64,000 nucleotides of DNA, from the NCBI GenBank assembly GCA_043778225.1, contig JAYWGM010000032.1, positions 32,001 through 96,000 on the forward strand. The letters run 5' to 3'. Under the pieces are notes generated by a model. The model searched no databases. It was given only the letters and a program-made list of their open reading frames with translations, and was not told the origin of the DNA. Every line of letters starts with the position of its first letter. The first letter of the stretch is position 1. Source of the DNA: Deinococcales bacterium (GTDB taxonomy: Bacteria; Deinococcota; Deinococci; Deinococcales; JAAFIG01). Of the stretch, positions 1 to 64,000 are shown piece by piece. The position numbers were made by a program, and so were the translations under genes.

Positions 1-2
1 TA

Positions 3-293
3 ACGGGGCGGGTGCTGCCAATTGGTGGACTCAAAGAAAAAGTCTTGGGCGCACGTCGGGCTGGAATTAAACACATTATTATGCCCAAAGCCAATACCGC
101 CGACCTCGATGATATTCCAACCCATTTACGGCGCAGCATGACCTTTCATCCGTGCGAGAATTTAGACCAAGTTCTCGAGGTGGCGCTTGAAGGTGGGTTG
201 GCGGCACTCGAGCAGAAAGCCATTACCGATGTGGTGAACACAAAGAATGTTAAGAAACCTCGGGGAAAACTCCAGCCTAGCGCCAGTGCGTAA
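3..293 (+). CDS. lon: Lon ATP-dependent protease, C-terminal fragment (5' part outside window)
   Basis: [31 protein letters not shown] is the Lon protease-domain signature containing the catalytic Lys; the frame is open to the window edge. Confidence 0.93.
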
Positions 294-302
294 AGTAAAA
301 TC

Positions 303-338
303 AAGCACCTCGAGATTAGATTCTCGAGGTGCTTTTTT
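303..338 (+). terminator. Intrinsic terminator between convergent lon and yihY-like genes
   Basis: AAGCACCTCGAGA-loop-TCTCGAGGTGCTT stem followed by a T run. Confidence 0.85.
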
Positions 339-356
339 GGCATGGTTTCCATACAG

Positions 357-1388
357 CTAACGCTTATCACCTTTCAGCCACGATTTCAGCAAAAAACCGC
401 CCAAACTACGGCTCGAGCGCCACGCGACCAACACTGCTAAAACAGTTATGATTCCTGCTGCCACCCGAACCACAGGCGTTGACTCGAGATTCTTAGTCAG
501 ATTCGTATCGGCTTGTTCGGCAGCCGAGGCTTGCAAACCCAAATGATTTTCTGGGGTTTTGACTTCTCGGCTCTGCGAATACACTTGGGTGAATTCAGCC
601 CCAAAAAGCACCAACTGCGCCGCATAATAAACCCACAATAACAACACCGCCAATGTTCCTGCCGTACCAAACACCGAAGCAAAAGCGCTCTGTCCTAAAT
701 ACAAACCAATTAAGCTCTTACCAATTGCAAACAGCACTGAAGTCAGCGCTCCACCAACCAAGGCATCGTGCCAACGCACTGGCGCATCTGGCAAAAAACG
801 GTAAATTAAAGCAAACAAAAACGCCACCAACGCAGCCGAGACAACCTCATAGAACACGCCCCACAACCAACCAGCCCCATCATCTAAACCAAGTTGCGCC
901 CCAAGACCACTTAGCACCGCACTGACCGACAACGAAACCAATAACAAGAAACTCATCACCAGCACTAAACCAAAGGAAACGGCTCGCGCCCGCAGCAACG
1001 CCCCAACATGAGCCGGTGGTACAGCATTCCAGACTTTATTGAGCGCTTGTTGCAACTGCCCAAATGCTCCACTTGCACCAAGCAACAACCCACCCGTACC
1101 CAAAATCACGCCAAGCACACCAGAGCCTTGATTCGCCGAAGCTCGCTCGAGCAAAGCACCAATCCATTCAGCCCCATCCTTACCAATTAACCCTGAAATT
1201 TCAGTCAGCAAACGCTCCCGAGCCGCATCAGCAGGAGCAAAAAACCCTGCTACTGCCAGAACCACCAGCAGCAACGGCGCTAACGCAAAAATAGTGTAAT
1301 ACGCCAAAGCTGCCGCTTGAGTCGGAATGTTATCAGCTTGCCATTTAGCAACTGTTTTACGCAGCAAATCAAAAGGAAATAAAGACAC
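357..1388 (-). CDS. YihY/virulence factor BrkB family membrane protein
   Basis: AAALAYYTIFALAPLL, LQQALNKVW and YYAAQLVLFGAEF motifs; multiple TM helices. Confidence 0.9.
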   Translation of the reverse strand: MSLFPFDLLRKTVAKWQADNIPTQAAALAYYTIFALAPLLLVVLAVAGFFAPADAARERLLTEISGLIGKDGAEWIGALLERASANQGSGVLGVILGTGGLLLGASGAFGQLQQALNKVWNAVPPAHVGALLRARAVSFGLVLVMSFLLLVSLSVSAVLSGLGAQLGLDDGAGWLWGVFYEVVSAALVAFLFALIYRFLPDAPVRWHDALVGGALTSVLFAIGKSLIGLYLGQSAFASVFGTAGTLAVLLLWVYYAAQLVLFGAEFTQVYSQSREVKTPENHLGLQASAAEQADTNLTKNLESTPVVRVAAGIITVLAVLVAWRSSRSLGGFLLKSWLKGDKR

Positions 1389-1501
1389 GGTAAACCTCGA
1401 GCCTCAGTCTAAGAAAATTTCTTTGAAGACAAGGACGCAAAAGGCTGAGGACAGGCTGAAAATAGTAGTAGCTCGAGTAGTTTCTCGAGCCACAACATCA
1501 G

Positions 1502-2719
1502 TTATTTGATAGCTGCAATTTTAGTTTTGCTGGGCAGCACAATTTCGACAGGTTTAGCCAAGTCGTCTATTCGTCCAGTAAATTTATATAACAGGGCTTG
1601 AGCAGGATTTTTTTCTGAACCAGCATCGGCTCGAGCCGTTTTCTCGAGCAGCGAATTTTTGCCAAACTCGAGTACCTTAAATGGTGCATTAAACTCAAGA
1701 ATTCCTTGGGCGTTGGTTCGGGCGAGTATAAGAGTTGTGGGTGGTTCGTCTGCACCTGCGGCTACGCGAAAACCACCGCCACTGGTGATGATTGCGTAAA
1801 CCGTGTTGGCTGGGTCTTTGGTACGGATGACATGGCGGTGTGGGTAAGTTGTTGCCCCTGATAGAGAGTGTTGTACTGTAAACCTGTTTCTCACGCCCGG
1901 TCTGCCATTGTTGGTTGTCCACCAACGTGCAAAAATATCGTTGTAGAGAATACCCATGTTTGGCATTTGACCATTTCGCTCGAGTAAAAAACTGAGGTTG
2001 CCAAGCTGCATTTTGGGTTTTTGCCAACCTGTAAATTGAATCGGTAATCCCGTAGTCAAGAATTGGTCTATTACATATTGAAATGCAATAAATTCAGCAT
2101 CTTGGGGGCGGGTTGCAATTTTTTCTTCGGCATTCAAACTAAAATTTGCTAGGGCTTGTAATCGTACTTGGTATGGTTTTTCTGTGTTTCTAAATGTGAT
2201 GTCTAAAGTCTTGACTTTGATGTCGGTGGTCATGTCTTGCCAACTGAGGATACCGGTTGGTAGTTGTCTTCTGTTGTACGTGGTTTCAAAAAGTTCAGGT
2301 AGCTGCATGGATTCGGTTACAGTTGCACCCGCTTTTTCAAACCAAGTTTTGAGGTCTTTAAGGCTGATGTATGGTTGTTGACAACTACAATTCTTGAGGC
2401 GTTTGTCTTGTGGTACTGCCCAACTAATTTGAGCGTGGCTGCTCGAGATTCCAGCGATGGTAAGTGTAGTTGCGGCAATAACAACAAAAATGGCTTTGGA
2501 AATGTTTGGCATCAGATGCTCCTTTATCAGTCCTGAATTGATGGTCTTGGCTGCGCCCATCTCGAGCAGCGCAGTCTCGAGGGCGTTGGTACTCCCCTGT
2601 ACCTCGAGTTGCCAAATTCGTGCTTCGATACTGCCGCGCAACTCTGCTTGTATCTCGAGTTTCTTAATGCCGTAAAGCCCACGTGTGGCTCGAGAAATGT
2701 ACTGCTCGAGACGCTTCAT
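1502..2719 (-). CDS. Permease-prefix-domain membrane-anchored protein (PadR partner)
   Basis: N-terminal EQYISRATRGL..EIQAELRGSIEARI..ALLEMG permease-prefix pattern, then a hydrophobic helix and a soluble domain; ATGA overlap with padR. Confidence 0.7.
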   Translation of the reverse strand: MKRLEQYISRATRGLYGIKKLEIQAELRGSIEARIWQLEVQGSTNALETALLEMGAAKTINSGLIKEHLMPNISKAIFVVIAATTLTIAGISSSHAQISWAVPQDKRLKNCSCQQPYISLKDLKTWFEKAGATVTESMQLPELFETTYNRRQLPTGILSWQDMTTDIKVKTLDITFRNTEKPYQVRLQALANFSLNAEEKIATRPQDAEFIAFQYVIDQFLTTGLPIQFTGWQKPKMQLGNLSFLLERNGQMPNMGILYNDIFARWWTTNNGRPGVRNRFTVQHSLSGATTYPHRHVIRTKDPANTVYAIITSGGGFRVAAGADEPPTTLILARTNAQGILEFNAPFKVLEFGKNSLLEKTARADAGSEKNPAQALLYKFTGRIDDLAKPVEIVLPSKTKIAAIK

Positions 2720-3042
2720 GATTTCCCCAACAGGGCGTTCATTGCTCCGCCAAAGGCTTGATGCTCGAGGCGTTTTGACGACAGTTCTTTCTTGCCGCTT
2801 TCGGTCAGTTCGTAGAATTTTACGGGACTACCACCGCGTGGTAGGTACTGGAATGAGCCGCTTATAAAGCCGCTTTTCTCGAGTCGGTGTAGGGCTGGAT
2901 AAAGTGTGCCTTCCTTAAAGTCGAAGTAGCCGCCTGTGCGTTCGCTGGCTTCGCGGGTGATTTCGCCGCCGTAAATCGGTTCTGGTTCGATGATAGCAAG
3001 CAGAATCAGGTCGAGGTTGCCTTTTAAGAGGTTTGGGTTCAT
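2716..3042 (-). CDS. PadR family transcriptional regulator
   Basis: LLKGNLDLILL..YGGEI..EGTLYPALHRLE..YELTESG; RBS GAGG upstream. Confidence 0.93.
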   Translation of the reverse strand: MNPNLLKGNLDLILLAIIEPEPIYGGEITREASERTGGYFDFKEGTLYPALHRLEKSGFISGSFQYLPRGGSPVKFYELTESGKKELSSKRLEHQAFGGAMNALLGKS

Positions 3043-3103
3043 GGGTTGTACCTCGTTCTCGAGTTGGCTGCATTTCCGGTTTTGCGCTGCCTCGAGTTTC
3101 CGT

Positions 3104-3147
3104 CCTAGGATAGCAACATCGTAATCCTAGGTCTCTCATTTTGTCAA
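3104..3147 (-). promoter_or_regulatory. padR promoter with flanking inverted repeat (candidate PadR operator)
   Basis: Minus strand TTGACA-18nt-TACGAT; CCTAGGAT (3104) and ATCCTAGG (3124) bracket the -10 box. Confidence 0.6.
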
Positions 3148-3185
3148 GGTGGGGACAGGTGCGCGACCTACCGAAGTAATCAATA

Positions 3186-3284
3186 TACTGTCCAGTACGA
3201 CTCGAGTGAATAAACTTGACGAATATAGAATACCGTGATACGTTATATCTTATAAGCGCCCAGAAGTGGCGCATTTTTTATTGC
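3186..3284 (+). repeat. Dispersed ~100 bp repeat, copy 1 (promoter plus hairpin/T-run)
   Basis: Shares CGACTCGAGTGAATAAACTTGACGAATA-AGAATACCGTGATAC and GCGCC..GGCGC-TTTTTTATTGC with 5779-5875. Confidence 0.9.
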
Positions 3285-3880
3285 CTAATTTTATGCTTCT
3301 CCAAAAGCACAGAAAATTCCAAAGGCGTAAAAGTCTCGCCTAACCAACCAAGGTTCTTTGCGCTTTGCACATTTGAATTTGAATCATCAAAAAACAGTAT
3401 TTCTGAAGGCTCGAGACCCAAAGCCAACTGTACCTTCTGGTAAAACGCTGCTTCGGGCTTACGTGTTCCCAATTCACTCGAGATAAAAATAGCATCAAAC
3501 AAGTTCTGAAATCCCATTTCGTGCTTCATGTACTCAGCGCGGTTTCGTTCCTGATTGGTTGCCAAATAACAGGGTGTACCAGATGCTCGGAATACCTGAA
3601 TTTGCTCGAGCAGGACAGCATCCACGTGGTGTTCGTGTTCCATCCAAGCCCGAATAAAATCCGAGGCACTAACCCGCACTTGCCACTGCTTGAGCAAACG
3701 TGGCAAAATATCCAGCAATTCGAGTTCGCCTTTGATGCAGCGCTGAAAATCATTATGGATAAACTCGAGAAAGGTTTTTTGTGGGATACCATAAATGCTT
3801 TCGGCTGGTACAAAAAACCATGTTTTTGGGCGAACAATCACCCCGTCAGCATCAAAAACAATGGCTTTAATCATGGGCAT
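3278..3880 (-). CDS. HAD-superfamily hydrolase (subfamily IA)
   Basis: FDADGV motif I, ATN motif II, RKP..FFDD motifs III/IV. Confidence 0.9.
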   Translation of the reverse strand: MPMIKAIVFDADGVIVRPKTWFFVPAESIYGIPQKTFLEFIHNDFQRCIKGELELLDILPRLLKQWQVRVSASDFIRAWMEHEHHVDAVLLEQIQVFRASGTPCYLATNQERNRAEYMKHEMGFQNLFDAIFISSELGTRKPEAAFYQKVQLALGLEPSEILFFDDSNSNVQSAKNLGWLGETFTPLEFSVLLEKHKIRQ

Positions 3881-3943
3881 AAAATATCATGTTTGCTCGA
3901 ATTACAAAGCCGTTTAAGCTCATAAATGCTCGAGTCTTGCCGT

Positions 3944-5011
3944 TTAGGTTATTTCGGGTTTGGGCATGGCAACCAATAAACTCAGTCCTAAACCTGATAA
4001 GGCAGTCATGGTCAGGATACCTGTCCAGAGTTCAGGGCTAATGCCTAAGCCACCCGTCATTTGAACAGCTAAAAAATGTGTTCCCCAAATGGCAAGCGGC
4101 GCGAGTCCAGCAAAAATTCTTAATTCAAGTAATCGTGTTTGGCTGGGTTTAAGGGTTTGAATCAGTGTATCTATGATCATTCCAGCCAGTGCTGCCATAT
4201 AGACTCGAGGCATCAGGTTGTTGTCCACAATAATCACCAATACAAAAGTGCTGAGTCCTAGAACAAGGCTGTACGTGCCAAATGGGGTGCGCCAGCGTTG
4301 CAGAATAAACAAAATGGTAAACATGATGGCAGCGTTGGTAAACAAAATACCTGCGTCTGTAAAACTATTGAGGGCGTAAAGTATGGCTGGGTTTTGACTT
4401 GGCACAAGGTTTTTTAAGTTTTCTATCGAGTCTGGTACGCTAATCAAGCCCCAAATGTGGAGGTTCATCAGGCTGGCGAAACAAAAACCTGCAAAAATAA
4501 CGAATAGATTGGGTAAAAACTCGAGAAAACTGGGTGTGCTTTTGGAACTTGGGTCGTGCCATGCAGCCCGTAACGGTGCGGTAATCAGTAAAATTGCACC
4601 AACAAAAAGCATGATGTGGCTGGGGCTGCGTAAGGCATCTATGCCGACTTCTATGCCAAAAGTGCTGTGCCAAATCAGGTCTGCGATACCACCAATGCCA
4701 AAGATAAAAGCACCGATTAAACCAAGTTCATAACCAATTGGAATGGCGTTGAGACCCTGCCAACCTTGGCGCAAACGACGATAAACCATCCAGATTATCC
4801 AGAGCGCAGTTGCCAGAAATCCAGAGTAGAGAATCGCGTGCCAAGGGGTAAAGAAATCCTCTAAAGATTCGACTAGATTACCATGGGCATAACCATCTAT
4901 GAGAAAGCCAAAAATCAGCCACAGTCCGAAGAAAACTGTGATTAGATTTTCTTGCCATGTGGCTCGAGCCTGTGAGCTTTCTGGAGTTTGTTGAAAGGTA
5001 TTGAATGCCAT
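3944..5011 (-). CDS. Multi-pass membrane protein of unknown function
   Basis: About 10 hydrophobic segments with DGYAH..FFTPWH and DLIWH..SPSH His motifs; RBS GAGG before the MAFNT start. Confidence 0.75.
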   Translation of the reverse strand: MAFNTFQQTPESSQARATWQENLITVFFGLWLIFGFLIDGYAHGNLVESLEDFFTPWHAILYSGFLATALWIIWMVYRRLRQGWQGLNAIPIGYELGLIGAFIFGIGGIADLIWHSTFGIEVGIDALRSPSHIMLFVGAILLITAPLRAAWHDPSSKSTPSFLEFLPNLFVIFAGFCFASLMNLHIWGLISVPDSIENLKNLVPSQNPAILYALNSFTDAGILFTNAAIMFTILFILQRWRTPFGTYSLVLGLSTFVLVIIVDNNLMPRVYMAALAGMIIDTLIQTLKPSQTRLLELRIFAGLAPLAIWGTHFLAVQMTGGLGISPELWTGILTMTALSGLGLSLLVAMPKPEIT

Positions 5012-5033
5012 GTTGTTGACCTCTTTTCGATTA

Positions 5034-5064
5034 TTCAAACACTTGCTTAAAACATTAGTTTGAA
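5034..5064. promoter_or_regulatory. Candidate TetR operator in divergent intergenic region
   Basis: TTCAAAC...GTTTGAA inverted repeat. Confidence 0.5.
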
Positions 5065-5123
5065 ATAACAATTTTGTCAAGCCCTTACAAGTTCTTAAAC
5101 TCGAGGGCTACAATAAACAAAAC

Positions 5124-5711
5124 ATGGAAAACCCTAGCGACAGCACCGCCCAAGCCATCATCAAGGCAGCTTTAGAATGCCTCGAGAAGTACGGACTAGA
5201 TGGTATGACAATACGAAAAATTGCCACCCAAGCTAAGGTCAATGTCGCAGCCATCAACTATCATTTTGGAACTAGAGAAAAACTGCTCGAACAAGTTTTT
5301 GACCTTGCCACTGCCAATGCCTTTAGCGACCTAGACGAATTTATCAATCAGCTTTCTAGTCAACCATTGGAGCAGCAATTACAAGAATTTTTACTTCATT
5401 ATGCGACTGGACTGGCTGAATACCCCAATGTTTCCAAAGTCTTAATTCATGACCTGATGTTCTCAAAACAGGGGAAAACCATTGTCGCACAACGTTTAGA
5501 GACGTTTTTGCAAAACCTTAATGTGCGATTTGCCCAATTACAACAAGCCAAAGTCACAGATTTTGAAATTCGTTTCAAAACCATGCAAGTGATGTCAGTT
5601 TTTATTTGCCTAGGAATGATACCTAATGTGTTTAACCAAGCCTTACAAATCAGCATCCAAACCACCAACGAACGCAAACAACTGATCAAAGAAATACTCA
5701 AACCTCACTAA
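5124..5711 (+). CDS. TetR/AcrR family regulator
   Basis: TIRKIATQAKVNVAAINYHFGTREKL HTH. Confidence 0.93.
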   Translation: MENPSDSTAQAIIKAALECLEKYGLDGMTIRKIATQAKVNVAAINYHFGTREKLLEQVFDLATANAFSDLDEFINQLSSQPLEQQLQEFLLHYATGLAEYPNVSKVLIHDLMFSKQGKTIVAQRLETFLQNLNVRFAQLQQAKVTDFEIRFKTMQVMSVFICLGMIPNVFNQALQISIQTTNERKQLIKEILKPH

Positions 5712-5778
5712 TTTTCTACACAAGCCGTGACATCCACCAAGCTCGAGCTTTCTCTTGGACTTTGTGGAATTGTTTATA

Positions 5779-5875
5779 CACTGTCAAACACGACTCGAGT
5801 GAATAAACTTGACGAATAGAGAATACCGTGATACACTTTCTTTTATCAGCGCCTACGTGGCGCGTTTTTTATTGC
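5779..5875 (+). repeat. Dispersed ~100 bp repeat, copy 2 (promoter plus hairpin/T-run)
   Basis: TTGACG(5809)-17nt-TACACT(5832) with TG extension, then GCGCC-TACGT-GGCGC-GTTTTTT. Confidence 0.9.
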
Positions 5876-5910
5876 TAAATCAATCAGTCTTGGGAGATAA
5901 TTGTGCAACT

Positions 5911-6039
5911 ATGAGATACGCTCTTGAAACTGTCATGGCTAAAGCTGAAGCACGAGGCGAATGTCAAGCCAAACTCAAAGCCTTGGATATGACCATAAAT
6001 CAGATAATCAAACCGATACATCAACAGCTAGGCAAATAA
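5911..6039 (+). pseudogene. Short ORF resembling the C-terminal tail of Rpn/PD-(D/E)XK nuclease-family proteins
   Basis: YALETVMAKAEARGE..LKALDMTINQI resembles Rpn C-termini; no nuclease domain upstream. Confidence 0.3.
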
Positions 6040-6042
6040 ATT

Positions 6043-7959
6043 ATGCAAGAAGGTCAATTACTCTGGTTGCCAAGTACCGAAACTCGAGCCTCAAGCCAAT
6101 TGACGGCTTTTGCGGCGTTTCTAAAAGCCACTCGGGGCTTAGAATTTTCTGAATACGACCTGCTGCACACTTGGAGTGTGGAACGATTAGAAGATTTCTG
6201 GGAATCTATCTGGCAGTTTTTTGGGGTTGATGGCAGTTCGTATCAGTACGTTCTCGAGGCGCGTGTCATGCCAAATGCCAAATGGTTTACTGGCTCGAGC
6301 CTGAATTATGCAGCACACTGTTTACGGTCTGAATCCGAGAATCCAGCCATTATTGCTGCCAACGAATCGGGCGACCACAGCGAACTTTCTTGGACTGACT
6401 TAAAGATTCAAGTCTCGAGTCTGGCAGCTTATTTACGGCATATTGGTGTAACAAAAGGTGACAGGGTTGTTGCTTATCTTGGTAACACCTCCGAGGCGAT
6501 TGTTGCTTTTTTGGCGACCGCCAGCCTTGGTGCGATTTGGAGCAGCACCAGTATGGAAATGGGCTTGGGCAGCATTGTGGACAGATTTTCGCAGATTGAA
6601 CCCAAAGTTTTATTGGCTGATACAAGCTACACCTACAATGGCAAGTTTTTTGACCGTTCAGGTCTGGTGGCAGACCTCGAGAATGCCCTTCCAAGCCTCG
6701 AAAAAACCATTCGGCTGGGTGCAGAATTTGATTCGCTGCTCAAAAACCCCGCAGCCCTTGAGTTTGAAGCTGTTGCCTTTGACCATCCGCTTTATATTTT
6801 GTACTCGAGTGGCACGACAGGACTGCCCAAGCCGATTGTGCATGGTCATGGTGGCATTCTGCTCGAGCATTACAAGCAATTGGGACTGCAAACCGATTTA
6901 TCCGCCAAAGACCGTTTTTTTTGGTTCACCACCACAGGTTGGATGATGTGGAACTACCTTGTTTCGGGTTTGCTGCTTGGCTCGAGTATTGTCTTGTGGG
7001 ATGGTTCTCCAACGCATCCTAGTCCAGATGCGCTGTGGGAACTGTGCGAACGAGCAAAGGTCTCGGTTTTTGGATGTGGGGCGGCGTTTATTCATGGCAA
7101 TATCAAACTTGGTCTCGAGCCAGCTAAGAAATTTGACCTCTCGAGATTACGTGCCATTGGCAGTACAGGTTCGCCGCTTTCAATGGATGGTTTTAAGTTT
7201 ATTTACGAAAAAGTCAAACCCGATATTCAACTGATGAGTGTGTCTGGTGGTACAGACATTTGCAGTGCTTTTTTAGGTGGTAGCCCGTGGTCTCCAGTTT
7301 GGGCTGGGGAACTTTCCTGCCGTAGCCTAGGTGCGAGCTTAGAGAGTTTTGACGAACAAGGCAGGGCAGTTATCGAGCAAGTCGGCGAATTGGTGCTGAC
7401 CAAACCGATGCCAAGTATGCCCGTCAAATTCTGGAACGATACCGACAATAAGCGCTATCTCGAGAGCTATTTTGCCGATTTCCCAGATGTTTGGCGACAC
7501 GGCGACTGGATAAAAATAACCCACAAAGGCAGCACAATTATTTATGGGCGTTCCGATGCCACCTTGAACAAAGGCGGGGTACGAATGGGGACAGCCGAAG
7601 TCTACAGCGTGGTCGAGGGTATCCCCGAGATTCTGGACAGCCTGATTATTGACCTCGAGCAACTCGGTAAACCTTCTTTTATGCCGCTTTTTATTGTGCT
7701 GCGCCAAGACGTAAGCCTCACGCCAGACCTCGAGCAACGCATTAAAAGCGCGATTCGCAGCGAATTATCGCCGCGTTTAATTCCAGATGCGATTGTGGTC
7801 GTACAAGAAATTCCGCGCACCCTCAATGGTAAGAAACTCGAGTTGCCGATTCGTAAAATTCTGCTTGGGGTGGATGCTAATACAGTATTAAATGTAGATG
7901 CCTTAGCCAACCCAAGTTCGCTCGAGTTTTTTATTGATTTTGCCAAAACCATGACATAA
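6043..7959 (+). CDS. Acetoacetate--CoA ligase
   Basis: YSSGTTGLPKPIVHGHGG, FTTTGWMMWN, SGGTD and GRSDATLN are characteristic of the acetoacetyl-CoA synthetase subfamily. Confidence 0.93.
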   Translation: MQEGQLLWLPSTETRASSQLTAFAAFLKATRGLEFSEYDLLHTWSVERLEDFWESIWQFFGVDGSSYQYVLEARVMPNAKWFTGSSLNYAAHCLRSESENPAIIAANESGDHSELSWTDLKIQVSSLAAYLRHIGVTKGDRVVAYLGNTSEAIVAFLATASLGAIWSSTSMEMGLGSIVDRFSQIEPKVLLADTSYTYNGKFFDRSGLVADLENALPSLEKTIRLGAEFDSLLKNPAALEFEAVAFDHPLYILYSSGTTGLPKPIVHGHGGILLEHYKQLGLQTDLSAKDRFFWFTTTGWMMWNYLVSGLLLGSSIVLWDGSPTHPSPDALWELCERAKVSVFGCGAAFIHGNIKLGLEPAKKFDLSRLRAIGSTGSPLSMDGFKFIYEKVKPDIQLMSVSGGTDICSAFLGGSPWSPVWAGELSCRSLGASLESFDEQGRAVIEQVGELVLTKPMPSMPVKFWNDTDNKRYLESYFADFPDVWRHGDWIKITHKGSTIIYGRSDATLNKGGVRMGTAEVYSVVEGIPEILDSLIIDLEQLGKPSFMPLFIVLRQDVSLTPDLEQRIKSAIRSELSPRLIPDAIVVVQEIPRTLNGKKLELPIRKILLGVDANTVLNVDALANPSSLEFFIDFAKTMT

Positions 7960-7967
7960 TTATAAGC

Positions 7968-9050
7968 ATGAGACTCGAGGTACATACTGATATTACCCAA
8001 GCTGATACACTGCCCAGTTCGTTTTACAAAGACCCAAGTATTTTTGAGCAAACCAAAGAAAAAGTCTTTGCCCAATCTTGGCAGTTTGTTGGCGATACCG
8101 ACGACCTCAAAGCACCGGGTAGTGTCAAACCAATCACGGTTTTGGAAGGTTGCTTGGACGAGCCGATTTTACTCACCCGAGACTTTAACGACCAACTGCA
8201 CGGGCTTTCCAATGTTTGTACCCACCGTGGAATGCTGGTCTCCGAAGCTGGCGGCATCGAACGTTTTTTGCGTTGTCGTTATCATGGACGGCGTTTTGGT
8301 TTGGATGGTTGCTTTCAGAGTATGCCCGAATTTGAAGCCGTTAAAAATTTCCCGAGTACAGCCGACAATTTGCCTAAAATCGCACTCGAGACTTGGGATA
8401 AGTTGGCTTTTATTAACCTGAACCCCAGCGTGTCGCTCGAGACGATGCTTGCACCGATTAAAGCCCGAATGGGTTGGTTGCCTTTGCGTGAATTTTACTT
8501 TGACCAGACCCGAGCGCGTGATTACTTGGTGCGGGCAAATTGGGCGCTGTACTGCGACAATTACCTTGAAGGATTTCATATTCCCTATATTCATGCCAGC
8601 CTGAATGCCACCATCGATTATGGCAGCTACGTCACCGAGCAGTACGATTGGTGTAACCTCCAACTTGGGGTGTCTTCGAGTGGCGAAAGTGTTTTTGACC
8701 TGCCGCGCAGCAGCCCCGATTATGGGCAGAAAATTGCTGCTTATTATTATTGGGTTTACCCAAACATGATGCTGAATTTCTACCCATGGGGACTCAGTAT
8801 TAACGTCGTCCGCCCACTCGGTCATGACCGTTGTAAGGTCAGTTTTATACCGTATGTTTGGGATGCCAGCAAGCTCGAGTCTGGGGCTGGAGCGGGTTTA
8901 GACCGAGTTGAACGCGAGGACGAAGTGGTGGTCGAAGCCGTGCAGCGTGGGGTGTGCTCGAGGTTCTATAACACTGGGCGCTTTAGTCCAGCCCGAGAAG
9001 CCTGTGTGCATCATTTTCATCGCTTATTGAGTACGGCACTGAATACCTAA
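7968..9050 (+). CDS. Rieske non-heme iron oxygenase alpha subunit (choline monooxygenase-like)
   Basis: CTHRG..CRYHG Rieske ligands; DNYLEGFHIPYIH mononuclear iron motif. Confidence 0.9.
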   Translation: MRLEVHTDITQADTLPSSFYKDPSIFEQTKEKVFAQSWQFVGDTDDLKAPGSVKPITVLEGCLDEPILLTRDFNDQLHGLSNVCTHRGMLVSEAGGIERFLRCRYHGRRFGLDGCFQSMPEFEAVKNFPSTADNLPKIALETWDKLAFINLNPSVSLETMLAPIKARMGWLPLREFYFDQTRARDYLVRANWALYCDNYLEGFHIPYIHASLNATIDYGSYVTEQYDWCNLQLGVSSSGESVFDLPRSSPDYGQKIAAYYYWVYPNMMLNFYPWGLSINVVRPLGHDRCKVSFIPYVWDASKLESGAGAGLDRVEREDEVVVEAVQRGVCSRFYNTGRFSPAREACVHHFHRLLSTALNT

Positions 9051-9071
9051 ACTCGAGGTATACTGTTAGCC

Positions 9072-9761
9072 ATGAAAAAATTGTTTGCGATGGCGCTTTT
9101 TGCCCTGCTTGGAGTCTCGAGTTTTGCCCAAGAAAGACCTTTTGCGCCCAGTTGTGCCGAAACACTGCAATCTAACCCGACCGACTTTATGGAGCAGTAC
9201 ATCAGCAAAAACAACGACGGCAGCGAAGCCGGTCAAGACCAAGCCGCCTTGTATTGGGCAGACTGCATGGCAAAACGCAACCAAGCCAAACTTGCCAATT
9301 TTCCACAACTAAAAGCCAAAATAACAAATCTATATCGCTCGCAGAACGAATTTTTTAGTCTTGAGACCGAATTGGCTTACTTGGCAGGGGGTGGCGGCAC
9401 GATGTACCCACACGGCAGAGCCAGATTCCAACCGAGCATCGAAGAACATTTTGTTCAATTGATTGATTTATTAAGCACCAAAGCTGGCGCAGCCAAAAAT
9501 GCCAGCCTTACATTGCGCTACAATAAAGCCAAAAATACACTCGAGACACGGCTTCAAAAAGTACAAAGTAAACCCAATCCCTATATTGATGGGTATACCG
9601 TTGCCGAAGCAAATCAAAAGAAAAAAGAGTGGTTGAATTATGCCAAAACTTATGCCACCCAGTACAGCAATATCCGCAAGAACCTTGGCTCGAGTGCCGA
9701 CCTTGCCAGTACCACCATCCTCGAGTTTCTGGCTCGTGGAATTTGGGCAGAAGAACTATGA
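9072..9761 (+). CDS. Secreted hypothetical protein
   Basis: Sec signal peptide MKKLFAMALFALLGVSSFA; leaderless-type -10 upstream. Confidence 0.75.
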   Translation: MKKLFAMALFALLGVSSFAQERPFAPSCAETLQSNPTDFMEQYISKNNDGSEAGQDQAALYWADCMAKRNQAKLANFPQLKAKITNLYRSQNEFFSLETELAYLAGGGGTMYPHGRARFQPSIEEHFVQLIDLLSTKAGAAKNASLTLRYNKAKNTLETRLQKVQSKPNPYIDGYTVAEANQKKKEWLNYAKTYATQYSNIRKNLGSSADLASTTILEFLARGIWAEEL

Positions 9762-10711
9762 GTTTAACCGGTCAGCATACCCGAACTGGTTTTACCACTG
9801 CCAAACGCGGCTTAAATCATGATTCCTTTGCAATGCGTTTATGGCGCAAAGCTAAAAAATTTGGGATTTGGAATCCGTCAGAAATAGACTTTAGCCAAGA
9901 TACCAAAGACTGGCAGCAATTATCTGGTCTCGAGCAGCAAGTCTTGATTCATTTATCGGGCTTATTTCAGGCTGGCGAAGAAAGCGTGACGCTTGATTTA
10001 TTGCCTTTAATTCAAACCATTGCCAAAGAAGGGCGGCTTGAAGAAGAAATGTTCCTGACCAGTTTTTTATGGGAAGAAGCTAAACACATCGAAACCTTTG
10101 ACCGCTTTTGGACCAATGTGGTTGGGCATCACCCAGACCTCGAGCCATTTCATTCCGAGAGTTACCGCCAAATTATTTATCAGGCTTTGCCAAAAGCCCT
10201 ACACGCCCTCGAGACTGACCCCAGCCCGACTGCTCAAGCCCGTGCTAGTGTGACTTACAACATGATTGTTGAAGGGGTACTTGCCGAAACGGGTTATCAT
10301 GCTTACGGACAGATGCTCGAGCGCCACAAAATTTTGCCGGGAATGCGCCGTGCGATGCTGCTCTTTAAGCAAGATGAAAGCCGCCATATTGCGTATGGGG
10401 TGCATCTGCTGAGTCGTTTGGTTGCCGAACATGGCGACCCCGTGTGGGAAGTGATTGAAGCCGAAATGCAAACCCTGATTATGCCTGCAATTGGTGTGAT
10501 TAACGAAGTTTTTGATACTTACCAAGAAATGCCATTTGGTTTAGAAGCCGAAGATTTTATTGCTTATGCTTTTGGGCAGTTTCAACGCCGACTCGAGCGA
10601 ATCGAACGTGCCAGAGGTTTGAGTCTCGAGGAAGTCGTAGGCAAAGAAAGTCATGACCTCGAGCAAGCCGAAGTGACTTCTCCACTCGAGCAAGCCGAAG
10701 TAGCGGACTAA
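9758..10711 (+). CDS. R2-like ligand-binding oxidase (R2lox, Mn/Fe ferritin-like)
   Basis: GEESVTLDLLP, EEAKH, VTYNMIVEGVLAETGY, DESRH; ATGA overlap fixes the start at 9758. Confidence 0.88.
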   Translation: MSLTGQHTRTGFTTAKRGLNHDSFAMRLWRKAKKFGIWNPSEIDFSQDTKDWQQLSGLEQQVLIHLSGLFQAGEESVTLDLLPLIQTIAKEGRLEEEMFLTSFLWEEAKHIETFDRFWTNVVGHHPDLEPFHSESYRQIIYQALPKALHALETDPSPTAQARASVTYNMIVEGVLAETGYHAYGQMLERHKILPGMRRAMLLFKQDESRHIAYGVHLLSRLVAEHGDPVWEVIEAEMQTLIMPAIGVINEVFDTYQEMPFGLEAEDFIAYAFGQFQRRLERIERARGLSLEEVVGKESHDLEQAEVTSPLEQAEVAD

Positions 10712-10714
10712 AGT

Positions 10715-11125
10715 ATGGCAAAAGACCTTTTCCATCAGATTGTTCGTCATGCACTCGAAAAAGATGGATGGAAAATCACCAAAGACCCGTTTGCTTTTAG
10801 GTATGGTGAAACCAGCTTTGAAATTGATTTGGGTGCAGAACGTTTAATTGCAGCAGAGCGAGAAAATATGCTCATCGCTGTTGAAATCAAAAGTTTTATC
10901 CAGCCTTCAACCTCGAATGAATTCCATGCAGCCCTTGGACAATACCTTGCCTATCATTATGCACTTGGACAGTTTGAACCTGAGCGCCTTCTTTATTTGG
11001 CTGTACCAAAAGATACCTACCAAAGTTTTTTCCAGCGCCAATTTGCTCGAGAAATCGTGGCACTCCACAAATTAAGAATCCTCGTTTACAATCAACAAAC
11101 AGAGGTGATAGAAACATGGTACTGA
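10715..11125 (+). CDS. xisH: XisH family PD-(D/E)XK protein
   Basis: MAKDLFHQIVRHALEKDGWKITKDP..IDLGAE..AVEIKSF..ALGQY. Confidence 0.92.
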   Translation: MAKDLFHQIVRHALEKDGWKITKDPFAFRYGETSFEIDLGAERLIAAERENMLIAVEIKSFIQPSTSNEFHAALGQYLAYHYALGQFEPERLLYLAVPKDTYQSFFQRQFAREIVALHKLRILVYNQQTEVIETWY

Positions 11126-11466
11126 AACAATACAAGCAAGCCATTCATCATGTCTTTGAGACATTAAAATCCCATCATGCACTCATGCCAACTGGGATTG
11201 AACGCCAGTTTATTCTTGACGATGAAAACGGGCATTATCAAATTCTTGATGTTGGCTGGGAATCCCAAAAATTCATTCATGACATTATGGTACATATTGA
11301 CATCAAACAAGATTTTATTTGGCTACAAGCTGATAATACCGATTATGGTATTGCCGAAGCCTTACTCGAGCAAGGCATACCAAAAAATCGAATTGTGCTT
11401 GGTTTTCATGCCCCATTCAAACGAAAATTTACGGGATTTGCCACAGGACAAGAGCTACCTGCTTAA
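11116..11466 (+). CDS. xisI: XisI family protein
   Basis: HIDIKQDFIWLQADNTDYGIAEALLEQGIPKNRIVLGFH; overlaps xisH. Confidence 0.92.
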   Translation: MVLKQYKQAIHHVFETLKSHHALMPTGIERQFILDDENGHYQILDVGWESQKFIHDIMVHIDIKQDFIWLQADNTDYGIAEALLEQGIPKNRIVLGFHAPFKRKFTGFATGQELPA

Positions 11467-11472
11467 AATAAT

Positions 11473-13914
11473 TTACGTTGCCTCACGGCATAAATCTTGA
11501 TACGAACACGTCCGACAATGAAACCCCACCACTGCCCGAACCACCCCAGACTCGAGGTCGTTTTTGGCTTTTTCAAGCACTGCCCGACTCTCGAGACGGC
11601 GCTTGAGGCTTTTTTCGCTGGCTGGATTCATAATGTTTTTATGTCTGCCCTCGGGGTCTACGGCACAAAAAGCAACCCGCAGACCATTTTCGATCGCTAG
11701 GTCGGCAAACCACCATTCGCGGTGGCGGTTGTTGTCGCGGTATGCCTCCCAAGCCTCTTCGAGGTTCTCTACCCGCCGATAAATCTCGAGCAATTTGGCT
11801 TTGCCATTTGGGTCGTTACGGCGAATCAGACCATCGAGGCGAAATTCAATGCCTTGGCTGGTGTACACAAAGGGCTGCATTTCTGGACTGGACTGGTTCT
11901 GCTCGAGGCTGGCTTCGAGCAGCCGCAAAAAAGTTGGGTCGAAACGCTCAAAATTGTTGGGCAGAGTTTCTTTTTGTGGCTGGTTGCGCCGCAGATTTTT
12001 TAAGACCAAACTCGGTACGAGGCTCGAACTCGAGTTTAGGGGTAATAAACGCCCAGCCCAAGCCCGCAAGCCGCAACGTGCCACACCCTCGAGTTCGGTA
12101 GCACTAAATGGCTCAGTACGGGCAGCTACCCGAAAAGTGCCACTCGAGACGACTTGGTTGGGCGTGGCTTTGGTGTGCGCCAATTCAAGCATTCCGGCGG
12201 TCTGGTTAAATTCGGCTTCGATGCTTAAACCCAGTCGTGCCAAACGCGGATGAGCCGCTAAACTTGCGCCGCGCTCGGCTTTGGCAAAACTGATAATCAA
12301 TTCCTCATTGGCTCGAGTCAGGGTATCGTACAAGGTACTGTCGGCTAAACCATTCATTCGCAGTGGCAATTGCTGGGTATGTTGACCAAGAAGCTGCTCG
12401 AGTTGTGTGCGGCTGTCTTCTGGCACAAAGAAATCCTCGTTCTCGAGGTTCTGGTATGCCCCTTGGGTCACACCAAGCACCATGACTTTCTGAAAACGTC
12501 TGCCACTGGCTTCGGCTGGGGTTAAAACCGCCACCCCACGCCCAGCCTCGGGGTGTGCCAGTGCCGAGGCTTGCAGCAGGGTTTGTAACCACTCGGTAAA
12601 CTGTGTGCCCTCGCCCGAGAGTAATCTGGCGGCTTCTCGAGCCAAAACCCGCGCCGACTCGAGCCACGAAGCCGTCGGAATCAGCCGCTCCAGCAAAACT
12701 TCAAACCATGGCACAAAATCGCTTGCTGGTGGGGTCAGCCAAATTTTTAAGTCATCCAGAACTGCCCATGCAGTTTCTAATTCTGGGGTGAGTTGCCGAT
12801 ATGGGCTGCTGCCACCGTGCAAACCACGTTGCTCGAGGGTCTTGGCTAAAATTTCGAGTTCGGGAAAAACCAATGCCAAAACCCGTAATTCTGGAGCTGG
12901 AAAATCTCGCTTTGGGGCAACAAGGGCTGCCTCGAGAACCCGCCCAAAAGCAGTTTCGAGTAAGCCACCCAAGGATTCTGGCGCAAGTGGTACGTGGTAT
13001 TCTCGCGCCAATGCCTCCAAGACCCGCGCCGAAACATGGCTTGGCACAAGCAACGCCAGACTCGAGGCATCAAATCCTTGTAGCAACCACGCTTTGACCT
13101 GACGCAAGGCGGCTCGAGCTTCTGAAACGGGGTTGGCACTGGCACGCAGCCGCACGGTTTTGGCTAAACCCGCCCATGGTTTACCCGAGGCTTCTAAGCG
13201 CTCTAGCTTTGCCCCCAAAACCGCCACAATCGCCCGCAGTTCGGATAAGCCAACAGGGTGCGCCCAGACTTCGTGGCTGGTGTCTGGAGCGCCACTCGGC
13301 AGGGTGATTAAGGATGAAATCGCTTGGCTCGAGAGAACCCGAATGGCGCTTAATTCTGAAGGGTTAAAGGTTCTGTAGCCATCCACCACAAAATGCGCCC
13401 CGAGTGTCAATGGACTATCCTCGAGCAACTGTGCTGCCCTGAGCCGCACATCGTCTAAATCTTGTAAATCTTCGGACTCAAGCAGTGCCTGATAATCGCG
13501 GTAGACCAGCGCTAAAGTATCCTGATAGCTTTCGCCAACCGTTTGTGGCACAAATAAAGCCCGTTTGCACTCGGCAATCGCTTGGGCATAGAGCCGTGCC
13601 TCGCCGGGTTGCACGCCGCGTCCCAAAACATTTTCGAGCGCTCGAGCCGTCAGGGCGACCCGTCCGGGGTTTAAGACCACACCTTTATTTGCACCCAGTC
13701 TGTCGAGCATTCGGTAGCATAAATTTTGCAAATTGGTAACTTCTACACCCAAACTCGAGCCAAGACTTGCCAGTCCCTCGAGCCAAAAAGAGCGCTGGCT
13801 GGGCAGGGTCAGGACAATCACCCGTTCAAAATCGAGTGCTTTAGCATAAGCAAAACGCTGCGCGGCGCGGGTTTTACCACTGCCCGAAGCCCCAACCAGC
13901 AAACGCACCGACAT
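11473..13914 (-). CDS. AddB/RexB-like protein with P-loop and C-terminal Fe-S staple nuclease-like domain
   Basis: GASGSGKT P-loop, VVDGYRTF, TLTRANEELIISF; SATELE..C and CRTCSYQDLC provide four Cys. Confidence 0.7.
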   Translation of the reverse strand: MSVRLLVGASGSGKTRAAQRFAYAKALDFERVIVLTLPSQRSFWLEGLASLGSSLGVEVTNLQNLCYRMLDRLGANKGVVLNPGRVALTARALENVLGRGVQPGEARLYAQAIAECKRALFVPQTVGESYQDTLALVYRDYQALLESEDLQDLDDVRLRAAQLLEDSPLTLGAHFVVDGYRTFNPSELSAIRVLSSQAISSLITLPSGAPDTSHEVWAHPVGLSELRAIVAVLGAKLERLEASGKPWAGLAKTVRLRASANPVSEARAALRQVKAWLLQGFDASSLALLVPSHVSARVLEALAREYHVPLAPESLGGLLETAFGRVLEAALVAPKRDFPAPELRVLALVFPELEILAKTLEQRGLHGGSSPYRQLTPELETAWAVLDDLKIWLTPPASDFVPWFEVLLERLIPTASWLESARVLAREAARLLSGEGTQFTEWLQTLLQASALAHPEAGRGVAVLTPAEASGRRFQKVMVLGVTQGAYQNLENEDFFVPEDSRTQLEQLLGQHTQQLPLRMNGLADSTLYDTLTRANEELIISFAKAERGASLAAHPRLARLGLSIEAEFNQTAGMLELAHTKATPNQVVSSGTFRVAARTEPFSATELEGVARCGLRAWAGRLLPLNSSSSLVPSLVLKNLRRNQPQKETLPNNFERFDPTFLRLLEASLEQNQSSPEMQPFVYTSQGIEFRLDGLIRRNDPNGKAKLLEIYRRVENLEEAWEAYRDNNRHREWWFADLAIENGLRVAFCAVDPEGRHKNIMNPASEKSLKRRLESRAVLEKAKNDLESGVVRAVVGFHCRTCSYQDLCREAT

Positions 13915-13922
13915 TATACCTC

Positions 13923-15506
13923 TTAGCTCGTCCCCAAGAGTTCTCTGGCATGGGCGATGGCGGTGTTGGATTCCAAACCCGAAAGCATTCGGGCAAGTTC
14001 GCGCACCCTTGCGTCTTGGTCAAGGCGCTTAACTCGAGTTACGGTGCGCCCGTTTTCTTCAAATTTTTCGACTTTATAATGGTGGCTGGCTCGAGCCGCA
14101 ATTTGGGCTAAGTGGGTCACCACCAAGACCTGATGAGTTTGGGCAAGTTGTGCCAGTTGCTCGGCAACCGCCAGCGCGGCTTGTCCGCCAATACCCGCAT
14201 CCACTTCATCAAAAATCACAGTTGGGGTATTTGCCCCCAGCACGGTCGAAAGCGCTAACATCACACGGCTCAGTTCGCCGCCCGAGGCAATTTTACTTAA
14301 ATCGCCAAGGTCTTCGCCACTGTTGGCGGTAAACCGAATCTCGATGCTCTCTGCGCCGTGTGTGCCGATTTCGATTGGCAACAGCAAAAACTCGAGTCTG
14401 GCTTTGGGCATTCCAAGGTTTTGAATCACTTGCTCGAGTTGTGGTGCAACCCGCAGGGCGGCGGCTTGTCGGGCAACTGTCAGGTTTTGGGCGTGAGTCA
14501 GCAGTTGGCTGTGTAACTCAGCCAACTGCTGCTCGAGGTCGGCAGCATCGGTGGTGGCACGTTCGAGTTCGCTGATTTCGGAGCGCAGTGTTTGGGCATA
14601 CAAAAGCACATCGGCTAAGGTTGCGCCGTATTTATTTTTAAGTTTCTCGAGCAGCGCTAAACGGCTTTCGGTGTTGTCAAGGTTTTCGGGGTCAGAAGCG
14701 GTGCTGTCCACGACATCGCGCACCTCGCCAACAATCGCTTGAACACTCGATAAGGCTTCACGCAATTCAAGACTTAACTGGGCGGCTCGAGGCTCAAAAC
14801 GCCCAGCGTTATTTAAGAACTTGACCGCATCGGCAAGCGCAGAAATAGCATTGACATCGGCTTCATCTAAAACCTCGAGCGCACTCGAGGCATCTTGGGT
14901 AATCCGTTCGGCATTTAAGAGCCGTTCGCGCTCGAGCCGCAGGGTGGCTTCTTCATCGGCGGTCAGGTTAGCTTCTTCGATTTCGCGCACTTGGTACAAC
15001 AATAAATCCATACGTCGGGTGCGTTCGCGCTCTGAATTTTGTAGCCGCTCGAGTCGAGTTTTGGCACTGGCATACAAATTAAAAGACCATTTAAAGGTCT
15101 CGAGTATTGATTTATCCGCTAAGGCTGAATCTAAAAAATCACGGTGATACTTGGGGTCTAAAAGTGCTTGGGCAGCGTGTTGCCAATGCACCGTCACCAT
15201 TTTGGCGGCTGCCTCTGCCAGTTCTTTGTTGCTGACCACTTCGCCATCCACTCGAGCCACACTGCGCCCACCGACCGAAACCCGCCGCGAGAGCATTACC
15301 CCATCCCAAAAACCAGTCACCACCAGACTTTCTGTACCTTGCCGCACCAATTCGGTATCGGCTCGAGCGCCAGTTAGAAGCCAAATGGCATCCACGATAA
15401 TGCTTTTACCAGCCCCTGTTTCGCCGGTAAAAACATTAAAACCATTGTTCAACTCGAGTTCGAGTGAATCTATCAGGGCTAAGTTATGAACCTCGAGTCG
15501 CTGCAC
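13923..15506 (-). CDS. recN: DNA repair protein RecN
   Basis: TGETGAGKS, IASGGELSRVML, IFDEVDAGIGG, VTHLAQIAA; TATACT 6 nt before GTG (leaderless). Confidence 0.96.
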   Translation of the reverse strand: MQRLEVHNLALIDSLELELNNGFNVFTGETGAGKSIIVDAIWLLTGARADTELVRQGTESLVVTGFWDGVMLSRRVSVGGRSVARVDGEVVSNKELAEAAAKMVTVHWQHAAQALLDPKYHRDFLDSALADKSILETFKWSFNLYASAKTRLERLQNSERERTRRMDLLLYQVREIEEANLTADEEATLRLERERLLNAERITQDASSALEVLDEADVNAISALADAVKFLNNAGRFEPRAAQLSLELREALSSVQAIVGEVRDVVDSTASDPENLDNTESRLALLEKLKNKYGATLADVLLYAQTLRSEISELERATTDAADLEQQLAELHSQLLTHAQNLTVARQAAALRVAPQLEQVIQNLGMPKARLEFLLLPIEIGTHGAESIEIRFTANSGEDLGDLSKIASGGELSRVMLALSTVLGANTPTVIFDEVDAGIGGQAALAVAEQLAQLAQTHQVLVVTHLAQIAARASHHYKVEKFEENGRTVTRVKRLDQDARVRELARMLSGLESNTAIAHARELLGTS

Positions 15507-15562
15507 CAGTCCAGTATACCAAGATAGGATTTGACTTATCTTGGCAACTCGACAAAAGTCAT

Positions 15563-16144
15563 CTATTTCAAAATCTGCACTGGATAGCCCGAAACGCCAA
15601 CATCAAAATTGGTCAGGTTAATCGTGACGGTGGTGTTGCTGGTTGCCACAAAGCTGACTCGAGCGCCAATCTTAAATTGTCCAGACTTGATACGGTTAAA
15701 AGCGTTGGCGCAAAGGGTTGGACTGCTGGCGGTCAGACTTAAATCCACCTTAACTGGATTTGTGCCGTCCACAGTTAAATCGCCAACACAATTTGCGCCA
15801 GTCGGAACTTTGTTGTTCGGGTCATAAAGCGTAACATTGGTGGCGCTGCTTGGACCAACGTATAACTCGAGTGTGCCATTGATTGCCCCAGCCACACTCG
15901 AGACAATGCCGGCATCTATTTTCAGGGCAATTCGGGTTAAGAAACTTAGGCTTGGCAGCGGCACAGCCAAGCCATTTTCTGGAATCGGGATATTGATGGC
16001 TGGTCCAGCCGTGACATTTTGCGTGGTTGTGCGGTTGGCGGCTGGAATAAAACTATCGCCATCCACGTTAATGTTAATCAGGGTAGCAGTGCTGCAAGCG
16101 CTAAAAATGGTTGCTAAGGCTGCCACTAAAAATAATTTTTTCAT
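15563..16144 (-). CDS. Lipoprotein of unknown function
   Basis: Lipobox FSAC after a hydrophobic stretch; RBS AAGGAG. Confidence 0.8.
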   Translation of the reverse strand: MKKLFLVAALATIFSACSTATLININVDGDSFIPAANRTTTQNVTAGPAINIPIPENGLAVPLPSLSFLTRIALKIDAGIVSSVAGAINGTLELYVGPSSATNVTLYDPNNKVPTGANCVGDLTVDGTNPVKVDLSLTASSPTLCANAFNRIKSGQFKIGARVSFVATSNTTVTINLTNFDVGVSGYPVQILK

Positions 16145-16153
16145 ATCTCTCCT

Positions 16154-17572
16154 TTAGAAGCCAAAGCGCAAGGCTGCCGCAATGCCCCAAGATGTTCCGC
16201 CAATAAACGGAGTCGGATGAGCAGTCAAAGCAAGGTCTAAACCGATACCGGGTGCAAACTCGAGTCCAGCCCCAATCCCAAAGCGAAAACGCCCGCTCTC
16301 GAGTCCAATACCGCCACGAACCACAAACAGCACCCATTGGGCTTCTACCCCAAGGTGCAAATTGAGACTGCCGCGTCCAAGTTGAGCATCGAGCATCGCC
16401 AGCACCCGAAAACCTCCAGCCAAGCTGAATGTGCCAGCCAGATTGGCGGTAAAAAGTGGATTGAAATTAATGCCACCTCGAGTGGCGGCGGTCGGTGGCG
16501 TAACCGTGGTCACACCTGTCACACCATCATAGACCGTGCGAAATTCTGTGCCTGTCCAGGTGTTGGCTTCGACCAAACCAATAATCCCCAAACCAACTGT
16601 AAATTTCTCGAGTTCTGGCACACCAAGGCTTGCACCCGCTAAATCGATCACCACCCCAAAATCGCCAGCCACCCCGTAGCCCAAACCATTGCTAAAATCA
16701 GAACCAAGGCTGCTTGCCAAAGGACTCGAGACAAAATAGGTGTATTCATAACCGATTTTTGCGTCGGTTAAAGCAGGGGTTGAGCCTCGGGTGATGTTGA
16801 TTAAAGCTCGACCATCGGCATAGGCAGCCCCGAAAAAACCACTGGCTCGAGCGCCAAGATAGACTTTTGTGCTGTCAAAGGCAAGCGGTGTACTAAAGGC
16901 TAAGTCGAGCGAAACACCCGCCGCGCCTTGTCCACTGGCAACCACCGCATTTGCATAATCGGAACTGAGGTTGCCGTCGGCAACATCGGCAATCAGGGCT
17001 TGGTCAATGCGTGGTGAACTGGGTGCAATGTTGGCAAAAACACCCATTTTAATCGAAACAGGTCCAATGCTAAAGGGTAGGCTTAAAAATGGGGTCACGC
17101 CACTGGTGGCGCTCGGTGTACCAAAAAGACTGCCAAGGCTCGAGAAATCAAGGCTGATGGGGCGGTTATTGGTGACATCAAATAAACTGATTCCACTGGC
17201 ACTGAGGTTAATCGTCAGTTCGCCGGGTGGGGTTGGGGTATTCAAAATAAAGCTATTGAGGTGGGTGGCTTGGTCAAACGCCGCCAAGAAATTAAAGACT
17301 TTTTGTGGTGGGTTGCTGAGGTACGGCGAGCGGTTACTCAAAAAATCAAGCACATTCATCTGTGGATTCAGCACAAAATTGAGTAAACCCACAGGCAAGC
17401 TAAAACCGCCACCGCGTCCGTCGGCAGGGTAACTGAGGTAGGCTGGATTGTACGGCGATAACCCAGGACCCGGCACAAGTGCGCCGCCTAAACCCAATGA
17501 ACGCACGTCCTGAGCCAGTGCCGCACCCGCCAAGGCGAAGACCAAACCAATTGCCGATAAAACTCGTTTCAT
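16154..17572 (-). CDS. Probable outer-membrane beta-barrel protein
   Basis: Signal peptide, alternating beta-strand pattern, C-terminal LRFGF; RBS GGAGG. Confidence 0.65.
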   Translation of the reverse strand: MKRVLSAIGLVFALAGAALAQDVRSLGLGGALVPGPGLSPYNPAYLSYPADGRGGGFSLPVGLLNFVLNPQMNVLDFLSNRSPYLSNPPQKVFNFLAAFDQATHLNSFILNTPTPPGELTINLSASGISLFDVTNNRPISLDFSSLGSLFGTPSATSGVTPFLSLPFSIGPVSIKMGVFANIAPSSPRIDQALIADVADGNLSSDYANAVVASGQGAAGVSLDLAFSTPLAFDSTKVYLGARASGFFGAAYADGRALINITRGSTPALTDAKIGYEYTYFVSSPLASSLGSDFSNGLGYGVAGDFGVVIDLAGASLGVPELEKFTVGLGIIGLVEANTWTGTEFRTVYDGVTGVTTVTPPTAATRGGINFNPLFTANLAGTFSLAGGFRVLAMLDAQLGRGSLNLHLGVEAQWVLFVVRGGIGLESGRFRFGIGAGLEFAPGIGLDLALTAHPTPFIGGTSWGIAAALRFGF

Positions 17573-17608
17573 AAGACCTCCAAGTGCTTGCACTCTAAAC
17601 CAATTGAT

Positions 17609-18328
17609 TTAGAGTGGTCGTTCTGCCTCGAGCAACACAATTGCCTCAAGCGCAGTTTGAATCATGGTCGTTACACCCATTTTTAAGACCTCATCTGGCA
17701 CTAAATTCTCATCGCCAATATAATTAGAGACCGCCACAATTGCGCCACTCTCGAGTCCACGCAGTCGCGCCACGGTAAAAACCGCACTGGATTCCATCTC
17801 GAGTCCAAGCACCCCACGGGTGTCGTATAAACCACGGGCTTCTTGGGGAGTGACCGCATAAAAAGCATCGTCGGAGGCAATTAAACCAACATGATGCCGC
17901 TTTGCCCCAGCCGCCACCTCGAGCGCCCTGACGACACGGTAATCAGCAATCGGTGCATGGTTACCTTCGCCTAGGTATTGGCGTGTTGTGCCGTCTCGAG
18001 CCAGTGCTGCTTGGGCAATCACCAAATCAGCGGGTTTCAGGTTTGGGCTTGTGCCGCCACACGTCCCAATCCGAATCAGCAGTTTTGCACCAAGCATCGC
18101 CAGTTCTTCAACTGCAATGGCTGCACTCGGGCAACCCATCATCGTGGTTTGCACCGAAACCCGAATGCCTTTGTAATGACCAGTGTAGCCAAGCATTCCA
18201 CGATGTTCGGTGTACAGCACGGCATCCTCGAGAAAATGTTCGGCAACAAACTTGGCTCGGTTGGGGTCGCCGGGCAAAAGCACATAGGGGGCTATATCGC
18301 TTGGGTTGGCTCGGATATGAATCGGCAT
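17609..18328 (-). CDS. deoD: Purine nucleoside phosphorylase (DeoD/Udp type)
   Basis: LPGDPNRA, MGCPSAAI, IRIGTCG, LEMES. Confidence 0.85.
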   Translation of the reverse strand: MPIHIRANPSDIAPYVLLPGDPNRAKFVAEHFLEDAVLYTEHRGMLGYTGHYKGIRVSVQTTMMGCPSAAIAVEELAMLGAKLLIRIGTCGGTSPNLKPADLVIAQAALARDGTTRQYLGEGNHAPIADYRVVRALEVAAGAKRHHVGLIASDDAFYAVTPQEARGLYDTRGVLGLEMESSAVFTVARLRGLESGAIVAVSNYIGDENLVPDEVLKMGVTTMIQTALEAIVLLEAERPL

Positions 18329-18408
18329 AGACAGCAGTCTACCCGTAAATCGCTGACTTGAGGGCTGGAGCTTGTCACTTTTGCCAAAAAATCCCGTACA
18401 CTAAGCCT

Positions 18409-19509
18409 ATGTTGAATTGGTTACTGGTGCTGGTCCCGATAGCGTTTATCCTCGAGTTTTTTGTTCACCCTGGGGATATGTGGATATTTATCGTCTCAGC
18501 CGCCGCAATTTTACCCTTGGCGGGCTTGATGGGCAAAGCCACCGAAGAACTGGCAGCCCGCACTGGCGCAACCATTGGCGGCTTACTCAATGCCACCTTT
18601 GGCAATGCGACCGAGTTAATCATTGCCTTTTTTGCTTTGTCGGCTGGAAAATTTGATGTTGTGAAAGCCAGTATTACTGGCAGCATTATCGGCAATCTAC
18701 TGTTGGTGCTTGGTCTAGCCCTCTTTTTAGGTGGCTTAAAATACCCCAAACAAACTTTTAACCGTGAAAGCGCTGGTACAGCCGCCAGTTTATTGGTCAT
18801 CAGCGTGATTGCTTTTTTAGTCCCCGCCCTATTTGACATCACCGAAAAGCAATTTGGCATCTCGAGCGCCCAAGTGAAAATAGATGATGCTAACCTTGCG
18901 CTCGGTGTTTCTTTTGTGCTGCTGGCATTGTATGCCGCCAACATTATATTTACCTTAATCACCCACAAAGATATTCTATCCACTTCCGATGAAGCCGAAG
19001 CTGAGCATCATGTCACCCAATGGAGTGTGCCAGTCGCCCTTGGCGTGTTGCTGGGTAGCACCGTGTTGGTTGGCTTTATGTCCGAATTTTTGGTCGGCAG
19101 CATCGAAGGCTTTACCAAGACTTTTGGCTTGTCCGAATTTTTTGTCGGTCTCATTATTATTCCAATTGTTGGTAACGCTGCCGAACACGCCAGTGCGGTG
19201 GTTTTTGCGATGAAAAACCGTATGGGTTTAGCGATTACGATTGCTGTTGGCAGCACCATTCAAGTGGCATTGTTGGTTGCTCCAATTTTGGTTATTTTAT
19301 CGTGGGTGATTGGCAAACCAATGGACTTGGTGCTGAACAACCCGCTCGAGATTGTGACTTTAATTGGTGCGGTTTTAATCGGTAACAGTGTGACAAGGGA
19401 CGGTGAAACCAACTGGCTCGAGGGATTTATGCTGCTTGGTGTCTATGTGATTCTAGCGCTGGCGTTTTTCTTTCTGCCTAATCCAACAGGTATTGCTGGG
19501 CATGGGTAA
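18409..19509 (+). CDS. cax: Ca2+/H+ antiporter (CaCA family)
   Basis: GGLLNATFGNATELII and GNAAEH alpha repeats; TACACT 6 nt before ATG. Confidence 0.92.
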   Translation: MLNWLLVLVPIAFILEFFVHPGDMWIFIVSAAAILPLAGLMGKATEELAARTGATIGGLLNATFGNATELIIAFFALSAGKFDVVKASITGSIIGNLLLVLGLALFLGGLKYPKQTFNRESAGTAASLLVISVIAFLVPALFDITEKQFGISSAQVKIDDANLALGVSFVLLALYAANIIFTLITHKDILSTSDEAEAEHHVTQWSVPVALGVLLGSTVLVGFMSEFLVGSIEGFTKTFGLSEFFVGLIIIPIVGNAAEHASAVVFAMKNRMGLAITIAVGSTIQVALLVAPILVILSWVIGKPMDLVLNNPLEIVTLIGAVLIGNSVTRDGETNWLEGFMLLGVYVILALAFFFLPNPTGIAGHG

Positions 19510-19565
19510 AACTTGCAATTCTTGAGTGACTGTGCGACAATCCCAAAGCTCGAGAGATTACTCGA

Positions 19566-19640
19566 GGGCGGTTAGCTCAGTGGTAGAGCATTCGCTTCAC
19601 ACGCGAAGGGTCGCTGGTTCAAATCCAGTATCGCCCACCA
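19566..19640 (+). tRNA. tRNA-Val (anticodon CAC); 3' half probably supplied by the integrated element
   Basis: GGGCGGT/ATCGCCC acceptor stem, TTCGC-TTCACAC-GCGAA anticodon arm, GGTTCAAATCC T loop, encoded CCA. Confidence 0.96.
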
Positions 19641-19645
19641 TACAG

Positions 19646-19677
19646 ACGCATTACTTGTAAAAATACGAGTAATGCGT
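19646..19677 (+). terminator. Hairpin downstream of tRNA-Val (element-supplied terminator)
   Basis: ACGCATTACTTGTA-AAAA-TACGAGTAATGCGT 14-bp stem with one G-U, followed by TT. Confidence 0.65.
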
Positions 19678-19723
19678 TTGCTTATTATCCAAAGGTGAGC
19701 CTACTCACAATTGGCGGTTTCGC

Positions 19724-21295
19724 ATGACCCGCCGCTCGAGTTCCAAGACAGCCCCGAAGCTGGTTAATCAGGTGATCGATACTTTGATGATTCGCCTTAG
19801 CAAGAACGCCCAGCCTTCCCAGTGGCTGCGAGATGTTCAAAAACAGGTGATTGAGTACCGTGCCAAACTCGAGCAGAAACCAGACCTCGAGAAGTTGGTA
19901 ATTCAACACCCGGACCTTGGCAGCTTGACGGTATATGCTCGTACCGGTGGTCATTATGACTTTGGCTTGTCGAATCCTAAAATCTGTGAAATCAAAGTCT
20001 GGAATCCTGACAAGTGGGATAAAGCTGTTGCTGGTCAGACTGGACAGTTTTACATCACCTTTCGTTCTGAGTTCTTGCAATTCAAAGGCACACAAGCCGC
20101 CATAGAGTACCTAGGGTTGCTCGAGGCGGTCATGTGCAGCCCTGAACCGCTCGAGGTGCTAGAAATGCCTAGAGGTGTCTCGCCTGACTTCTGGCGTGTC
20201 TCAAACATAGACTTAACGGTAGATACCCAAGAACCTCGAGGTATGAAGTGGTCAGACCTTGACCTGTATACTTGCCGCTCTAAAAAACGGGATGCTTTTA
20301 AGAAACTGATGCTCGAGGGCATTTTTGATAGAATGATTCGGGACACCAAAAAAGCCCCCCCAAGGAATAACAAGGGGGGTGGAAACGGAAACGCAAAACC
20401 AAACCCACACGCCCCACACGAACAGAATCTAATACTCCATTCCGTTTCCCTAAAAAGTAAGGTTGCTGAATTAGCGGCGGTTCGGAATATAGACACGGAC
20501 AATTTGACATGGGTACTCGAGCGAACCCTAAGCGGTGTTGGTTTTGACCCAGACTTGGGCGAAGTCACACGGGTTGTGAGTAATGGCTCGAGTGAACTTC
20601 AAACCGTGTATTTTGGGCGTTACCAAAGCCCATTGTTTGCAAGGCGTTACGATAAACTTAACGCTCTTGCTGTGCATGGCAAAGAATTTATGCGTGATGT
20701 CTGGCTTCAAAATGGTTGGGATGGTGAATCACCCGTTTGGCGGACTGAGTTTAGGCTGTCAGGTGACTTCCTACGTGCCATAGAAATAGATGGCGCAGTG
20801 CTTGACCTGCGAGATTTTGGGATGTGCTTACTGGCAATCCCTAGACTCTGGCAGTACCTGACCCATGAATGGCTGGTACACCATACAGGTAGCCCTTACA
20901 ATGTCAGTCACGATGCAATCAGAAAACGCCCAGCCTCGGAACTTTGGACAATTATTCAAGGCGCTCATAACGCGGGTGAGGCTGGAATTGTCAGAGCGAA
21001 ACAAGAACCTAAGCCGATTCTCGAGCAGTTACAAGCCCAAGTCAAAGGTGTTACTACAAGCCTGTTAGCCAAAATGGACAGCCCAAGGTTTAGGCGTTCA
21101 ATCAATACTGTGACAGGTGAGGTTTTTGACCCTCTGACCGAATTTATAACCAGTATTGCCAAGTATTTTGGCTCAGATGAAGGTGCAAGCAAAATTAAAG
21201 CCCGTCAAATTTACTTGGGGCTTGACCCACTGAGCGACACTGCCTTATCTAATCTCGCTCGAGCCGAAATCATGGCGCTTGGGCGCGGGTCATGA
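19724..21295 (+). CDS. Rep_trans-family rolling-circle replication initiator / MOBT-like relaxase
   Basis: VSNIDLTVD, QTVYFGRYQSPLFARRYDK (catalytic Tyr region) and VWRTEFRL follow the Rep_trans motif order. Confidence 0.78.
   Translation: MTRRSSSKTAPKLVNQVIDTLMIRLSKNAQPSQWLRDVQKQVIEYRAKLEQKPDLEKLVIQHPDLGSLTVYARTGGHYDFGLSNPKICEIKVWNPDKWDKAVAGQTGQFYITFRSEFLQFKGTQAAIEYLGLLEAVMCSPEPLEVLEMPRGVSPDFWRVSNIDLTVDTQEPRGMKWSDLDLYTCRSKKRDAFKKLMLEGIFDRMIRDTKKAPPRNNKGGGNGNAKPNPHAPHEQNLILHSVSLKSKVAELAAVRNIDTDNLTWVLERTLSGVGFDPDLGEVTRVVSNGSSELQTVYFGRYQSPLFARRYDKLNALAVHGKEFMRDVWLQNGWDGESPVWRTEFRLSGDFLRAIEIDGAVLDLRDFGMCLLAIPRLWQYLTHEWLVHHTGSPYNVSHDAIRKRPASELWTIIQGAHNAGEAGIVRAKQEPKPILEQLQAQVKGVTTSLLAKMDSPRFRRSINTVTGEVFDPLTEFITSIAKYFGSDEGASKIKARQIYLGLDPLSDTALSNLARAEIMALGRGS
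20354..20380 (+). other. Candidate double-strand origin / nic hairpin inside the rep gene
   Basis: GCCCCCCC-AAGGAATAACAA-GGGGGGT: polyC/polyG stem with TAACA in the loop. Confidence 0.7.
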
Positions 21296-21328
21296 TTTTG
21301 GCTTGAGTGACTGGCAAAGCTAAAAAGC

Positions 21329-21754
21329 CTAAGAATGCTCGAGCATTGCCAAAAACGTTGTCGGGTCAATCACAGCAGTCTGTCCAATGTTCCCCAGTGG
21401 CAACAAATGGCGCTTATCACTGCTCACAAGATAGTCAGCTTGCCCATTGATTGCCATGCTTAACAGGTACACGTCTTTGCGGTCTGGAATGCTTGGCTCG
21501 AGTCCAGTTGTGAAAGGACTAACTTCTGTACCTAACGTTTTAATCTGGCTTATCAGCGTTTCGACTCGAGCGCTTTTAAGTCGGGTAATCAGCTTGGGAT
21601 ATGTGGCTACTTCCCGAATCTCAAAGAACTGGTAATCGCTGTACAGCAATACAAACGCCCCACCCATCCAATAATCAAGTATCAAACCCTTTTCGGCTTG
21701 TGGGGCGAGTAAAGCAGAGATAAAAACATTGGTATCCAGAATGACGCGCTTCAT
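21329..21754 (-). CDS. PIN-domain toxin
   Basis: VILDTNVFISALL..DRKDVYLL..ADYLVSSDKRHLL. Confidence 0.92.
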   Translation of the reverse strand: MKRVILDTNVFISALLAPQAEKGLILDYWMGGAFVLLYSDYQFFEIREVATYPKLITRLKSARVETLISQIKTLGTEVSPFTTGLEPSIPDRKDVYLLSMAINGQADYLVSSDKRHLLPLGNIGQTAVIDPTTFLAMLEHS

Positions 21755-21981
21755 GCAGTGCCACGAATGGCGGCTAGAGCTTCTTCGGCTAAGGCATCGG
21801 CTTGCTCTGGCGTTAAATCCGCGTTTGCTTCGTCTGGCTCGAGAATAATAAGGCGGTTGCGTTCAATCGCTTCTAAAGCTGTGAATGCTCTGGTCATGGC
21901 ATCTTCTCGGGTCATACCTCGAGTGCTGCGAATCGCATCTAAGCGGCTTAGGTTGTCGGGTGAGACTTCAATCAGTGGCAT
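21751..21981 (-). CDS. Cognate antitoxin (RHH-like)
   Basis: MPLIEVSPDNLSRLDAIRSTRGMTREDAM, acidic C-terminus, ATGA overlap with the toxin, TACAAT 6 nt before ATG. Confidence 0.75.
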   Translation of the reverse strand: MPLIEVSPDNLSRLDAIRSTRGMTREDAMTRAFTALEAIERNRLIILEPDEANADLTPEQADALAEEALAAIRGTA

Positions 21982-22178
21982 GGATGAATTGTATAACAGC
22001 TTGCTCGAGGTGTCTGTATTCCCTCGCGGCGGTGGTTGTTCACAAGTGCGCGGTCCAGTCTGTCCGGGCGCTCGAGTCTCATGAGTCAAAACCCCTAGGC
22101 GAAGTTAAGACAATTGCGTTCGATGCTGAGACAAATCCAGCCGGATAACTTGCTGCTCGAGCAAGTAAACTTGCAAAT

Positions 22179-22421
22179 ATGCAGACCAAAACTTTTACTC
22201 ATACCCAAAAGCGAAGCAAGCGCGTGGTTGTAATTTACGATGTTCCTATAAGTCGAACGTTACCCGATGGCACAGAGCTTTTAAGTATGCCCATTGCAGA
22301 ACAAGTTGATAGCCTACTGAATCGCGCTCTAGCTCTTGGGATGCCTAGAGTTGAATTATGGTTTATAGTAAAAACTAAATCCAGTAAAAAAATCGATGCT
22401 AAGACAAATCCAGTCGAATAA
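22179..22421 (+). CDS. Small hypothetical protein
   Basis: TAAACT 7 nt before ATG; VVIYDVP..GTELLS resembles a Cys-less YgiT/MqsA-type N-domain. Confidence 0.55.
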   Translation: MQTKTFTHTQKRSKRVVVIYDVPISRTLPDGTELLSMPIAEQVDSLLNRALALGMPRVELWFIVKTKSSKKIDAKTNPVE

Positions 22422-22482
22422 CCCTAAGACGGTTACTGCTGCGTGGCTGTGGTTTGCTGCTCGAGCGAGTAAACTTATAAAT

Positions 22483-22647
22483 ATGCAAAACACAAATATC
22501 AAACAAGCATGGGCAAAACTGGCATTACTGGTTGGTGCGGTGGTCGTTGTAAAGGTTGTGGTCTCAAAAATGCCACCAATTGCCAAAGGTTTGACGGGTC
22601 AGGTTCTCGAGCGTAGCTTATCAGGCATTATGCAAAAAATTGTATAG
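22483..22647 (+). CDS. Small basic single-TM peptide (54 aa)
   Basis: TAAACT 7 nt before ATG; WAKLALLVGAVVVVKVVVSK hydrophobic helix. Confidence 0.55.
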   Translation: MQNTNIKQAWAKLALLVGAVVVVKVVVSKMPPIAKGLTGQVLERSLSGIMQKIV

Positions 22648-22741
22648 ATTCTCGATATTTTGCCCATAAATTGTATAAATATGCAAAAAACTACATACTC
22701 GAGCCTGTTGTAAGCTGTTTCATGATTTCTCGAGTTTTTGT

Positions 22742-23020
22742 GTGCGGTGGTTGCCAGTGAAGCCAGTAATTGCCGTACTTGGCTTGGCGGTCAATCCAAT
22801 TGTTGATGAGTTCATAGAGTGGGGTAAGCAACTCGAGGCAATCAGCAACAAACTAAAACAGATGCGGCGAAAGCACCCCAAGCGCGAGGACTTAGAAATA
22901 GAGTTCTCCATTCTGCTGATGCACATAGAGATACGCTCGAGGTGCTTGCAAGAAACAATTGACGAAGTGGAAGAAGCAGAATACGAAAAACGCAAAAAGA
23001 AGAAAAAGAAAGCCAAATAA
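22742..23020 (+). CDS. Hypothetical coiled-coil protein, start uncertain
   Basis: Charged helical ORF with a poly-Lys tail. Confidence 0.45.
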   Translation: MRWLPVKPVIAVLGLAVNPIVDEFIEWGKQLEAISNKLKQMRRKHPKREDLEIEFSILLMHIEIRSRCLQETIDEVEEAEYEKRKKKKKKAK

Positions 23021-23079
23021 AACACGGTATACACCGACTCTGGACACGTTTTTTCTGGTGTCGAACGTGCGAGACCGTT

Positions 23080-23118
23080 AAATGGATTGACCGTGATTTT
23101 TACATGGTCAATCTATTT
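23080..23118. other. 16-bp hairpin in the convergent intergenic region (terminator or single-strand origin part)
   Basis: AAATGGATTGACCGTG-ATTTTTA-CATGGTCAATCTATTT with two G-T pairs. Confidence 0.5.
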
Positions 23119-23270
23119 TTAACCTAAAATTCTTGGCACGGTTTACCAATTTGGCGTTTATGCCTGTTTACGCTTTGCAAACACACGAAGCATAGTAACC
23201 GTATATTCTGCGTGCTACACAATAGGTACTTAAAATCGTTTACCCGTGCAGTACCAGTAAACTCGAGCGT

Positions 23271-23753
23271 TTACGGCTTAGAATTCGATTGCTTTTGAAG
23301 CTCGAGTAAAGCCTGTTCTTTGGTTATGCCATTTCTTATAAAATCCCAAAATTGGAAACGTTGTTCTTGATTAAATGGCTGTAAATACTCAGGTACACGA
23401 CTTTTTGACTTGTCCCTGTACTCATCCAAAGAAACCCCTTTATCTCTAGCTGTCAAATGGTCAGACCAAGCACTTACGAGCCTACTAAGTTCAGCCGTTT
23501 TGTTTGTGATTCGTTGGCGGTACTCCTTCCAGTTTGAAGGTGGTGGTTCGTCTATTTCAAAAAGTACGCCTACTGGCATTTGGCGGGTATCCGAAGAATT
23601 AAAAACCTTCAAACGAACATACTCAGAAATAGTTAAGCCCTGCTCTTCTGCAATAATCTCCAGATACTCTCTAGCTTCTGGGGAAATTGTCAAACTTATT
23701 TGATTTCTTGGACTAGCTGCTCGAGGTCGTCCTATTTTTCCATTTTTGGTCAT
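23271..23753 (-). CDS. Ribbon-helix-helix DNA-binding protein (putative element repressor)
   Basis: GRPR..QISLTISPEAREYLEIIAEEQGLTISEYVR; TATTCT 7 nt before ATG. Confidence 0.75.
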   Translation of the reverse strand: MTKNGKIGRPRAASPRNQISLTISPEAREYLEIIAEEQGLTISEYVRLKVFNSSDTRQMPVGVLFEIDEPPPSNWKEYRQRITNKTAELSRLVSAWSDHLTARDKGVSLDEYRDKSKSRVPEYLQPFNQEQRFQFWDFIRNGITKEQALLELQKQSNSKP

Positions 23754-23774
23754 ACACACCAGAATACTGTTTTG

Positions 23775-23857
23775 CACCTCAAAAAATACTTTAAGAGTTG
23801 CATTTTTACTTTTTGAGGTGTAATGTAATCGCATCTCAAAAAACGTAAACGAGATGC
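23775..23857. promoter_or_regulatory. Paired inverted repeats in the divergent control region (candidate operators)
   Basis: CACCTCAAAAA...TTTTTGAGGTG (23775-23820) and GCATCTC...GAGATGC (23831-23857). Confidence 0.6.
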
Positions 23858-24014
23858 AAGTGAATAATCGAGTAGTGAAAACACAAGTTTATTAAGTCCT
23901 AGAAACATTTTTTCCTGTATCGAACGCTCGAGTCAAGCGTGACATTTCTCAACTGATATACGAAACTGGTCTCTAGGCAAAAACGTAAACCAATTCAGAT
24001 AAGGAGTAACAAAA

Positions 24015-24266
24015 ATGGCGCATACAAGAATTTGTAAAGTCCCTGACGCAGTTCACAGGCGCGTTATGGCACTTTCGGAAGAAAAAGGAATCACTTTCGC
24101 GGCTGCGCTCGAGGTTCTGCTTGAACGTGGCGAGGCAGCACTTGCAGAACTCGAGGCGCGTGGTCATCGGATGCGCCCATTACCCCCACTTACGCCTAAG
24201 AATCTCGGCTTAAATTCGTCCGTGAATGGTTTTAACCGTTCTGCATCTCGTTCAATCAATTTTTAA
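24015..24266 (+). CDS. Small RHH-like DNA-binding protein
   Basis: RICKVPDAVHRRVMALSEEKGITFAAALEVLL; RBS AAGGAG. Confidence 0.7.
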   Translation: MAHTRICKVPDAVHRRVMALSEEKGITFAAALEVLLERGEAALAELEARGHRMRPLPPLTPKNLGLNSSVNGFNRSASRSINF

Positions 24267-24274
24267 GGAGTTGT

Positions 24275-24949
24275 ATGGCTAAACTTGTTTATCCTGAAAG
24301 TATCGAAGCCCGTGCGCTTGAGTACAAAAATAGTGGTTATAGCGCCCAAGAAACCCTGTACGGTTTGCAAGCTGATTATCCAAACTTGGCAAGTCAAATC
24401 AGGCTCGAGAATGATTCTGTCCTTCCGCCCCTCACCCCAAAGGGTCAGCCATTGTCAGGTGTTGGTATTGCTGCCGATGCTCTCGCCCAAGCCCTCGAGA
24501 AGGTCTACTTCAAAGGGCGCGAGGATGTGCAGCAGGACATCAAAATAGAAGAGCAAGAACAAAGAATCGAAGAACTCGAGGCGCAACAAATGACCCTCGA
24601 GGGTTTGGCTCGGGCTGCTCTGAGTGGTCAAGTTAATCACTTGCAACAACACCAAGCCTTAGAAGATGGCACAATCAAAAGGCTGTCCCCTGCTGATTCG
24701 CTCATGGCAATTATTGCCGAACTCGAGAACGCTGGACTTGACCCTCAATCTATTATTGCATCGCTTCCCAGTGGTGCAAAAGGTTTTGCCGAGAAGCGCT
24801 TAAAGGGCTTGCCCACCACACAAGCCGATGAACAAGCGCTCGAGGATGACCAAGCAGAATTCGACGAAGAAATTGAACAAGAAGAATACGATGCTGCTGC
24901 TAAACGGTTTAACGAGTTTGCAAAACAAAAAGAGAAGGGTCTCAAGTGA
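24275..24949 (+). CDS. Acidic coiled-coil hypothetical protein
   Basis: RBS AAGGAG; 224-aa ORF in the operon. Confidence 0.75.
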   Translation: MAKLVYPESIEARALEYKNSGYSAQETLYGLQADYPNLASQIRLENDSVLPPLTPKGQPLSGVGIAADALAQALEKVYFKGREDVQQDIKIEEQEQRIEELEAQQMTLEGLARAALSGQVNHLQQHQALEDGTIKRLSPADSLMAIIAELENAGLDPQSIIASLPSGAKGFAEKRLKGLPTTQADEQALEDDQAEFDEEIEQEEYDAAAKRFNEFAKQKEKGLK

Positions 24950-25236
24950 ACACCTTGAATGTTGACCCAAAAACGGCGGCTATGGTGGTAGTCGCCGCCA
25001 AAAAAGCGGGTGCTGCTCAAGCCCTCGAGACTGGCAAACTCGAAGGTAAAAGCACAGGCTTAACTTTTGGCTTTGCTGCTGCTGGATTGCTTGGCGTGGC
25101 AGCCGTTGCTTTTGTTGTTCTGCAAAATAAACAAAGCAACGACAAAAAAGAAGCCGACAATCAAAAGCAGTACACGGCAGCCCTCGAGAATCGGGTTATG
25201 CGAATTCCAGAGGAACAAAAACGGGCGTACCTATGA
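24946..25236 (+). CDS. Single-TM hypothetical protein
   Basis: GTGA overlap; FGFAAAGLLGVAAVAFVVL helix. Confidence 0.7.
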   Translation: MNTLNVDPKTAAMVVVAAKKAGAAQALETGKLEGKSTGLTFGFAAAGLLGVAAVAFVVLQNKQSNDKKEADNQKQYTAALENRVMRIPEEQKRAYL

Positions 25237-25409
25237 CCCTAGAGTCTATCAAAGTTGGTATGACTGTTTTTAGTGGCTTAGGCAAGGCGTACAAAGTTCT
25301 CGAGGTGGATAAAAAGCAGCGCTTCCCTGTTCTTGTGCAGAGCTTGACCAATGGCACGACAGGACGCTTTTCACCCTCGAGTCTGCACATTCAAAAGGCG
25401 GCGTATTGA
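25233..25409 (+). CDS. 58-aa protein missed by the ORF track, SH3/KOW-like pattern
   Basis: ATGA overlap; MTLESIKVGMTVFSGLGKAYKVLEVDKKQRFPVLVQSLTNGTTGRFSPSSLHIQKAAY fills the operon gap exactly. Confidence 0.7.
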   Translation: MTLESIKVGMTVFSGLGKAYKVLEVDKKQRFPVLVQSLTNGTTGRFSPSSLHIQKAAY

Positions 25410-25411
25410 CT

Positions 25412-25744
25412 ATGCCAATGCTTGAAAGCCCAAGAATTTATTACGAAGGTCGAATCTTGTTTTGGTTGGCACAATATGGTAAAGCCAACGGCAAAAAACT
25501 CGCAAAGCAAATGTCACTCGAAACCGTTACCAGTTCTACAACTTTTTCCTTACTAAAATCTTTAGTTAAAGTTGGGAAAATTGAAATTGTCAAAAAAGGT
25601 AGTGAACCACATCTAAATGTGTATGCTTTAAGCTCTAAAAAGCCAGTAAAAGATGAAGCCAGAAAATCAAATACACCTTTTAAGCAATCGGTTGCCAAAC
25701 CAAAAGGCGGCGGTTTTTTTGCGCGTTTGTTTCGTGGTCGTTAA
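25412..25744 (+). CDS. Winged-helix DNA-binding protein
   Basis: ILFWLAQYGKANGKKLAKQM..SSTTFSLLKSLVKVGKIE..VYAL. Confidence 0.7.
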   Translation: MPMLESPRIYYEGRILFWLAQYGKANGKKLAKQMSLETVTSSTTFSLLKSLVKVGKIEIVKKGSEPHLNVYALSSKKPVKDEARKSNTPFKQSVAKPKGGGFFARLFRGR

Positions 25745-25828
25745 TTCGTCCTCTCACCCGTATTGACGGTGCAAAGAAAAGACCACGCTCTACATACCTT
25801 GCCGGGTAAGCGTGGTCAAAAGGAAACT

Positions 25829-26155
25829 ATGAATACTGTAGCCGAAAATCATCAAAATATCAACTCTGTCTTTACACCTGAACAGCAAGAAGCCTTTGAA
25901 AATCTTGCTCGAGCCATGCGTTACTTTAATAAAAATGCGCTTCATGGTTGCCCAACAATCAAGGATTCTGATAATCTCGAGGCTTCGATATATCGCGTTA
26001 TTGCGTTACTAAGCGGCGCTTCGGATAATCATCATATTAAAGCGATGGCTCTGAAAGCCTTTGCTGATGCTTTGCGTCTGGCTAACCTCGAGTCCCTGAG
26101 CGGTTCGCGCACTTCCGAAGATAGCCCACTGTTTGGAGGTGCTGCCCATGTCTAA
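25829..26155 (+). CDS. Hypothetical protein
   Basis: RBS AAGGA before ATG; overlaps the next gene. Confidence 0.65.
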   Translation: MNTVAENHQNINSVFTPEQQEAFENLARAMRYFNKNALHGCPTIKDSDNLEASIYRVIALLSGASDNHHIKAMALKAFADALRLANLESLSGSRTSEDSPLFGGAAHV

Positions 26156-26558
26156 CTTTCTTGGTTTAGTGGTCGGTACACAACCAACAGCATCGTCTGA
26201 AAATTCATTTACTGCTTTTACCTCAGTCATTCCAGATGTTGACTCGAGTTTCTTTAGGCGTGGTGTGTTCTCTCGCCATGCGGGTTTCTTGACCATCCCA
26301 CGTACTGCCGATGTAACGGCACTGACAGAACAGTTTGACTCTTGGTTGCGTGTCCATCCTGATGTCCGAATCTGGAAAAGCATTTGTGAAATCCATTCAA
26401 AATCAGCTTTGTTTGTCCTGTATATCTCGAGTGAAACATCAAAAACACACTTAAAAGAAGCCTTAAAAAGTTTGTGCATTCACTTAAAAACACAAAAGTA
26501 TTTACAGTCTGGTTGCCGTTGGATAAATGTGCTTGACCGGGGAGTTGAAATAGAATGA
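26148..26558 (+). CDS. Hypothetical protein
   Basis: RBS GGAGG; overlaps both neighbours. Confidence 0.65.
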   Translation: MSNFLGLVVGTQPTASSENSFTAFTSVIPDVDSSFFRRGVFSRHAGFLTIPRTADVTALTEQFDSWLRVHPDVRIWKSICEIHSKSALFVLYISSETSKTHLKEALKSLCIHLKTQKYLQSGCRWINVLDRGVEIE

Positions 26559-26737
26559 GTAAGCCTGCCCGTATCCCTGCCATTGTCATCCGTGCCGATT
26601 GGCAAGCCGAAAATCTCGAGCAGAAAGCCCTCGAGCGTCAAGAAGCCCGTCTCGAGTTTCGCCGTGAATTGGCAACCCTCGAGCGTGAAGAACTGAGAAT
26701 TGAAAAACTTGAGGACGAATCTGAGGTGTCACCATGA
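26555..26737 (+). CDS. Small coiled-coil protein
   Basis: ATGA overlaps at both ends. Confidence 0.6.
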   Translation: MSKPARIPAIVIRADWQAENLEQKALERQEARLEFRRELATLEREELRIEKLEDESEVSP

Positions 26738-27114
26738 CCCGTGCTGTTATGGCGTTGCTGCTGGCTGGTACGCCCCTGTGCATTGCTGCTCGAGCGGCAC
26801 AGGCTTGTGATTGCGATGATTGCGGTAAGCGTTCGTCTGGCTTGGCTCGAGGCTCAATCAGTGCCTTTAATCGCTTTGGTGTGGCTGTTCTCCATTACTG
26901 CCCTACTTGCACCAAACAAGCCCCGCCTTTGCTGAGTTTGTATGGTCTGAATGCTGTTTATATCAAGTCTGCCAAAGACCAGACTTTCAAGCCGTTGCCT
27001 GTCTCTGCCCCAGAACCAAAAGCCATTCAAAAAATCAACAGGAAAACCCAGTTTAGGCGCTTACAAGAACTTGGTCATGGCTTCCCGTGGCAACGTCAAA
27101 GGCGTTACTCATGA
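26734..27114 (+). CDS. Putative zinc-finger protein
   Basis: CDCDDC...CPTC; RBS GAGG; ATGA overlap with the integrase. Confidence 0.6.
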   Translation: MTRAVMALLLAGTPLCIAARAAQACDCDDCGKRSSGLARGSISAFNRFGVAVLHYCPTCTKQAPPLLSLYGLNAVYIKSAKDQTFKPLPVSAPEPKAIQKINRKTQFRRLQELGHGFPWQRQRRYS

Positions 27115-28217
27115 CCAAACGCATTCTTAAAAATCAGAACAATCCAAAATCCAAAGCCTTATCTGTTGTGGATTCGTCACCCTCGAGTATTTACGGGCGT
27201 GGTGCAGCCGATAGAGTCGCGGGTCTAACGACTTTACAGCGTGGTGTTTTGCCTACGCCTCAAATGCTGCTTGGTGTTTGGCTCGAGCATTTTGTGACTT
27301 CCGAGACCCACACCCAGACCCGTAGCACCAAGGTCAATGCAAGGTCTTATCTAAAGCGAATCCTGCCCGAATTAGGCGGGGTTCGTTTGGGTACAATTAA
27401 CCCGCTTATGTTGCGTTCGTTTATGGATTCAATCACCGATTTTTCGGGTAGTACCCAGCAGAAAATCCATGGCTTACTGAAACGTGCCTTGCAAGATGTG
27501 GTTAATCTCGAGGTGTTGGCACGTAACCCGATGAATGCGGTTAAACGTCCAAAGCTAAAACCAGTCAATGAGACTGAACCGCTCGAGCCTGAACAGGTCG
27601 AGAAACTGGTGAAGCTCTTAGTCGGTCATCGGCTCGAGTTGCTGTTTCATCTTTGCTTGGCGTGTGGCTTACGAATCGGTGAGGCGTGTGCTTTGTGTTG
27701 GGATAATCTGCGCGGGTCGGTTCTGCAAGTCAACCACACCTTAAATCGTTTGTACTCTAAGCAAAATGGCGAAAAACTCTTCCATCCTGCCAAGTCGGGT
27801 AGCGCTCGAGAATTGCGTTTAGATACTGGCACACTGGCATTGTTTGCCCAGCACAAAGCCCAACAAGACCAAGAACAAAAACACCAAGGTTTGGGCTTTA
27901 ATCCATTTGCTTTGGTCTTTGTGTCTACCACTGGCACACCTTTGGATGCCAAGAATTTTTATAACCGTGTGTTTAGAGACCTTCTCGAGCAAGCTGGACT
28001 ACGCGCCCAAGGAACTCACGCCATGCGTAAAACCTATGCCACTTTGGCGGCGGTGATGCTACCGATTCAGGATGTACAGCAAAGACTCGGACACAAAGAC
28101 CCGCGTATGACTTTGCGGGTTTATGCCAAGAATCAGGCACGGCGAAATGTCAAAGCAGCTATTCCACTGTCTGAACTGATTGCAGCTTCAAAGATTGACG
28201 AGGATACGAATGTTTAG
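27111..28217 (+). CDS. int: Tyrosine recombinase/integrase
   Basis: GLRIGE (R), AKS (K), HAMR (HxxR), LGH, TLRVY (Y): complete catalytic set. Confidence 0.95.
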   Translation: MTKRILKNQNNPKSKALSVVDSSPSSIYGRGAADRVAGLTTLQRGVLPTPQMLLGVWLEHFVTSETHTQTRSTKVNARSYLKRILPELGGVRLGTINPLMLRSFMDSITDFSGSTQQKIHGLLKRALQDVVNLEVLARNPMNAVKRPKLKPVNETEPLEPEQVEKLVKLLVGHRLELLFHLCLACGLRIGEACALCWDNLRGSVLQVNHTLNRLYSKQNGEKLFHPAKSGSARELRLDTGTLALFAQHKAQQDQEQKHQGLGFNPFALVFVSTTGTPLDAKNFYNRVFRDLLEQAGLRAQGTHAMRKTYATLAAVMLPIQDVQQRLGHKDPRMTLRVYAKNQARRNVKAAIPLSELIAASKIDEDTNV

Positions 28218-28296
28218 TATTTTGGGGTCATGGTTGGGCGTGGGTTTTTCTCACGTCACACAAGCAATTTTCCAATACTATATAAAAGTAAAGCAT

Positions 28297-28341
28297 TTCA
28301 CACGCGAGAGGTCGTAGGTTCAAATCCTATACCGCCCACCA
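28297..28341 (+). repeat. att site: displaced 3' half of tRNA-Val
   Basis: TTCACACGCGAGAGGTCGTAGGTTCAAATCCTATACCGCCCACCA; no 5' half upstream. Confidence 0.93.
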
Positions 28342-28346
28342 TTTCA

Positions 28347-28375
28347 AGGACACACTCTTTCGGTGCGTCCTTTTA
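28347..28375. terminator. Terminator after the displaced tRNA end
   Basis: AAGGACACAC-TCTTTCG-GTGCGTCCTT-TT. Confidence 0.65.
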
Positions 28376-28388
28376 ATTTCTCGAGCCG

Positions 28389-29624
28389 TTAAAAACTTAA
28401 ACTCAGCCCAAAACGAATCTGAATTCCAAACACCCCACTTGGATTGAGGCTCGAGCCTAACGCACCATAGTTCAAACCAGCATTGGCTTTGAAACTTAGA
28501 CCATCCGCCAGTGTGTAACTTAAATTCGGTGCGAAAACCCCACTTCCATCGGTCAGGCTTTGAACCCAAGCCGCACTGAGGCTGGTGCGATTATCGAGGG
28601 CATAACTAGCAATGAGCGCCGCGTTAATGCAAAATAAATCGGCTTGATTCATTTCTCCTTTTTGCCATCGTAAATTCAGAATTCCAGTCAAACCAATTTC
28701 AGCAACTCGAGCTTCGGCTTGGGCTGTAAAAGCAAAAGCATGATTGCCAATCTCAGGATTTGTACCATTAGGGTCTTGGGTAAAGGTATACGACGTTTCG
28801 GCACGCACCGCAATTTCACCAAGGCTGATGTTCGTTTCTAAGCCAAGCACATGAATCCAATCGTAATTAAATACGGGCTGCACAATGAATTCGCCTGCTT
28901 GCGCCGTGGGCAATAACCGAATTGTGGGTGTGGGTGTGTGCCGAAACCCACCGTAAAAACTAAGGCTAAAATCTGCCCCATCAAACACATTAAGGTTACT
29001 CGAGAAACGCAGCCCATACTGCGTATTTTCAAGCCGAGCGGTAGGGCGATTATCCAGTACAGGATTCTGTCCGACAATGGTTACTCCCGGCGGTGGGGTT
29101 GGGGCTGGCAAGGCAAATACGGGCAGCACACTTGGGGTAAATCCTGGCGCAAGCACACCCTCGAGACGGGTATCATCCGAAAAATTCCAGATGGCACGAA
29201 TGGCAGGAATCGCAATTTGAGTTTGGGTGGTTAAATCTGACGGATTGAGATTACTGACCGAACCCAGTACATCCACTGCGCCCCAGTTCATCAGTAAATT
29301 CCCAGCGCTCAAATCAAAAGCACCAACATAAGCCGTGATGAACGTTTCGCCTAAAGTTACTCGAGTTGTACTGGTTATGGCATCGAAGTTTGATCGCAAA
29401 TTAGCATTAAAAGCAGCCGTAGGGGAATCTTCTGCGCCGAGTGAACCCGAGAATTTCAGGGTAAAAGCCGTGTTGCCCAGTACCGCACCACTCGAGACCA
29501 ACCCGAATTGTGCCTCGAGAATACCGCCGATAGAGAACCGAAAATTACTTTGAGCATCCTCGGTTTGAGCCAAGCCACTCGAGCAGAACAGCAAAGCAAC
29601 CAGCATTAACACTATTTTACGCAT
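28389..29624 (-). CDS. Outer-membrane beta-barrel protein (DUF1302-like context)
   Basis: Signal peptide, LMNWGAVD..NLNPSD motif, C-terminal FGLSLSF. Confidence 0.7.
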   Translation of the reverse strand: MRKIVLMLVALLFCSSGLAQTEDAQSNFRFSIGGILEAQFGLVSSGAVLGNTAFTLKFSGSLGAEDSPTAAFNANLRSNFDAITSTTRVTLGETFITAYVGAFDLSAGNLLMNWGAVDVLGSVSNLNPSDLTTQTQIAIPAIRAIWNFSDDTRLEGVLAPGFTPSVLPVFALPAPTPPPGVTIVGQNPVLDNRPTARLENTQYGLRFSSNLNVFDGADFSLSFYGGFRHTPTPTIRLLPTAQAGEFIVQPVFNYDWIHVLGLETNISLGEIAVRAETSYTFTQDPNGTNPEIGNHAFAFTAQAEARVAEIGLTGILNLRWQKGEMNQADLFCINAALIASYALDNRTSLSAAWVQSLTDGSGVFAPNLSYTLADGLSFKANAGLNYGALGSSLNPSGVFGIQIRFGLSLSF

Positions 29625-29634
29625 AACAAAATCC

Positions 29635-30384
29635 TTATGGTTGTTTCAAAAATCGTTCTGTGAAGACACTATCGGCTATTTGTACGTCCATTTCGATACT
29701 GGTTTGCTTGAAGGTACTTTTTGAACCTTGTGAAATGGTTTCCATCGAAAGCGATTTAATGACGTTATAACCTTTGACTACAACCATCTCGAGGGCGCGA
29801 AGGGTCTTAAAAACCTTATCGCCCTTGTAGTAATCGGTTTTTAGGGTGTTTAGGGTTTTATTCTCGATTTCAAAAACAATTTTGTCGTAACTGTTGCCTT
29901 TTTTAGCTTTGGCTTCGATAATGTATTTGTCATTGTCACTCGAGAGTAAGTTGTAATTGAAGTCCTTGATGTCTGAGCGTCCAAGGTCGCAGTAACTAAA
30001 GTCCGAGCCAAAAAATGCCCCGTCGCAGTCGCTCGAGTCGCCGCCGCCTGTGGCTAGTCGGCGGGTTCGCCCTAGGGCGGGTAAGTACAGCAGTGTTTCG
30101 GTTACACCATTTTTCTTGATGCTAAGTATCCCACTGCCTTTAATATCGGCGGGCGCAAGGAATTTTATCAAACTGCGGTCATTACTTGCCCATGATTTCA
30201 TGGTGCGCGACAGGGTTTGACCATTTTTACTAATCTCGAGGTTCAGTGTACCAATGCTGGATTTTGGCGTTGGGCGGTCATAGGCGGCTTGCATCACCTC
30301 GAGTCCAGTCTTGTAGCTTTGGTTCTGGGCGAGGGCTAATGCGCCAATGGTGGCGATAATGGTGGTAATAACGATTTTTTTCAT
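29635..30384 (-). CDS. LolA-like outer-membrane lipoprotein-sorting protein
   Basis: FLAPADIKGSGIL..YLPALGRTRRL..FFGSDFSYCDL..FTERFL. Confidence 0.88.
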   Translation of the reverse strand: MKKIVITTIIATIGALALAQNQSYKTGLEVMQAAYDRPTPKSSIGTLNLEISKNGQTLSRTMKSWASNDRSLIKFLAPADIKGSGILSIKKNGVTETLLYLPALGRTRRLATGGGDSSDCDGAFFGSDFSYCDLGRSDIKDFNYNLLSSDNDKYIIEAKAKKGNSYDKIVFEIENKTLNTLKTDYYKGDKVFKTLRALEMVVVKGYNVIKSLSMETISQGSKSTFKQTSIEMDVQIADSVFTERFLKQP

Positions 30385-30395
30385 GAGTTTTTCCT

Positions 30396-31640
30396 TTACT
30401 TACTTGCCATGACAATGCCAAGGCACATTTCATCGGTGGTGGCTTCTGCCCACATCACATATTTGGGATTGGTGGCTTTTTCACCAATGATTGGTTGATT
30501 CTCAACTGAGTTATCAAATACACAAGTGGTGCGAATGACATCGTTGGGTTTAATTTCTACTGGTGTTCTAAACCAGTAATTGCCTTGCCAGTGATAATCC
30601 CATTTTGGAATGTGCAACAAGGTTTTGGCGCTGCTGGTATCGGGGTTCAGTTCGATTTTGATGCTCTTTGCCAGTAAGTGCATATGTCCACCTATCGAAT
30701 AGAGGGTGGTGGCGGCTCGAGTTTGTTGGTCGCAAGTGCTAATCACATTGCTGGCATCTCCGACTGGTTTTTGGTACTGTTCGGCAGTTTGTCCACACAG
30801 TTGCAGAATGCCATTGGGCAAGAAAGAACCCGCCAGTACGCCGGCTCGAGCCACATTTTCACGAATCGTATTTTCTCGAGTACAAGTAGGTGTTTTGATA
30901 TTATCAGGACATTTTATTTCGACAGGGGCAACTTGTAATTGGGATTTAATGGCGGTCAGTTGTTTGCCTTCTGGGGCAATGCTTATTTTAACTTTGGATT
31001 GGTCAGAGCCAATGCCGTTATTGAGGTTGTAATGCACTTCCATGACAATCAAAGAATCTTTTGGCATGGGGTTGCCGATACCATCTGGAAAATGACCATC
31101 GCCTGCGCCAGGAACCCAAACGCTTAACCAATTACCGCCAGCCGTTCCGTTCTGAGGATTATCCACTTCGAGTCCAGGACCTCCAAAACAACTCCAGCCT
31201 TTGCCTTGGGTGGCTTTGTCCTTGGCGAGGACACTGGCGGCTTGGTTGGGTTCGATTTTATACAAAATCGCATGATGCACAATTTTTCGGTTTCCGGGAA
31301 TAATTTCTACGCCAGTCACCATTACATCGCGCTTGAACTTGGGATTAACCAAAAAGCACTGGTAAACATCTAATGACTTCGTACCATCTGGGGTGAATGG
31401 CACTTCGGAGACATCAAACTCGAGTGTTTCATCGCCGTTAGCGGCATACGCATTGGAAAGCGAAATTGGGAAATCCGATAATGCCTGAAATTGTCCTTGT
31501 CCACGGTGATTATTTCCAACCTGCGCCGCCCCGAGATTCAAACGAATCTGCGAGGTCTGAGCCAAAAATGCGATACCAGTCACACCGAGTGTCAGTGCGG
31601 TTAAACCTCGTGTCCAACGCCAAATTTGTTTAGGATTCAT
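30396..31640 (-). CDS. Exported copper type II ascorbate-dependent monooxygenase (PHM/DBH family)
   Basis: CuH ligands VHHAIL and EVHYN; CuM ligands GHMH and DEMC; WDYHWQGNY; N-terminal hydrophobic leader. Confidence 0.88.
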   Translation of the reverse strand: MNPKQIWRWTRGLTALTLGVTGIAFLAQTSQIRLNLGAAQVGNNHRGQGQFQALSDFPISLSNAYAANGDETLEFDVSEVPFTPDGTKSLDVYQCFLVNPKFKRDVMVTGVEIIPGNRKIVHHAILYKIEPNQAASVLAKDKATQGKGWSCFGGPGLEVDNPQNGTAGGNWLSVWVPGAGDGHFPDGIGNPMPKDSLIVMEVHYNLNNGIGSDQSKVKISIAPEGKQLTAIKSQLQVAPVEIKCPDNIKTPTCTRENTIRENVARAGVLAGSFLPNGILQLCGQTAEQYQKPVGDASNVISTCDQQTRAATTLYSIGGHMHLLAKSIKIELNPDTSSAKTLLHIPKWDYHWQGNYWFRTPVEIKPNDVIRTTCVFDNSVENQPIIGEKATNPKYVMWAEATTDEMCLGIVMASK

Positions 31641-31648
31641 ACATGACC

Positions 31649-32023
31649 TCACTTTCTAGGAGCGCGTCCGAGTGGCGCTTTGGCTTTCGCCCAATCTTCA
31701 AGAATTTTTTTGGATGCAATTCCAAGCCGACGTTCGTTATAAAATGGTTGTGAATCACGACTAGGTGGGAATGGTGGCATATATTCTTCTCGAGTCACCT
31801 CGGCAATTTCGTTGGCGCGTAAAACTGCGTCCTTAGGGTTGTCCAAGGCAAACGGGGCGATACCCCCAGCCACATGGCACGACACACAGTTTTTCTCGAG
31901 AATTGGTTGGACATCCACGTAATAGGTTGGAATGTACGCACTTTGAGCGCGTCCGAGCGTACCCAGTAAGGCAAGAATGGCGAGACTACTGACAGAAACG
32001 AGGTAAAGAACTGGTTTTTTCAT
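31649..32023 (-). CDS. Small exported c-type cytochrome
   Basis: Signal peptide, VQPILEKNCVSCH, axial MPP. Confidence 0.88.
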   Translation of the reverse strand: MKKPVLYLVSVSSLAILALLGTLGRAQSAYIPTYYVDVQPILEKNCVSCHVAGGIAPFALDNPKDAVLRANEIAEVTREEYMPPFPPSRDSQPFYNERRLGIASKKILEDWAKAKAPLGRAPRK

Positions 32024-32033
32024 AGTTTGCTCC

Positions 32034-34283
32034 TTAATTGGCGGCGCTTGAGGCTAGAATCGGTTTTTTAATCGGGTCGCGTAAAAACTGTAAACACATC
32101 GCGGGCAGTAAGGTCAGGCTCGAGATTCCAACAGCCAGCACCGTAAAAACCATCATTTGCCCTAGGCTCGAGACGGGTTGTAATTGACTAAAAGACAATG
32201 CCGCAAAACCAGCCCCTAGCGTTAGGGCAGTAAACAAGATGCTGCGTCCACTGGTGATAATCGTGGCTTCAAGGGCTTCTTCTGGAGTTTTTCCGAGGCG
32301 GCGTTCCTCGAGAAAACGCACCGTTAAATGAATCGCGTAATCGCCCACGCCAATGGCGAGTGCGCCGAGCAGCATGGTGGAGATGTTCAGGTCAATGCCT
32401 AGCCAGCCGAGTAAACCGTATTGTAAAACCACGGTCATGATTAGACTCGAGATGGTCACAATCGCGGCTTTGAAGCTGCGTACAAAACTGTCAATAATAA
32501 TCACCAGCACAATGGCTAAGGATAAGCTGATGATAAAATCTCGAATCATTGCGTCCTCGAGTGCTAAACCACTCAGTCCTTGTCCGCCAACTTTGACTGT
32601 GGCGACATCCTTAAAAACATCTTCGGACAGGGTTTTTATTTGATTGTAATAACTTCGGGTGGTAAAGGTATCGCCGAGTGGAACGCCAACTTGAATAACC
32701 GTTTGTTGTTGATTTAACGATAACTGCTGCGTGATGGCGTTGGTGTTGGCGCTGGACTGGTAAATCAGCAGTTCCTGCGAAACCTTTTCGCGGCTAACTG
32801 GGATTTCTCGTTTGCCTGTGAACAAATTGTTTAAGGTAATAATTGTGTCGGCAAGACTGATGGTGTTCGTGACCCCCGGAATTTCGCTTTTGGCTCGAGT
32901 CGTAAAGGTTTCTATGGCATTGAGGATTTTAGGCTCGAGAATATCGCCTTCGATTAGCACGCTGATGCTGCTTGTGCCACCAAAGAGTTTGTCCACTTTG
33001 GCAATGTTTTTAATGGTTTGCGAATTTTTTGGAAAGAAACTGACATAAGACGTGTTTGGTTTAATCCTTAGTGCGCCAATTAGTCCAAAGATAATCAGTC
33101 CACCGGCTGCCATCATCACAATCACACGGTGCGCGTTGACAAACCTTGCCAATGCGGTCAGCAAACCTGTGATTGCACCGGGTTGTTCTGGACTGACCCG
33201 CACTTTTGGTTGTGGCAAAATATTGACCAGTGCTGGCAGCAGGGTCATTGCCCCTGCTAACGCTCCGATGATGCCAAAAATAATCAGTGTGCCAAGTTCG
33301 CGCAACGTACCAATGTCGGATAACCATAAGGTCATCATCGAAGCAATAATCGCAATCGCACTAATCACCACACCTTGGGCGGTTTCGGAAAAGGTTGCCC
33401 GCAGTGCGTCGGCTTTATTTTTGCCATGTGCCAGTTCGGAATAAAAACGCCCGAGTAAATGCAGCGAAAAACTGCTGCCAACTGCCAGCACCGCAATAAT
33501 TCCAATCGCGGTCAGAGGTCCAAACGTACCAGCGCTCCAACCGTACAAACCCATGCTCCAGACCAGACCCAGCACCACTTGAATCAGTGGCAAAATAACG
33601 CCGTGAATCGAACCAAAATTCAGGAATAAAAATAGTAAAATCAGTCCAAGGGCAATTAACCCAACCACTTGAATATCGTTGACCAAGGTACGATTGACTT
33701 CGGCAATAATGTACGGTGCGCCCGCGATGGCTGTTTCGCCAGCCCACCCAGCATTGATGGTTTTGCCGACCTCAGTTCCAAATTTTTGTTGGTTTACGCC
33801 ATCTTTCATTTCGACAATAATGATCGTGTTCTGACCGTCTTTGGTGACCAAACGGGTTTGTTCTTGGTCTATGTAGGCTCGAGCCGCCGCCAGTTCTTGG
33901 GCTGTTGGAGTATCGCCTTTGAATAATTTGCTGGTTTTGATAAAGCCGCTCTCTTCCTCGAGCTTAGAGAAATTAGCCAATGAGGTCACTTTGGCAACAC
34001 CATAAACCGATTCTAATTGGGTGGTTAATTTTCGTAGCTCAATAATCCGTGGTGCAGTGTAAATATCGCCACCCAGCACCGCAATGACGTTTTCGACTGA
34101 ACCAAAGGTTTTTTTAATCTCTTCAGAAATGGTCAGGAGCGGATGATGGTCTGGTTGGATGACACTGGCTGTGGTGCTGATTTTGGCTCGAGTTGTGCCG
34201 CTCATTACCAGTACCGTGACGACTAAAAAGCCGATAATCACCAGCCAGCTTCGTTTGAGAATAAATTCGATCAATTGTTTCAT
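32034..34283 (-). CDS. MMPL/RND family exporter-like transporter
   Basis: Two repeats of TM - periplasmic domain - 5 TM; IGVGDYAIH motif. Confidence 0.9.
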   Translation of the reverse strand: MKQLIEFILKRSWLVIIGFLVVTVLVMSGTTRAKISTTASVIQPDHHPLLTISEEIKKTFGSVENVIAVLGGDIYTAPRIIELRKLTTQLESVYGVAKVTSLANFSKLEEESGFIKTSKLFKGDTPTAQELAAARAYIDQEQTRLVTKDGQNTIIIVEMKDGVNQQKFGTEVGKTINAGWAGETAIAGAPYIIAEVNRTLVNDIQVVGLIALGLILLFLFLNFGSIHGVILPLIQVVLGLVWSMGLYGWSAGTFGPLTAIGIIAVLAVGSSFSLHLLGRFYSELAHGKNKADALRATFSETAQGVVISAIAIIASMMTLWLSDIGTLRELGTLIIFGIIGALAGAMTLLPALVNILPQPKVRVSPEQPGAITGLLTALARFVNAHRVIVMMAAGGLIIFGLIGALRIKPNTSYVSFFPKNSQTIKNIAKVDKLFGGTSSISVLIEGDILEPKILNAIETFTTRAKSEIPGVTNTISLADTIITLNNLFTGKREIPVSREKVSQELLIYQSSANTNAITQQLSLNQQQTVIQVGVPLGDTFTTRSYYNQIKTLSEDVFKDVATVKVGGQGLSGLALEDAMIRDFIISLSLAIVLVIIIDSFVRSFKAAIVTISSLIMTVVLQYGLLGWLGIDLNISTMLLGALAIGVGDYAIHLTVRFLEERRLGKTPEEALEATIITSGRSILFTALTLGAGFAALSFSQLQPVSSLGQMMVFTVLAVGISSLTLLPAMCLQFLRDPIKKPILASSAAN

Positions 34284-34383
34284 CTTGCCTCCTAGGGGTG
34301 TGAAAAACGGTGAGCAACCTGTATGGCGCTCGAGAATGTTTTATAAATAATCAGTTAGTTATTATTTTTGGTAAAAAAAATGC

Positions 34384-34974
34384 TTATGCCTCCTTTGCCT
34401 TTGGGTCTAACCCACGCCAAAAAACGACCATAAAATCCTCGAGAAAACTGGCTGTACCAAACTGCCCCGAGACCGACTGGACGGCTTTACTCATCGCAAA
34501 ACCAGCCGCCGTGTGCATTAAGGTTAAAGCGGGAACAGTTGGATCACCACGAATAATTCTTCCCAATGCCATTTCGTGTGCCAAATAAGCGGTTAAAGCT
34601 GCAAAGTCATTTTCGGCAGGTGGCGGCAACGGAAATCCAGATGGTTGCTGCACCGACATCAGCAACATCATGCCTGGCAGAATTTCAGCAATGTAGGCAT
34701 CTATACGCCGAGCAATCAGCAGCAAATCGGCTTGCGGGTCGCCATGACCAATGGCAGCCGCTAGTTCTGGAGTCCAAACAGGTTGACGCGGTGGTAACGA
34801 CATGGCTGCAAAAAACAAATCTTCTTTGGTCGCATAGTGCTTAAAAATACTGGCACTCGAGATTTTGGCTCGTTTTGCGACATCCACCGCCGTTGCATTC
34901 ACGCCTTGCTCGAGAAAAACCTCACGGGCAGCCTCGAGTATCTGAGCTTTGGTGATGGTAGCGGTACGTCCCAT
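34384..34974 (-). CDS. TetR family regulator
   Basis: ILEAAREVFLEQG..DVAKRAKISSASIFKHYATKEDLF. Confidence 0.93.
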   Translation of the reverse strand: MGRTATITKAQILEAAREVFLEQGVNATAVDVAKRAKISSASIFKHYATKEDLFFAAMSLPPRQPVWTPELAAAIGHGDPQADLLLIARRIDAYIAEILPGMMLLMSVQQPSGFPLPPPAENDFAALTAYLAHEMALGRIIRGDPTVPALTLMHTAAGFAMSKAVQSVSGQFGTASFLEDFMVVFWRGLDPKAKEA

Positions 34975-34980
34975 AAAAAA

Positions 34981-35009
34981 ATAATAACTGTTCAGTTACT
35001 AACTGTCAA
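34981..35009 (-). promoter_or_regulatory. Leaderless tetR promoter with operator palindrome in the spacer
   Basis: TTGACA-17nt-TATTAT-6nt-ATG; TAACTG-TT-CAGTTA palindrome at 34985-34998; related site near 34348-34361 upstream of the transporter. Confidence 0.75.
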
Positions 35010-35066
35010 GTGACTGTGCCATTTCAACCATTGTCAAGTGACTGTGCCATTTCAACCATTGTCAAG
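35004..35066. repeat. 28-bp exact tandem duplication (2.25 copies)
   Basis: TGTCAAGTGACTGTGCCATTTCAACCAT twice, plus TGTCAAG. Confidence 0.95.
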
Positions 35067-36167
35067 CAGTCGTGCAACCTCACCAAATGGAAATAAACCA
35101 GACTCGAGACCACCGGGTGTGACCACCCACAGCACAGGTAGGCTTGGTTGGATTGGTGGGAAATCCCCAAAGCCATCGGTTAAATAGACCGCCACGCTGT
35201 TCTCAAGCGCTAAAGTTTCAAGGTGGGTAAAAAACGGAATAAAGTCTGTACCGCCGCCACCAATCGGGTCTAGCCATTCAGATTCGAGGTCAAAACCACC
35301 ATAAAGCGCTGCATCGGCATAAAACACTCGAATTTTGGCTTGTGGGTATGCCCTCGAAATCCCGCGAAGTTCGTTCATAAAAACCTGCATTTGTGCGTCT
35401 TCGACACTGCCAGAAGTATCAATACAAGCAAAAACTTGTACCGATTCAGAATCTAACGCCTCGAGGTACTGACGCTGATACAAAAACCGTCGGTCAAAAT
35501 GTGTAAAATCTGTAGGAGTACGGGTCAAAAAACGCCACAGCAGGGTTTTCCAATCGAGTTGGGCATTTTCTAACGCACCAATGGCACGGAGCAGTCCCGC
35601 CGGCAAATCGCCTTTTTTCTGTCCTCGAGCCACACTGGCAGCTTGCTCGAGGGCTTCTTTCCAGTGGCGCTCGAGTTCTTTGGCTTGGTTTTGACCCAAT
35701 GCACCCGAGGCTGGTTTACGACTATCTGAAGCAGACTCGAGCAAATCTGGGTTCTCGAGTTCTCGAGGGGCTTGTTTTAATAAAATTGCATAGACTTCTT
35801 CGACACTGTATTTTTGTAGTTCTGGGTCGTGAATTGTGCCTTGGGGCAGCACAAAACCGCTCTGGTCAAGGATTCCATTGACCACAATATCGGCAGCGAT
35901 ATTAAAACCTTTGGGGTCGCGCCAGCCGCGCCGCGTGACGTGCAGCAGTGCCGCGTGTAGAAGTTCGTGCAGCAGGACACCATCCACTTGCTCGAGCGGT
36001 AAGGACTCGAGAAAATCAGGATTGTAAATCACTTCGCGCCCATCAGTAGCGGCGGTCGGATGACTTGGGTCTGCCCGAAATTTGGCAAACAGTGCCAAGG
36101 TTGCTAGAAATGGGCTTTTGCCTCGCAAGCGCAGTAAGCTGCCACGGACTCGTTGCTCGGCAGTCAT
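35052..36167 (-). CDS. HExxH metallopeptidase-like plus vWA domain protein (DUF2201 type)
   Basis: TAATDG, LLHELLH, NIAADIVVN; MIDAS DTSGS, GGGGTDF, YLTDG. Confidence 0.9.
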   Translation of the reverse strand: MTAEQRVRGSLLRLRGKSPFLATLALFAKFRADPSHPTAATDGREVIYNPDFLESLPLEQVDGVLLHELLHAALLHVTRRGWRDPKGFNIAADIVVNGILDQSGFVLPQGTIHDPELQKYSVEEVYAILLKQAPRELENPDLLESASDSRKPASGALGQNQAKELERHWKEALEQAASVARGQKKGDLPAGLLRAIGALENAQLDWKTLLWRFLTRTPTDFTHFDRRFLYQRQYLEALDSESVQVFACIDTSGSVEDAQMQVFMNELRGISRAYPQAKIRVFYADAALYGGFDLESEWLDPIGGGGTDFIPFFTHLETLALENSVAVYLTDGFGDFPPIQPSLPVLWVVTPGGLESGLFPFGEVARLLDNG

Positions 36168-38731
36168 GATTGCACCTCAAGTCTTTGTTGGGCTGCCGCT
36201 CGTACCAAACGATTAGCATCGGTGGCTAATTGCTCGAGAATGGCGACTGGTGTATTTGGATTATTTGCCACTGCCAAGCGTTCGCGCCACTCTGGGCTTT
36301 GGGCGTTGCGGCGTTTACAAATTTCCGAGACTCGAGTTGTTAAACCAAGCGCCACAAGGCGATTGAGGCTACTCGAGCGCAGGCTTTCGTCCAAGATATA
36401 GCGCTGGGCGGTGGCACGCAAATTTGGCTCGAGGGCTGGGCTAGAGAGGGCGGCGCGGCGCACCAGAATATCATCGTCGCGCATCAGATGAGACAGCAGT
36501 TTTGGGGTGGTGTTGGGGTGCTTGGCAATTTGGGCGCGAACATCGCGGTCTGGGTCGGTCAGCAGGGTCTCGAGTTGGGCGGGCGTACAATGTTGGTTGC
36601 CAGCCGCTGCCAGCCGAACTTGCCACATTTCGTGACGTAAACACAATTCAAGGTTTGGCAACAAGGCGGTTGGGGGGAGATGTTGCAAGACCAATGGAAT
36701 CTCGAGTAAAGGCTCGAGTTCTTGGGGCGTGAAGGGCAGACCAGCCTCGAGTTTTTGGCGCAGTGCCAAGTATTCTTGGGGGATGCACTCGAGGACTGAA
36801 TCGTCTTCGTCCCAACAAAGGATTTCAAAAGCCACGCCGCGTTGTGCCACCGCACAGCGCACCAGCGCATCCGCATCGGTCGCAAGGCGCTTGAGGGTAG
36901 CCGTATTGGCTCGAGTGGCAACGGCGACACGAACATCACGGTCGGCATCTTCGGCTAATTGCTCAAGCAGGGCGGGTGGCAAGCTCGGGTTCAAGACCAA
37001 AGCCAGCCGAATCTTAAAATCATCGTGGGTCAAGAACCAAGTCATGATTTCGTGGCTTAAATTGCCGTGGCTGGCAACCAAGCGCTTGGCAAGGTCGTTG
37101 CCGCGCCGTGCGACAAACTCGAGCCAACTGACACTCAGGTTTGGGTCGTGGGTCTGAAGTTGGTGTAAGACTTGCGGCAGCCGCAACTCGACCCCAAGGG
37201 CATAGAGTGCCACCAGTGGATTAGCATTGACGTTGCCAACGGCTGATTCACGCACATCAGCATCGGGGTCTTGGGACAGTTGCTCGAGGGTTATGGTCGG
37301 GCAGCGCGGATGGGCAGCAATGTTGCGCCGCACTTGCCAATTGGAATTCTTGGCTAAATCCTCGAGTAAGCGCTTAGATAATCCCAAATGGGCAGATAGG
37401 CTTTCGGTCACTCGAGTATCGATATGGGTTGCCAATTGACTTAAAATGAAGTCTGGCAAATGTGGGCGCTCGAGCAGTGACAACAGCACCTCAACATCTG
37501 GGTCATCGAGTAAATCCTCGAGCATTCGTTGTGGTGTTTTTGGGTTTCTTGCGACCGCAATTCGTACTTCGGATTCTTCGTTTTTGGCAAAAGTCTCGAG
37601 GAGTTTTGGGCTGATGTTGGGGTGTGCTGCCACCAAAGCTGCCATCCAGCGCGGTAACTGCTCGAGGTCGGTCAGGTGTGGGTCTTTATTTTCAAGCTGC
37701 TCGAGTAGGCGTACCGTTTTGGGAGGTGCATTTTTGTTGCTCCGAGCCGCTAAGCGCACCGCTTCGTGCGAATCTGCCAGTAAGTTCTCTAAAATGGTGC
37801 TGCTGCTGCTTGGGTTGGCAGCTATCGCTTGGCGGACATCGCGGTCGTGGTCGGCTGCCAAACGCACCAACACAAGGCTGGGCGTTTTTGGGTTTTTTGC
37901 CACATCTTGGCGCACCCGCCAGTCATCGTCTTGGGCAAGCTGGGTCAAAACTTTTTTGGTTATATTGCTGTGTTGTACTGCCAAACGTCGAGCGCGGACT
38001 GAGCCGCTTGCTAACCTATTAAAATCCCGAGCGCTTTTTAATCGAAGTTGCTCGGCACGTATAACAAAATCCGAGACCTGATTGGCTTGAGCCATTTTTG
38101 CCACGGTTTCATCTTCGTCAAATGCCAGCATCTCGAGAACGGTGTCAGATAAATCTGGACGCATGGCGACAAATGTTCGCAATTCTGTATCGTAATCGGC
38201 GGCTAAAACCGCCAAAACCTCTGGCTCGAGTGCCAAGCCAGCCGCCAGAACATCCTTAAATAATTCGCTGTTGCGCTCCAGTTCATGCAGTGACATCGGT
38301 TTGGCTTGGTGTGAATTTGCCACATGACCCAAAATGGCATCCGCGACTCGAGCCTCTGCATTGCCAAGCCAATTTTTGAGCAGACTGGCTGGCAGATTTG
38401 GATTGCGTAAAGCGGCTAACTGCGCTTCTATACCCAAACGCTCGGCTGCCTCGAGCCACCCACTCGGACAGCTTTTTGCGCCCAACAAGGCAAAACTGGC
38501 ATACGTTGGCAACTGTTCAAACCAAGCTGGATTTTCAAAACGCAACCAATCCAGCACTGGATTCTCGAGAACTGCCTCGGGGTAGAGGGCTGCTAACCTC
38601 GAGAGTACAGCTTCGGGGGTATTTGGATTTTTAGCAACTGCCAGCCGCACCACCAAGGCTCGAGCCAGCGCCAACTGCTCGAGGATTTTTTGGCTGGTCT
38701 GCGGATTTTGGGCTTGCTCGAGGTCAGTCAT
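36164..38731 (-). CDS. Leucine-rich-variant (LRV)/HEAT-like repeat protein
   Basis: Many copies of VRxxVAxNPxTPxxxLxxLAxD. Confidence 0.88.
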   Translation of the reverse strand: MTDLEQAQNPQTSQKILEQLALARALVVRLAVAKNPNTPEAVLSRLAALYPEAVLENPVLDWLRFENPAWFEQLPTYASFALLGAKSCPSGWLEAAERLGIEAQLAALRNPNLPASLLKNWLGNAEARVADAILGHVANSHQAKPMSLHELERNSELFKDVLAAGLALEPEVLAVLAADYDTELRTFVAMRPDLSDTVLEMLAFDEDETVAKMAQANQVSDFVIRAEQLRLKSARDFNRLASGSVRARRLAVQHSNITKKVLTQLAQDDDWRVRQDVAKNPKTPSLVLVRLAADHDRDVRQAIAANPSSSSTILENLLADSHEAVRLAARSNKNAPPKTVRLLEQLENKDPHLTDLEQLPRWMAALVAAHPNISPKLLETFAKNEESEVRIAVARNPKTPQRMLEDLLDDPDVEVLLSLLERPHLPDFILSQLATHIDTRVTESLSAHLGLSKRLLEDLAKNSNWQVRRNIAAHPRCPTITLEQLSQDPDADVRESAVGNVNANPLVALYALGVELRLPQVLHQLQTHDPNLSVSWLEFVARRGNDLAKRLVASHGNLSHEIMTWFLTHDDFKIRLALVLNPSLPPALLEQLAEDADRDVRVAVATRANTATLKRLATDADALVRCAVAQRGVAFEILCWDEDDSVLECIPQEYLALRQKLEAGLPFTPQELEPLLEIPLVLQHLPPTALLPNLELCLRHEMWQVRLAAAGNQHCTPAQLETLLTDPDRDVRAQIAKHPNTTPKLLSHLMRDDDILVRRAALSSPALEPNLRATAQRYILDESLRSSSLNRLVALGLTTRVSEICKRRNAQSPEWRERLAVANNPNTPVAILEQLATDANRLVRAAAQQRLEVQS

Positions 38732-39729
38732 CAGGCACCTGTCAATTCATTGATTTCACGAATAAATTCTTTCAGGCGCGGTTCTTGGTTCACCAAACCA
38801 ATCAAGCTACCAAGCTGCTCGGTGGCTCGCAGTTTTGCTAAAGCATCCATGGTGTAAAAATGCACCCACTCAACTTCGGCTTTGTCTACCAACCACTTAA
38901 AGGCGTTTAGCACTTGGTTTACACCGTTTCCTCGAGCCGCCAAACCAATCGTTACGGCATAACGCGCACTGGGTTCTTCTGGAAACTCGAGGTTGGTTGC
39001 GCCGCCCAAAATCGCATCGATTTCGGGGAGGCTCGAGTAAATCCGTTCAAAGGCTCTAAACTCGGCTTCTGTGCCTTCGCCCACGGCTGGAGCAATTGGC
39101 AAATTTGCCGACATCAAGCGCGAAGCCATCTCCCAACTGCGTGGACTTGCCCAAGCTGGACGGGCTGGGTCTGGGGCGTGCAGCAAACTTGGTCGGAATG
39201 CCAAAAAGGCAATGATTCGTTCGTTTAGATTTTTATCTAAAGCATAGGACTTAAAACTGTCCAAATCTGGCTTCATCTCGAGGTGCAAAAACCGATTGGC
39301 GAGTGGCGCAGGCATTTCAAAGACACTGGCGCGGTCTTCGCGGCGGTTGCCGGCTGCCCAGACAAACCAGCCATCTGGAAGGGTGTACGAACCAACTTTT
39401 CGGTCTAAAATAAGTTGCTGGGCGATGCCCTGCATGGTCGGGGCTGCCATGTTGAGTTCGTCTAAAAAAAGAATCCCAGCCCCAGAAGTTGGCAAAAACT
39501 CCGGCGGAAACCATTTGGCAGTGCCATTTTCGGCGACCGGTAAGCCACGTAAATCGGTTGGCGCAAGCTGTGAAAGGCGGACATCCACAAAATCTAGCGC
39601 TTGCGCTCGAGCCACTTGCTGCACAATGCTGCTTTTGCCGATGCCGGGTGCGCCCCAAATCATGACGGCGAGTTTGACATCGTTAGAAATTAATTGATTC
39701 AAAAAATTTTGTAACTCGAGTGGGGTCAT
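38731..39729 (-). CDS. MoxR-like AAA+ ATPase
   Basis: GAPGIGKS, LFLDE, AAGN, PLANRF; RBS AGGAG before MTPLE. Confidence 0.9.
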   Translation of the reverse strand: MTPLELQNFLNQLISNDVKLAVMIWGAPGIGKSSIVQQVARAQALDFVDVRLSQLAPTDLRGLPVAENGTAKWFPPEFLPTSGAGILFLDELNMAAPTMQGIAQQLILDRKVGSYTLPDGWFVWAAGNRREDRASVFEMPAPLANRFLHLEMKPDLDSFKSYALDKNLNERIIAFLAFRPSLLHAPDPARPAWASPRSWEMASRLMSANLPIAPAVGEGTEAEFRAFERIYSSLPEIDAILGGATNLEFPEEPSARYAVTIGLAARGNGVNQVLNAFKWLVDKAEVEWVHFYTMDALAKLRATEQLGSLIGLVNQEPRLKEFIREINELTGA

Positions 39730-39830
39730 GGGTTCTCCTAGAATTCGCGCCCATGGTACGCACTGGACAGCCCTGTGGTGTGCGGTGCAATACATTTTAA
39801 GATGTGTGTATCTACCAAAAAATTCATACT

Positions 39831-40079
39831 TTATTTTTTCGGAAAAAGAGGAGTATGAAAAGATTCAATAATCTCTTGAGAAGTGTTTTCAAAATCATCG
39901 CTAATTTGAATTTTCCCTTCGAGAAAACCAATTCGTCTTGGCTTAGGGTTTTGACGAACTGGGCTGACTCGAGCCAGTGTGTGTCCATCCCGAGTCAGTA
40001 CGACTTCCTCACCATGTGCCACACGGTCGAGTAAAGCGGTAAGCTGAGAATCTGGATTGACAATTTCAAGGGTGGTCAT
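39831..40079 (-). CDS. Orphan Phd/YefM-type antitoxin
   Basis: LTALLDRVAHGEEVVLTRDG..RRIGFLEGKIQISDDF; TACAAT 6 nt before ATG; no toxin follows. Confidence 0.85.
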   Translation of the reverse strand: MTTLEIVNPDSQLTALLDRVAHGEEVVLTRDGHTLARVSPVRQNPKPRRIGFLEGKIQISDDFENTSQEIIESFHTPLFPKK

Positions 40080-40133
40080 AGAAGCATTGTACTCGAGAAA
40101 TCAAGAAATACATCAAGAGACTGATGAAGTTCA

Positions 40134-40182
40134 CTCGAGAAAATAAAAAAAGCAGCCTTGGCAGACTGCCCTTTGGCTCGAG
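40134..40182. repeat. Direct repeat copy 1 (minus-strand terminator bounded by CTCGAG)
   Basis: CTCGAGAAAATAAAAAAAGCAGCCTTGGCAGACTGCCCTTTGGCTCGAG. Confidence 0.9.
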
Positions 40183-40190
40183 ATACAAAT

Positions 40191-40589
40191 TTAAGGTAGC
40201 AACTCCAAATAATCTAAATAAAGTGGTTTAACAACACGAAAATGTCTTCGGTCTAAGGTCAGCACTTTGCGAATACGGTAACGTTCTGCAAGTGCGACAA
40301 TACTTGCATCCACAAAACCAAGCGGTAAATCTTGGTAATACCGTCTAATCTGATTGACTCGTTCTAAATCCAATTGGTCAAAGGTCAGTAACTCATTATT
40401 TTTAACAACCCGCTCAAAAAAAGTTTTTGCGGTATCTTCACCAAGGTACTTACAAAGAAAATAGTCCACTTCGCATAGTACAGAAGTTGGTACAAGCAAA
40501 CCTTGTGTTTCAAAAGACTTGACGGCTAAGTGATATTTGTCGGTTGCATCAATCATGGCGATTAAAGCCCCTGTATCACACAAAATCAT
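40191..40589 (-). CDS. vapC: VapC PIN-domain toxin
   Basis: ILCDTGAL..CEVDY..FVDASIVALAE..TLDRRHF. Confidence 0.92.
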   Translation of the reverse strand: MILCDTGALIAMIDATDKYHLAVKSFETQGLLVPTSVLCEVDYFLCKYLGEDTAKTFFERVVKNNELLTFDQLDLERVNQIRRYYQDLPLGFVDASIVALAERYRIRKVLTLDRRHFRVVKPLYLDYLELLP

Positions 40590-40813
40590 CTGTCTCGCTC
40601 GAGCGGATGGTCGGCAAAAAGCAGTTCATCTACCCGTTCAGATAAATCACCAATGCCAGAAGCACCAATGCCAGCCCATGAAATTCTGGGTTGTGTCGAT
40701 TCGAGCAAAACGATTTCTTGTTGCCCTAAAGAAAGTTGTAACTGCCTAAGCAACTCGGTGCGTTCATAAAAAGAGAGTTGAGTCATTTCTTTTTGTAACT
40801 CGAGGAAGCTCAT
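40586..40813 (-). CDS. VapB-type antitoxin
   Basis: GIGASGIGDLSERVDELL tail; ATGA overlap with vapC. Confidence 0.8.
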   Translation of the reverse strand: MSFLELQKEMTQLSFYERTELLRQLQLSLGQQEIVLLESTQPRISWAGIGASGIGDLSERVDELLFADHPLERDR

Positions 40814-40849
40814 GGTTTTATTGTGGCACAAGAAGCTGAATAAAGTCTA

Positions 40850-40899
40850 CTCGAGAAACTAAAAAAGAGCAGCCTTGGCAGACTGCCCTTTGGCTCGAG
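40850..40899. repeat. Direct repeat copy 2
   Basis: CTCGAGAAACTAAAAAAGAGCAGCCTTGGCAGACTGCCCTTTGGCTCGAG. Confidence 0.9.
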
Positions 40900-40905
40900 G
40901 TGGGT

Positions 40906-42381
40906 TTAGTACAAATTATTCTGATTCAGAAGTAAGACTTGTTCTATTGTCCAAGTTGTGGCTTGCGGTTTGAAATCCAAAGAAACTGGTTGGCTCGAGA
41001 CTGCAATTGTGGGTTTGACCCCAAGGCTTTCGAGGGCTTTCTCGAGTGGCTCATCGCGCCCCGTGTTAAAGAGCTTAAATTCAAAATTTTCGGTTAGTAT
41101 GTCTGGTTTGACTTGGGCTGGCAATGGAATACCATCTTTCCAGACAGCTTGGATGGTAGGCATTCCAGCCGCGCCACCGTTTGCCAGTCCAAAACGTGCC
41201 GTGTTTGTATTGCCAATACCGACAGTCGGTGAACCAAAAACTTGGGCGCGTTTGGCTTTTTGGATATAAGAAGCAAAGTATTCACAGCCCGAGGCACAAC
41301 CGCCATCCACCAAAACCGCTAGAGGTCCTTTGTACACAACGGGGTTGTTAATTTGTAGACTTGTGATTTCAACTTCTTTTAAGTTGCGGGCAAAAACCTT
41401 ACCTGCATTGTAACCCCATTCGATGGTGTTGCGGTCTGGATTATAGCGGGTGATCCAACGCATGAGGTCTGGAGTCTCAACAAATGCACCGACCGAAGCA
41501 ATGGTCTCGAGAACGCTACCACCACCATTGCTGCGTTCGTTAAAAATAATTCCTTTGGCATTTTTTGCAACCGCTTCTTTGACCAATTCATGAAGTTTTT
41601 GAGCCACACCATTGATTTGGTAGTCCTTCATGGTAATCACCGCAATACCATCTGGTCGTAGCTCGAGTCCGGGTTGCTCGGAGGTATTAATCAGTTCACC
41701 TTTTAAGGGAAGCTCGAGTTTTTGACGATTTATGCCACGCATCAATACCATTTTGATGGTTTCACCCGCCCGCACTTTTGTGGTGAAATCGTTGTAGGCT
41801 TTATTTAAGTTTTCGACATTGCCATCAAAACTCGAGAAAAGAATGTCGTTATAGCCTATCCAACGGTCGCCATATTTGATGCCAGCCTTATCGGCAGGGG
41901 CATCTTTGACCACATTGGCAATAAAACGGTCGCCAATCAGCTTGCTGGTCAAAGTCCCTTTTTCATCGGTGGTACAACGACCTGTTGGTGTTTCACAAAA
42001 ATTTTGTAAAGTAATGCCAACTCGAGGCGTGGGACTGGTCTGCGTACCACTGCGGTTGGCATTTTCGGCAGCCACATTGGCAGCCGATAAATAATAGGTG
42101 TGGAAATCCTCAAAATCGGCAAACATTTGCTCGAGCAGTGGCTCTATTTTTTCATAACCACATTTTTCTTTAAGTTCGGCACAAACCTCGTCTACTTTAG
42201 TTTGGTATTTAAGAATTAAGGCTTGGATATTGATCGTACTTGGACCAAAATACTGAGTTTCAAAAAAGAAACTGGCTTGGTCAAATAAATCTTGGGCGGG
42301 GCTACCAATATATTTTTGTGCCACCGAGGCACTACAGAGGCTCAGTACAACGGTTACAACCAATCGAATCAGGTTTTTCAT
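40906..42381 (-). CDS. S41 family peptidase with PDZ domain (paralog 4)
   Basis: Signal peptide, PADKAGIKYGD, RSNGGG, CASGCE. Confidence 0.88.
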   Translation of the reverse strand: MKNLIRLVVTVVLSLCSASVAQKYIGSPAQDLFDQASFFFETQYFGPSTINIQALILKYQTKVDEVCAELKEKCGYEKIEPLLEQMFADFEDFHTYYLSAANVAAENANRSGTQTSPTPRVGITLQNFCETPTGRCTTDEKGTLTSKLIGDRFIANVVKDAPADKAGIKYGDRWIGYNDILFSSFDGNVENLNKAYNDFTTKVRAGETIKMVLMRGINRQKLELPLKGELINTSEQPGLELRPDGIAVITMKDYQINGVAQKLHELVKEAVAKNAKGIIFNERSNGGGSVLETIASVGAFVETPDLMRWITRYNPDRNTIEWGYNAGKVFARNLKEVEITSLQINNPVVYKGPLAVLVDGGCASGCEYFASYIQKAKRAQVFGSPTVGIGNTNTARFGLANGGAAGMPTIQAVWKDGIPLPAQVKPDILTENFEFKLFNTGRDEPLEKALESLGVKPTIAVSSQPVSLDFKPQATTWTIEQVLLLNQNNLY

Positions 42382-42419
42382 CTGTACAAATTATAGCAGG
42401 ATACTTATGAATCAAATGT

Positions 42420-42449
42420 AAAAGGCAGCCCAATAAAAGGCTGCCTTTA
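42420..42449 (-). terminator. Intrinsic terminator
   Basis: AAAGGCAGCC-CAATAAAA-GGCTGCCTTT. Confidence 0.8.
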
Positions 42450-42464
42450 TGCTGCGAGTCAAAC

Positions 42465-43970
42465 TTAATTTTGGCTTTGCAACTCAAATTTTGGATGATA
42501 AGTTGCAGCAGATTTCTCGAGAATTGCTTCGATGGCATTGTAGCCAAAGGTTGGAATTGGGGCAAATGGCACATGAATTTCCAGACTGCTGCCGTTTGTC
42601 TGTAGCGTTTTTACGCCAACTGTCTCGAGGGCTTTGTTCATGCCTTCGTCCGCCCCTGTTTTGAAGACATTAAAAGCAGTTGCCACAAAATCTGGCTTGA
42701 TTTGGGCTGGCAAGCTAATACCATCTGCCCAAAAAGCCCGCAAGGTAGGCATTCCAGCCGCGCCACCATTGGCTAATGGAAAACGAGCCGTGTTGGTGTT
42801 ACCAATGCCAACCGTTGGTTCGCCAATCACCAAAGCACGTTTTGCTTTTTGAAAACTCGAGGAAATGTACTCACAAGCACTGGCGCAACCAGTATCCACC
42901 AAGACTGCCATTGGACCCTCAAAAAGTACGGGTGTTTTAACGGGAAAACTGTTGCCAATTTCTGGACGTGAAACATAACGCTGATAAAATGCACCATTGG
43001 CATAGCCCTCTTCAACGGTGTTCTTATCGGCATTGTAACGCGGTGTACGACGCATTGGGTCTGGGGTCTTCATAAATGCCCCAGTTGCAAACCAGCGCTC
43101 TAAAGCCGAGCCACCACCATTGCCGCGTTGGTTAAAAATAACGCCTTTGAGTCCTTTGCCAGTGGCTTCACGAATCAGGTCGTGAATGCGTTGTCCGATA
43201 CCACTGATTAAGTAATCTGGAACACGTAAAATACCAATGCCATCTGGGCGCAGCTCGAGTTGCGGTACTTCTGAAGTATTGATAATTGCGCCTTTGACAA
43301 CAATATCCAATTTTTGCTTATCTGCACCACGAAGAATTTGCATCGTCACGGTTTCGCTGGCACGGATTTTGGTCGTAAAATCGGCTTGGAACTTGTTAAG
43401 GGCAGCCACGTCACCATTGAGGCTGGCGTACAGTGCGCCGTTATACCCAATCCAACGGTCACCATATTTTAGACCCGCTTTATCAGCAGGTGAATCTTTG
43501 ACCACATTGACCACAAGGCGGTCGCCGTTGATTTTGCTGGTCAAATTTCCAGCACTGTCAAAAGTACATTCACCATCGGCTGTTTCACAAAAAGTACGGT
43601 TGGTAAAGCCAACTCGAGGAGTTGGACTGGTGGCTGTACCACTGCGATTGGCATTTTCGGCAGCCACATTGGCGGCAGATAAATAGTAGGTGTGGTCATC
43701 TTCAAAGTCGGCAAACATTTGTCCGAGCAGTGGCTCGACTTTATCATAACCACACTTTTCTTTAAGTTCGGTACAGGCTTCATCCACTTTGGCTTGGTAC
43801 TTAGCAATGATTTCTTGGACATTAATCGTGCTTGGACCAAAATACTGGGTATCGAGGAAAAACGTGGCTTGGTCGTATAAATCTTGGGCTGGGCTACCCA
43901 AGTATTTCTGCGCTCCTGCCACACTCGAGACAAACAAGGCAGCACTGATGGCGATAACAAACTTTTTCAT
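42465..43970 (-). CDS. S41 family peptidase with PDZ domain (paralog 3)
   Basis: SPADKAGLKYGD, RGNGGG, CASACE; closely similar to paralog 4. Confidence 0.88.
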   Translation of the reverse strand: MKKFVIAISAALFVSSVAGAQKYLGSPAQDLYDQATFFLDTQYFGPSTINVQEIIAKYQAKVDEACTELKEKCGYDKVEPLLGQMFADFEDDHTYYLSAANVAAENANRSGTATSPTPRVGFTNRTFCETADGECTFDSAGNLTSKINGDRLVVNVVKDSPADKAGLKYGDRWIGYNGALYASLNGDVAALNKFQADFTTKIRASETVTMQILRGADKQKLDIVVKGAIINTSEVPQLELRPDGIGILRVPDYLISGIGQRIHDLIREATGKGLKGVIFNQRGNGGGSALERWFATGAFMKTPDPMRRTPRYNADKNTVEEGYANGAFYQRYVSRPEIGNSFPVKTPVLFEGPMAVLVDTGCASACEYISSSFQKAKRALVIGEPTVGIGNTNTARFPLANGGAAGMPTLRAFWADGISLPAQIKPDFVATAFNVFKTGADEGMNKALETVGVKTLQTNGSSLEIHVPFAPIPTFGYNAIEAILEKSAATYHPKFELQSQN

Positions 43971-45310
43971 AATCCTCCTAAGGCTCGAAGTTCTCGAGGC
44001 AGTATGGGTTGGGAAACTAAGGTGCTGGCTTTGCCACTCAGCGCATCGAGCGCTCGCTCGAGCATCGCGTCACGCCCTTGGGCTAAGGCTTCGAGGTCTT
44101 CGGCAAATTCAACATCGGGCTTAACGCGCTCGCTAAATGGTTGTCCGTCTGGACGCAAACTGCGGGCAATCGTCAGCCCAAGTAAACTGTCGTCGGCAAG
44201 CGGAAAAAAACTGGTGGCGGTGTTCAGGATGCCGTAAGTCTCTTCGCCAACCACAATACCGCGCTTGGCATACTGGATATGGGCTGGGAAAACTTCACCA
44301 CAAGATGCACTGTCGCTATTGACCAGCACTGCCACTTTGCCCTTAAATTGGGCTGGGTTAGCAATTGAGTAGACTTCGTTCATTTTCTGACCATTGCCGC
44401 CCGTAACCAAACCATTTTTATAAGCATAGACTGTTTTGCTGTAGCGCTTCTCGAGCGTATTAACCACACCGTCTGGCAAAAATGCACCTTGGGCGCTGGT
44501 ACATTCGGTGGCAACCCCGCCGGGGTTATCGCGTAAATCCACCACAATACTGGTTGCGCCAGCCGTCTGTGCCGCATTGACCAATTCATGGAATTTTGTG
44601 CCAACTTCCTTGAAAGGCGTAAATTCATGGATTCGCAAGACAGCCACATTGGCGGGTAAACCGTTTGGCTTTTTGGCTTCGGGCAACCATGCACTGGCAA
44701 GAAGAATCGGGGTGATGGTTAGTTCGAGTTTTTCTTGGTTGCCTCTGGTGATGCTAAAACGAATTGCTTGTCCACGTTGCTCGAGTGTTGGAATCAGGTT
44801 CTCGTTGGCGCTGCGTGTCCCCGGTAGGGCTTGCCCGTTGATGGCAGTAATCCTATCGCCGCGACGCAGACCCGCCTTGCCAGCCGGACCATCCTCGCGC
44901 ACATCCGTAACCACACGGTCGCCAACCCCACGCAGTTTGGCGGTATTTAACTCGAGGCTTGGCGTACCCGTACCAGCCCCATCAAGCTGACCTGCAAACT
45001 GCTGGGCAACATCGGCTGGAATAAAGTAACTGTGTGGGTCTTGGAGTTCTTGAATCATGCTGGCAATCGGGCGACGCGCCACATCAAAAGGGCAGTTGCT
45101 GGCTTGACCCGTACAAAGCTGGTCTATTTGGGCTTGGTATTTGGCGATTAAGTTACTTAAATTGCTGGTGCTAAAGCCATTATAATTAAATTCGATGTAA
45201 AAACTGGCTTCATCAAATAAATCTTGGGCTGGAGCGCCAATGAATTTTTGTGCGCCAGCCGCACAGGAGAAAGCCAGTGCAGCAGCCATCACCAGTGCCA
45301 AGCGTTTCAT
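43967..45310 (-). CDS. S41 family peptidase with PDZ domain (paralog 2)
   Basis: DPHSY, GPAGKAGLRRGD, DLRDNPGG, SASCGE. Confidence 0.9.
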   Translation of the reverse strand: MKRLALVMAAALAFSCAAGAQKFIGAPAQDLFDEASFYIEFNYNGFSTSNLSNLIAKYQAQIDQLCTGQASNCPFDVARRPIASMIQELQDPHSYFIPADVAQQFAGQLDGAGTGTPSLELNTAKLRGVGDRVVTDVREDGPAGKAGLRRGDRITAINGQALPGTRSANENLIPTLEQRGQAIRFSITRGNQEKLELTITPILLASAWLPEAKKPNGLPANVAVLRIHEFTPFKEVGTKFHELVNAAQTAGATSIVVDLRDNPGGVATECTSAQGAFLPDGVVNTLEKRYSKTVYAYKNGLVTGGNGQKMNEVYSIANPAQFKGKVAVLVNSDSASCGEVFPAHIQYAKRGIVVGEETYGILNTATSFFPLADDSLLGLTIARSLRPDGQPFSERVKPDVEFAEDLEALAQGRDAMLERALDALSGKASTLVSQPILPRELRALGGL

Positions 45311-46563
45311 TTTGCCCCAAGAAGCTCGAGCGCTTTCTCGAGTTGAACATCGCGCCCAGTTGCAAGGGCTGCCAAGTCTTCTGGCACAACCACATCTGGG
45401 GTGATTGCCATTGGGAATGGCGTTTTATCGAGGTTCAGCATTCGGTAAGCCGAGATTTGAATAATTTCATCGTTAATCAGTTGCGCCAGTGCGCTACCAC
45501 TGACCCCATTCTGACCACTGGTGGTCACGCCAACCACTTGAGCGCGTCCGACCCGTTGTAAAAAGTACGCCAACATCTCCGAAGAATTCTCGGTGACTTG
45601 ATTGACCAGAATCACGACTTTACCAGTGTACTGAACTGGGCTGGCGGCTTGGGCAACATCTTGAGCTTGCCCGCCTTCGGGTTGACCACGCACCAAAGCA
45701 CCGTTGCGCTCGAGAAAGTAACTGCTGTCTTGACCCGCAAAGCGCTGGTCGTAAATAAAGCCACCTTCTTTAATAAATGCACCAGCCGCCAACAGGGCTT
45801 CGGAATCAAAACCACTAAACGAATCGCGCAAATCAATAACCACGCCAGCCGCATTGTCGCGCACGGCTCTGGTCACATTGGCATGAACCCTTGTACCAAT
45901 GCTGCCATACAAATGCGGAATCCGAATCATCAGGGCTTTACCAACGCTGCTGCGGTATGGCGCACGTGGGTCATTGACCAAAATCGGTGTGACTGAAGCG
46001 GTTTTGCTTGCACCAGCAACAGTGTACTCGAGCGCCAAGGCTTTACCACTGGCTTCGGCAGTTTTTAAGGCTGCCAGCGTGGCGGCTGCGCCATTGATGG
46101 TTTTAATCAGATTGCCTCGGGTTAAATCAGCATTAAAAGCTGGTTCGCCCGGAAATGCCTCAAGAACCACTAAACCCTGTCCGGGCAGTTCTCGAGCCTG
46201 AATGCCGATGGTCGGGGTACTAGGTCCTTTGCCATCCACATAGCGGTCAGAGGTGTCTGAATCGTCCACACTGACCAGTTTGGTAAATGGGTCATTGAGG
46301 TTTTTCATGTAGCCAACAATCACTTCTCTGCCTTTTTCGTAACCGCATTTGGTATCGCCAGCACAGAGTTTTTGTACATCTGCCAGCATCGTTTTTTGCA
46401 ACTCGCGCCAGTATGGCACTTTGGCGGGTCCGTTGTAATAAAAGCCGATATAGAAACTGGCTTGTTTGACCAAATCCTCGGCGGGCGTGGTTTTGACTTG
46501 GGCTTGGGCAATTCCCAAGCTCGAGGCGGCGATGGCTAAAGCAATAAGCAATGGTTTTTTCAT
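45307..46563 (-). CDS. S41 family peptidase, divergent (paralog 1)
   Basis: LNDPFT, IDLRDSFSG, TENSSE, ITPDVVV. Confidence 0.82.
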   Translation of the reverse strand: MKKPLLIALAIAASSLGIAQAQVKTTPAEDLVKQASFYIGFYYNGPAKVPYWRELQKTMLADVQKLCAGDTKCGYEKGREVIVGYMKNLNDPFTKLVSVDDSDTSDRYVDGKGPSTPTIGIQARELPGQGLVVLEAFPGEPAFNADLTRGNLIKTINGAAATLAALKTAEASGKALALEYTVAGASKTASVTPILVNDPRAPYRSSVGKALMIRIPHLYGSIGTRVHANVTRAVRDNAAGVVIDLRDSFSGFDSEALLAAGAFIKEGGFIYDQRFAGQDSSYFLERNGALVRGQPEGGQAQDVAQAASPVQYTGKVVILVNQVTENSSEMLAYFLQRVGRAQVVGVTTSGQNGVSGSALAQLINDEIIQISAYRMLNLDKTPFPMAITPDVVVPEDLAALATGRDVQLEKALELLGAK

Positions 46564-46712
46564 GCGTTTCTCCTCAAAGGGTATATTTGAACATCTTAGA
46601 ATACTGCTTTTGATGTGTTCTCGAGTAGTTCGTGGCTTTCAGTTTTTCTTTAGGTTATTGCCATAGAATTGTCATATTGACCTGCGCCGATAAAAGACGC
46701 ATACTCGAAAAG

Positions 46713-46859
46713 ATGATTGAAACAACGACCGAAAATACAGACAAGCTCAAGCAAGAGACCATCACCGCACAATTGAACGATGTCTACAGCCAAATAGACA
46801 GTGCATGACCTCCAGAAATTGCCGAACTTGGTTTTGAAATCCTACATCGCGCTGATTGA
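46713..46859 (+). pseudogene. Antitoxin-like relic with in-frame TGA at 46806
   Basis: ITAQLNDVYSQIDSA*PPEIAELGFEILHRAD* resembles ChpI-type antitoxin tails; TTGACC-17-CATACT-7nt-ATG promoter. Confidence 0.5.
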
Positions 46860-47027
46860 TTACCAAATGGCATTCTCGAGTCCATCGCCATTCTCGAGGT
46901 CATCATAGACCAATCGCCCATCAGCTTGAGCCACGGCAATTTCGCCGTAACCATAAATCATCTCGAGTTCTTGGCTCTCATTCTCGAGACGCACAGTAGT
47001 GTCAGTAGCTTTTGCGCTCTGATTCAT
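46860..47027 (-). CDS. 55-aa acidic protein missed by the ORF track (antitoxin-like)
   Basis: MNQSAK...YDDLENGDGLENAIW; TACAAT 7 nt before ATG. Confidence 0.5.
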   Translation of the reverse strand: MNQSAKATDTTVRLENESQELEMIYGYGEIAVAQADGRLVYDDLENGDGLENAIW

Positions 47028-47051
47028 AGCATCAATTGTAACATAAGCTCA

Positions 47052-47068
47052 TTCTGCTATTGACAGAA
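47052..47068. promoter_or_regulatory. RDRM-like (DdrO-binding) 17-bp palindrome overlapping TTGACA upstream of uvrB
   Basis: TTCTGCTATTGACAGAA. Confidence 0.7.
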
Positions 47069-47126
47069 AATACACTTATGCTCGAGAATAGACAAAATAA
47101 CCTCGGGACTCGAGGCGGAGGTTTTC

Positions 47127-50100
47127 ATGGATCAACGTTTTAAGCTCGAATCGGCATTTACCGCCAAAGGCGACCAGCCCAAAGCCATTGCCCAGATGGT
47201 GGATGGAATCGAGAGTGGCTTTCGGTTTCAGACATTATTGGGAGCAACTGGGACCGGAAAAAGTGTGGCGTGGGATGAACCTGTAACGATTCATTTGGGT
47301 GCAGACCAGTATTTTTTTGGTAAAATTGGAGAGCTAATAGACCACGCCCTTGGTGCAGACCAAAATACCGAGCATCTTGAAATGCCACCACCAGGAATGT
47401 GGCGTGTTTTAGCTTGGGACACAACCAATGGTCAGCATTCTTGGCAACCCATCACCGCCATTAGCCGACATCAAAGCCCCGAAGAACTGCACCAATTGGT
47501 CACAAGTTGTGGGCGTTCTGTGACCGTCACATCTGACCATAGTGTTTGGGTTTTACGGAGCGGCAAACTTCAATTGGTTTCTGGGGATTCAGTTGACAAG
47601 GGAGATGCCCTACCAATTCCAGACTTTGTGCCAGAACCACAGTTCCCCCTTCTCGAGCTTAATTTACTCGATATTCTGACCGACCAAAACTCGAGTGCTG
47701 CCGTGGATGTCAGTGCTGGTTTTAGACATCCGCTTTTTCGAGAAACCCTCGAGCCTTTGGTTAAAGCCAAAGCCTACGCGATAGAACGTGGCATTCGTGG
47801 ACGTTGGGTACGCCCAAGTTCAGCCGTGGCGCTGCTCGAGAAGGGTGTTTTGGAACTCGAGCAAATGCGTTTGCATGGTAAGCGTTATTCAATGCCAATG
47901 ACCTTATCAATCACAACCGAACTGATGTTTGTTTTTGGGCAGTATGTTGCTGAGGGTCATGGGGCAGCACGGTTTGCCTTGATTTCAACTCGAGAACTAG
48001 AAATCCAGAATGAACTCGAGTGTTGCTTACAGGCTGTTGGGATTCATTTTTTTCGCCGTCAAGATGGTGATTTTGTGATTGCCGAGAAAATCTGGTCGGA
48101 TTTACTGCATCGGTTTATGGGAAACACGGCTGGGGATAAGCGCTTACCGTATTTCTGGGCTGCTTTGGATAATTCTAAACTAAGTGTTTTATTGCGTGGC
48201 TATTTTGAAGGTGACGGTGGCTTAGACAAAGGCGCAGTCACGGCTGTGACACTTTCTAAAGAACTCAGCAGCGACCTTTGTATAGCTTTACTTAGGTTTG
48301 GTATTTGGGCGCGGCAACGCCAAATCCAGAAGAAAAAACCAAATGGTGAGTATGGTACTTATTGGAAAATAACAATTTCTGGTGCAGATAATCTAGGCTT
48401 ATACCAACAACAGATTGGATTTGCCTCTAAGCGCAAACAACTTGCTTTAACCAATGCCCTAAAAATAGGCAACACCAATGTTGATTTGGTTTTTGGTGTG
48501 GGTCAACGACTCAAATTAGAACGCCAAGCAAAACAATTATTTCAATCACAAATTGCCAAAAAAGCAGGTTGTGTTCGTACCATGATTTCGGCTATTGAAT
48601 GCGGTATTCGCAATCCCTCGAGACAGCTTTTTAACAAATTATGCGATGCTTTGGGGATTACAGATTTGGCATTTAGAGGCTTAGGGAAGCTGAAATGGTC
48701 ACCAGTAGAATCGGTCGAAGTGGTGACTGCCAAAAAACCATTTGTCTATGATTTTAGTGTCGAAGGGTTTGAAACGTTTTTATGCGGACGAGGTGGCTTA
48801 TTTGTCCATAATACTTTTTCGGTGGCGCAAACAATACAAGAACTTCAGCGCCCAGCTTTAATTATTGCACCCAATAAAATTTTAACTGCCCAATTGGCTG
48901 GCGAGTTCAAAGAATTCTTCCCGCATAATGCGGTCGAGTTCTTTGTTTCGTATTACGATTATTATCAACCAGAAGCCTATGTTCCGGGCAAAGATTTATT
49001 TATCGAAAAAGATTCTGCCGTCAACCAAGAAATCGAGCGCTTACGCCACAGCACCACCCGCAGTTTACTGACCCGCCGCGATGTGATTGTGGTTGCCAGT
49101 GTTTCCTGTATTTATGGCTTGGGCAACCCAGAAGCCTATAAAAAAATGAATTTGTACCTCGAGAAAGGTAAACCGATTGCACGAGACGCGATTCTCGAGC
49201 GGCTGGTCGAAATTCAGTACGAGCGCAATGATATAGAACTGATGCCCGGGCGTTTTCGTGCCAAAGGCGATACCCTAGAAATTTGGTGCAGCTACGACGA
49301 ACACCCAATGCGCCTACAACTCTGGGGTGATGACCTCGAGCAGATTCAAGTCGTAAATTTACTGACCGGCGAAATTTTGCAGGATTTAGACAGCACTGTC
49401 GTTTATCCAGCCAAGCATTATGTGACCGAACAGGGCAATATAGATGCAGGAATTGTGGGCATCGAAGCCGAACTGGCAAGCCAACTCGAGTATTTTAACA
49501 GTGTTGGTAAACTGCTCGAGGCGCAACGGATTAAGGAACGCACGCTTTATGACCTCGAGATGATGCGGGTGCTTGGTTACTGTTCGGGCATCGAGAATTA
49601 CTCGAGACACATTGACGGTCGCGCCCCGGGCGAAAAACCGTATACGCTGCTCGATTATTTCCCTGATGATTTTATTACTTTTCTGGACGAATCCCATATT
49701 TCGCACAGCCAAATCGGTGGGATGTACAAAGGCGATTATGCTCGCAAAAAAACCTTATCCGATTATGGGTTTAGGCTGCCAAGTTGTATGGATAACCGCC
49801 CATTAAAGCACGAAGAGTTCTACGATAAAGTTGGGCAAGTCGTCTATGTTTCGGCAACCCCCGGCGAGTACGAGCGCACCATCTCGAGCCAAATTATAGA
49901 CCAAGTGATTCGACCGACCGGCTTAGTTGACCCACAAATTAACTTGCGCCCGACCCTCGGGCAAGTCGAGGATTTATTGGGGCGAATCCGTATCCGAGCC
50001 GCCAAAGACGAGCGGGTTCTGGTCACAACCCTAACCAAACGAATGAGCGAAGACCTGACCGAGTATTTACTGTCGCACAATGTCAAAGCACGGTACTTGC

Positions 50101-50711
50101 ACTCGGAAATAGACACGATGGAGCGCCAAGAAATTATCCGCGATTTACGGCTTGGGCATTTTGATGTGCTGGTGGGCATTAACCTTTTGCGTGAAGGGCT
50201 AGATTTACCAGAAGTCAGCTTGGTGGCAATTTTGGATGCCGATAAGCCGGGCTTTTTACGTTCCGAGCGCAGCTTAATTCAAACCATCGGTCGCGCCGCT
50301 CGCAATGTTGGCGGCGAAGTGATTTTATACGGCGACAGCATCACCCCAGCCATGCAGTACGCCATTTCAGAAACCGACCGCCGCCGAGCCATCCAAACTG
50401 CCTATAACCTTGAACATGACATTACCCCAACCACCATCAGCAAAAGCATTCGTAAAGTCATTCGCGGCGAAGAAAGCCCCGAAACGCCACTCGAGCCAAC
50501 CGACTTGACTTTGAGTAAAGATGACATTTTAAGCGCCATCACCGACTTAGAACTTGATATGTGGCAAGCCAGCGAAGCCATGGATTTTGAAGCCGCCGCC
50601 CGTCTGCGCGACGAAATTCGGCAACTCGAGGCAAAGTTATCGGGTAAAGAGGTTAAAACCGTCAATATGCCCGGAGGGAAGCCCCAGAAACGCTCGAGGG
50701 GGAAGAGATAG
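47127..50711 (+). CDS. uvrB: Excinuclease ABC subunit B (intein-containing precursor)
   Basis: [44 protein letters not shown]-terminal UVR domain. Confidence 0.97.
47262..48812 (+). mobile_element. 517-aa intein with LAGLIDADG homing endonuclease and inserted XRE HTH
   Basis: Starts at Ser after Walker A GK; VTSDH block B; YVAEG and YFEGDG motifs; VYDFSV..VHN/T end. Confidence 0.95.
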
Positions 50712-50756
50712 GGTAAAAAGGTAAAAGGGGAGGATGTTTTCCTTCCTTTTTTCTCT

Positions 50757-51182
50757 TCATTCCTCCCAATCACGCACCTGACTTGCTTTTTTCGCCTCGA
50801 GTTTGGCGCGTTTGGCAGTTTGCAATTGTGTCACCAAATCGAGGGTTCGGGCTTTGGCGTTCTCCAAGCTCTCGATTGCCTCAAGCCGTGGTTCTTCCTC
50901 GAGCAGTGCTTTGTAGGTTGCCCAGTTGCTGTCGGTTTCCTCGGGTGGCTTGGGCTTGGCGCTTGGGCGCAACCAGCCAAAATCGGGTTCGGAAGTATCG
51001 AGTTCTCGTTCCTCGAGTTCGGACAAAGCCGCTTGGCGCAATTCTGGGTGCTTCTCGAGAAAACTGTGCAAGGCTTTGGGTTTGACTTCCAAGGCAATTA
51101 AAACACCATCCTCGAGACCGTTTGCATCCAGCACCGCCTCGAGAAAAGCATCTGGGGTCAGGCTCGAGCTTTTACGTTTCAT
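50757..51182 (-). CDS. Hypothetical protein
   Basis: Charged ORF with TATAAT 7 nt before ATG. Confidence 0.65.
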   Translation of the reverse strand: MKRKSSSLTPDAFLEAVLDANGLEDGVLIALEVKPKALHSFLEKHPELRQAALSELEERELDTSEPDFGWLRPSAKPKPPEETDSNWATYKALLEEEPRLEAIESLENAKARTLDLVTQLQTAKRAKLEAKKASQVRDWEE

Positions 51183-51199
51183 GACCAGCATTATAGGAA

Positions 51200-51232
51200 A
51201 AACCCTTTCGGCAAATTGTGCCGAAAAGGGTT
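51200..51232 (-). terminator. Terminator of the DEAD-box helicase gene
   Basis: AACCCTTTCGGCA-AATTG-TGCCGAAAAGGGTT with an A run on the plus-strand left side. Confidence 0.8.
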
Positions 51233-51247
51233 CTTGAAGACTAAAAT

Positions 51248-53125
51248 TTAACGGCGTTCAAAGCGCTTGCCGCGAGCAAATCCGCCTTCACGTGGGGCTG
51301 GCGAGAACTCGCGGCGGCTGGTGTTGCCAGTTGGGCGGTCATCTCGAGCGCCGCTCTGGACAGCTTGAGCGCGGGTTTGGGCGTTGCCTTGTGGGGCAGC
51401 CGCTACGGGATTGCCACGGTCATCACGGTACTTGTAACCACCACTGCGCGGGCTGCTGCTTGTATTTGCATACCCACCACTTTGTGGACGGCTGTTGCCA
51501 CGGTCTTGGCTGTAGCTGTTGTTGCGGTTGTTAAAGCTGTTGCCACGTCCGCCACGGTCATCATAACGGCGTTCGCTGCTTGGGCGCTGTTGTGGTTCGC
51601 TTCGCAATTCGGTCGCCACTTCGATGGTGACATCCTCGAGTGGAGAAAGCGCCAGTAATTTGGTTGCCAAGTCGTTTGGCACATCTACATAAATACCATC
51701 GCCAAACATCTGCATTTTGCCCAAAATTTTACTCGAGATATTTGCGCCTTTGGCAATCATGGCGACCGCTCGAGGGATACTCAGGCGTTGACCGCGAAGT
51801 TCTAAGGTAGTTAAGCCTTCTTCTTCGGTCAGCAAGCTGACTTTTTTCGGAGCGTGGGTCACACCAGCAATCACCGCTAAGGCGCGAGCCAAGGCTTCTG
51901 AACCCATCTCCTCAAGCAAACGGTCGGCTTCGTATTGAAACGGCGAAAGCACTTCGCTTGGAATGCGGTTCAGTTCGTTGGCTGCATGACGGGCAGCCGC
52001 CGTGCGGACTTCGTTGGCACTTGGGGCTTCGAGCGGGATAAACTTGTTGCCAATCACGCGCTCTAAGTTTCGTAGGTCGCGTTCTTCGCGTTGGGTGAAC
52101 AAGACAATCGCTTTACCACTGCGACCAGCCCGACCAGTCCGACCCGAACGATGCACATAGCTTTCGGTGTCGTGTGGAAAATGGTGCTGCACCACCAGTT
52201 CGATGTCTGGAATGTCGATACCACGGGCTGCCACATCGGTTGCCACCAGCACTCGGCTACGACCAGCGCGGAAACCATCCAAAACCCGTTCGCGTTGGCT
52301 CTGGGCAAGATCGCCGTGAATCGCTTCGGCTTCAAAACCACGGTGGATTAACTCTAAAGCCAGTTCGTCGCAATCGCGCTTGGTTTTGGTAAAAATAATG
52401 GCGCGTTCGGGGGCTAAAACGGTCAGCATATCCGCCAAGACTCGGGTGCGGTGGGCGGGTTGGATTTTAATGCTGTGGTGCTGAACGTTGCTTTGCACCG
52501 AAGTGGCATTTTCGACCAAATCTATTTTGGCAGCGTTCTTTTGGTGCTTGGCAGCCAAGCGCTCAACCCAACGCGGCATCGTGGCACTAAAAAGCATGGT
52601 TTGGCGGTCGGTTGGTGCGGTCTCGAGAATTTTTTCGACTTGCTCTTGGAAGCCCATGCTTAGCATCTCGTCAGCTTCGTCCAGCACAACAAACTCGAGT
52701 TCGGAAAGGTTTAAGTTATTGCGATCCAAATGGTCTTGAATCCGACCGGGTGTACCGACAATCACATCCACACCAAAACGAATGGCGCGTTCTTGGGAGG
52801 CATAACTTGTTCCACCGTAAAATTCTTGAACCTCGAGAACGCCCAATTGCTCGAATTCTTTGGCGGTTTGTTTGGCAAGTTCGCGGGTTGGGGCAAGCAC
52901 CAAAGCCCGTGGTAAACGACCCTTGACGCGGCTTGGCGCAAGTTTGGTGACAATTGGCAGGGCAAAGGCTAAGGTTTTACCCGTTCCAGTCCGAGCGCGA
53001 CCTAAAATGTCGCGACCTTCGAGTGAAAACGGCAACGACTCAGCTTGAATCGGGGTAGGGATGGTGATTCCTCGGGCGGCAAGGCTCGAGACGACATCAG
53101 CAGACAACGGATAATCCGTAAACAT
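51248..53125 (-). CDS. DEAD-box RNA helicase with RNA-binding domain and R/G/S-rich tail
   Basis: PTPIQ, GTGKT, PTRELA, DEAD, SAT, HRSGRTGRAG; RBS AAGGA. Confidence 0.95.
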   Translation of the reverse strand: MFTDYPLSADVVSSLAARGITIPTPIQAESLPFSLEGRDILGRARTGTGKTLAFALPIVTKLAPSRVKGRLPRALVLAPTRELAKQTAKEFEQLGVLEVQEFYGGTSYASQERAIRFGVDVIVGTPGRIQDHLDRNNLNLSELEFVVLDEADEMLSMGFQEQVEKILETAPTDRQTMLFSATMPRWVERLAAKHQKNAAKIDLVENATSVQSNVQHHSIKIQPAHRTRVLADMLTVLAPERAIIFTKTKRDCDELALELIHRGFEAEAIHGDLAQSQRERVLDGFRAGRSRVLVATDVAARGIDIPDIELVVQHHFPHDTESYVHRSGRTGRAGRSGKAIVLFTQREERDLRNLERVIGNKFIPLEAPSANEVRTAAARHAANELNRIPSEVLSPFQYEADRLLEEMGSEALARALAVIAGVTHAPKKVSLLTEEEGLTTLELRGQRLSIPRAVAMIAKGANISSKILGKMQMFGDGIYVDVPNDLATKLLALSPLEDVTIEVATELRSEPQQRPSSERRYDDRGGRGNSFNNRNNSYSQDRGNSRPQSGGYANTSSSPRSGGYKYRDDRGNPVAAAPQGNAQTRAQAVQSGARDDRPTGNTSRREFSPAPREGGFARGKRFERR

Positions 53126-53385
53126 GGGGTATTCCTTTCGGGGTCGCAACTAGAGACGTTTCTCGAGAGGATTTCTCTCTAAACAACTCGCTCATTCGCG
53201 CTTAACCCAGAACCATCCCGTGCCTACGCGACCCTACGCACTTTCGTGCGTATCACGCCATCCTCTTGATGGCAACCGTAAAAGTGTATACAAAATGAAA
53301 TGAGAATTATGAATCTAACAATCGAGCAAGGAGGTCGAGGATAAATGCACCAAGTTGGCAGTCGCCTAAAGGCGGTAAAAAAGCA

Positions 53386-54933
53386 TCAAAAATAAAACGA
53401 CACTAAGACATTTGGAGATAAAATCCAGTTGGGGTCAAGACTCTTCTTAACATTCTGCATTTGCCTAATTCCAGCTTCACCGTATAACTGCAACAGCAAA
53501 GCCTGTTTTGTTTGATTTCTACCTACCCCATGCTCTGCCATTGGGCAGCCACCCAGTTGAATAATAATTTCTCCTAGTTTGAGGACAGCTTGTTTGGCAA
53601 TTTCGACATCCTCAAAATGGCGTGGCAGCATATTGGGATGCATATTTCCGTCTGATGCGTGTCCCCAAATTGCATAATCTATGCCCGTAGCATCAAAGAC
53701 TTGTCGGTAAGCCTGCATGGCTTTGCCAAGCTGGGCAAATGGCACAACCATATCCGCGCCAACTTTGGTTATTCTCGGGTCAACTTCGCGCTTGGCTCGA
53801 GCAAAACGTGCATTGATGCCTTCTGGAACAGCTTCGCGTAAGGCAATCATGGCTTTGGCAGCTTTGTGATCTTCGGGTGCGGCGTACAGGCACGTGTTTT
53901 CCAATTGGTGTTGCTCGAGCAAACTAAAAAAATCAGCTAAATCGGTTTCTTGGCTCGACTTGGGCAATTCAATTTGTACCAAAAGCAATGCTTGACAGGT
54001 ACTTGGCTCGAGATAAAAGCCAAGGCGTTGATCACTGCCATCTTGGTGTAGCAGTTCAACACAACGCCCATCCATGTACTCGATGGCACTGACATCAAGT
54101 CCACGTCTTCCAGCGCGTCGCTCAAAAGCCAGTAAGCGAAGGGCAGCCGTGAATTTAAGCGCAGCAAGTTCATTAGGGCAGGGAATAAGCGCCATGGCAA
54201 CTCGAGGACGTGGCGAAATGACTCGAAATTTAGCCGCCACGATGATACCCAATGTCCCTTCTGCCCCTATAAAAAGGTCAATTAAATCCATCTGAGGTGC
54301 AGAAAAGTAGCCTGCCGAAGATTTTTCAACGGCTGGCATGGTGTAACTCGGTACTGGAACGCGCCAGGTTCGCTCGAGATTACTAAATTCAAAGTACCCG
54401 TCAATATGGGCTTGGTACTGTCCACGCTGGATGTCTAAAACATCACCACTGGCTAAAACGACTGTCAGCCCAATGGTTTGATTGCGGATGCTGCCGTACT
54501 TAAAGGTGGTTGCCCCAGCCGCATTGGTCGAAAGCGCTCCACCCACTTGTGCGCCGTCGTAAGTCGGGATTCCAGCTAACCAATACCCGTGGGTATCAAG
54601 AAAGTCTTGTAACACGCGCAAGCTGACCCCCGCCCCAACACAAACCGTATCGTTTTCGAGGGTCATTTCAGAAAAATGCTGCATACTCAGGATGACTTCG
54701 CCAAACGGCGTTGCTCCGCCCGTCACCGACGATTGTGCGCCAATCGGTAAAACACTGGAATGCGTCAAGAGAACTTGAGCCACCCCAGATTCGGAGTGGG
54801 GTCGTACCACCCCAAGGGCAAATCCATTGGGCAGATAACTTGCGTCGCTTAAATATGCACTGGTATCGGAAAGAACCGTCGGGTTTTCGAGATTGCCAAA
54901 TGGCAGACGCAAAAGAACATGGTGGGTTGCCAT
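53386..54933 (-). CDS. FAD-binding oxidoreductase (GlcD/D-lactate dehydrogenase family)
   Basis: GGALSTNAAG, FIGAEGTLGII, GHASDGNMH, AEHGVG, LDPNWILSP. Confidence 0.9.
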   Translation of the reverse strand: MATHHVLLRLPFGNLENPTVLSDTSAYLSDASYLPNGFALGVVRPHSESGVAQVLLTHSSVLPIGAQSSVTGGATPFGEVILSMQHFSEMTLENDTVCVGAGVSLRVLQDFLDTHGYWLAGIPTYDGAQVGGALSTNAAGATTFKYGSIRNQTIGLTVVLASGDVLDIQRGQYQAHIDGYFEFSNLERTWRVPVPSYTMPAVEKSSAGYFSAPQMDLIDLFIGAEGTLGIIVAAKFRVISPRPRVAMALIPCPNELAALKFTAALRLLAFERRAGRRGLDVSAIEYMDGRCVELLHQDGSDQRLGFYLEPSTCQALLLVQIELPKSSQETDLADFFSLLEQHQLENTCLYAAPEDHKAAKAMIALREAVPEGINARFARAKREVDPRITKVGADMVVPFAQLGKAMQAYRQVFDATGIDYAIWGHASDGNMHPNMLPRHFEDVEIAKQAVLKLGEIIIQLGGCPMAEHGVGRNQTKQALLLQLYGEAGIRQMQNVKKSLDPNWILSPNVLVSFYF

Positions 54934-54934
54934 T

Positions 54935-55891
54935 TTAATAGCCTAAATCAGCGTGTTTCATCGTGTTCTCGAGCGGCTGCCCAGCTAAATAACGCTCTAG
55001 GTTGGCACTAAATTCGGCAACCACCCGATGGCGAATCATTGGGCTGCGGTACGAACAATGCGGGCTAATCAACAGGTTGGGGGCATCCCATAATGGACTT
55101 TCTGGCGGCAGTGGTTCGGTTTCAAAAGCATCCAAACAAGCTCCAGCAATTGTGCCTTGATGCAGTGCCTCGAGTAAATCGCTGTCTATAATTAAGCCAC
55201 CTCGAGCCAAATTTACCAAATAAGCTGTTGGTTTCATGGCTTTTAACCTCCCACGATTGATCATGCCTCTGGTTTCAGGGGTCAGTGGGCAAGCCAGCAC
55301 CACATAATCGGCTTGGGCTAAAACATGGTCAAGCTCTTTGGGGGGATAAATTGCCTCAAATTGCGCTGTGGCTCGAGGGTTGCGCTGAACCCCAATTAGG
55401 CGCATTCCAAAACCGATGGCGATACTCGCTAGTCGCTCGCCGATTGCCCCAGCCCCAATCACCGCTAAGGTGCTGTTGTAAAGTTCGCTGTGCATGGGCG
55501 GCGACCACTGGTGCTGAACTTGGGCTTGTTGCAACAAGGCTAAATTCTTGGCATGACCTAGGATTGTGGCAAAAGCAAATTCTGCCATCGGAATGTTCAT
55601 CACGCCTGCTGAGCGACTGACTTTAATTTGTCGCTCCAAAATTTCGGGAACCATGACCCAATCAAAACCAGCTGTGCCAGTGTGAACCCAGTCGAGTTGA
55701 GTAGCGGCTTTAATTAGCTGACTGAGTTGCGATTTTTCCATGCCGCCGTACAGCAGTGCTTTGGCTCGAGAAACGGCATTTGGCAAATCAGCACCACGTT
55801 CTAAACGAATAAATTCAATGTCTGGATAGCGTGCAAAGGTGTCTTGGGTATAGATCGGTTCATACAAATGACTAACAAGAATTGTGGTCAT
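54935..55891 (-). CDS. D-2-hydroxyacid dehydrogenase
   Basis: GAGAIG, PLTPET, NLARG, EPLP, SPH. Confidence 0.92.
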   Translation of the reverse strand: MTTILVSHLYEPIYTQDTFARYPDIEFIRLERGADLPNAVSRAKALLYGGMEKSQLSQLIKAATQLDWVHTGTAGFDWVMVPEILERQIKVSRSAGVMNIPMAEFAFATILGHAKNLALLQQAQVQHQWSPPMHSELYNSTLAVIGAGAIGERLASIAIGFGMRLIGVQRNPRATAQFEAIYPPKELDHVLAQADYVVLACPLTPETRGMINRGRLKAMKPTAYLVNLARGGLIIDSDLLEALHQGTIAGACLDAFETEPLPPESPLWDAPNLLISPHCSYRSPMIRHRVVAEFSANLERYLAGQPLENTMKHADLGY

Positions 55892-56826
55892 GGACTCTTC
55901 TCTCTTCGGTCTGGTTTCGAGTTTTTGCTATCGCCACTCGAGCGTAGACGTGGGTCAAGGGCATCGCGCAGCACATCGCCAAGTGCATTAAACGACATCA
56001 CTGCACAAAGAATCATCAGCCCAGGGTAAATTGCTAATAACGGAGCGCTAAAGACATAATTTTGACTGGCGGTGAGCATATTGCCCCAAGAAGGGTCGGG
56101 TGGGCGGATACCAAGCCCAAGAAAACTAAGGCTGGCTTCATAGAGCATCACATTGCCAATACCAATGGTGGTCGCCACAATCAAGGATGGCATGACTTGT
56201 GGCAAAAGGTGGCGAAACATGACTCGAGTATCGTTTGCCCCAAGCCCAATCGCAGCTGTAATAAAGTCCAGACTCTTGAGGCGCATCACCTCGCCACGAA
56301 TTAACCGAGCAGGTCCCATCCAACGGGTCAAGCCAAGGGCTAAGACCAAAATAATCGGGCTTGCACCCCAGATGGCAACCACCACTAACAGTAAAAAAAA
56401 GACAGGCACACTCAGCATTCCATCGGTAAAGCGCATAATCAGGCGGTCGGTCAAGCCACCAAAAAAGCCAGAGATTAAACCTAAACTCGAGCCAAGCAGC
56501 ACCGTCAATAGCGCCGCACTTAAACCCACCATCAAAGAAACCCGCCCACCAGCAATCAAGCGTGCCAAGACATCACGTCCATTTTCGTCTGTGCCAAGTA
56601 GATTGATGCCATTTGGCGCGGCAAGTGGCTTACTCAAATCAATTCGTGTGGCTGAAGGTATTGGTAAAATTGGCTCGAGTACAATCAATGCCAAAACACA
56701 CAATAAAAATCCTGCTCCAAATAGGGCTAAGCGATTAGCGCATAAGCGTGTCCAAATGATGCTGCCAAGCGAACGCCCAGAAGCTCGAGTGACTGCCACG
56801 ACCGTTGTTTGCTTGGTCTGTTCCAT
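55888..56826 (-). CDS. Peptide ABC transporter permease (DppC/OppC type)
   Basis: LGTDENGRD, EASLSFLGLG, PSWGNML, LRDALDPR. Confidence 0.93.
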   Translation of the reverse strand: MEQTKQTTVVAVTRASGRSLGSIIWTRLCANRLALFGAGFLLCVLALIVLEPILPIPSATRIDLSKPLAAPNGINLLGTDENGRDVLARLIAGGRVSLMVGLSAALLTVLLGSSLGLISGFFGGLTDRLIMRFTDGMLSVPVFFLLLVVVAIWGASPIILVLALGLTRWMGPARLIRGEVMRLKSLDFITAAIGLGANDTRVMFRHLLPQVMPSLIVATTIGIGNVMLYEASLSFLGLGIRPPDPSWGNMLTASQNYVFSAPLLAIYPGLMILCAVMSFNALGDVLRDALDPRLRSSGDSKNSKPDRREKSP

Positions 56827-57770
56827 CAGTAGCGTATCCTAGGGTCAATCAAAACATACAGCGCGTCAATCACGAGATTACTAAAAATCACAGTGACCGA
56901 AATAAACATCGTGATTCCCAGAATTAGGGGTGCATCACGACCAATGGCAGCCTCAACTGCCATGCTGCCAATTCCGGGCCAAGCAAACAGCGATTCGATT
57001 ACGGCTGCACCTCCTACCAAACGCGGTAGAAATAGACCAAAAACCGTCAGCACTGGCACAAGGGCATTGCGAAAAACGTGTTTACCATGAACCACACTTT
57101 CTTTTAAGCCCTTGCCACGGGCGGTACGAACATAATCTTGGTTCATGCTCTCGAGCCAACTCGAGCGGGTATAGCGCATTAGTTCAGCCGTGGTTGAAGC
57201 TGATAACACAAGGGCTGGCAAAACCAGATACGATAAGCGGTCAAGCAGCGAAAAATCCGTGCCAACCGTCTGCATACCAGCCCCTGGTAAAATCCGCAAC
57301 TGCACGGCAAAAATAATAATCAAAACAATCCCAAGCCAAAACCCCGGGGTGGCTAAGCCAACAAAACTGACAAAACTTAAAGTTTGGTCAAGCCAACTGT
57401 TGGGCTGACGGGCGGCAATCACACCGCCCGTAAAACCAATCAAAAGGGTCAGTAATAAGGCTGCCCCACCAAGCAGTAAGGTAGCCGGTAAACGCTCGAG
57501 AATCATTTCGAGAACCGGACGACGAAAATTAAATGAACTGCCTAAATCAGCCCGTAATAGCCGTCCCATCCATTGGGTGTATTGCACAAAAACAGGTTGG
57601 TCAAGACCATAGCCGCGTTCAACGGTGGCACGTACCTCCGGGTCAAGGTTGGGGTCTGCCAGAATACTCAGGCTTCCGGGGGCTGACTGAATTAAAAAGA
57701 AAGTCGCAGTCAGCACCACAAAAACCACCGCTAAACTGGCAAGTCCTTGACGCAGCAGGTAATTAAACAT
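56826..57770 (-). CDS. Peptide ABC transporter permease (DppB/OppB type)
   Basis: GLDQP, DYVRTARGKG, IESLFAWPGIG, IDPRIRY. Confidence 0.93.
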   Translation of the reverse strand: MFNYLLRQGLASLAVVFVVLTATFFLIQSAPGSLSILADPNLDPEVRATVERGYGLDQPVFVQYTQWMGRLLRADLGSSFNFRRPVLEMILERLPATLLLGGAALLLTLLIGFTGGVIAARQPNSWLDQTLSFVSFVGLATPGFWLGIVLIIIFAVQLRILPGAGMQTVGTDFSLLDRLSYLVLPALVLSASTTAELMRYTRSSWLESMNQDYVRTARGKGLKESVVHGKHVFRNALVPVLTVFGLFLPRLVGGAAVIESLFAWPGIGSMAVEAAIGRDAPLILGITMFISVTVIFSNLVIDALYVLIDPRIRY

Positions 57771-57772
57771 TG

Positions 57773-59383
57773 CTAACGCGCCATCCAGAGCTTAAAGGCA
57801 TAGGGCATGGCATCTTTAATGTTGTAGGGTGGCACATTGCGTAAACGCGCACTCGAGGCGGTCATACGTTCACGAAATAGCAGAATCATATTGGGTGGGT
57901 CGTCGTACAATGCTTGTTGGATTTGTGCCAGCACCGCAATTTGTTGGTTGCGGTCGGCGGTTGCAACCAAGCGCCCCAATAAGTTATCCACCCGTGGATT
58001 GTTGTAGGCTTGTCCGTTGTTTTGTCCAACGCTTAAAAACAGCCTTTGAATCCAGTCAATGTTAGGAATCGGAAAAGAAGCAAGGCGGGTTTGAAATGTG
58101 CCTTTGGTGGTTTCCTCGAGCCAGCGACCGCCGCGTTCTGCGAGGTCGTAAGTCACTTTCATGCCAATATCGCTAAAGTATTGTTGCAAAATCAGTCCAA
58201 ATTGCTCGCGCTGCACATCACCTTTGTCTACTAAAATCTTAAATTCAAAGATTTTGCCGTCTTTCTCGAGGATACCGCTACTGTTGGGTCGCCAGCCAGC
58301 TTCGGCAAGTAAGGCTTTGGCACGGGTTGGGTCGTATTCACGGAATTTAACTTCGGGACGTGGAACCCAAGTTAAACCTTTAGGAATATACAAATCGTCT
58401 ATATAACCAAGGTTTGGTGAAACAGTCTGAGCAGCTTTACGGCGGTCTACCGCGTGCATCATGGCTTGGCGTACCTTCAGGTCTTGAAAAATCGGTAAGC
58501 GCAAATTCCAAGCAAAAATCTGATAGCCAAGGCTGTCAAAGGTGGTGACTTTAATGTTTTGGTTGGCTCGGACGGCGTTCAGTTGTGGAGCTTCGATGTC
58601 TACCCAGTCTAATTGTCCAGTCAAGAGTTGGGTCACCCGTGTGTTACCGTCTGGCACAATCTTAAAGGTAATACCATCAAGGTTAGGACGACCTAAGAAA
58701 AACTGTGGGTTTGCCTCGAGTTCAAAAAATTGCCCCGGTACAGCCCGTTTCATCTTAAATGCGCCATTGCCAATTGGGGTGCGGGTGTTAAAAGCGGTTG
58801 CATCTTTGAGGCGCTTAAAGCCACTCAAAACGTGTTTTGGCAAAATTTCGCTGCCACCCAGCGCCAAGCGGTCATCAAAAAAAGCGTCGGGTGAGTTCAA
58901 AAAGACCCGTACCGAATAGCCACCAATCACTCGAACTTCTTTGACTTTGCGAAAATCTGGTAGGTTGGTTGCCCCTTCTTCTGGGTCGCGCAAGCGGTCA
59001 AAGGTAAATTTGACATCTTCGGCAGTTACGGCTTTACCATCGTGCCAACGGGCATTGCGCCGTAAATTAAAAGTCCATTCGGTCAGTGCGGCATTGCTCG
59101 AGTAACTTTGAGCCAAGTATGGCTCGAGTTTTAAGGTGTATGGATTGACGGCAGTCAGTGGACTAAACATCGTCCAATTGACAATCGTAGCGGCTAATTC
59201 GGCAGGCAAAATCGGGTTAAACGAACCCGGCTGAGTCGCCAATGGAATCTCGAGGATTCCTCCTTTTTGGATTTCGCTCTGCGCTTGGGTACCAGTTTGT
59301 GTCAGCACTAGGGCTGTGGCACAAAGCACAGTACCAAGTGCGGCGAAGCGTAAGAACTTCAATCCATCGTAACGAATTCCCAT
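57773..59383 (-). CDS. Peptide ABC transporter substrate-binding protein (family 5)
   Basis: WHDGKAVTAEDVKFT, PIGNGAF, AKALLAEAGW; RBS GGAGG before MGIRY. Confidence 0.92.
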   Translation of the reverse strand: MGIRYDGLKFLRFAALGTVLCATALVLTQTGTQAQSEIQKGGILEIPLATQPGSFNPILPAELAATIVNWTMFSPLTAVNPYTLKLEPYLAQSYSSNAALTEWTFNLRRNARWHDGKAVTAEDVKFTFDRLRDPEEGATNLPDFRKVKEVRVIGGYSVRVFLNSPDAFFDDRLALGGSEILPKHVLSGFKRLKDATAFNTRTPIGNGAFKMKRAVPGQFFELEANPQFFLGRPNLDGITFKIVPDGNTRVTQLLTGQLDWVDIEAPQLNAVRANQNIKVTTFDSLGYQIFAWNLRLPIFQDLKVRQAMMHAVDRRKAAQTVSPNLGYIDDLYIPKGLTWVPRPEVKFREYDPTRAKALLAEAGWRPNSSGILEKDGKIFEFKILVDKGDVQREQFGLILQQYFSDIGMKVTYDLAERGGRWLEETTKGTFQTRLASFPIPNIDWIQRLFLSVGQNNGQAYNNPRVDNLLGRLVATADRNQQIAVLAQIQQALYDDPPNMILLFRERMTASSARLRNVPPYNIKDAMPYAFKLWMAR

Positions 59384-59435
59384 ATGACCTCCAAAACGCA
59401 TGAATCGTTTACTTGAGTGATGATGAACCCAACAA

Positions 59436-59615
59436 AATATACCAGTACGCTAGTATATTATTCTCTTCTTTGGCAGTCTGTCAAGAATCATCTTACAATT
59501 TGCTGACATTGATAAAAATCTGTTTGTCACGACAAAATACTCTATTTTTGAAATCATCTTGACAATTTGAGCCTTGAGTTCTACAATTCTTAATTGTACC
59601 AGTACAATAGTACAA
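59436..59615. promoter_or_regulatory. Divergent promoters with two matching GntR-type operators
   Basis: Plus strand TTGACA(59559)-17-TACAAT(59582); minus strand TTGACA(59484)-18-TAATAT; operators AATATACCAGTACGCTAGTATATT (59436) and TTGTACCAGTACAATAGTACAA (59594). Confidence 0.8.
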
Positions 59616-59632
59616 TTTTTTAGGAGGAAGTC

Positions 59633-59842
59633 ATGGCTATCGTTCGTGTAGAAATTGCCAAGCGTCCACAACATCAGCGCGATGCAATCATTGAAGGTAT
59701 TACTCGAGTCTTGGTTGAAAACGGCGCACACACCGAAGGGGTTCAAGTGTTACTCTATGAACTCGAGATGGATGTTTGGGGTAAAGGCGGTCTAACATTT
59801 GCCGAACGTCAAAGACGACGTGAAGCTGGGGAGCAAATCTGA
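59633..59842 (+). CDS. 4-oxalocrotonate tautomerase family protein (Ala in place of Pro-1)
   Basis: IVRVE..R..QRDAIIEGITRVL..VQVLLYE..WGKGG; RBS AGGAGG. Confidence 0.8.
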   Translation: MAIVRVEIAKRPQHQRDAIIEGITRVLVENGAHTEGVQVLLYELEMDVWGKGGLTFAERQRRREAGEQI

Positions 59843-59883
59843 CTCGGGTCATTAAACGAAGTCCAGCCGAACCTCTGCCGTTA

Positions 59884-60858
59884 TTGGTTGCCGAGGAAGG
59901 TCATGAGCCGATTTATTTGCAAATCGCTCACCAGATTCGGCATCACATCATCAGCCGTCGGCTCGATGAAGGGGCGCGTTTGCCTTCAGTACGTGAAGTC
60001 GCGCAGCAGCTTGGAGTTAATGTTAATACTGTTGTACAGGCATACCGCACCTTACAACAAGATGGCTTAATTGACAGCACCGCCGGGCGCGGAACAGTGG
60101 TCAATGCCTTATCGCAAAGTGACAACAGCTATAACGAACGCCAAACGCTGCTGCTCGAGAGCCTAAGTTATGCTGTCATGCGCGGACGGGCGCTTGGTTT
60201 TGGGGCAATCGAATTAAAACAAGCCTTTCAAACTGCCCTGAATCTTTTACCGACACCTATACCCGCCGTGCTAATTGCCCCAACCGAAGACATTGGACGC
60301 AAGTATGCTGCCCAAATTCACAATGCACTTGGCATAAGAAGCCAAACGCTACATCCTTTTACGCTCGAGCAACTCCAGTCTGGTTTGCCCGCGCTGCTCA
60401 AGCTACTCGAGGTTGCTTACCATATTGTGACCTTCACCTTGCTTGTTCCAGCCACACGCCGCGCCCTTGAAGCTCAAGGTCTTCATGCCAATGTGATTGG
60501 TATTACTGCTGAAGCCAGCCATAAAACTTTAGCGGGCTTAAAAAACTTACCGCCGCAGGGTCGTTATGGACTGGTCACCGAAGAGCGCAATGTCAGCACT
60601 TTTTTATCAATTTTGCAACAGCACAGTCAAATAGATCACCACCAAGTCAAGGTTTTTCTACCCGAGTCGCTCGAGCAACTTAAAAAGGCTTTGCCAAACC
60701 TTGATACAGTCTTGTATTCGTTGGGTGTTAAAAAACTGCTTGACAACGCAGCCATACCCCAGACCATGCGTTTTGAACTTGAGTTTGAAATCAGTCAAGA
60801 CGCTGTCTTTCGCTTGCATTCAATTTTCAACCCAACGGCTTTGGCATTAGCCGACTAA
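59884..60858 (+). CDS. GntR family regulator with large C-terminal domain
   Basis: PIYLQI..LPSVREVAQQLGVNVNTVVQAYRTL..GRGT. Confidence 0.9.
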   Translation: MVAEEGHEPIYLQIAHQIRHHIISRRLDEGARLPSVREVAQQLGVNVNTVVQAYRTLQQDGLIDSTAGRGTVVNALSQSDNSYNERQTLLLESLSYAVMRGRALGFGAIELKQAFQTALNLLPTPIPAVLIAPTEDIGRKYAAQIHNALGIRSQTLHPFTLEQLQSGLPALLKLLEVAYHIVTFTLLVPATRRALEAQGLHANVIGITAEASHKTLAGLKNLPPQGRYGLVTEERNVSTFLSILQQHSQIDHHQVKVFLPESLEQLKKALPNLDTVLYSLGVKKLLDNAAIPQTMRFELEFEISQDAVFRLHSIFNPTALALAD

Positions 60859-60885
60859 ATAATTCAGACCATCTTGGAGGTTTTT

Positions 60886-61719
60886 GTGAGTAGTCCCGCT
60901 CGTTATGTCTATTTGGGTCGGCTTAAAGCCTACCTCAATAAATTTGATCAATCGCTCGAGGTTTTTAGCCAAGGTTTAGAGCAATTCCCGAGTAGTCCGC
61001 ATTTATACCGCCACAGGGCGCACCGTTTTATTACCTTGCGTGATTTTGACAATGCCATTTTGGATTTTGAAAAAGCCATTGAACTGACCCGCAATATGCC
61101 GGATGAAATCGAATATTATCAACCACAAGTCGAGCGCGATATTGCCCATTTGATCCTTGACCAAGCTGACCAAATTCAGACCGAACCAACCCTAATTACC
61201 CCAGAAACACTCAAGCGCTTAAAAGATACCTATAAAAGCACCCTGAAATCGAGTATCTACTACCATTACGGCTTAGCTTACTATCTCAAAAGCGATTTTG
61301 AAAAAGCCGCCCAGATTTACCGCGAAACCCTGACCCATTGTGTGGATGACGACATGAGAGCCGCGACCACCGATTGGTTGTATATGAGCTTGCGCCGATT
61401 GGGGCAAATAGCTGAAGCCGCGATTGTCCTTAAAACCATCCATCCCGAAATGCACATTGTTGAGTCGTCGTATTTTAAGCGCTTATTGATGTATCAAGGT
61501 CTGGTCAAACCCGAAGAATTACTACCCGAAAATGCCGATTCTTCCAGAGAAATCGCCACCCAAGGCTATGGTTTAGGCAATTGGTACTTTTATAACAACG
61601 ACCTCGAGCAAGCTAAAAAGACCTTTCAGCGCGTACTTAACCTCAAACAGACCAGTGCCTTTGGTCATATTGCCGCAGAACTCGACATCGAGCGCCATCT
61701 CCAAGGGGTATCTATATGA
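60886..61719 (+). CDS. TPR-repeat protein
   Basis: YRHRAHRFITLRDFDNAILDFEKA, YYHYGLAYYL, YGLGNWY; RBS GGAGG before GTG. Confidence 0.8.
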   Translation: MSSPARYVYLGRLKAYLNKFDQSLEVFSQGLEQFPSSPHLYRHRAHRFITLRDFDNAILDFEKAIELTRNMPDEIEYYQPQVERDIAHLILDQADQIQTEPTLITPETLKRLKDTYKSTLKSSIYYHYGLAYYLKSDFEKAAQIYRETLTHCVDDDMRAATTDWLYMSLRRLGQIAEAAIVLKTIHPEMHIVESSYFKRLLMYQGLVKPEELLPENADSSREIATQGYGLGNWYFYNNDLEQAKKTFQRVLNLKQTSAFGHIAAELDIERHLQGVSI

Positions 61720-62759
61720 TTGCCAACCGTGAAAACCGAGGCTTCCACGCCATTCTCGAGAACCCACCGCCGTACCCGTTTGTCGATGCCTGTATTCAAG
61801 CCTGGCCCGATGCCGATTATGCCAATGCTCACCGACATGGCGCAACAGCGTATTGTGTGACGGCTTTTCATCCACAAAAAACCCTTGAGGAATCGCTCGA
61901 GGAAATCATGTACTGGCACTTGATTGCTCGCCGTAACCCCAATCTGCGGGTGGCAACCACGGCTGCCGACATCGTTGAAGCCCACCAACAAGGGCAAGCC
62001 TGTTTTGTGCTGGCATCTCAAGACGGCGAATTTATCTGGGGCAAACTACACCGCCTTGAAGCCTTTGCCCGCCTTGGAATGCGAATTATGATTCCAGCCT
62101 ATAATCGCAATAACCTGATTTGTGGAGGCTGTCTGGACTTGGGCGATGTTGGACTAAGCCAGTTTGGGCATTTGGTGATCGAAGAATGTAATCGCCTTGG
62201 AGTGCTGCTTGACTGCAGCCATGTCAGCCGCCGAGCCAGTTTTGAAATCATCGAAAAAAGCACTCAGCCTGTTATTTTTAGTCATTCAAACCCAAGTCAA
62301 TTGGCACAAAATCCACGCAACATAGACAACCAGCAAATTCTGGCTTGTGTCGCTAAAGGTGGTATTATTGGGGCGGTCAATTGGGGACCGCTCGCCCAAA
62401 AAACCGAACAGAATGTTCGCCCAACCTTATCGGATTTTCTTGACCATATCGATTATCTGTGTAACTTGGTTGGCAATGCTGACCATGTTGGCATTGGTAG
62501 CGACATGAGCCTTGGTTCTTATCCAGACCATACCTACGATGTCTGGGGACACCCCAATTATCCAAATACCATGGCAAAGTACAATCAAGCTGTGCCAATC
62601 GCTTTTCGTTCACCACTGCGCTACACCGAAGGATTCGATAGTTTTTCGCAAATTAACGATGTGATTCTTGGACTCGAGGCACGCAAATACACCTCGGAGC
62701 AAATCGCAGGTATTCTTGGCGGCAATTTAATTCGGGTATTTTCTACAGTCTGGAAATAA
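61716..62759 (+). CDS. Membrane dipeptidase (peptidase M19) family protein
   Basis: GLSQFG, LDCSH, FSHSN, RNIDN, HIDY, HVGIGSD, ILGGN. Confidence 0.88.
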   Translation: MIANRENRGFHAILENPPPYPFVDACIQAWPDADYANAHRHGATAYCVTAFHPQKTLEESLEEIMYWHLIARRNPNLRVATTAADIVEAHQQGQACFVLASQDGEFIWGKLHRLEAFARLGMRIMIPAYNRNNLICGGCLDLGDVGLSQFGHLVIEECNRLGVLLDCSHVSRRASFEIIEKSTQPVIFSHSNPSQLAQNPRNIDNQQILACVAKGGIIGAVNWGPLAQKTEQNVRPTLSDFLDHIDYLCNLVGNADHVGIGSDMSLGSYPDHTYDVWGHPNYPNTMAKYNQAVPIAFRSPLRYTEGFDSFSQINDVILGLEARKYTSEQIAGILGGNLIRVFSTVWK

Positions 62760-62771
62760 TACCAATTTTGC

Positions 62772-62802
62772 GTTTAAGTGAGGCATTTCGCCTCACTTAA
62801 AC
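62772..62802. terminator. 13-bp perfect hairpin after the dipeptidase gene
   Basis: GTTTAAGTGAGGC-ATTTC-GCCTCACTTAAAC. Confidence 0.7.
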
Positions 62803-62875
62803 AGCACGCTCTAAAATGAATCGAAAAGTTCTTAGCTACTCGAGCCACACCACTTTTGCGGTAAACTCGAGTACG

Positions 62876-63925
62876 ATGATAGAACTACAGGTCAATTTAC
62901 AACCCGCCTACCCGATTTTAATTGCTCGAGATGCTTTTTTATCGGTGCGAATACCAGAACGCCGCGTGGCGCTGCTGTGCGACGAACGTATCGCACCGTT
63001 GTATGCTCCAGCCTTGGTCTCGAGTCTCGAGCGAGGTGGCTCGGAGGTGCATTTATTGCTTGTGCCAAGTGGCGAAGCCGCCAAAACGCTCGAAGTTCAT
63101 GCAAAACTATTGTCGGAACTTGCCCAACTTGGGCTAACTCGAGACAGTGCTGTGGTGGCGCTGGGTGGCGGCGCAACCTCGGACTTGGCGGGTTATGTGG
63201 CTGCCAGTTATTTGCGCGGTATTGCTTTTTATGTTTGTCCGACCACACTGCTGGCGATGGTAGATGCCAGTGTTGGTGGTAAGACTGGGGTCAATCTGCC
63301 CCAAGGTAAGAATTTAGTCGGCGCGTTTCATCAGCCGCGTGCTGTTTTTATGAACACCAGTAGCCTCGAGTCACTACCAAGTGCCACTTTCCGCGAAGGT
63401 GCAGCCGAACTTTTTAAGCATGGTTTGATTGCCGACTCTAAACTCTGCCAACTGGTTCTCGAGGCTGGATTTAATGCCCAGCACCCGAGGCTCGAGACGA
63501 CACTAGCCTCTGGAGTACAAGTCAAAATAGATATTGTGCAGCAAGACCCGTTTGAGCAAAATATACGGGCTTTCTTGAATTTTGGACACACGCTGGCTCA
63601 TGCACTCGAGGCAATCACCCACCATGCTATTCCACATGGAGAGGCAGTCGGTTATGGAATGCACTATGCGGCGCTGCTTGGTAAAACCCTTGGTTATGCT
63701 GATGTGACCCACTTAACAAACGCCTTTCTCGAGTACCAAAAGCCAACCGCCTTACCAAGTCTGGAATGGATTAAAATTCGTGATTTTATGGCACGCGATA
63801 AAAAAGCCGACCAAACAGGAGTACGTTTTGTGCTGCTCGAGGATGTTGCCAAGCCTAAGCTCGAGCGTGTGCCAGAAGCGGCGCTCGAGATGGCTTGGGC
63901 AGCATTCAAAACCCCGAAGGTTTAA
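62876..63925 (+). CDS. aroB: 3-dehydroquinate synthase
   Basis: PTTLLAMVDASVGGKTGVN, KNLVGAFHQP, LNFGHTLAHALE, HGEAV, RDKK. Confidence 0.96.
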   Translation: MIELQVNLQPAYPILIARDAFLSVRIPERRVALLCDERIAPLYAPALVSSLERGGSEVHLLLVPSGEAAKTLEVHAKLLSELAQLGLTRDSAVVALGGGATSDLAGYVAASYLRGIAFYVCPTTLLAMVDASVGGKTGVNLPQGKNLVGAFHQPRAVFMNTSSLESLPSATFREGAAELFKHGLIADSKLCQLVLEAGFNAQHPRLETTLASGVQVKIDIVQQDPFEQNIRAFLNFGHTLAHALEAITHHAIPHGEAVGYGMHYAALLGKTLGYADVTHLTNAFLEYQKPTALPSLEWIKIRDFMARDKKADQTGVRFVLLEDVAKPKLERVPEAALEMAWAAFKTPKV

Positions 63926-63935
63926 TTTCGGGGTT
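63908..63935. terminator. Hairpin overlapping the aroB stop
   Basis: AAACCCCGAA-GGTTTAAT-TTCGGGGTTT. Confidence 0.65.
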
Positions 63936-64000
63936 TGTTGAGCCTTGTTACTTGAGGGTTTTAGCGACGAGTTGCAACTTCTTTGCCTTCTTTAGTCGCC

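Follow-up and report, generated by a model that had tools for sequence, protein, structure and literature searches.

Here we report that the palindrome CTCGAG occurs throughout the genome of an uncultured Deinococcales bacterium, a relative of Deinococcus, in an excess that is independent of the reading frame and lacks a halo of one-off variants, and that across the phylum this excess is nearly absent where MutS1 and MutL have been lost. What is new here is the link, in the family of genomes that we denote f5, between CTCGAG excess and the presence of MutL. Because the excess is found almost only where mutS and mutL have been kept, the comparison points to DNA repair rather than to a shared methylase. 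We hypothesize that MutS/MutL-dependent biased repair, together with a sequence-specific component, keeps creating and restoring CTCGAG, an explanation to which we give about even credence.

Abundance and distribution of CTCGAG

The window, by which we mean the whole 64-kb stretch of DNA that was analysed, contains 395 copies of CTCGAG (6.2 per kb, or one per 162 bp), compared with 8.63 ± 3.22 copies and a maximum of 17 in dinucleotide shuffles of the same sequence. Observed copies divided by expected ones gave 48, 15 and 3.6 under Markov models of orders 1, 2 and 3, respectively, and the word was the top-ranking hexamer of the window under each of them. Every 4-kb bin held between 16 and 36 copies, and even the poorer region between 53 and 63 kb (4.1 per kb) stands at about 30 times chance. 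In the 4.03-Mb genome we counted 24,877 copies (6,170 per Mb) against 24 of the reversed control GAGCTC, and 19 of 19 genomes of the window's Deinococcales family carry 4.3 to 6.8 copies per kb. A single short palindrome is hence far above expectation genome-wide, as in words of the HIP class. The earlier note on this DNA had claimed such hyper-abundance, which these figures confirm, and its count of 10 copies in 11701-12700 is exact. The features on which the analysis draws are the following (window coordinates).

1..64000: the CTCGAG palindrome, 395 copies, in all three frames and between genes
303..338: terminator-like hairpin with a 12-bp stem on two CTCGAG (309, 323) and a T run after it
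1471..1490: short intergenic hairpin of two CTCGAG (1472, 1484)
10658..10701, plus strand: 17-bp in-frame duplication with CTCGAG at the start of each copy (10658, 10685)
13923..15506, minus strand: recN, the test gene, 16 CTCGAG sites (10/5/1 by frame)
19596..28342, plus strand: element integrated at tRNA-Val, 59 CTCGAG in 8.7 kb
40134..40899: PIN-domain gene module between two direct repeats of about 50 bp
47418..48813 (approximate limits), plus strand: LAGLIDADG-domain intein in uvrB, 8 CTCGAG in 1.4 kb
53001..63000: transporter region of lower CTCGAG density, 41 sites in 10 kb

To assign reading frames by hand, the first 200 positions (of 395) were set against the ORF coordinates, which gave 139 coding sites in 20 genes (about 21.8 kb). 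These sites fall 87 in the Leu-Glu frame, 24 in the x-Arg-x frame and 28 in the x-Ser-Ser/Arg frame, against a shuffle expectation of about one per frame for the counted genes, so that the excess is not confined to Leu-Glu. CTCGAG also builds intergenic stems, of 12 bp at 303-314/323-334, followed by the T run, and of 7 bp at 1471-1490; as in the HIP class, the excess is present in every frame of this hand count and in non-coding DNA. The earlier note's claim of copies in three frames and between genes, hairpin stems included, holds, and enrichment in the Leu-Glu frame alone, which it had named as an outcome that would speak against it, is contradicted by the sites in the other two frames.

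One-mismatch neighbours of CTCGAG numbered 231 in the window against 195.5 expected, that is 1.2 times chance compared with 46 times for the exact word. Only CACGAG (5 against 22 expected) and CGCGAG (15 against 26 expected) were low, and CTTGAG, the deamination product of CTCGAG, stood at just 1.4 times chance. A general depletion of one-off neighbours, for which the earlier note had suggested a test, is not seen in these counts. Its absence counts against a simple conversion ratchet, which might predict such depletion.

In the test gene recN, CTC GAG spells 10 of the 13 Leu-Glu pairs. Three of these sites are retained as CTC GAG in 7 of 7 genomes of the alignment, at 85% column identity, and some sites were gained with an amino-acid change. 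Conservation of sites among relatives beyond protein constraint, another property of the HIP class, is therefore found in this one gene, and the process alters amino acids; the claim that CTCGAG rewrites conserved proteins stands, a DNA-level force here overriding codon choice and changing residues.

Resident DNA of different origins carries the word at similar density. The integrated element (att repeats of 46 nt at 19596 and 28297, 85% alike; integrase at 27087-28217; tRNA-Val the sole Rfam match) has ameliorated to the full density (6.8 per kb), in agreement with the proposal that it is long adapted to this lineage. The foreign island L020, in the same genome, holds 0 copies in 2,990 bp, and imported restriction-modification loci (for example, L001 and L009-L012) hold 21-24 copies per 3.1-3.9 kb: older imports carry CTCGAG and recent imports lack it. 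CTCGAG also lies at the edges of duplications, as had been claimed, both in the 17-bp duplication and around the PIN gene (40191-40589, minus strand), where the similarity between the repeats 40134-40182 and 40850-40899 begins and ends at CTCGAG sites. Separately, a viral scan for triple CTCGAG sites yielded at least 133 matching stretches.

CTCGAG excess and the mismatch repair genes

Enrichment across the phylum was measured as the ratio of CTCGAG to its GC-matched neighbour CTCGAC, with ratios counted by hand. In family f5 (127 genomes) the ratio was at least 2 in 32 of 35 genomes with MutL and in 1 of 92 without it, this threshold having been chosen after the ratios were seen and the association ignoring the kinship of the genomes. 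The other 91 MutL-negative genomes ranged from 0.70 to 1.80, and three MutL-positive ones fall below 2. With GAGCTC as the control, ratios of at least 2.9 were found in 34 of 35 MutL-positive against 4 of 92 MutL-negative genomes. MutS1 is lost together with MutL in this family, being present in only 1 of the 45 MutL-negative genomes tested. A strong NucS match occurs in all five MutL-negative f5 genomes tested, suggesting that they are no obvious mutators devoid of repair. In family f3 the MutL-positive genome G145 has a ratio of 6.3 and 12 MutL-negative g16 genomes range from 1.07 to 1.77; in the window's own family MutL was found in 18 of 19 genomes and MutS1 in the 19th. Six Thermus-like genomes have nearly lost CTCGAC (5-70 copies per strand) and carry 1,755-2,803 copies of CTCGAG. 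The repair link proposed in the earlier note thus receives comparative support.

MutL is insufficient for the excess, since it was present in 15 of 15 Deinococcus-like genomes tested, all of them depleted in CTCGAG (ratios 0.014-0.52). The sister genome G124 likewise keeps MutL at a ratio of 1.2, and eight MutL-positive g17 genomes range from 1.06 to 2.07. Four genomes are apparently enriched without MutS1 or MutL, namely G245 (28.8; 87% complete), G174 (5.6; 69%), G144 (3.05; 91%) and G196 (5.4 against GAGCTC; 92%). The f5 split could also reflect one loss of mutS/mutL that coincided with the loss of some other gene.

Four of 12 mutL neighbourhoods, read with translations, showed no conserved nuclease, methylase or accessory gene. 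Strong NucS matches occur in 12 of 19 window-family genomes but also in depleted genomes, and none was seen in those enriched f4 and f5 genomes that were tested; NucS therefore does not explain CTCGAG. The MutL endonuclease motif reads DAHA in the low sister G124 against DQHA in five enriched genomes; as a sorter it was rejected because the Q is missing in all 14 rows of family f2, the enriched G122 and G002 included, and because five weakly or non-enriched genomes retain DQHA.

Under biased repair, a DNA-level process dependent on MutS1/MutL would write CTCGAG into any resident DNA and keep it there. A mismatch within a site or near-site would arise by replication error or in a recombination heteroduplex, and repair would favour the strand reading CTCGAG, so that site losses would be corrected and chance gains fixed, much as in VSP repair but across all six positions. 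The sequence might be read by a second protein, by a DNA mark or through an intrinsic preference of MutS/MutL; the Deinococcus-like genomes and G124 would have lost this reader and retained MutL. A bolder proposal, which we put forward as doubtful, is that Deinococcota have from their ancestor a mode of MutS/MutL repair that is directed by sequence and independent of methylation. In it CTCGAG would serve as a strand-choice or repair-bias signal, propagating itself through molecular drive up to a density of one per 120-160 bp and rewriting proteins on the way, and the mode would be switched off where mutS/mutL or a partner is lost. If true, it would provide a new strand-choice route for MutH-less bacteria and account for highly iterated palindromes in general. 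If biased repair is right, a repair pathway would be imposing amino-acid changes proteome-wide.

Competing explanations

Natural selection may instead keep CTCGAG for a function, as a recombination or DNA-uptake signal or as the site of an abundant chromosome protein, the MutS/MutL link being then indirect through shared history or a change of lifestyle; we regard this as possible though not probable. Tolerant binding sites usually show a near-match halo, which is absent here, and chromosome, integrated element and intein differ little in site density. The conservation of synonymous-position sites in 7 of 7 recN genes is what selection would leave, and the repeats bounded by CTCGAG around the PIN module and the 17-bp duplication beginning at a site fit a recombination signal, but with one site every 162 bp such edges, singled out afterwards, carry little weight. 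HIP1 itself improves transformation (10.1101/2024.09.10.611283) and correlates with type IV secretion (PMC13756078), according to the available parts of these sources. Selection for a function does not, however, predict the 32 of 35 against 1 of 92 seen in f5.

In a further reading, which follows a proposal made for HIP1, a methyltransferase specific for CTCGAG or TCGA would mark the site and power a methyl-directed ratchet; the enzyme would come from another family or turn over between lineages. This reading is compatible with the MutL dependence, and we consider it unlikely. Methylation of this kind exists: m5C methylation of CTCGAG is described in Halorubrum (PMC8112702, in the part available), and a hot-spring host-phage group with common methylated CTCGAG and TCGA is described in the available part of 10.64898/2026.06.24.734251. 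A methylase adjoining an XhoI-family nuclease has homologs (at least 50%) in 9 of 72 genomes, each of them moderately enriched, but in none of the 19 window-family genomes, the three g12 genomes or G002. No methyltransferase common to enriched genomes was found in PF00145, PF01555, PF02086 or PF02384 (five genomes each) or by the XhoI-type methylase query (72 genomes), so the methylation half of the earlier note's ratchet went unsupported. In the single-contig genome G143 (23,515 sites) there is a single C5 enzyme, and its gene together with the upstream flank is free of CTCGAG for 2 kb; N4/N6-beta enzymes are absent, D12 enzymes number two, and the remainder are mostly type I-like. The sole C5 enzyme of G128 is a different one. 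For the orphan methylase L036, close homologs were confined to 3 of 19 family genomes, and no enzyme is common to five good genomes, which speaks against a family-wide orphan within the enzyme families searched. In the window's family 0 of 19 genomes carry the PF04555 XhoI-type endonuclease, against 7 of 364 across the phylum, and with the methylase homolog likewise at 0 of 19 an XhoI-type restriction-modification system is rejected as the cause. Vsr, the subject of another suggestion of the earlier note, was found in 0 of 19 family genomes and 4 of 80 overall (search control positive in 3 of 14), which speaks against a Vsr/VSP system as the cause, and the deamination product CTTGAG is scarcely raised.

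It is hardly credible that the excess arises secondarily, from a preference for certain codons or dipeptides (CTC GAG for Leu-Glu) or from avoidance of other palindromes: other palindromes are strongly avoided within the window and the Leu-Glu frame holds 63% of the counted coding sites (87/139), but the frame counts already contradict this reading, both other frames being more than 20-fold over chance each, intergenic sites are common, the mirror pair GAG CTC is present just 24 times in the genome, CTCGAC is 31-fold rarer than CTCGAG, and Glu in recN is otherwise mostly GAA.

Biased repair and selection could be separated experimentally, since milder CTCGAG enrichment occurs in apparently cultured Thermus- and Meiothermus-like relatives. 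Natural controls are on hand in the lineages without mutS/mutL and in genus g12, whose members lie about 70-fold apart in CTCGAG/CTCGAC.

Relation to known systems

The XhoI/PaeR7I type II system recognises the same hexamer, but restriction normally selects against its site, and such systems were found in 7 of 364 phylum genomes, against 0 of 19 in the window's family. DNA uptake sequences of Neisseria and Pasteurellaceae have non-palindromic cores of 9-12 nt with over-represented near-matches. CTCGAG resembles them in its thousands of dispersed copies, its terminator stems and its reshaped codons; it differs in being a 6-nt palindrome without a halo, its neighbours standing at 1.2 times chance. 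VSP repair of E. coli couples Dcm/Vsr with MutS/MutL, and the process proposed here would likewise be a sequence-biased form of repair, assisted by MutL, through which a palindromic site is enriched. Unlike VSP repair, it would operate in a family with Vsr in 0 of 19 genomes, no common C5 methylase was found, its bias seems to span all six positions and not a single T:G mismatch, and its effect is far larger.

The closest likeness is to HIP1 (GCGATCGC) and the alternate HIPs of cyanobacteria, short palindromes iterated genome-wide in every frame and in intergenic DNA, conserved among relatives and patchy across the phylum, for whose gain mismatch repair has been proposed (Elhai 2015, PMC4390886, in the part available). 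HIP1 proper is ruled out by the word itself, which is CTCGAG and not GCGATCGC or a CGATCG/GATC core. The phylum is different, the word is a hexamer of 67% GC, GATC is depleted (0.12 of expectation in the window), no common orphan methyltransferase was found here, and natural losses of mutS/mutL provide a contrast. CTCGAG is also denser, at 6,170 per Mb compared with 300-2,700 (HIP1 octamer) and 1,000-2,000 (alternate HIPs) per Mb, as given in the available part of PMC4390886. CTCGAG is hence a HIP1-like word outside cyanobacteria and not HIP1 itself, and the HIP1-like behaviour that the earlier note ascribed to it is borne out. What gives rise to HIP1 has been an unsettled question for three decades, according to the available part of PMC13756078, and this denser counterpart in another phylum makes the long-standing HIP puzzle testable.

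Abundance and reading frames of CTCGAG

CTCGAG occurs 395 times in the window (GC 48.3%) against 8.63 ± 3.22 expected from 100 dinucleotide shuffles, and it is the top hexamer under each of the Markov orders 1-3 (observed/expected 48, 15 and 3.6), which bears out the window-wide hyper-abundance claimed in the earlier note, whose count of 10 copies in 11701-12700 was exact. The window's own genome (G000; 4.03 Mb, 89% complete) holds 24,877 copies versus 24 of the reversed word GAGCTC. The excess is a real feature, of a known but unexplained kind. Many other palindromes are avoided in the window (GGCC 2 copies, GATC 22, TTTAAA 1), with zero copies of AAGCTT, GGCGCC, TGCGCA, GCGCGC, GCATGC, TTCGAA and GTCGAC.

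The enrichment is independent of reading frame. Frame assignments and ratios are hand counts from tabulated positions and, for the frames, cover 139 sites in 20 genes, taken from the first 200 of the 395 positions. These sites divide into 87 Leu-Glu, 24 x-Arg-x and 28 x-Ser-Ser/Arg, with about one per frame expected by chance, so that all three frames are used, as the note had said, and the word is not confined to Leu-Glu. Codon choice and protein change were followed in one test gene:

13923..15506, minus strand: recN

Ten of its 13 Leu-Glu pairs are spelled CTC GAG, one of 12 synonymous spellings, and three such sites are invariant in the 7 genes compared. The alignment of these genes also contains sites gained with an amino-acid change, as in column 618, which reads Ala-Ser-Ser in the window versus Thr-Gly-His in three relatives. 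The recN relatives at 75-85% identity are recorded as Deinococcales or Deinococcota bacteria. The depletion of one-mismatch neighbours that the note expected was not general, the 18 one-off neighbours totalling 231 observed versus 195.5 expected: the excess is a spike without a halo.

Distribution in the phylum and in imported DNA

Among the 364 Deinococcota genomes counted, CTCGAG reaches 4.3-6.8 per kb in all 19 of the window's family. As a GC-matched measure we used R, the ratio CTCGAG/CTCGAC counted per strand. R is 9-54 in 10 genomes of the window's family (30.8 in G000), 5.6 in genome G002, 3.4-19 in 18 genomes of genera g18, g19 and g21 (the last, in family f4, presumably Meiothermus-like), and 75 and 86 in G122 and G123 versus 1.2 in their congener G124. 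It falls to 0.014-0.52 in 15 genomes of f2/g8, which we take to be Deinococcus. The values of 41-318 in 6 genomes of f4/g22, presumably Thermus-like, arise because CTCGAC is almost absent there (G201-G234 sample) while CTCGAG is kept at about 0.8-1.6 per kb; R in this group mostly mirrors the missing control, and the word survives even in genomes that have purged TCGA in other contexts.

Mobile parts of the window are saturated, as a region-by-region check suggested by the note revealed:

19596..28342: element at tRNA-Val, 6.8 CTCGAG per kb
47418..48813: intein in uvrB (limits approximate), 5.7 per kb
53-63 kb: for comparison, a sparser transporter region, 4.1 per kb

Foreign-looking islands are nearly empty of the word (none in the first 2,990 bp of locus L020, one in 2.1 kb of L013), and imported restriction-modification loci (e.g. 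L001, L009-L012) carry it at full density. Imported DNA is ameliorated, and we infer that sites are gained with time in resident DNA.

Several further features were noted. At 19549-19566 two CTCGAG lie just upstream of tRNA-Val, the second overlapping the tRNA's first base. In the element, a tyrosine integrase is encoded together with a gene of the PIN family (21329-21754), and the ORF at 19724-21295 (523 aa) matches nothing in Pfam or NCBIfam; the att copy on the right shows a similarity of only 85%. The intein splitting uvrB (47127-50711) has a LAGLIDADG and an HTH domain. At 40134-40899 a PIN-domain module lies between two terminator-like repeats of ~50 bp, both beginning and ending at CTCGAG, and is possibly an insertion resolved at these sites; four S41 (C-terminal processing) peptidase paralogs follow in tandem (40906-46563). 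A promoter-like intergenic repeat of 95 nt that includes CTCGAG occurs at 3183-3277 and 5776-5870 (80% alike). Viral contigs (L145-L224) hold at least 133 stretches with three clustered CTCGAG, some contigs recurring.

Mismatch repair and candidate mechanisms

The added lead on CTCGAG is its association with mismatch repair, the enrichment being nearly dependent on MutS1/MutL. MutL is present in 18 of the 19 genomes of the window's family, and MutS1 in G000 and the 4 other enriched genomes checked. In a second family (f5, which we take to be Trueperaceae; G324, unpublished, excluded), R was at least 2 in 32 of 35 MutL-positive genomes (at least 10 in 14; exceptions 1.16, 1.32 and 1.69) and in 1 of 92 MutL-negative genomes, the other 91 lying at 0.70-1.80; with the GAGCTC control the ratio was at least 2.9 in 34/35 versus 4/92, all at thresholds picked after seeing the data and in related genomes whose kinship the counts ignore. 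The one MutL-negative exception, G245, is 87% complete and its congener has MutL. MutS1 was missing from 44 of 45 MutL-negative f5 genomes tested, most of the family lacking both proteins; the five MutL-negative f5 genomes examined for NucS have it instead. In family f3, R is 6.3 in the MutL-positive G145 and 1.07-1.77 in 12 genomes of g16, all lacking MutL and, in the 5 checked, MutS1. Departures occur in both directions: Deinococcus-like genomes, G124 and g17 (R 1.06-2.07) are MutL-positive and lack the enrichment, and an apparent excess with neither MutS1 nor MutL is seen in G245, G196, G174 and G144.

A MutL motif was rejected as the switch for enrichment, the comparison having given none, and the mutL neighbourhoods read showed no source of one. 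All 14 MutL fragments of f2 (L278-L291) have DAHA, DVHA, DGHA or DSHA in place of the endonuclease motif DQHA, three also lacking the second His.

A mismatch arising in or near a CTCGAG site would, on the reading we hold with middling confidence, be repaired with a bias to the strand reading CTCGAG, a putative sequence reader taking part. It is possible, though unlikely, that the word is kept by selection for a role in recombination, uptake or binding. The methylase ratchet proposed in the note is compatible with MutL dependence, but we consider it improbable, and its enzyme may belong to a family outside those searched: when those families were surveyed in five enriched genomes of good quality, no methylase proved to be shared, and in the window's family both Vsr, which the note had suggested looking for, and XhoI-family nucleases are found in 0/19 genomes (4/80 and 7/364 overall). 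In the single-contig G143 the enzymes are mainly type I-like, with a single C5 methylase, two of the D12 type and none of PF01555; the only C5 enzyme of G128 is another one. Homologs (at least 50%) of the methylase adjoining the XhoI-family nuclease of G356 occur in 9/72 genomes, all moderately enriched, and in 0/19 of the window's family; the orphan methylase L036 has close homologs in 3/19. That the excess is a codon artefact is scarcely credible given the 24 and 28 sites outside the Leu-Glu frame and the recN sites gained with amino-acid change.

In G356 itself (L046/L048) the gene for the nuclease falls into two frames, next to a methylase that is intact, and enrichment is among the lowest of the MutL-positive f5 genomes. 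G000 has many methylases, several adjoining nuclease-like genes and some orphan, whose sequences presumably resemble enzymes for the avoided palindromes; this large set (L001-L020, L036-L038) coexists with the strong avoidance of many other palindromes.

Comparison with HIP1

We found no report of CTCGAG hyper-abundance in Deinococcota in the literature searched, mostly outside subscription journals and supplements, and the accessible part of the 2015 study of HIP1, the cyanobacterial highly iterated palindrome (PMC4390886), mentions neither CTCGAG nor "Deinococc" nor Meiothermus. CTCGAG methylation is reported as m5C in Halorubrum (PMC8112702), and methylated CTCGAG and TCGA are shared by a hot-spring host-phage group (10.64898/2026.06.24.734251). 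Related literature includes 10.1101/2024.09.10.611283, which is reported to link HIP1 to better transformation, PMC13756078, which is reported to correlate it with type IV secretion, and PMC5861425. CTCGAG behaves like HIP1; however, it is another word, GATC is depleted in the window, the enriched genomes share no methylase of the families searched, and its density is at least twice that of HIP1.

Follow-up and report, generated by a model that had tools for sequence, protein, structure and literature searches.

The window, a 64,000-nucleotide stretch of a Deinococcales genome, carries an intact 8.7-kb element in the tRNA-Val(CAC) gene of an uncultured bacterium. The element is bounded by a 46-nt direct repeat (19596-19641 and 28297-28342; 85% identity, spacing 8,701), and its features are listed in Table 1. 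Only the first 11 nt of the repeat are identical without interruption, so that the intact att cores of the original prediction, which had been made from the sequence alone, hold for the crossover region and not for the whole repeat. The 3' half of the tRNA gene was likely contributed by the element, with attR likely representing the displaced host 3' half, and the element-borne hairpin next to attL likely provides a terminator for the restored tRNA; around this hairpin, the left end is near-identical in genomes G003, G005 and G007. At all 4 same-genus loci for which the host gene was fetched (L049-L052), the site beside this gene lacks the element. An Rfam scan gave the tRNA as the sole match, and no CRISPR-spacer-length match to the element was found in its own genome. 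Promoter and terminator counts are at chance level, and further hairpins lie at ~23080-23118 (z -3.5) and 25740-25840 (z -3.3).

Table 1. Features of the element and its insertion site, in window coordinates
Feature	Position	Strand	Remarks
tRNA-Val(CAC)	19566..19640	+	integration target, from tRNA and repeat geometry
attL	19596..19641	+	repeat opens at 7-nt anticodon loop TTCACAC
Element-borne hairpin	19643..19680	+	17 pairs; folding z -5.6
Rolling-circle initiator (Rep), divergent Rep_trans subfamily	19724..21295	+	523 aa; fold and catalytic residues; dN/dS 0.09 vs G001
Predicted double-strand origin in rep	20355..20379	+	C7/G6 stem, AAT^AAC in loop
PIN-domain toxin	21329..21754	-	PF13470 E 1e-15, TIGR00305; dN/dS 0.09
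Putative antitoxin	21751..21981	-	76 aa from ATG 21981; overlaps PIN start; dN/dS 0.12
Duplicated non-coding unit	22120..22495	+	copies 22120-22191 and 22393-22495, each ending at ATG
Three small variable ORFs	22179..23020	+	80 aa; 54 aa, hydrophobic, from 22483; 92 aa
Putative RHH repressor	23271..23753	-	160 aa; leftward arm of divergent switch
RHH-like protein	24015..24266	+	opens rightward operon; fused to ORF224 in G003
ORF224	24275..24949	+	signature protein of the family; built of a small N-domain, a 65-residue helix and a helical domain; matches no known family
ORF96	24946..25236	+	glycine-zipper and one predicted membrane span; conserved in siblings; dN/dS 0.29
ORF58	25233..25409	+	dN/dS 0.07 vs G001
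Winged-helix protein	25412..25744	+	MarR E 0.001; C-terminal amphipathic tail
ORF108 (in ORF130)	25829..26155	+	conserved in 7/19 family genomes
ORF136 and ORF60	26148..26737	+	
ORF126	26734..27114	+	Cys-rich, zinc-finger-like
Tyrosine integrase (Int)	27111..28217	+	368 aa; PF00589 E 2e-18; dN/dS 0.14 vs G003
attR	28297..28342	+	followed by host-type terminator hairpin

The integrase is complete, as had been proposed, with its PF00589 match and the full catalytic set (R, K, HxxR, H and Y motifs); a search for arm-type repeats of at least 9 nt across attP found none. A sibling element in G003 encodes an integrase that is 84% identical to this one, and its repeat likewise opens exactly at its own 7-nt anticodon loop. 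The target tRNA-Val loops of the two enzymes differ at 3 of the 7 bases, which makes this pair a natural case of target switching.

Rep has no match in Pfam or NCBIfam at E<=0.1 and falls short of the PF02486 cut-off, the genome search included, while three of its homologues give sub-threshold PF02486 matches (E 6e-4 to 7e-3). A sequence search of the PDB found no match, and a profile search yielded 4cij alone (E 0.34). Foldseek, the check suggested along with the original prediction, matched the predicted model (pLDDT 82.7) to the Rep_trans structures 4cij, 4cwe and 4cwc at E about 1e-5, with VIA Z 12.2 and an rmsd of 4.1 across 226-229 residues; the family that came next, TBP, reached Z 6.3. 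Judging from this model, Rep adopts the crescent ten-stranded fold of RepSTK1/RepDE (Rep_trans). Three acidic metal ligands, D19, D163 (with D167) and E342, and the motif-III tyrosine Y296 were assigned by motif, with roles as given in the account of PMC6499999; all 56 homologues keep D163, D167, Y296 and E342, and D19 is present in each of the 50 that cover its position. The motif-I arginine (R140 of RepD), described in PMC4797284 as strictly conserved in Rep_trans, is Asn161 in Rep, likewise in G001 and G005, and Arg in 50 of the 56 homologues. The Rep_trans assignment stands by fold and catalytic residues, for a protein that matches no Pfam or NCBIfam family and has Asn in place of the motif-I arginine. 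Single-protein scans of metagenome and viral contigs recovered no relative of Rep; an alignment-based scan of such contigs did. Rep defines a Rep_trans subfamily that is missed by Pfam and common to small plasmids, filamentous phages and integrated elements.

The predicted origin is a C-run/TAACAAGGGGG hairpin within rep, at which Rep is predicted, from the motif, to nick between 20368 and 20369. The motif occurs as a single copy in the 4.0-Mb genome; of 32 related loci, 26 carry it on the rep strand, 6 of them at a place outside rep, and the other 6 lack it. The T preceding AAC is constant although its codon varies, and the stability of the hairpin is ordinary (z -1.1). Set against the CT'AA nic/dso sequences presented in PMC9371924, the loop reads AT^AA, not CT^AA, a variant conserved in those 26 loci. 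An origin hairpin in rep with a base-precise predicted nick is new here, and the predicted site can be tested by a simple oligonucleotide assay. Folding of 22010-22500 gave no stable candidate for a single-strand origin (z +0.6 to -0.6).

Downstream of rep, the PIN toxin is cargo, with close copies found outside such elements. Its putative antitoxin, encoded upstream of it, has no family match; the PIN toxin-antitoxin pair proposed earlier is supported. One copy of the duplicated non-coding unit is also present in G007, ahead of a different gene, and weak paralogues of the 80- and 92-aa ORFs occur at other places in the genome. The divergent RHH switch, also proposed earlier, gives weak direct matches (NikA-like, E 0.003; PHROG 876 repressor, E 2e-5) and gains support from the equivalent protein of a sibling, which matches RHH_1 at E 1e-6. 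In the rightward operon, the ORF224 model (pLDDT 76, pTM 0.40) matched no viral fold at E<=0.001, and Pfam searches with 24 ORF224 relatives gave no family in two members; the best ESM Atlas feature scores, 0.77 for ORF224 and 0.84 for ORF96, are leads only. Nine of the 24 relatives have a basic-hydrophobic (membrane) C-terminal tail that is absent from the element's copy. In a narrow comparison with four provirus-like loci, neither ORF224, ORF96 and ORF108 nor the membrane proteins of the siblings had a match. The tail of the winged-helix protein is taken here to resemble the MinD membrane anchor, and ORF108 is a candidate excisionase by its conservation. A 64-aa frame overlapping ORF126 was rejected as a gene (dN/dS 0.92, vs 0.26 for ORF126).

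In line with the predicted lack of capsid and conjugation genes, none of the 18 ORFs matched a terminase, capsid, Zot, VirB4 or coupling protein in Pfam, PHROGs and NCBIfam, and the Walker A motif is absent from all 18. The same searches found no primase-polymerase and helicase module. The suggestion that the small ORFs are helper-hijacking or interference factors found no backing: none of the tests marks them as such, PADLOC matched 0 of 15 element proteins, and ORF224 is without a viral fold match.

Within the same host family, siblings of the element occupy tRNA-Val(CAC), tRNA-Val(TAC) and tRNA-Pro genes. Around a common block of uncharacterized genes (RHH, coiled-coil and membrane peptide), they exchange rolling-circle initiators of three different types and several integrases. 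All three complete siblings encode a rolling-circle initiator, of HUH type in G003 (Pfam), a similar protein, by inspection, in G014, and a canonical Rep_trans (E 1.5e-27) in G007. The G007 element, of 3.5 kb, lacks ORF224 and ORF96 and has both att sites. In G016, the shared block runs into a Rep and then into a further ORF, presumably M23-peptidase-like. One gene block, three initiator types and three tRNA targets make up a modular family. A Rep with 90% identity occurs in G001, where it lies at tRNA-Pro, and in G005, where it follows an att site of the tRNA-Val(TAC) type, a distribution that requires movement.

Taken together, these features make it probable, in our judgment, that this is an integrative rolling-circle element that forms an 8,701-bp circle, replicates from an origin within rep and hitch-hikes on machinery encoded elsewhere. 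The RHH pair would keep the rightward operon, whose last gene is int, silent until induction; Int would then recombine attL with attR within the 7-nt loop, releasing the 8,701-bp circle; Y296 of Rep would nick at 20368/20369, displacing the + strand while the circle is copied; the PIN pair would keep the circle from being lost; tethering of circles at the membrane could fall to ORF224, ORF96 and the winged-helix protein; and a strand or a circle would reach a new cell. Excision to a circle and dependence on a helper are what we infer from the gene content. Neither an attP nor an attB joint of the element was found in six contig sets, from which rare forms are lost, and in X1 the element lies with its two flanking regions on a single unitig of flat depth. 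Apparent joints that bypass the element in X4, X5 and X6 have short sides or contain foreign letters; other tRNA genes are their most likely source, and they were rejected as evidence of an empty site. The int-att-rep order expected of a circle is present in G005, where it can equally reflect a tandem array, as in G007.

The lack of recognizable virus-particle or conjugation genes suggests that the element likely hitch-hikes between cells, and four routes can be ranked. The first, put forward tentatively, is a conjugative helper, with Rep acting as a MOBT-like relaxase. According to the review PMC5704250, coupling proteins of the TcpA type seem to be required by RCR-type relaxases; VirD4-type genes occur in 9 of 19 family genomes and not in that of the element, and searches of this 89%-complete genome for VirD4 and Zot turned up no helper. 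Uptake by natural competence, by analogy with the ICETh elements, comes second as a possible if somewhat unlikely route; ComEC is present in the element's genome. Filamentous-phage packaging ranks third and is unlikely, and a module of the element's own, ranked fourth, is distinctly so. A search for HerA/TdtA-like proteins gave two weak matches.

The element is of a known kind, and its family is undescribed: no description was found in the literature. The new satellite/IME family of the original prediction is therefore new as a family and not as a kind of system, given the streptococcal IMEs and ICETh2. Streptococcal IMEs with rolling-circle initiators (Rep_trans/MOBT, Rep_2, PHA00330 and Viral-Rep), as described in PMC5704250, share with it a tyrosine integrase, interchangeable initiator families, a coupling protein that is often missing (in 35 of 118) and, in some, toxin-antitoxin cargo. 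Like an IME, the element has its own integrase and att sites, an RCR-type protein with a cognate predicted origin, and no full mating pore. The streptococcal elements, as that account presents them, belong to another phylum and are mobilized by conjugative helpers, which for the present element is conjecture; the element differs further in a Rep subfamily below the Pfam threshold and a conserved block of uncharacterized genes that shows membrane features. ICETh2 of Thermus thermophilus HB27 and its 7.5-12 kb relatives, in the description of PMC7693054, likewise occupy tRNA-Val and carry an integrase at one end, a replication module, a toxin-antitoxin pair in some strains and mostly uncharacterized ORFs, with transfer functions encoded elsewhere. 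The ICETh2 repeat is 47 nt, against 46 nt here, a fit in length as well as in site. A primase-polymerase, a helicase and a known excisionase belong to ICETh2, whereas the element has a rolling-circle initiator whose predicted origin is internal. With pT181-family plasmids, RepSTK1 and the MOBT relaxases of ICEBs1, Tn916 and ICESt3, as covered in PMC4797284, PMC6499999 and PMC9371924, Rep shares the Rep_trans fold, the three acidic ligands and tyrosine, and T^AA in the loop of a G/C-rich hairpin. It differs in its length of 523 aa, which includes long insertions, in sharing 12-16% identity when aligned by structure, in the AT^AA loop, in the absence of an N-terminal HTH from the model, and in having Asn for the motif-I arginine. 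With this element, the known range of integrase-plus-rolling-circle hitch-hikers comes to include an uncultured host family.

A quite unlikely alternative is that the element is a satellite of filamentous phages, its single-stranded circle being packaged by a co-infecting inovirus in the way that CTXphi packages the satellite RS1. Rolling-circle replication, kept by all three complete siblings, yields the right substrate, and the Rep subfamily is common to the Thermus filamentous phages Zuza8, phiOH16, OH3 and Zuza27 (31-34% over 120-150 aa with the gene II initiator) and occurs at six Zot-bearing loci; OH3, phiOH16 and Zuza8 are members of the Paulinoviridae. However, circular contigs of 2-4 kb that carry no phage genes have the same Rep at least as often, and in the Rep tree the element's protein groups with a methylase-bearing contig, not with the Zot loci. 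The genus does contain an inovirus-like region (G007:C14), but this shares only 20-26-nt chance matches with the element and no common signal that we could find, and Zot and such a region are each present in just 1 of 19 family genomes. ORF224 was not found in viral contigs. Compared with the Thermus phages and RS1, no SSB, coat, attachment or assembly gene is recognized in the element, and those phages lack its origin motif (L039). The pI/Zot ATPase of Tubulavirales is absent from both element and genome, as is Walker A from the element. PICI/P4-type satellites rely on primase-helicase replication and on capsid or terminase redirection genes, for which the element has no PHROG or Pfam match.

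It is improbable that the RHH, ORF224, ORF96 and ORF108 block is a small transfer or membrane-export module of the element's own that makes a helper unnecessary. The block is retained while Rep and Int are exchanged, includes a membrane peptide and a long coiled coil, with tails in some ORF224 relatives, and in G016 leads into a Rep and the presumed peptidase; yet none of the 18 ORFs has an ATPase motif, the short G007 element keeps both att sites without ORF224 and ORF96, and ORF224 has no structural match. A doubtful variant casts the block as a new ATPase-free membrane module that would capture the rolling-circle product and pass it to neighbouring cells or to a helper, which would explain why it is kept while three unrelated initiators and several integrases are swapped around it.

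That the element is a stranded, immobile relic of a filamentous prophage or plasmid minus its structural genes is highly improbable: the lack of observed excision, fully host-like word usage (CTCGAG 6.8 per kb vs 6.2; 0 of 14 host-avoided hexamers present against 25.5 expected; GGCC 0), Asn161 and a dead remnant of the same Rep type in G007 would fit, but the ORFs are all intact, no remnants of coat or Zot genes were found, purifying selection acts on 7 of the 8 genes tested (dN/dS 0.07-0.29; the exception, ORF60, gives 0.69 over 31 codons), and the 90%-identical Rep at two other tRNA targets attests to movement.

The element of the original prediction is real, being delimited by a 46-nt direct repeat, located at tRNA-Val(CAC) and equipped with an integrase that has the full motif set. 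The two repeat copies are 85% identical, with a spacing of 8,701 nt, and correspond to the 3' half of the tRNA, beginning precisely with the 7-nt anticodon loop; over the first 11 nt the copies agree, and all 7 mismatches lie downstream. A 17-pair hairpin (z -5.6) directly follows attL, and attR is followed by a host-type terminator hairpin, which fits the usual scheme whereby the element brings a new tRNA 3' half along with a terminator. In all 4 same-genus loci fetched with the upstream host gene (L049-L052), the tRNA lacks this element behind it, and in G004 the downstream host gene comes after the tRNA with one other ORF in between. One of these loci, L051 (G006:C7), contains just after tRNA-Val, at an otherwise element-free site, a gene in split form whose G007 counterpart lies behind the duplicated non-coding unit, perhaps cargo left behind.

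Features of the element (window coordinates)
Feature	Position	Strand	dN/dS vs siblings	Remarks
tRNA-Val(CAC)	19566-19640
Direct repeat, attL	19596-19641
rep (523 aa)	19724-21295	+	0.09
Predicted origin motif	20355-20379	+		within rep
Predicted nick	20368/20369
Hairpin	23080-23118			z -3.5; between ORFs; candidate terminator or single-strand origin
PIN toxin			0.09	PF13470 and TIGR00305 matches
Antitoxin			0.12
ORF224	24275-24949	+
ORF96	24946-25236	+	0.29
ORF58	25233-25409	+	0.07
Hairpin	25780-25817			z -3.3; between ORFs; candidate terminator or single-strand origin
ORF108	25829-26155	+
ORF60	within 26148-26737	+	0.69	over 31 codons
ORF126	26734-27114	+	0.26
Integrase	27111-28217		0.14	PF00589, E 2e-18; R, K, HxxR, H, Y motifs
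Direct repeat, attR	28297-28342

In line with the predicted lack of terminase, capsid, Zot, VirB4 and coupling protein, none of the 18 ORFs matches models of these proteins (Pfam, PHROGs, NCBIfam); a Walker A motif is likewise found in none of the 18, and PADLOC yields no match for 15 ORFs. The PIN pair is cargo, since two genomes of the host family, G003 and G007, have close copies of it in different surroundings. A 64-aa frame overlapping ORF126 was rejected as a gene (dN/dS 0.92). A tblastn search of the host genome (E 1e-3) gives no tyrosine-recombinase match other than this integrase, and its nearest relatives outside the host family (33-38%) belong to four loci (L061, L063, L065 and L067) in regions that resemble P23-77-type proviruses, with presumed ATPase and capsid-like ORFs. 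The RHH repressor of the element weakly matches one of these four regions (E 2e-4).

The assignment of Rep to Rep_trans, staked in the original prediction on a match to that family, comes close to falling: there is no Pfam Rep_trans match, but the predicted fold does match. A structure model built from 56 homologues (pLDDT 82.7) matches RepSTK1 and RepDE (Foldseek E ~1e-5; VIA Z 12.2, rmsd 4.1 over 226-229 residues), the next family being TBP (6.3). D163, D167, Y296 and E342 are invariant in 56/56 homologues and D19 in all 50 that cover this position, and these residues fit Rep motifs N', I, III and IV (motif scheme: PMC6499999). Rep_trans proteins are described as having a strictly conserved Arg in motif I (PMC4797284). 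In its place this Rep has Asn161, as do those of G001, G005 and P0002, a departure that counts against the Rep_trans reading; purifying selection since the change argues that Rep still works. Relatives of Rep include 5 records of Thermus filamentous phages and 13 plasmid records, among these 1.75-kb Synechococcus plasmids; others are found at six Zot-bearing loci and on circular contigs of small size, at least 10 of the 32 loci having terminal repeats of 123-127 nt. A tree of 28 rows intermixes plasmid-like and phage-like ones and groups Rep with a methylase-bearing contig (support 100/99).

The conserved stretch PPxxNKGG, part of a disordered Rep loop, coincides with a DNA motif, a C run followed by TAACAAGGGGG, that occurs once in the 4.0-Mb genome. 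Of 32 related loci, some of which duplicate one element, 26 have the motif on the rep strand, and in 6 of those 26 it lies outside rep. Among the in-gene copies, the Asn, Lys and Gly codons are invariant; the T preceding AAC is kept even though the codon holding it specifies N, D, F, C or G. Because of this conservation, and because a G/C-rich hairpin with CT^AA in its loop characterises Rep_trans origins and MOBT nic sites (PMC9371924), the motif is a putative origin with a predicted nick. Two results count against an origin, namely, a hairpin no more stable than shuffles (z -1.1) and absence of the motif from 6/32 loci, Zuza8 and L043 (an inovirus-like region). In run X5, a relative is represented by one depth-2 contig with 12 nt duplicated precisely where the nick is predicted (window 20367); this may be an error.

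A survey of 18 other genomes of the host family yielded 3 complete siblings. A pairing of integrase and Rep at tRNA-Val recurs in G003 and G007, with a Rep of a different type. The G003 sibling (6.5 kb, tRNA-Val(TAC)) shares its left end with the present element and has an integrase 84% identical and an HUH Rep; that of G014 (8.1 kb, tRNA-Pro, 45-nt repeat) has an HUH-like Rep similar to that of G003 and an integrase 37% identical; and that of G007 (3.5 kb, tRNA-Val(CAC)) combines a canonical Rep_trans with an integrase 46% identical. The G007 element is intact, and behind it, in tandem, lies an internally deleted copy of the rep studied here (L041; G007:C5:4588-4811), in which residues 1-40 are joined to 460-523, with the catalytic core and origin gone. 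Partial members occur in G001 (Rep 90% identical, directly after tRNA-Pro), G005 (order int, att, Rep), G016 and G017.

The present element and the G003 and G014 siblings share the order Rep, optional TA, divergent RHH pair, ORF224, ORF96, variable genes, ORF108, integrase. Relatives of ORF108 are present in 7/19 family genomes. ORF224 is found in 4/201 genomes of the order and, with a wider profile, in 5/351 of the phylum, the fifth being a weak match outside the host family; at 50% clustering, there are 20 representatives, and all 10 looked up are named only 'hypothetical'. A basic-hydrophobic C-terminal tail resembling a MinD membrane anchor is present in 9/24 aligned ORF224 relatives, and the winged-helix protein of the element likewise ends in such a tail. 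In L074 (G016:C745:948-4839), an HUH-like Rep and then an M23-peptidase-like ORF follow directly on the ORF224 operon; the contig carries no integrase and may represent a plasmid form of the family. L085 (G095:C67:299-1433), which belongs to a different family of the order, has a divergent RHH-like pair, a weak ORF224 match (E 1.5e-5), then a membrane ORF.

The element had been put forward as an undescribed system; its kind, however, is known from streptococcal IMEs and ICETh2. Streptococcal IMEs carry several RCR-initiator families, and 35 of 118 have no coupling protein (PMC5704250); ICETh2, comparable in size, occupies tRNA-Val and depends on transfer functions encoded elsewhere (PMC7693054). 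RS1 is covered in PMC11389934, where a plasmid satellite of an inovirus is also cited. For the element family and the Rep subfamily, no description was found in the range of literature searched, most subscription journals lying outside it. The element appears to have resided long in this host family, as its word usage suggests: in the whole genome and in window 1-64000, CTCGAG reaches 6.2 per kb, whereas GGCC and 14 hexamers (e.g., GGCGCC, GACGTC, TGCGCA) are nearly absent, and the element shares the excess and wholly lacks the avoided words. The host belongs to an uncultured family, and its placement in Deinococcales fits the occurrence of Rep relatives in Deinococcus lacus and in phages of Thermus.

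Most likely, Int excises the element, Rep copies the circle from the predicted internal origin, the TA pair keeps the element, and reintegration occurs at a tRNA anticodon loop. Contigs of six runs list no attP or credible attB joint, and in one set (X1), a single unitig covers 18525-30500 at flat depth; X1 and X2 are possibly the runs from which this DNA was assembled. Rare forms are lost from contigs, and the excision frequency of ICETh2 is only 1e-4 to 1e-5 (PMC7693054), so these data show the stably integrated state in those samples, nothing more. Fragments of related elements, ~85-100% alike, are present in four runs from four other studies.

The weak point of this mechanism is transfer. 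ComEC is present in the host genome (89% complete), but neither VirD4 nor Zot has a match there; in the host family, VirD4-type genes occur in 9/19 genomes, along with one inovirus-like region. Conjugative mobilisation tentatively ranks first, closely followed by competence-based uptake; packaging by an inovirus is less likely, and a module of the element's own is the least likely route. The inovirus-like region, L080 (G007:C14:2000-9000), from the same genus, encodes a Rep, an SSB-like protein, small membrane proteins and Zot; similar regions are present in Deinococcus lacus (L036, with tandem copies 7.5 kb apart, and L037) and in G057 (L043).
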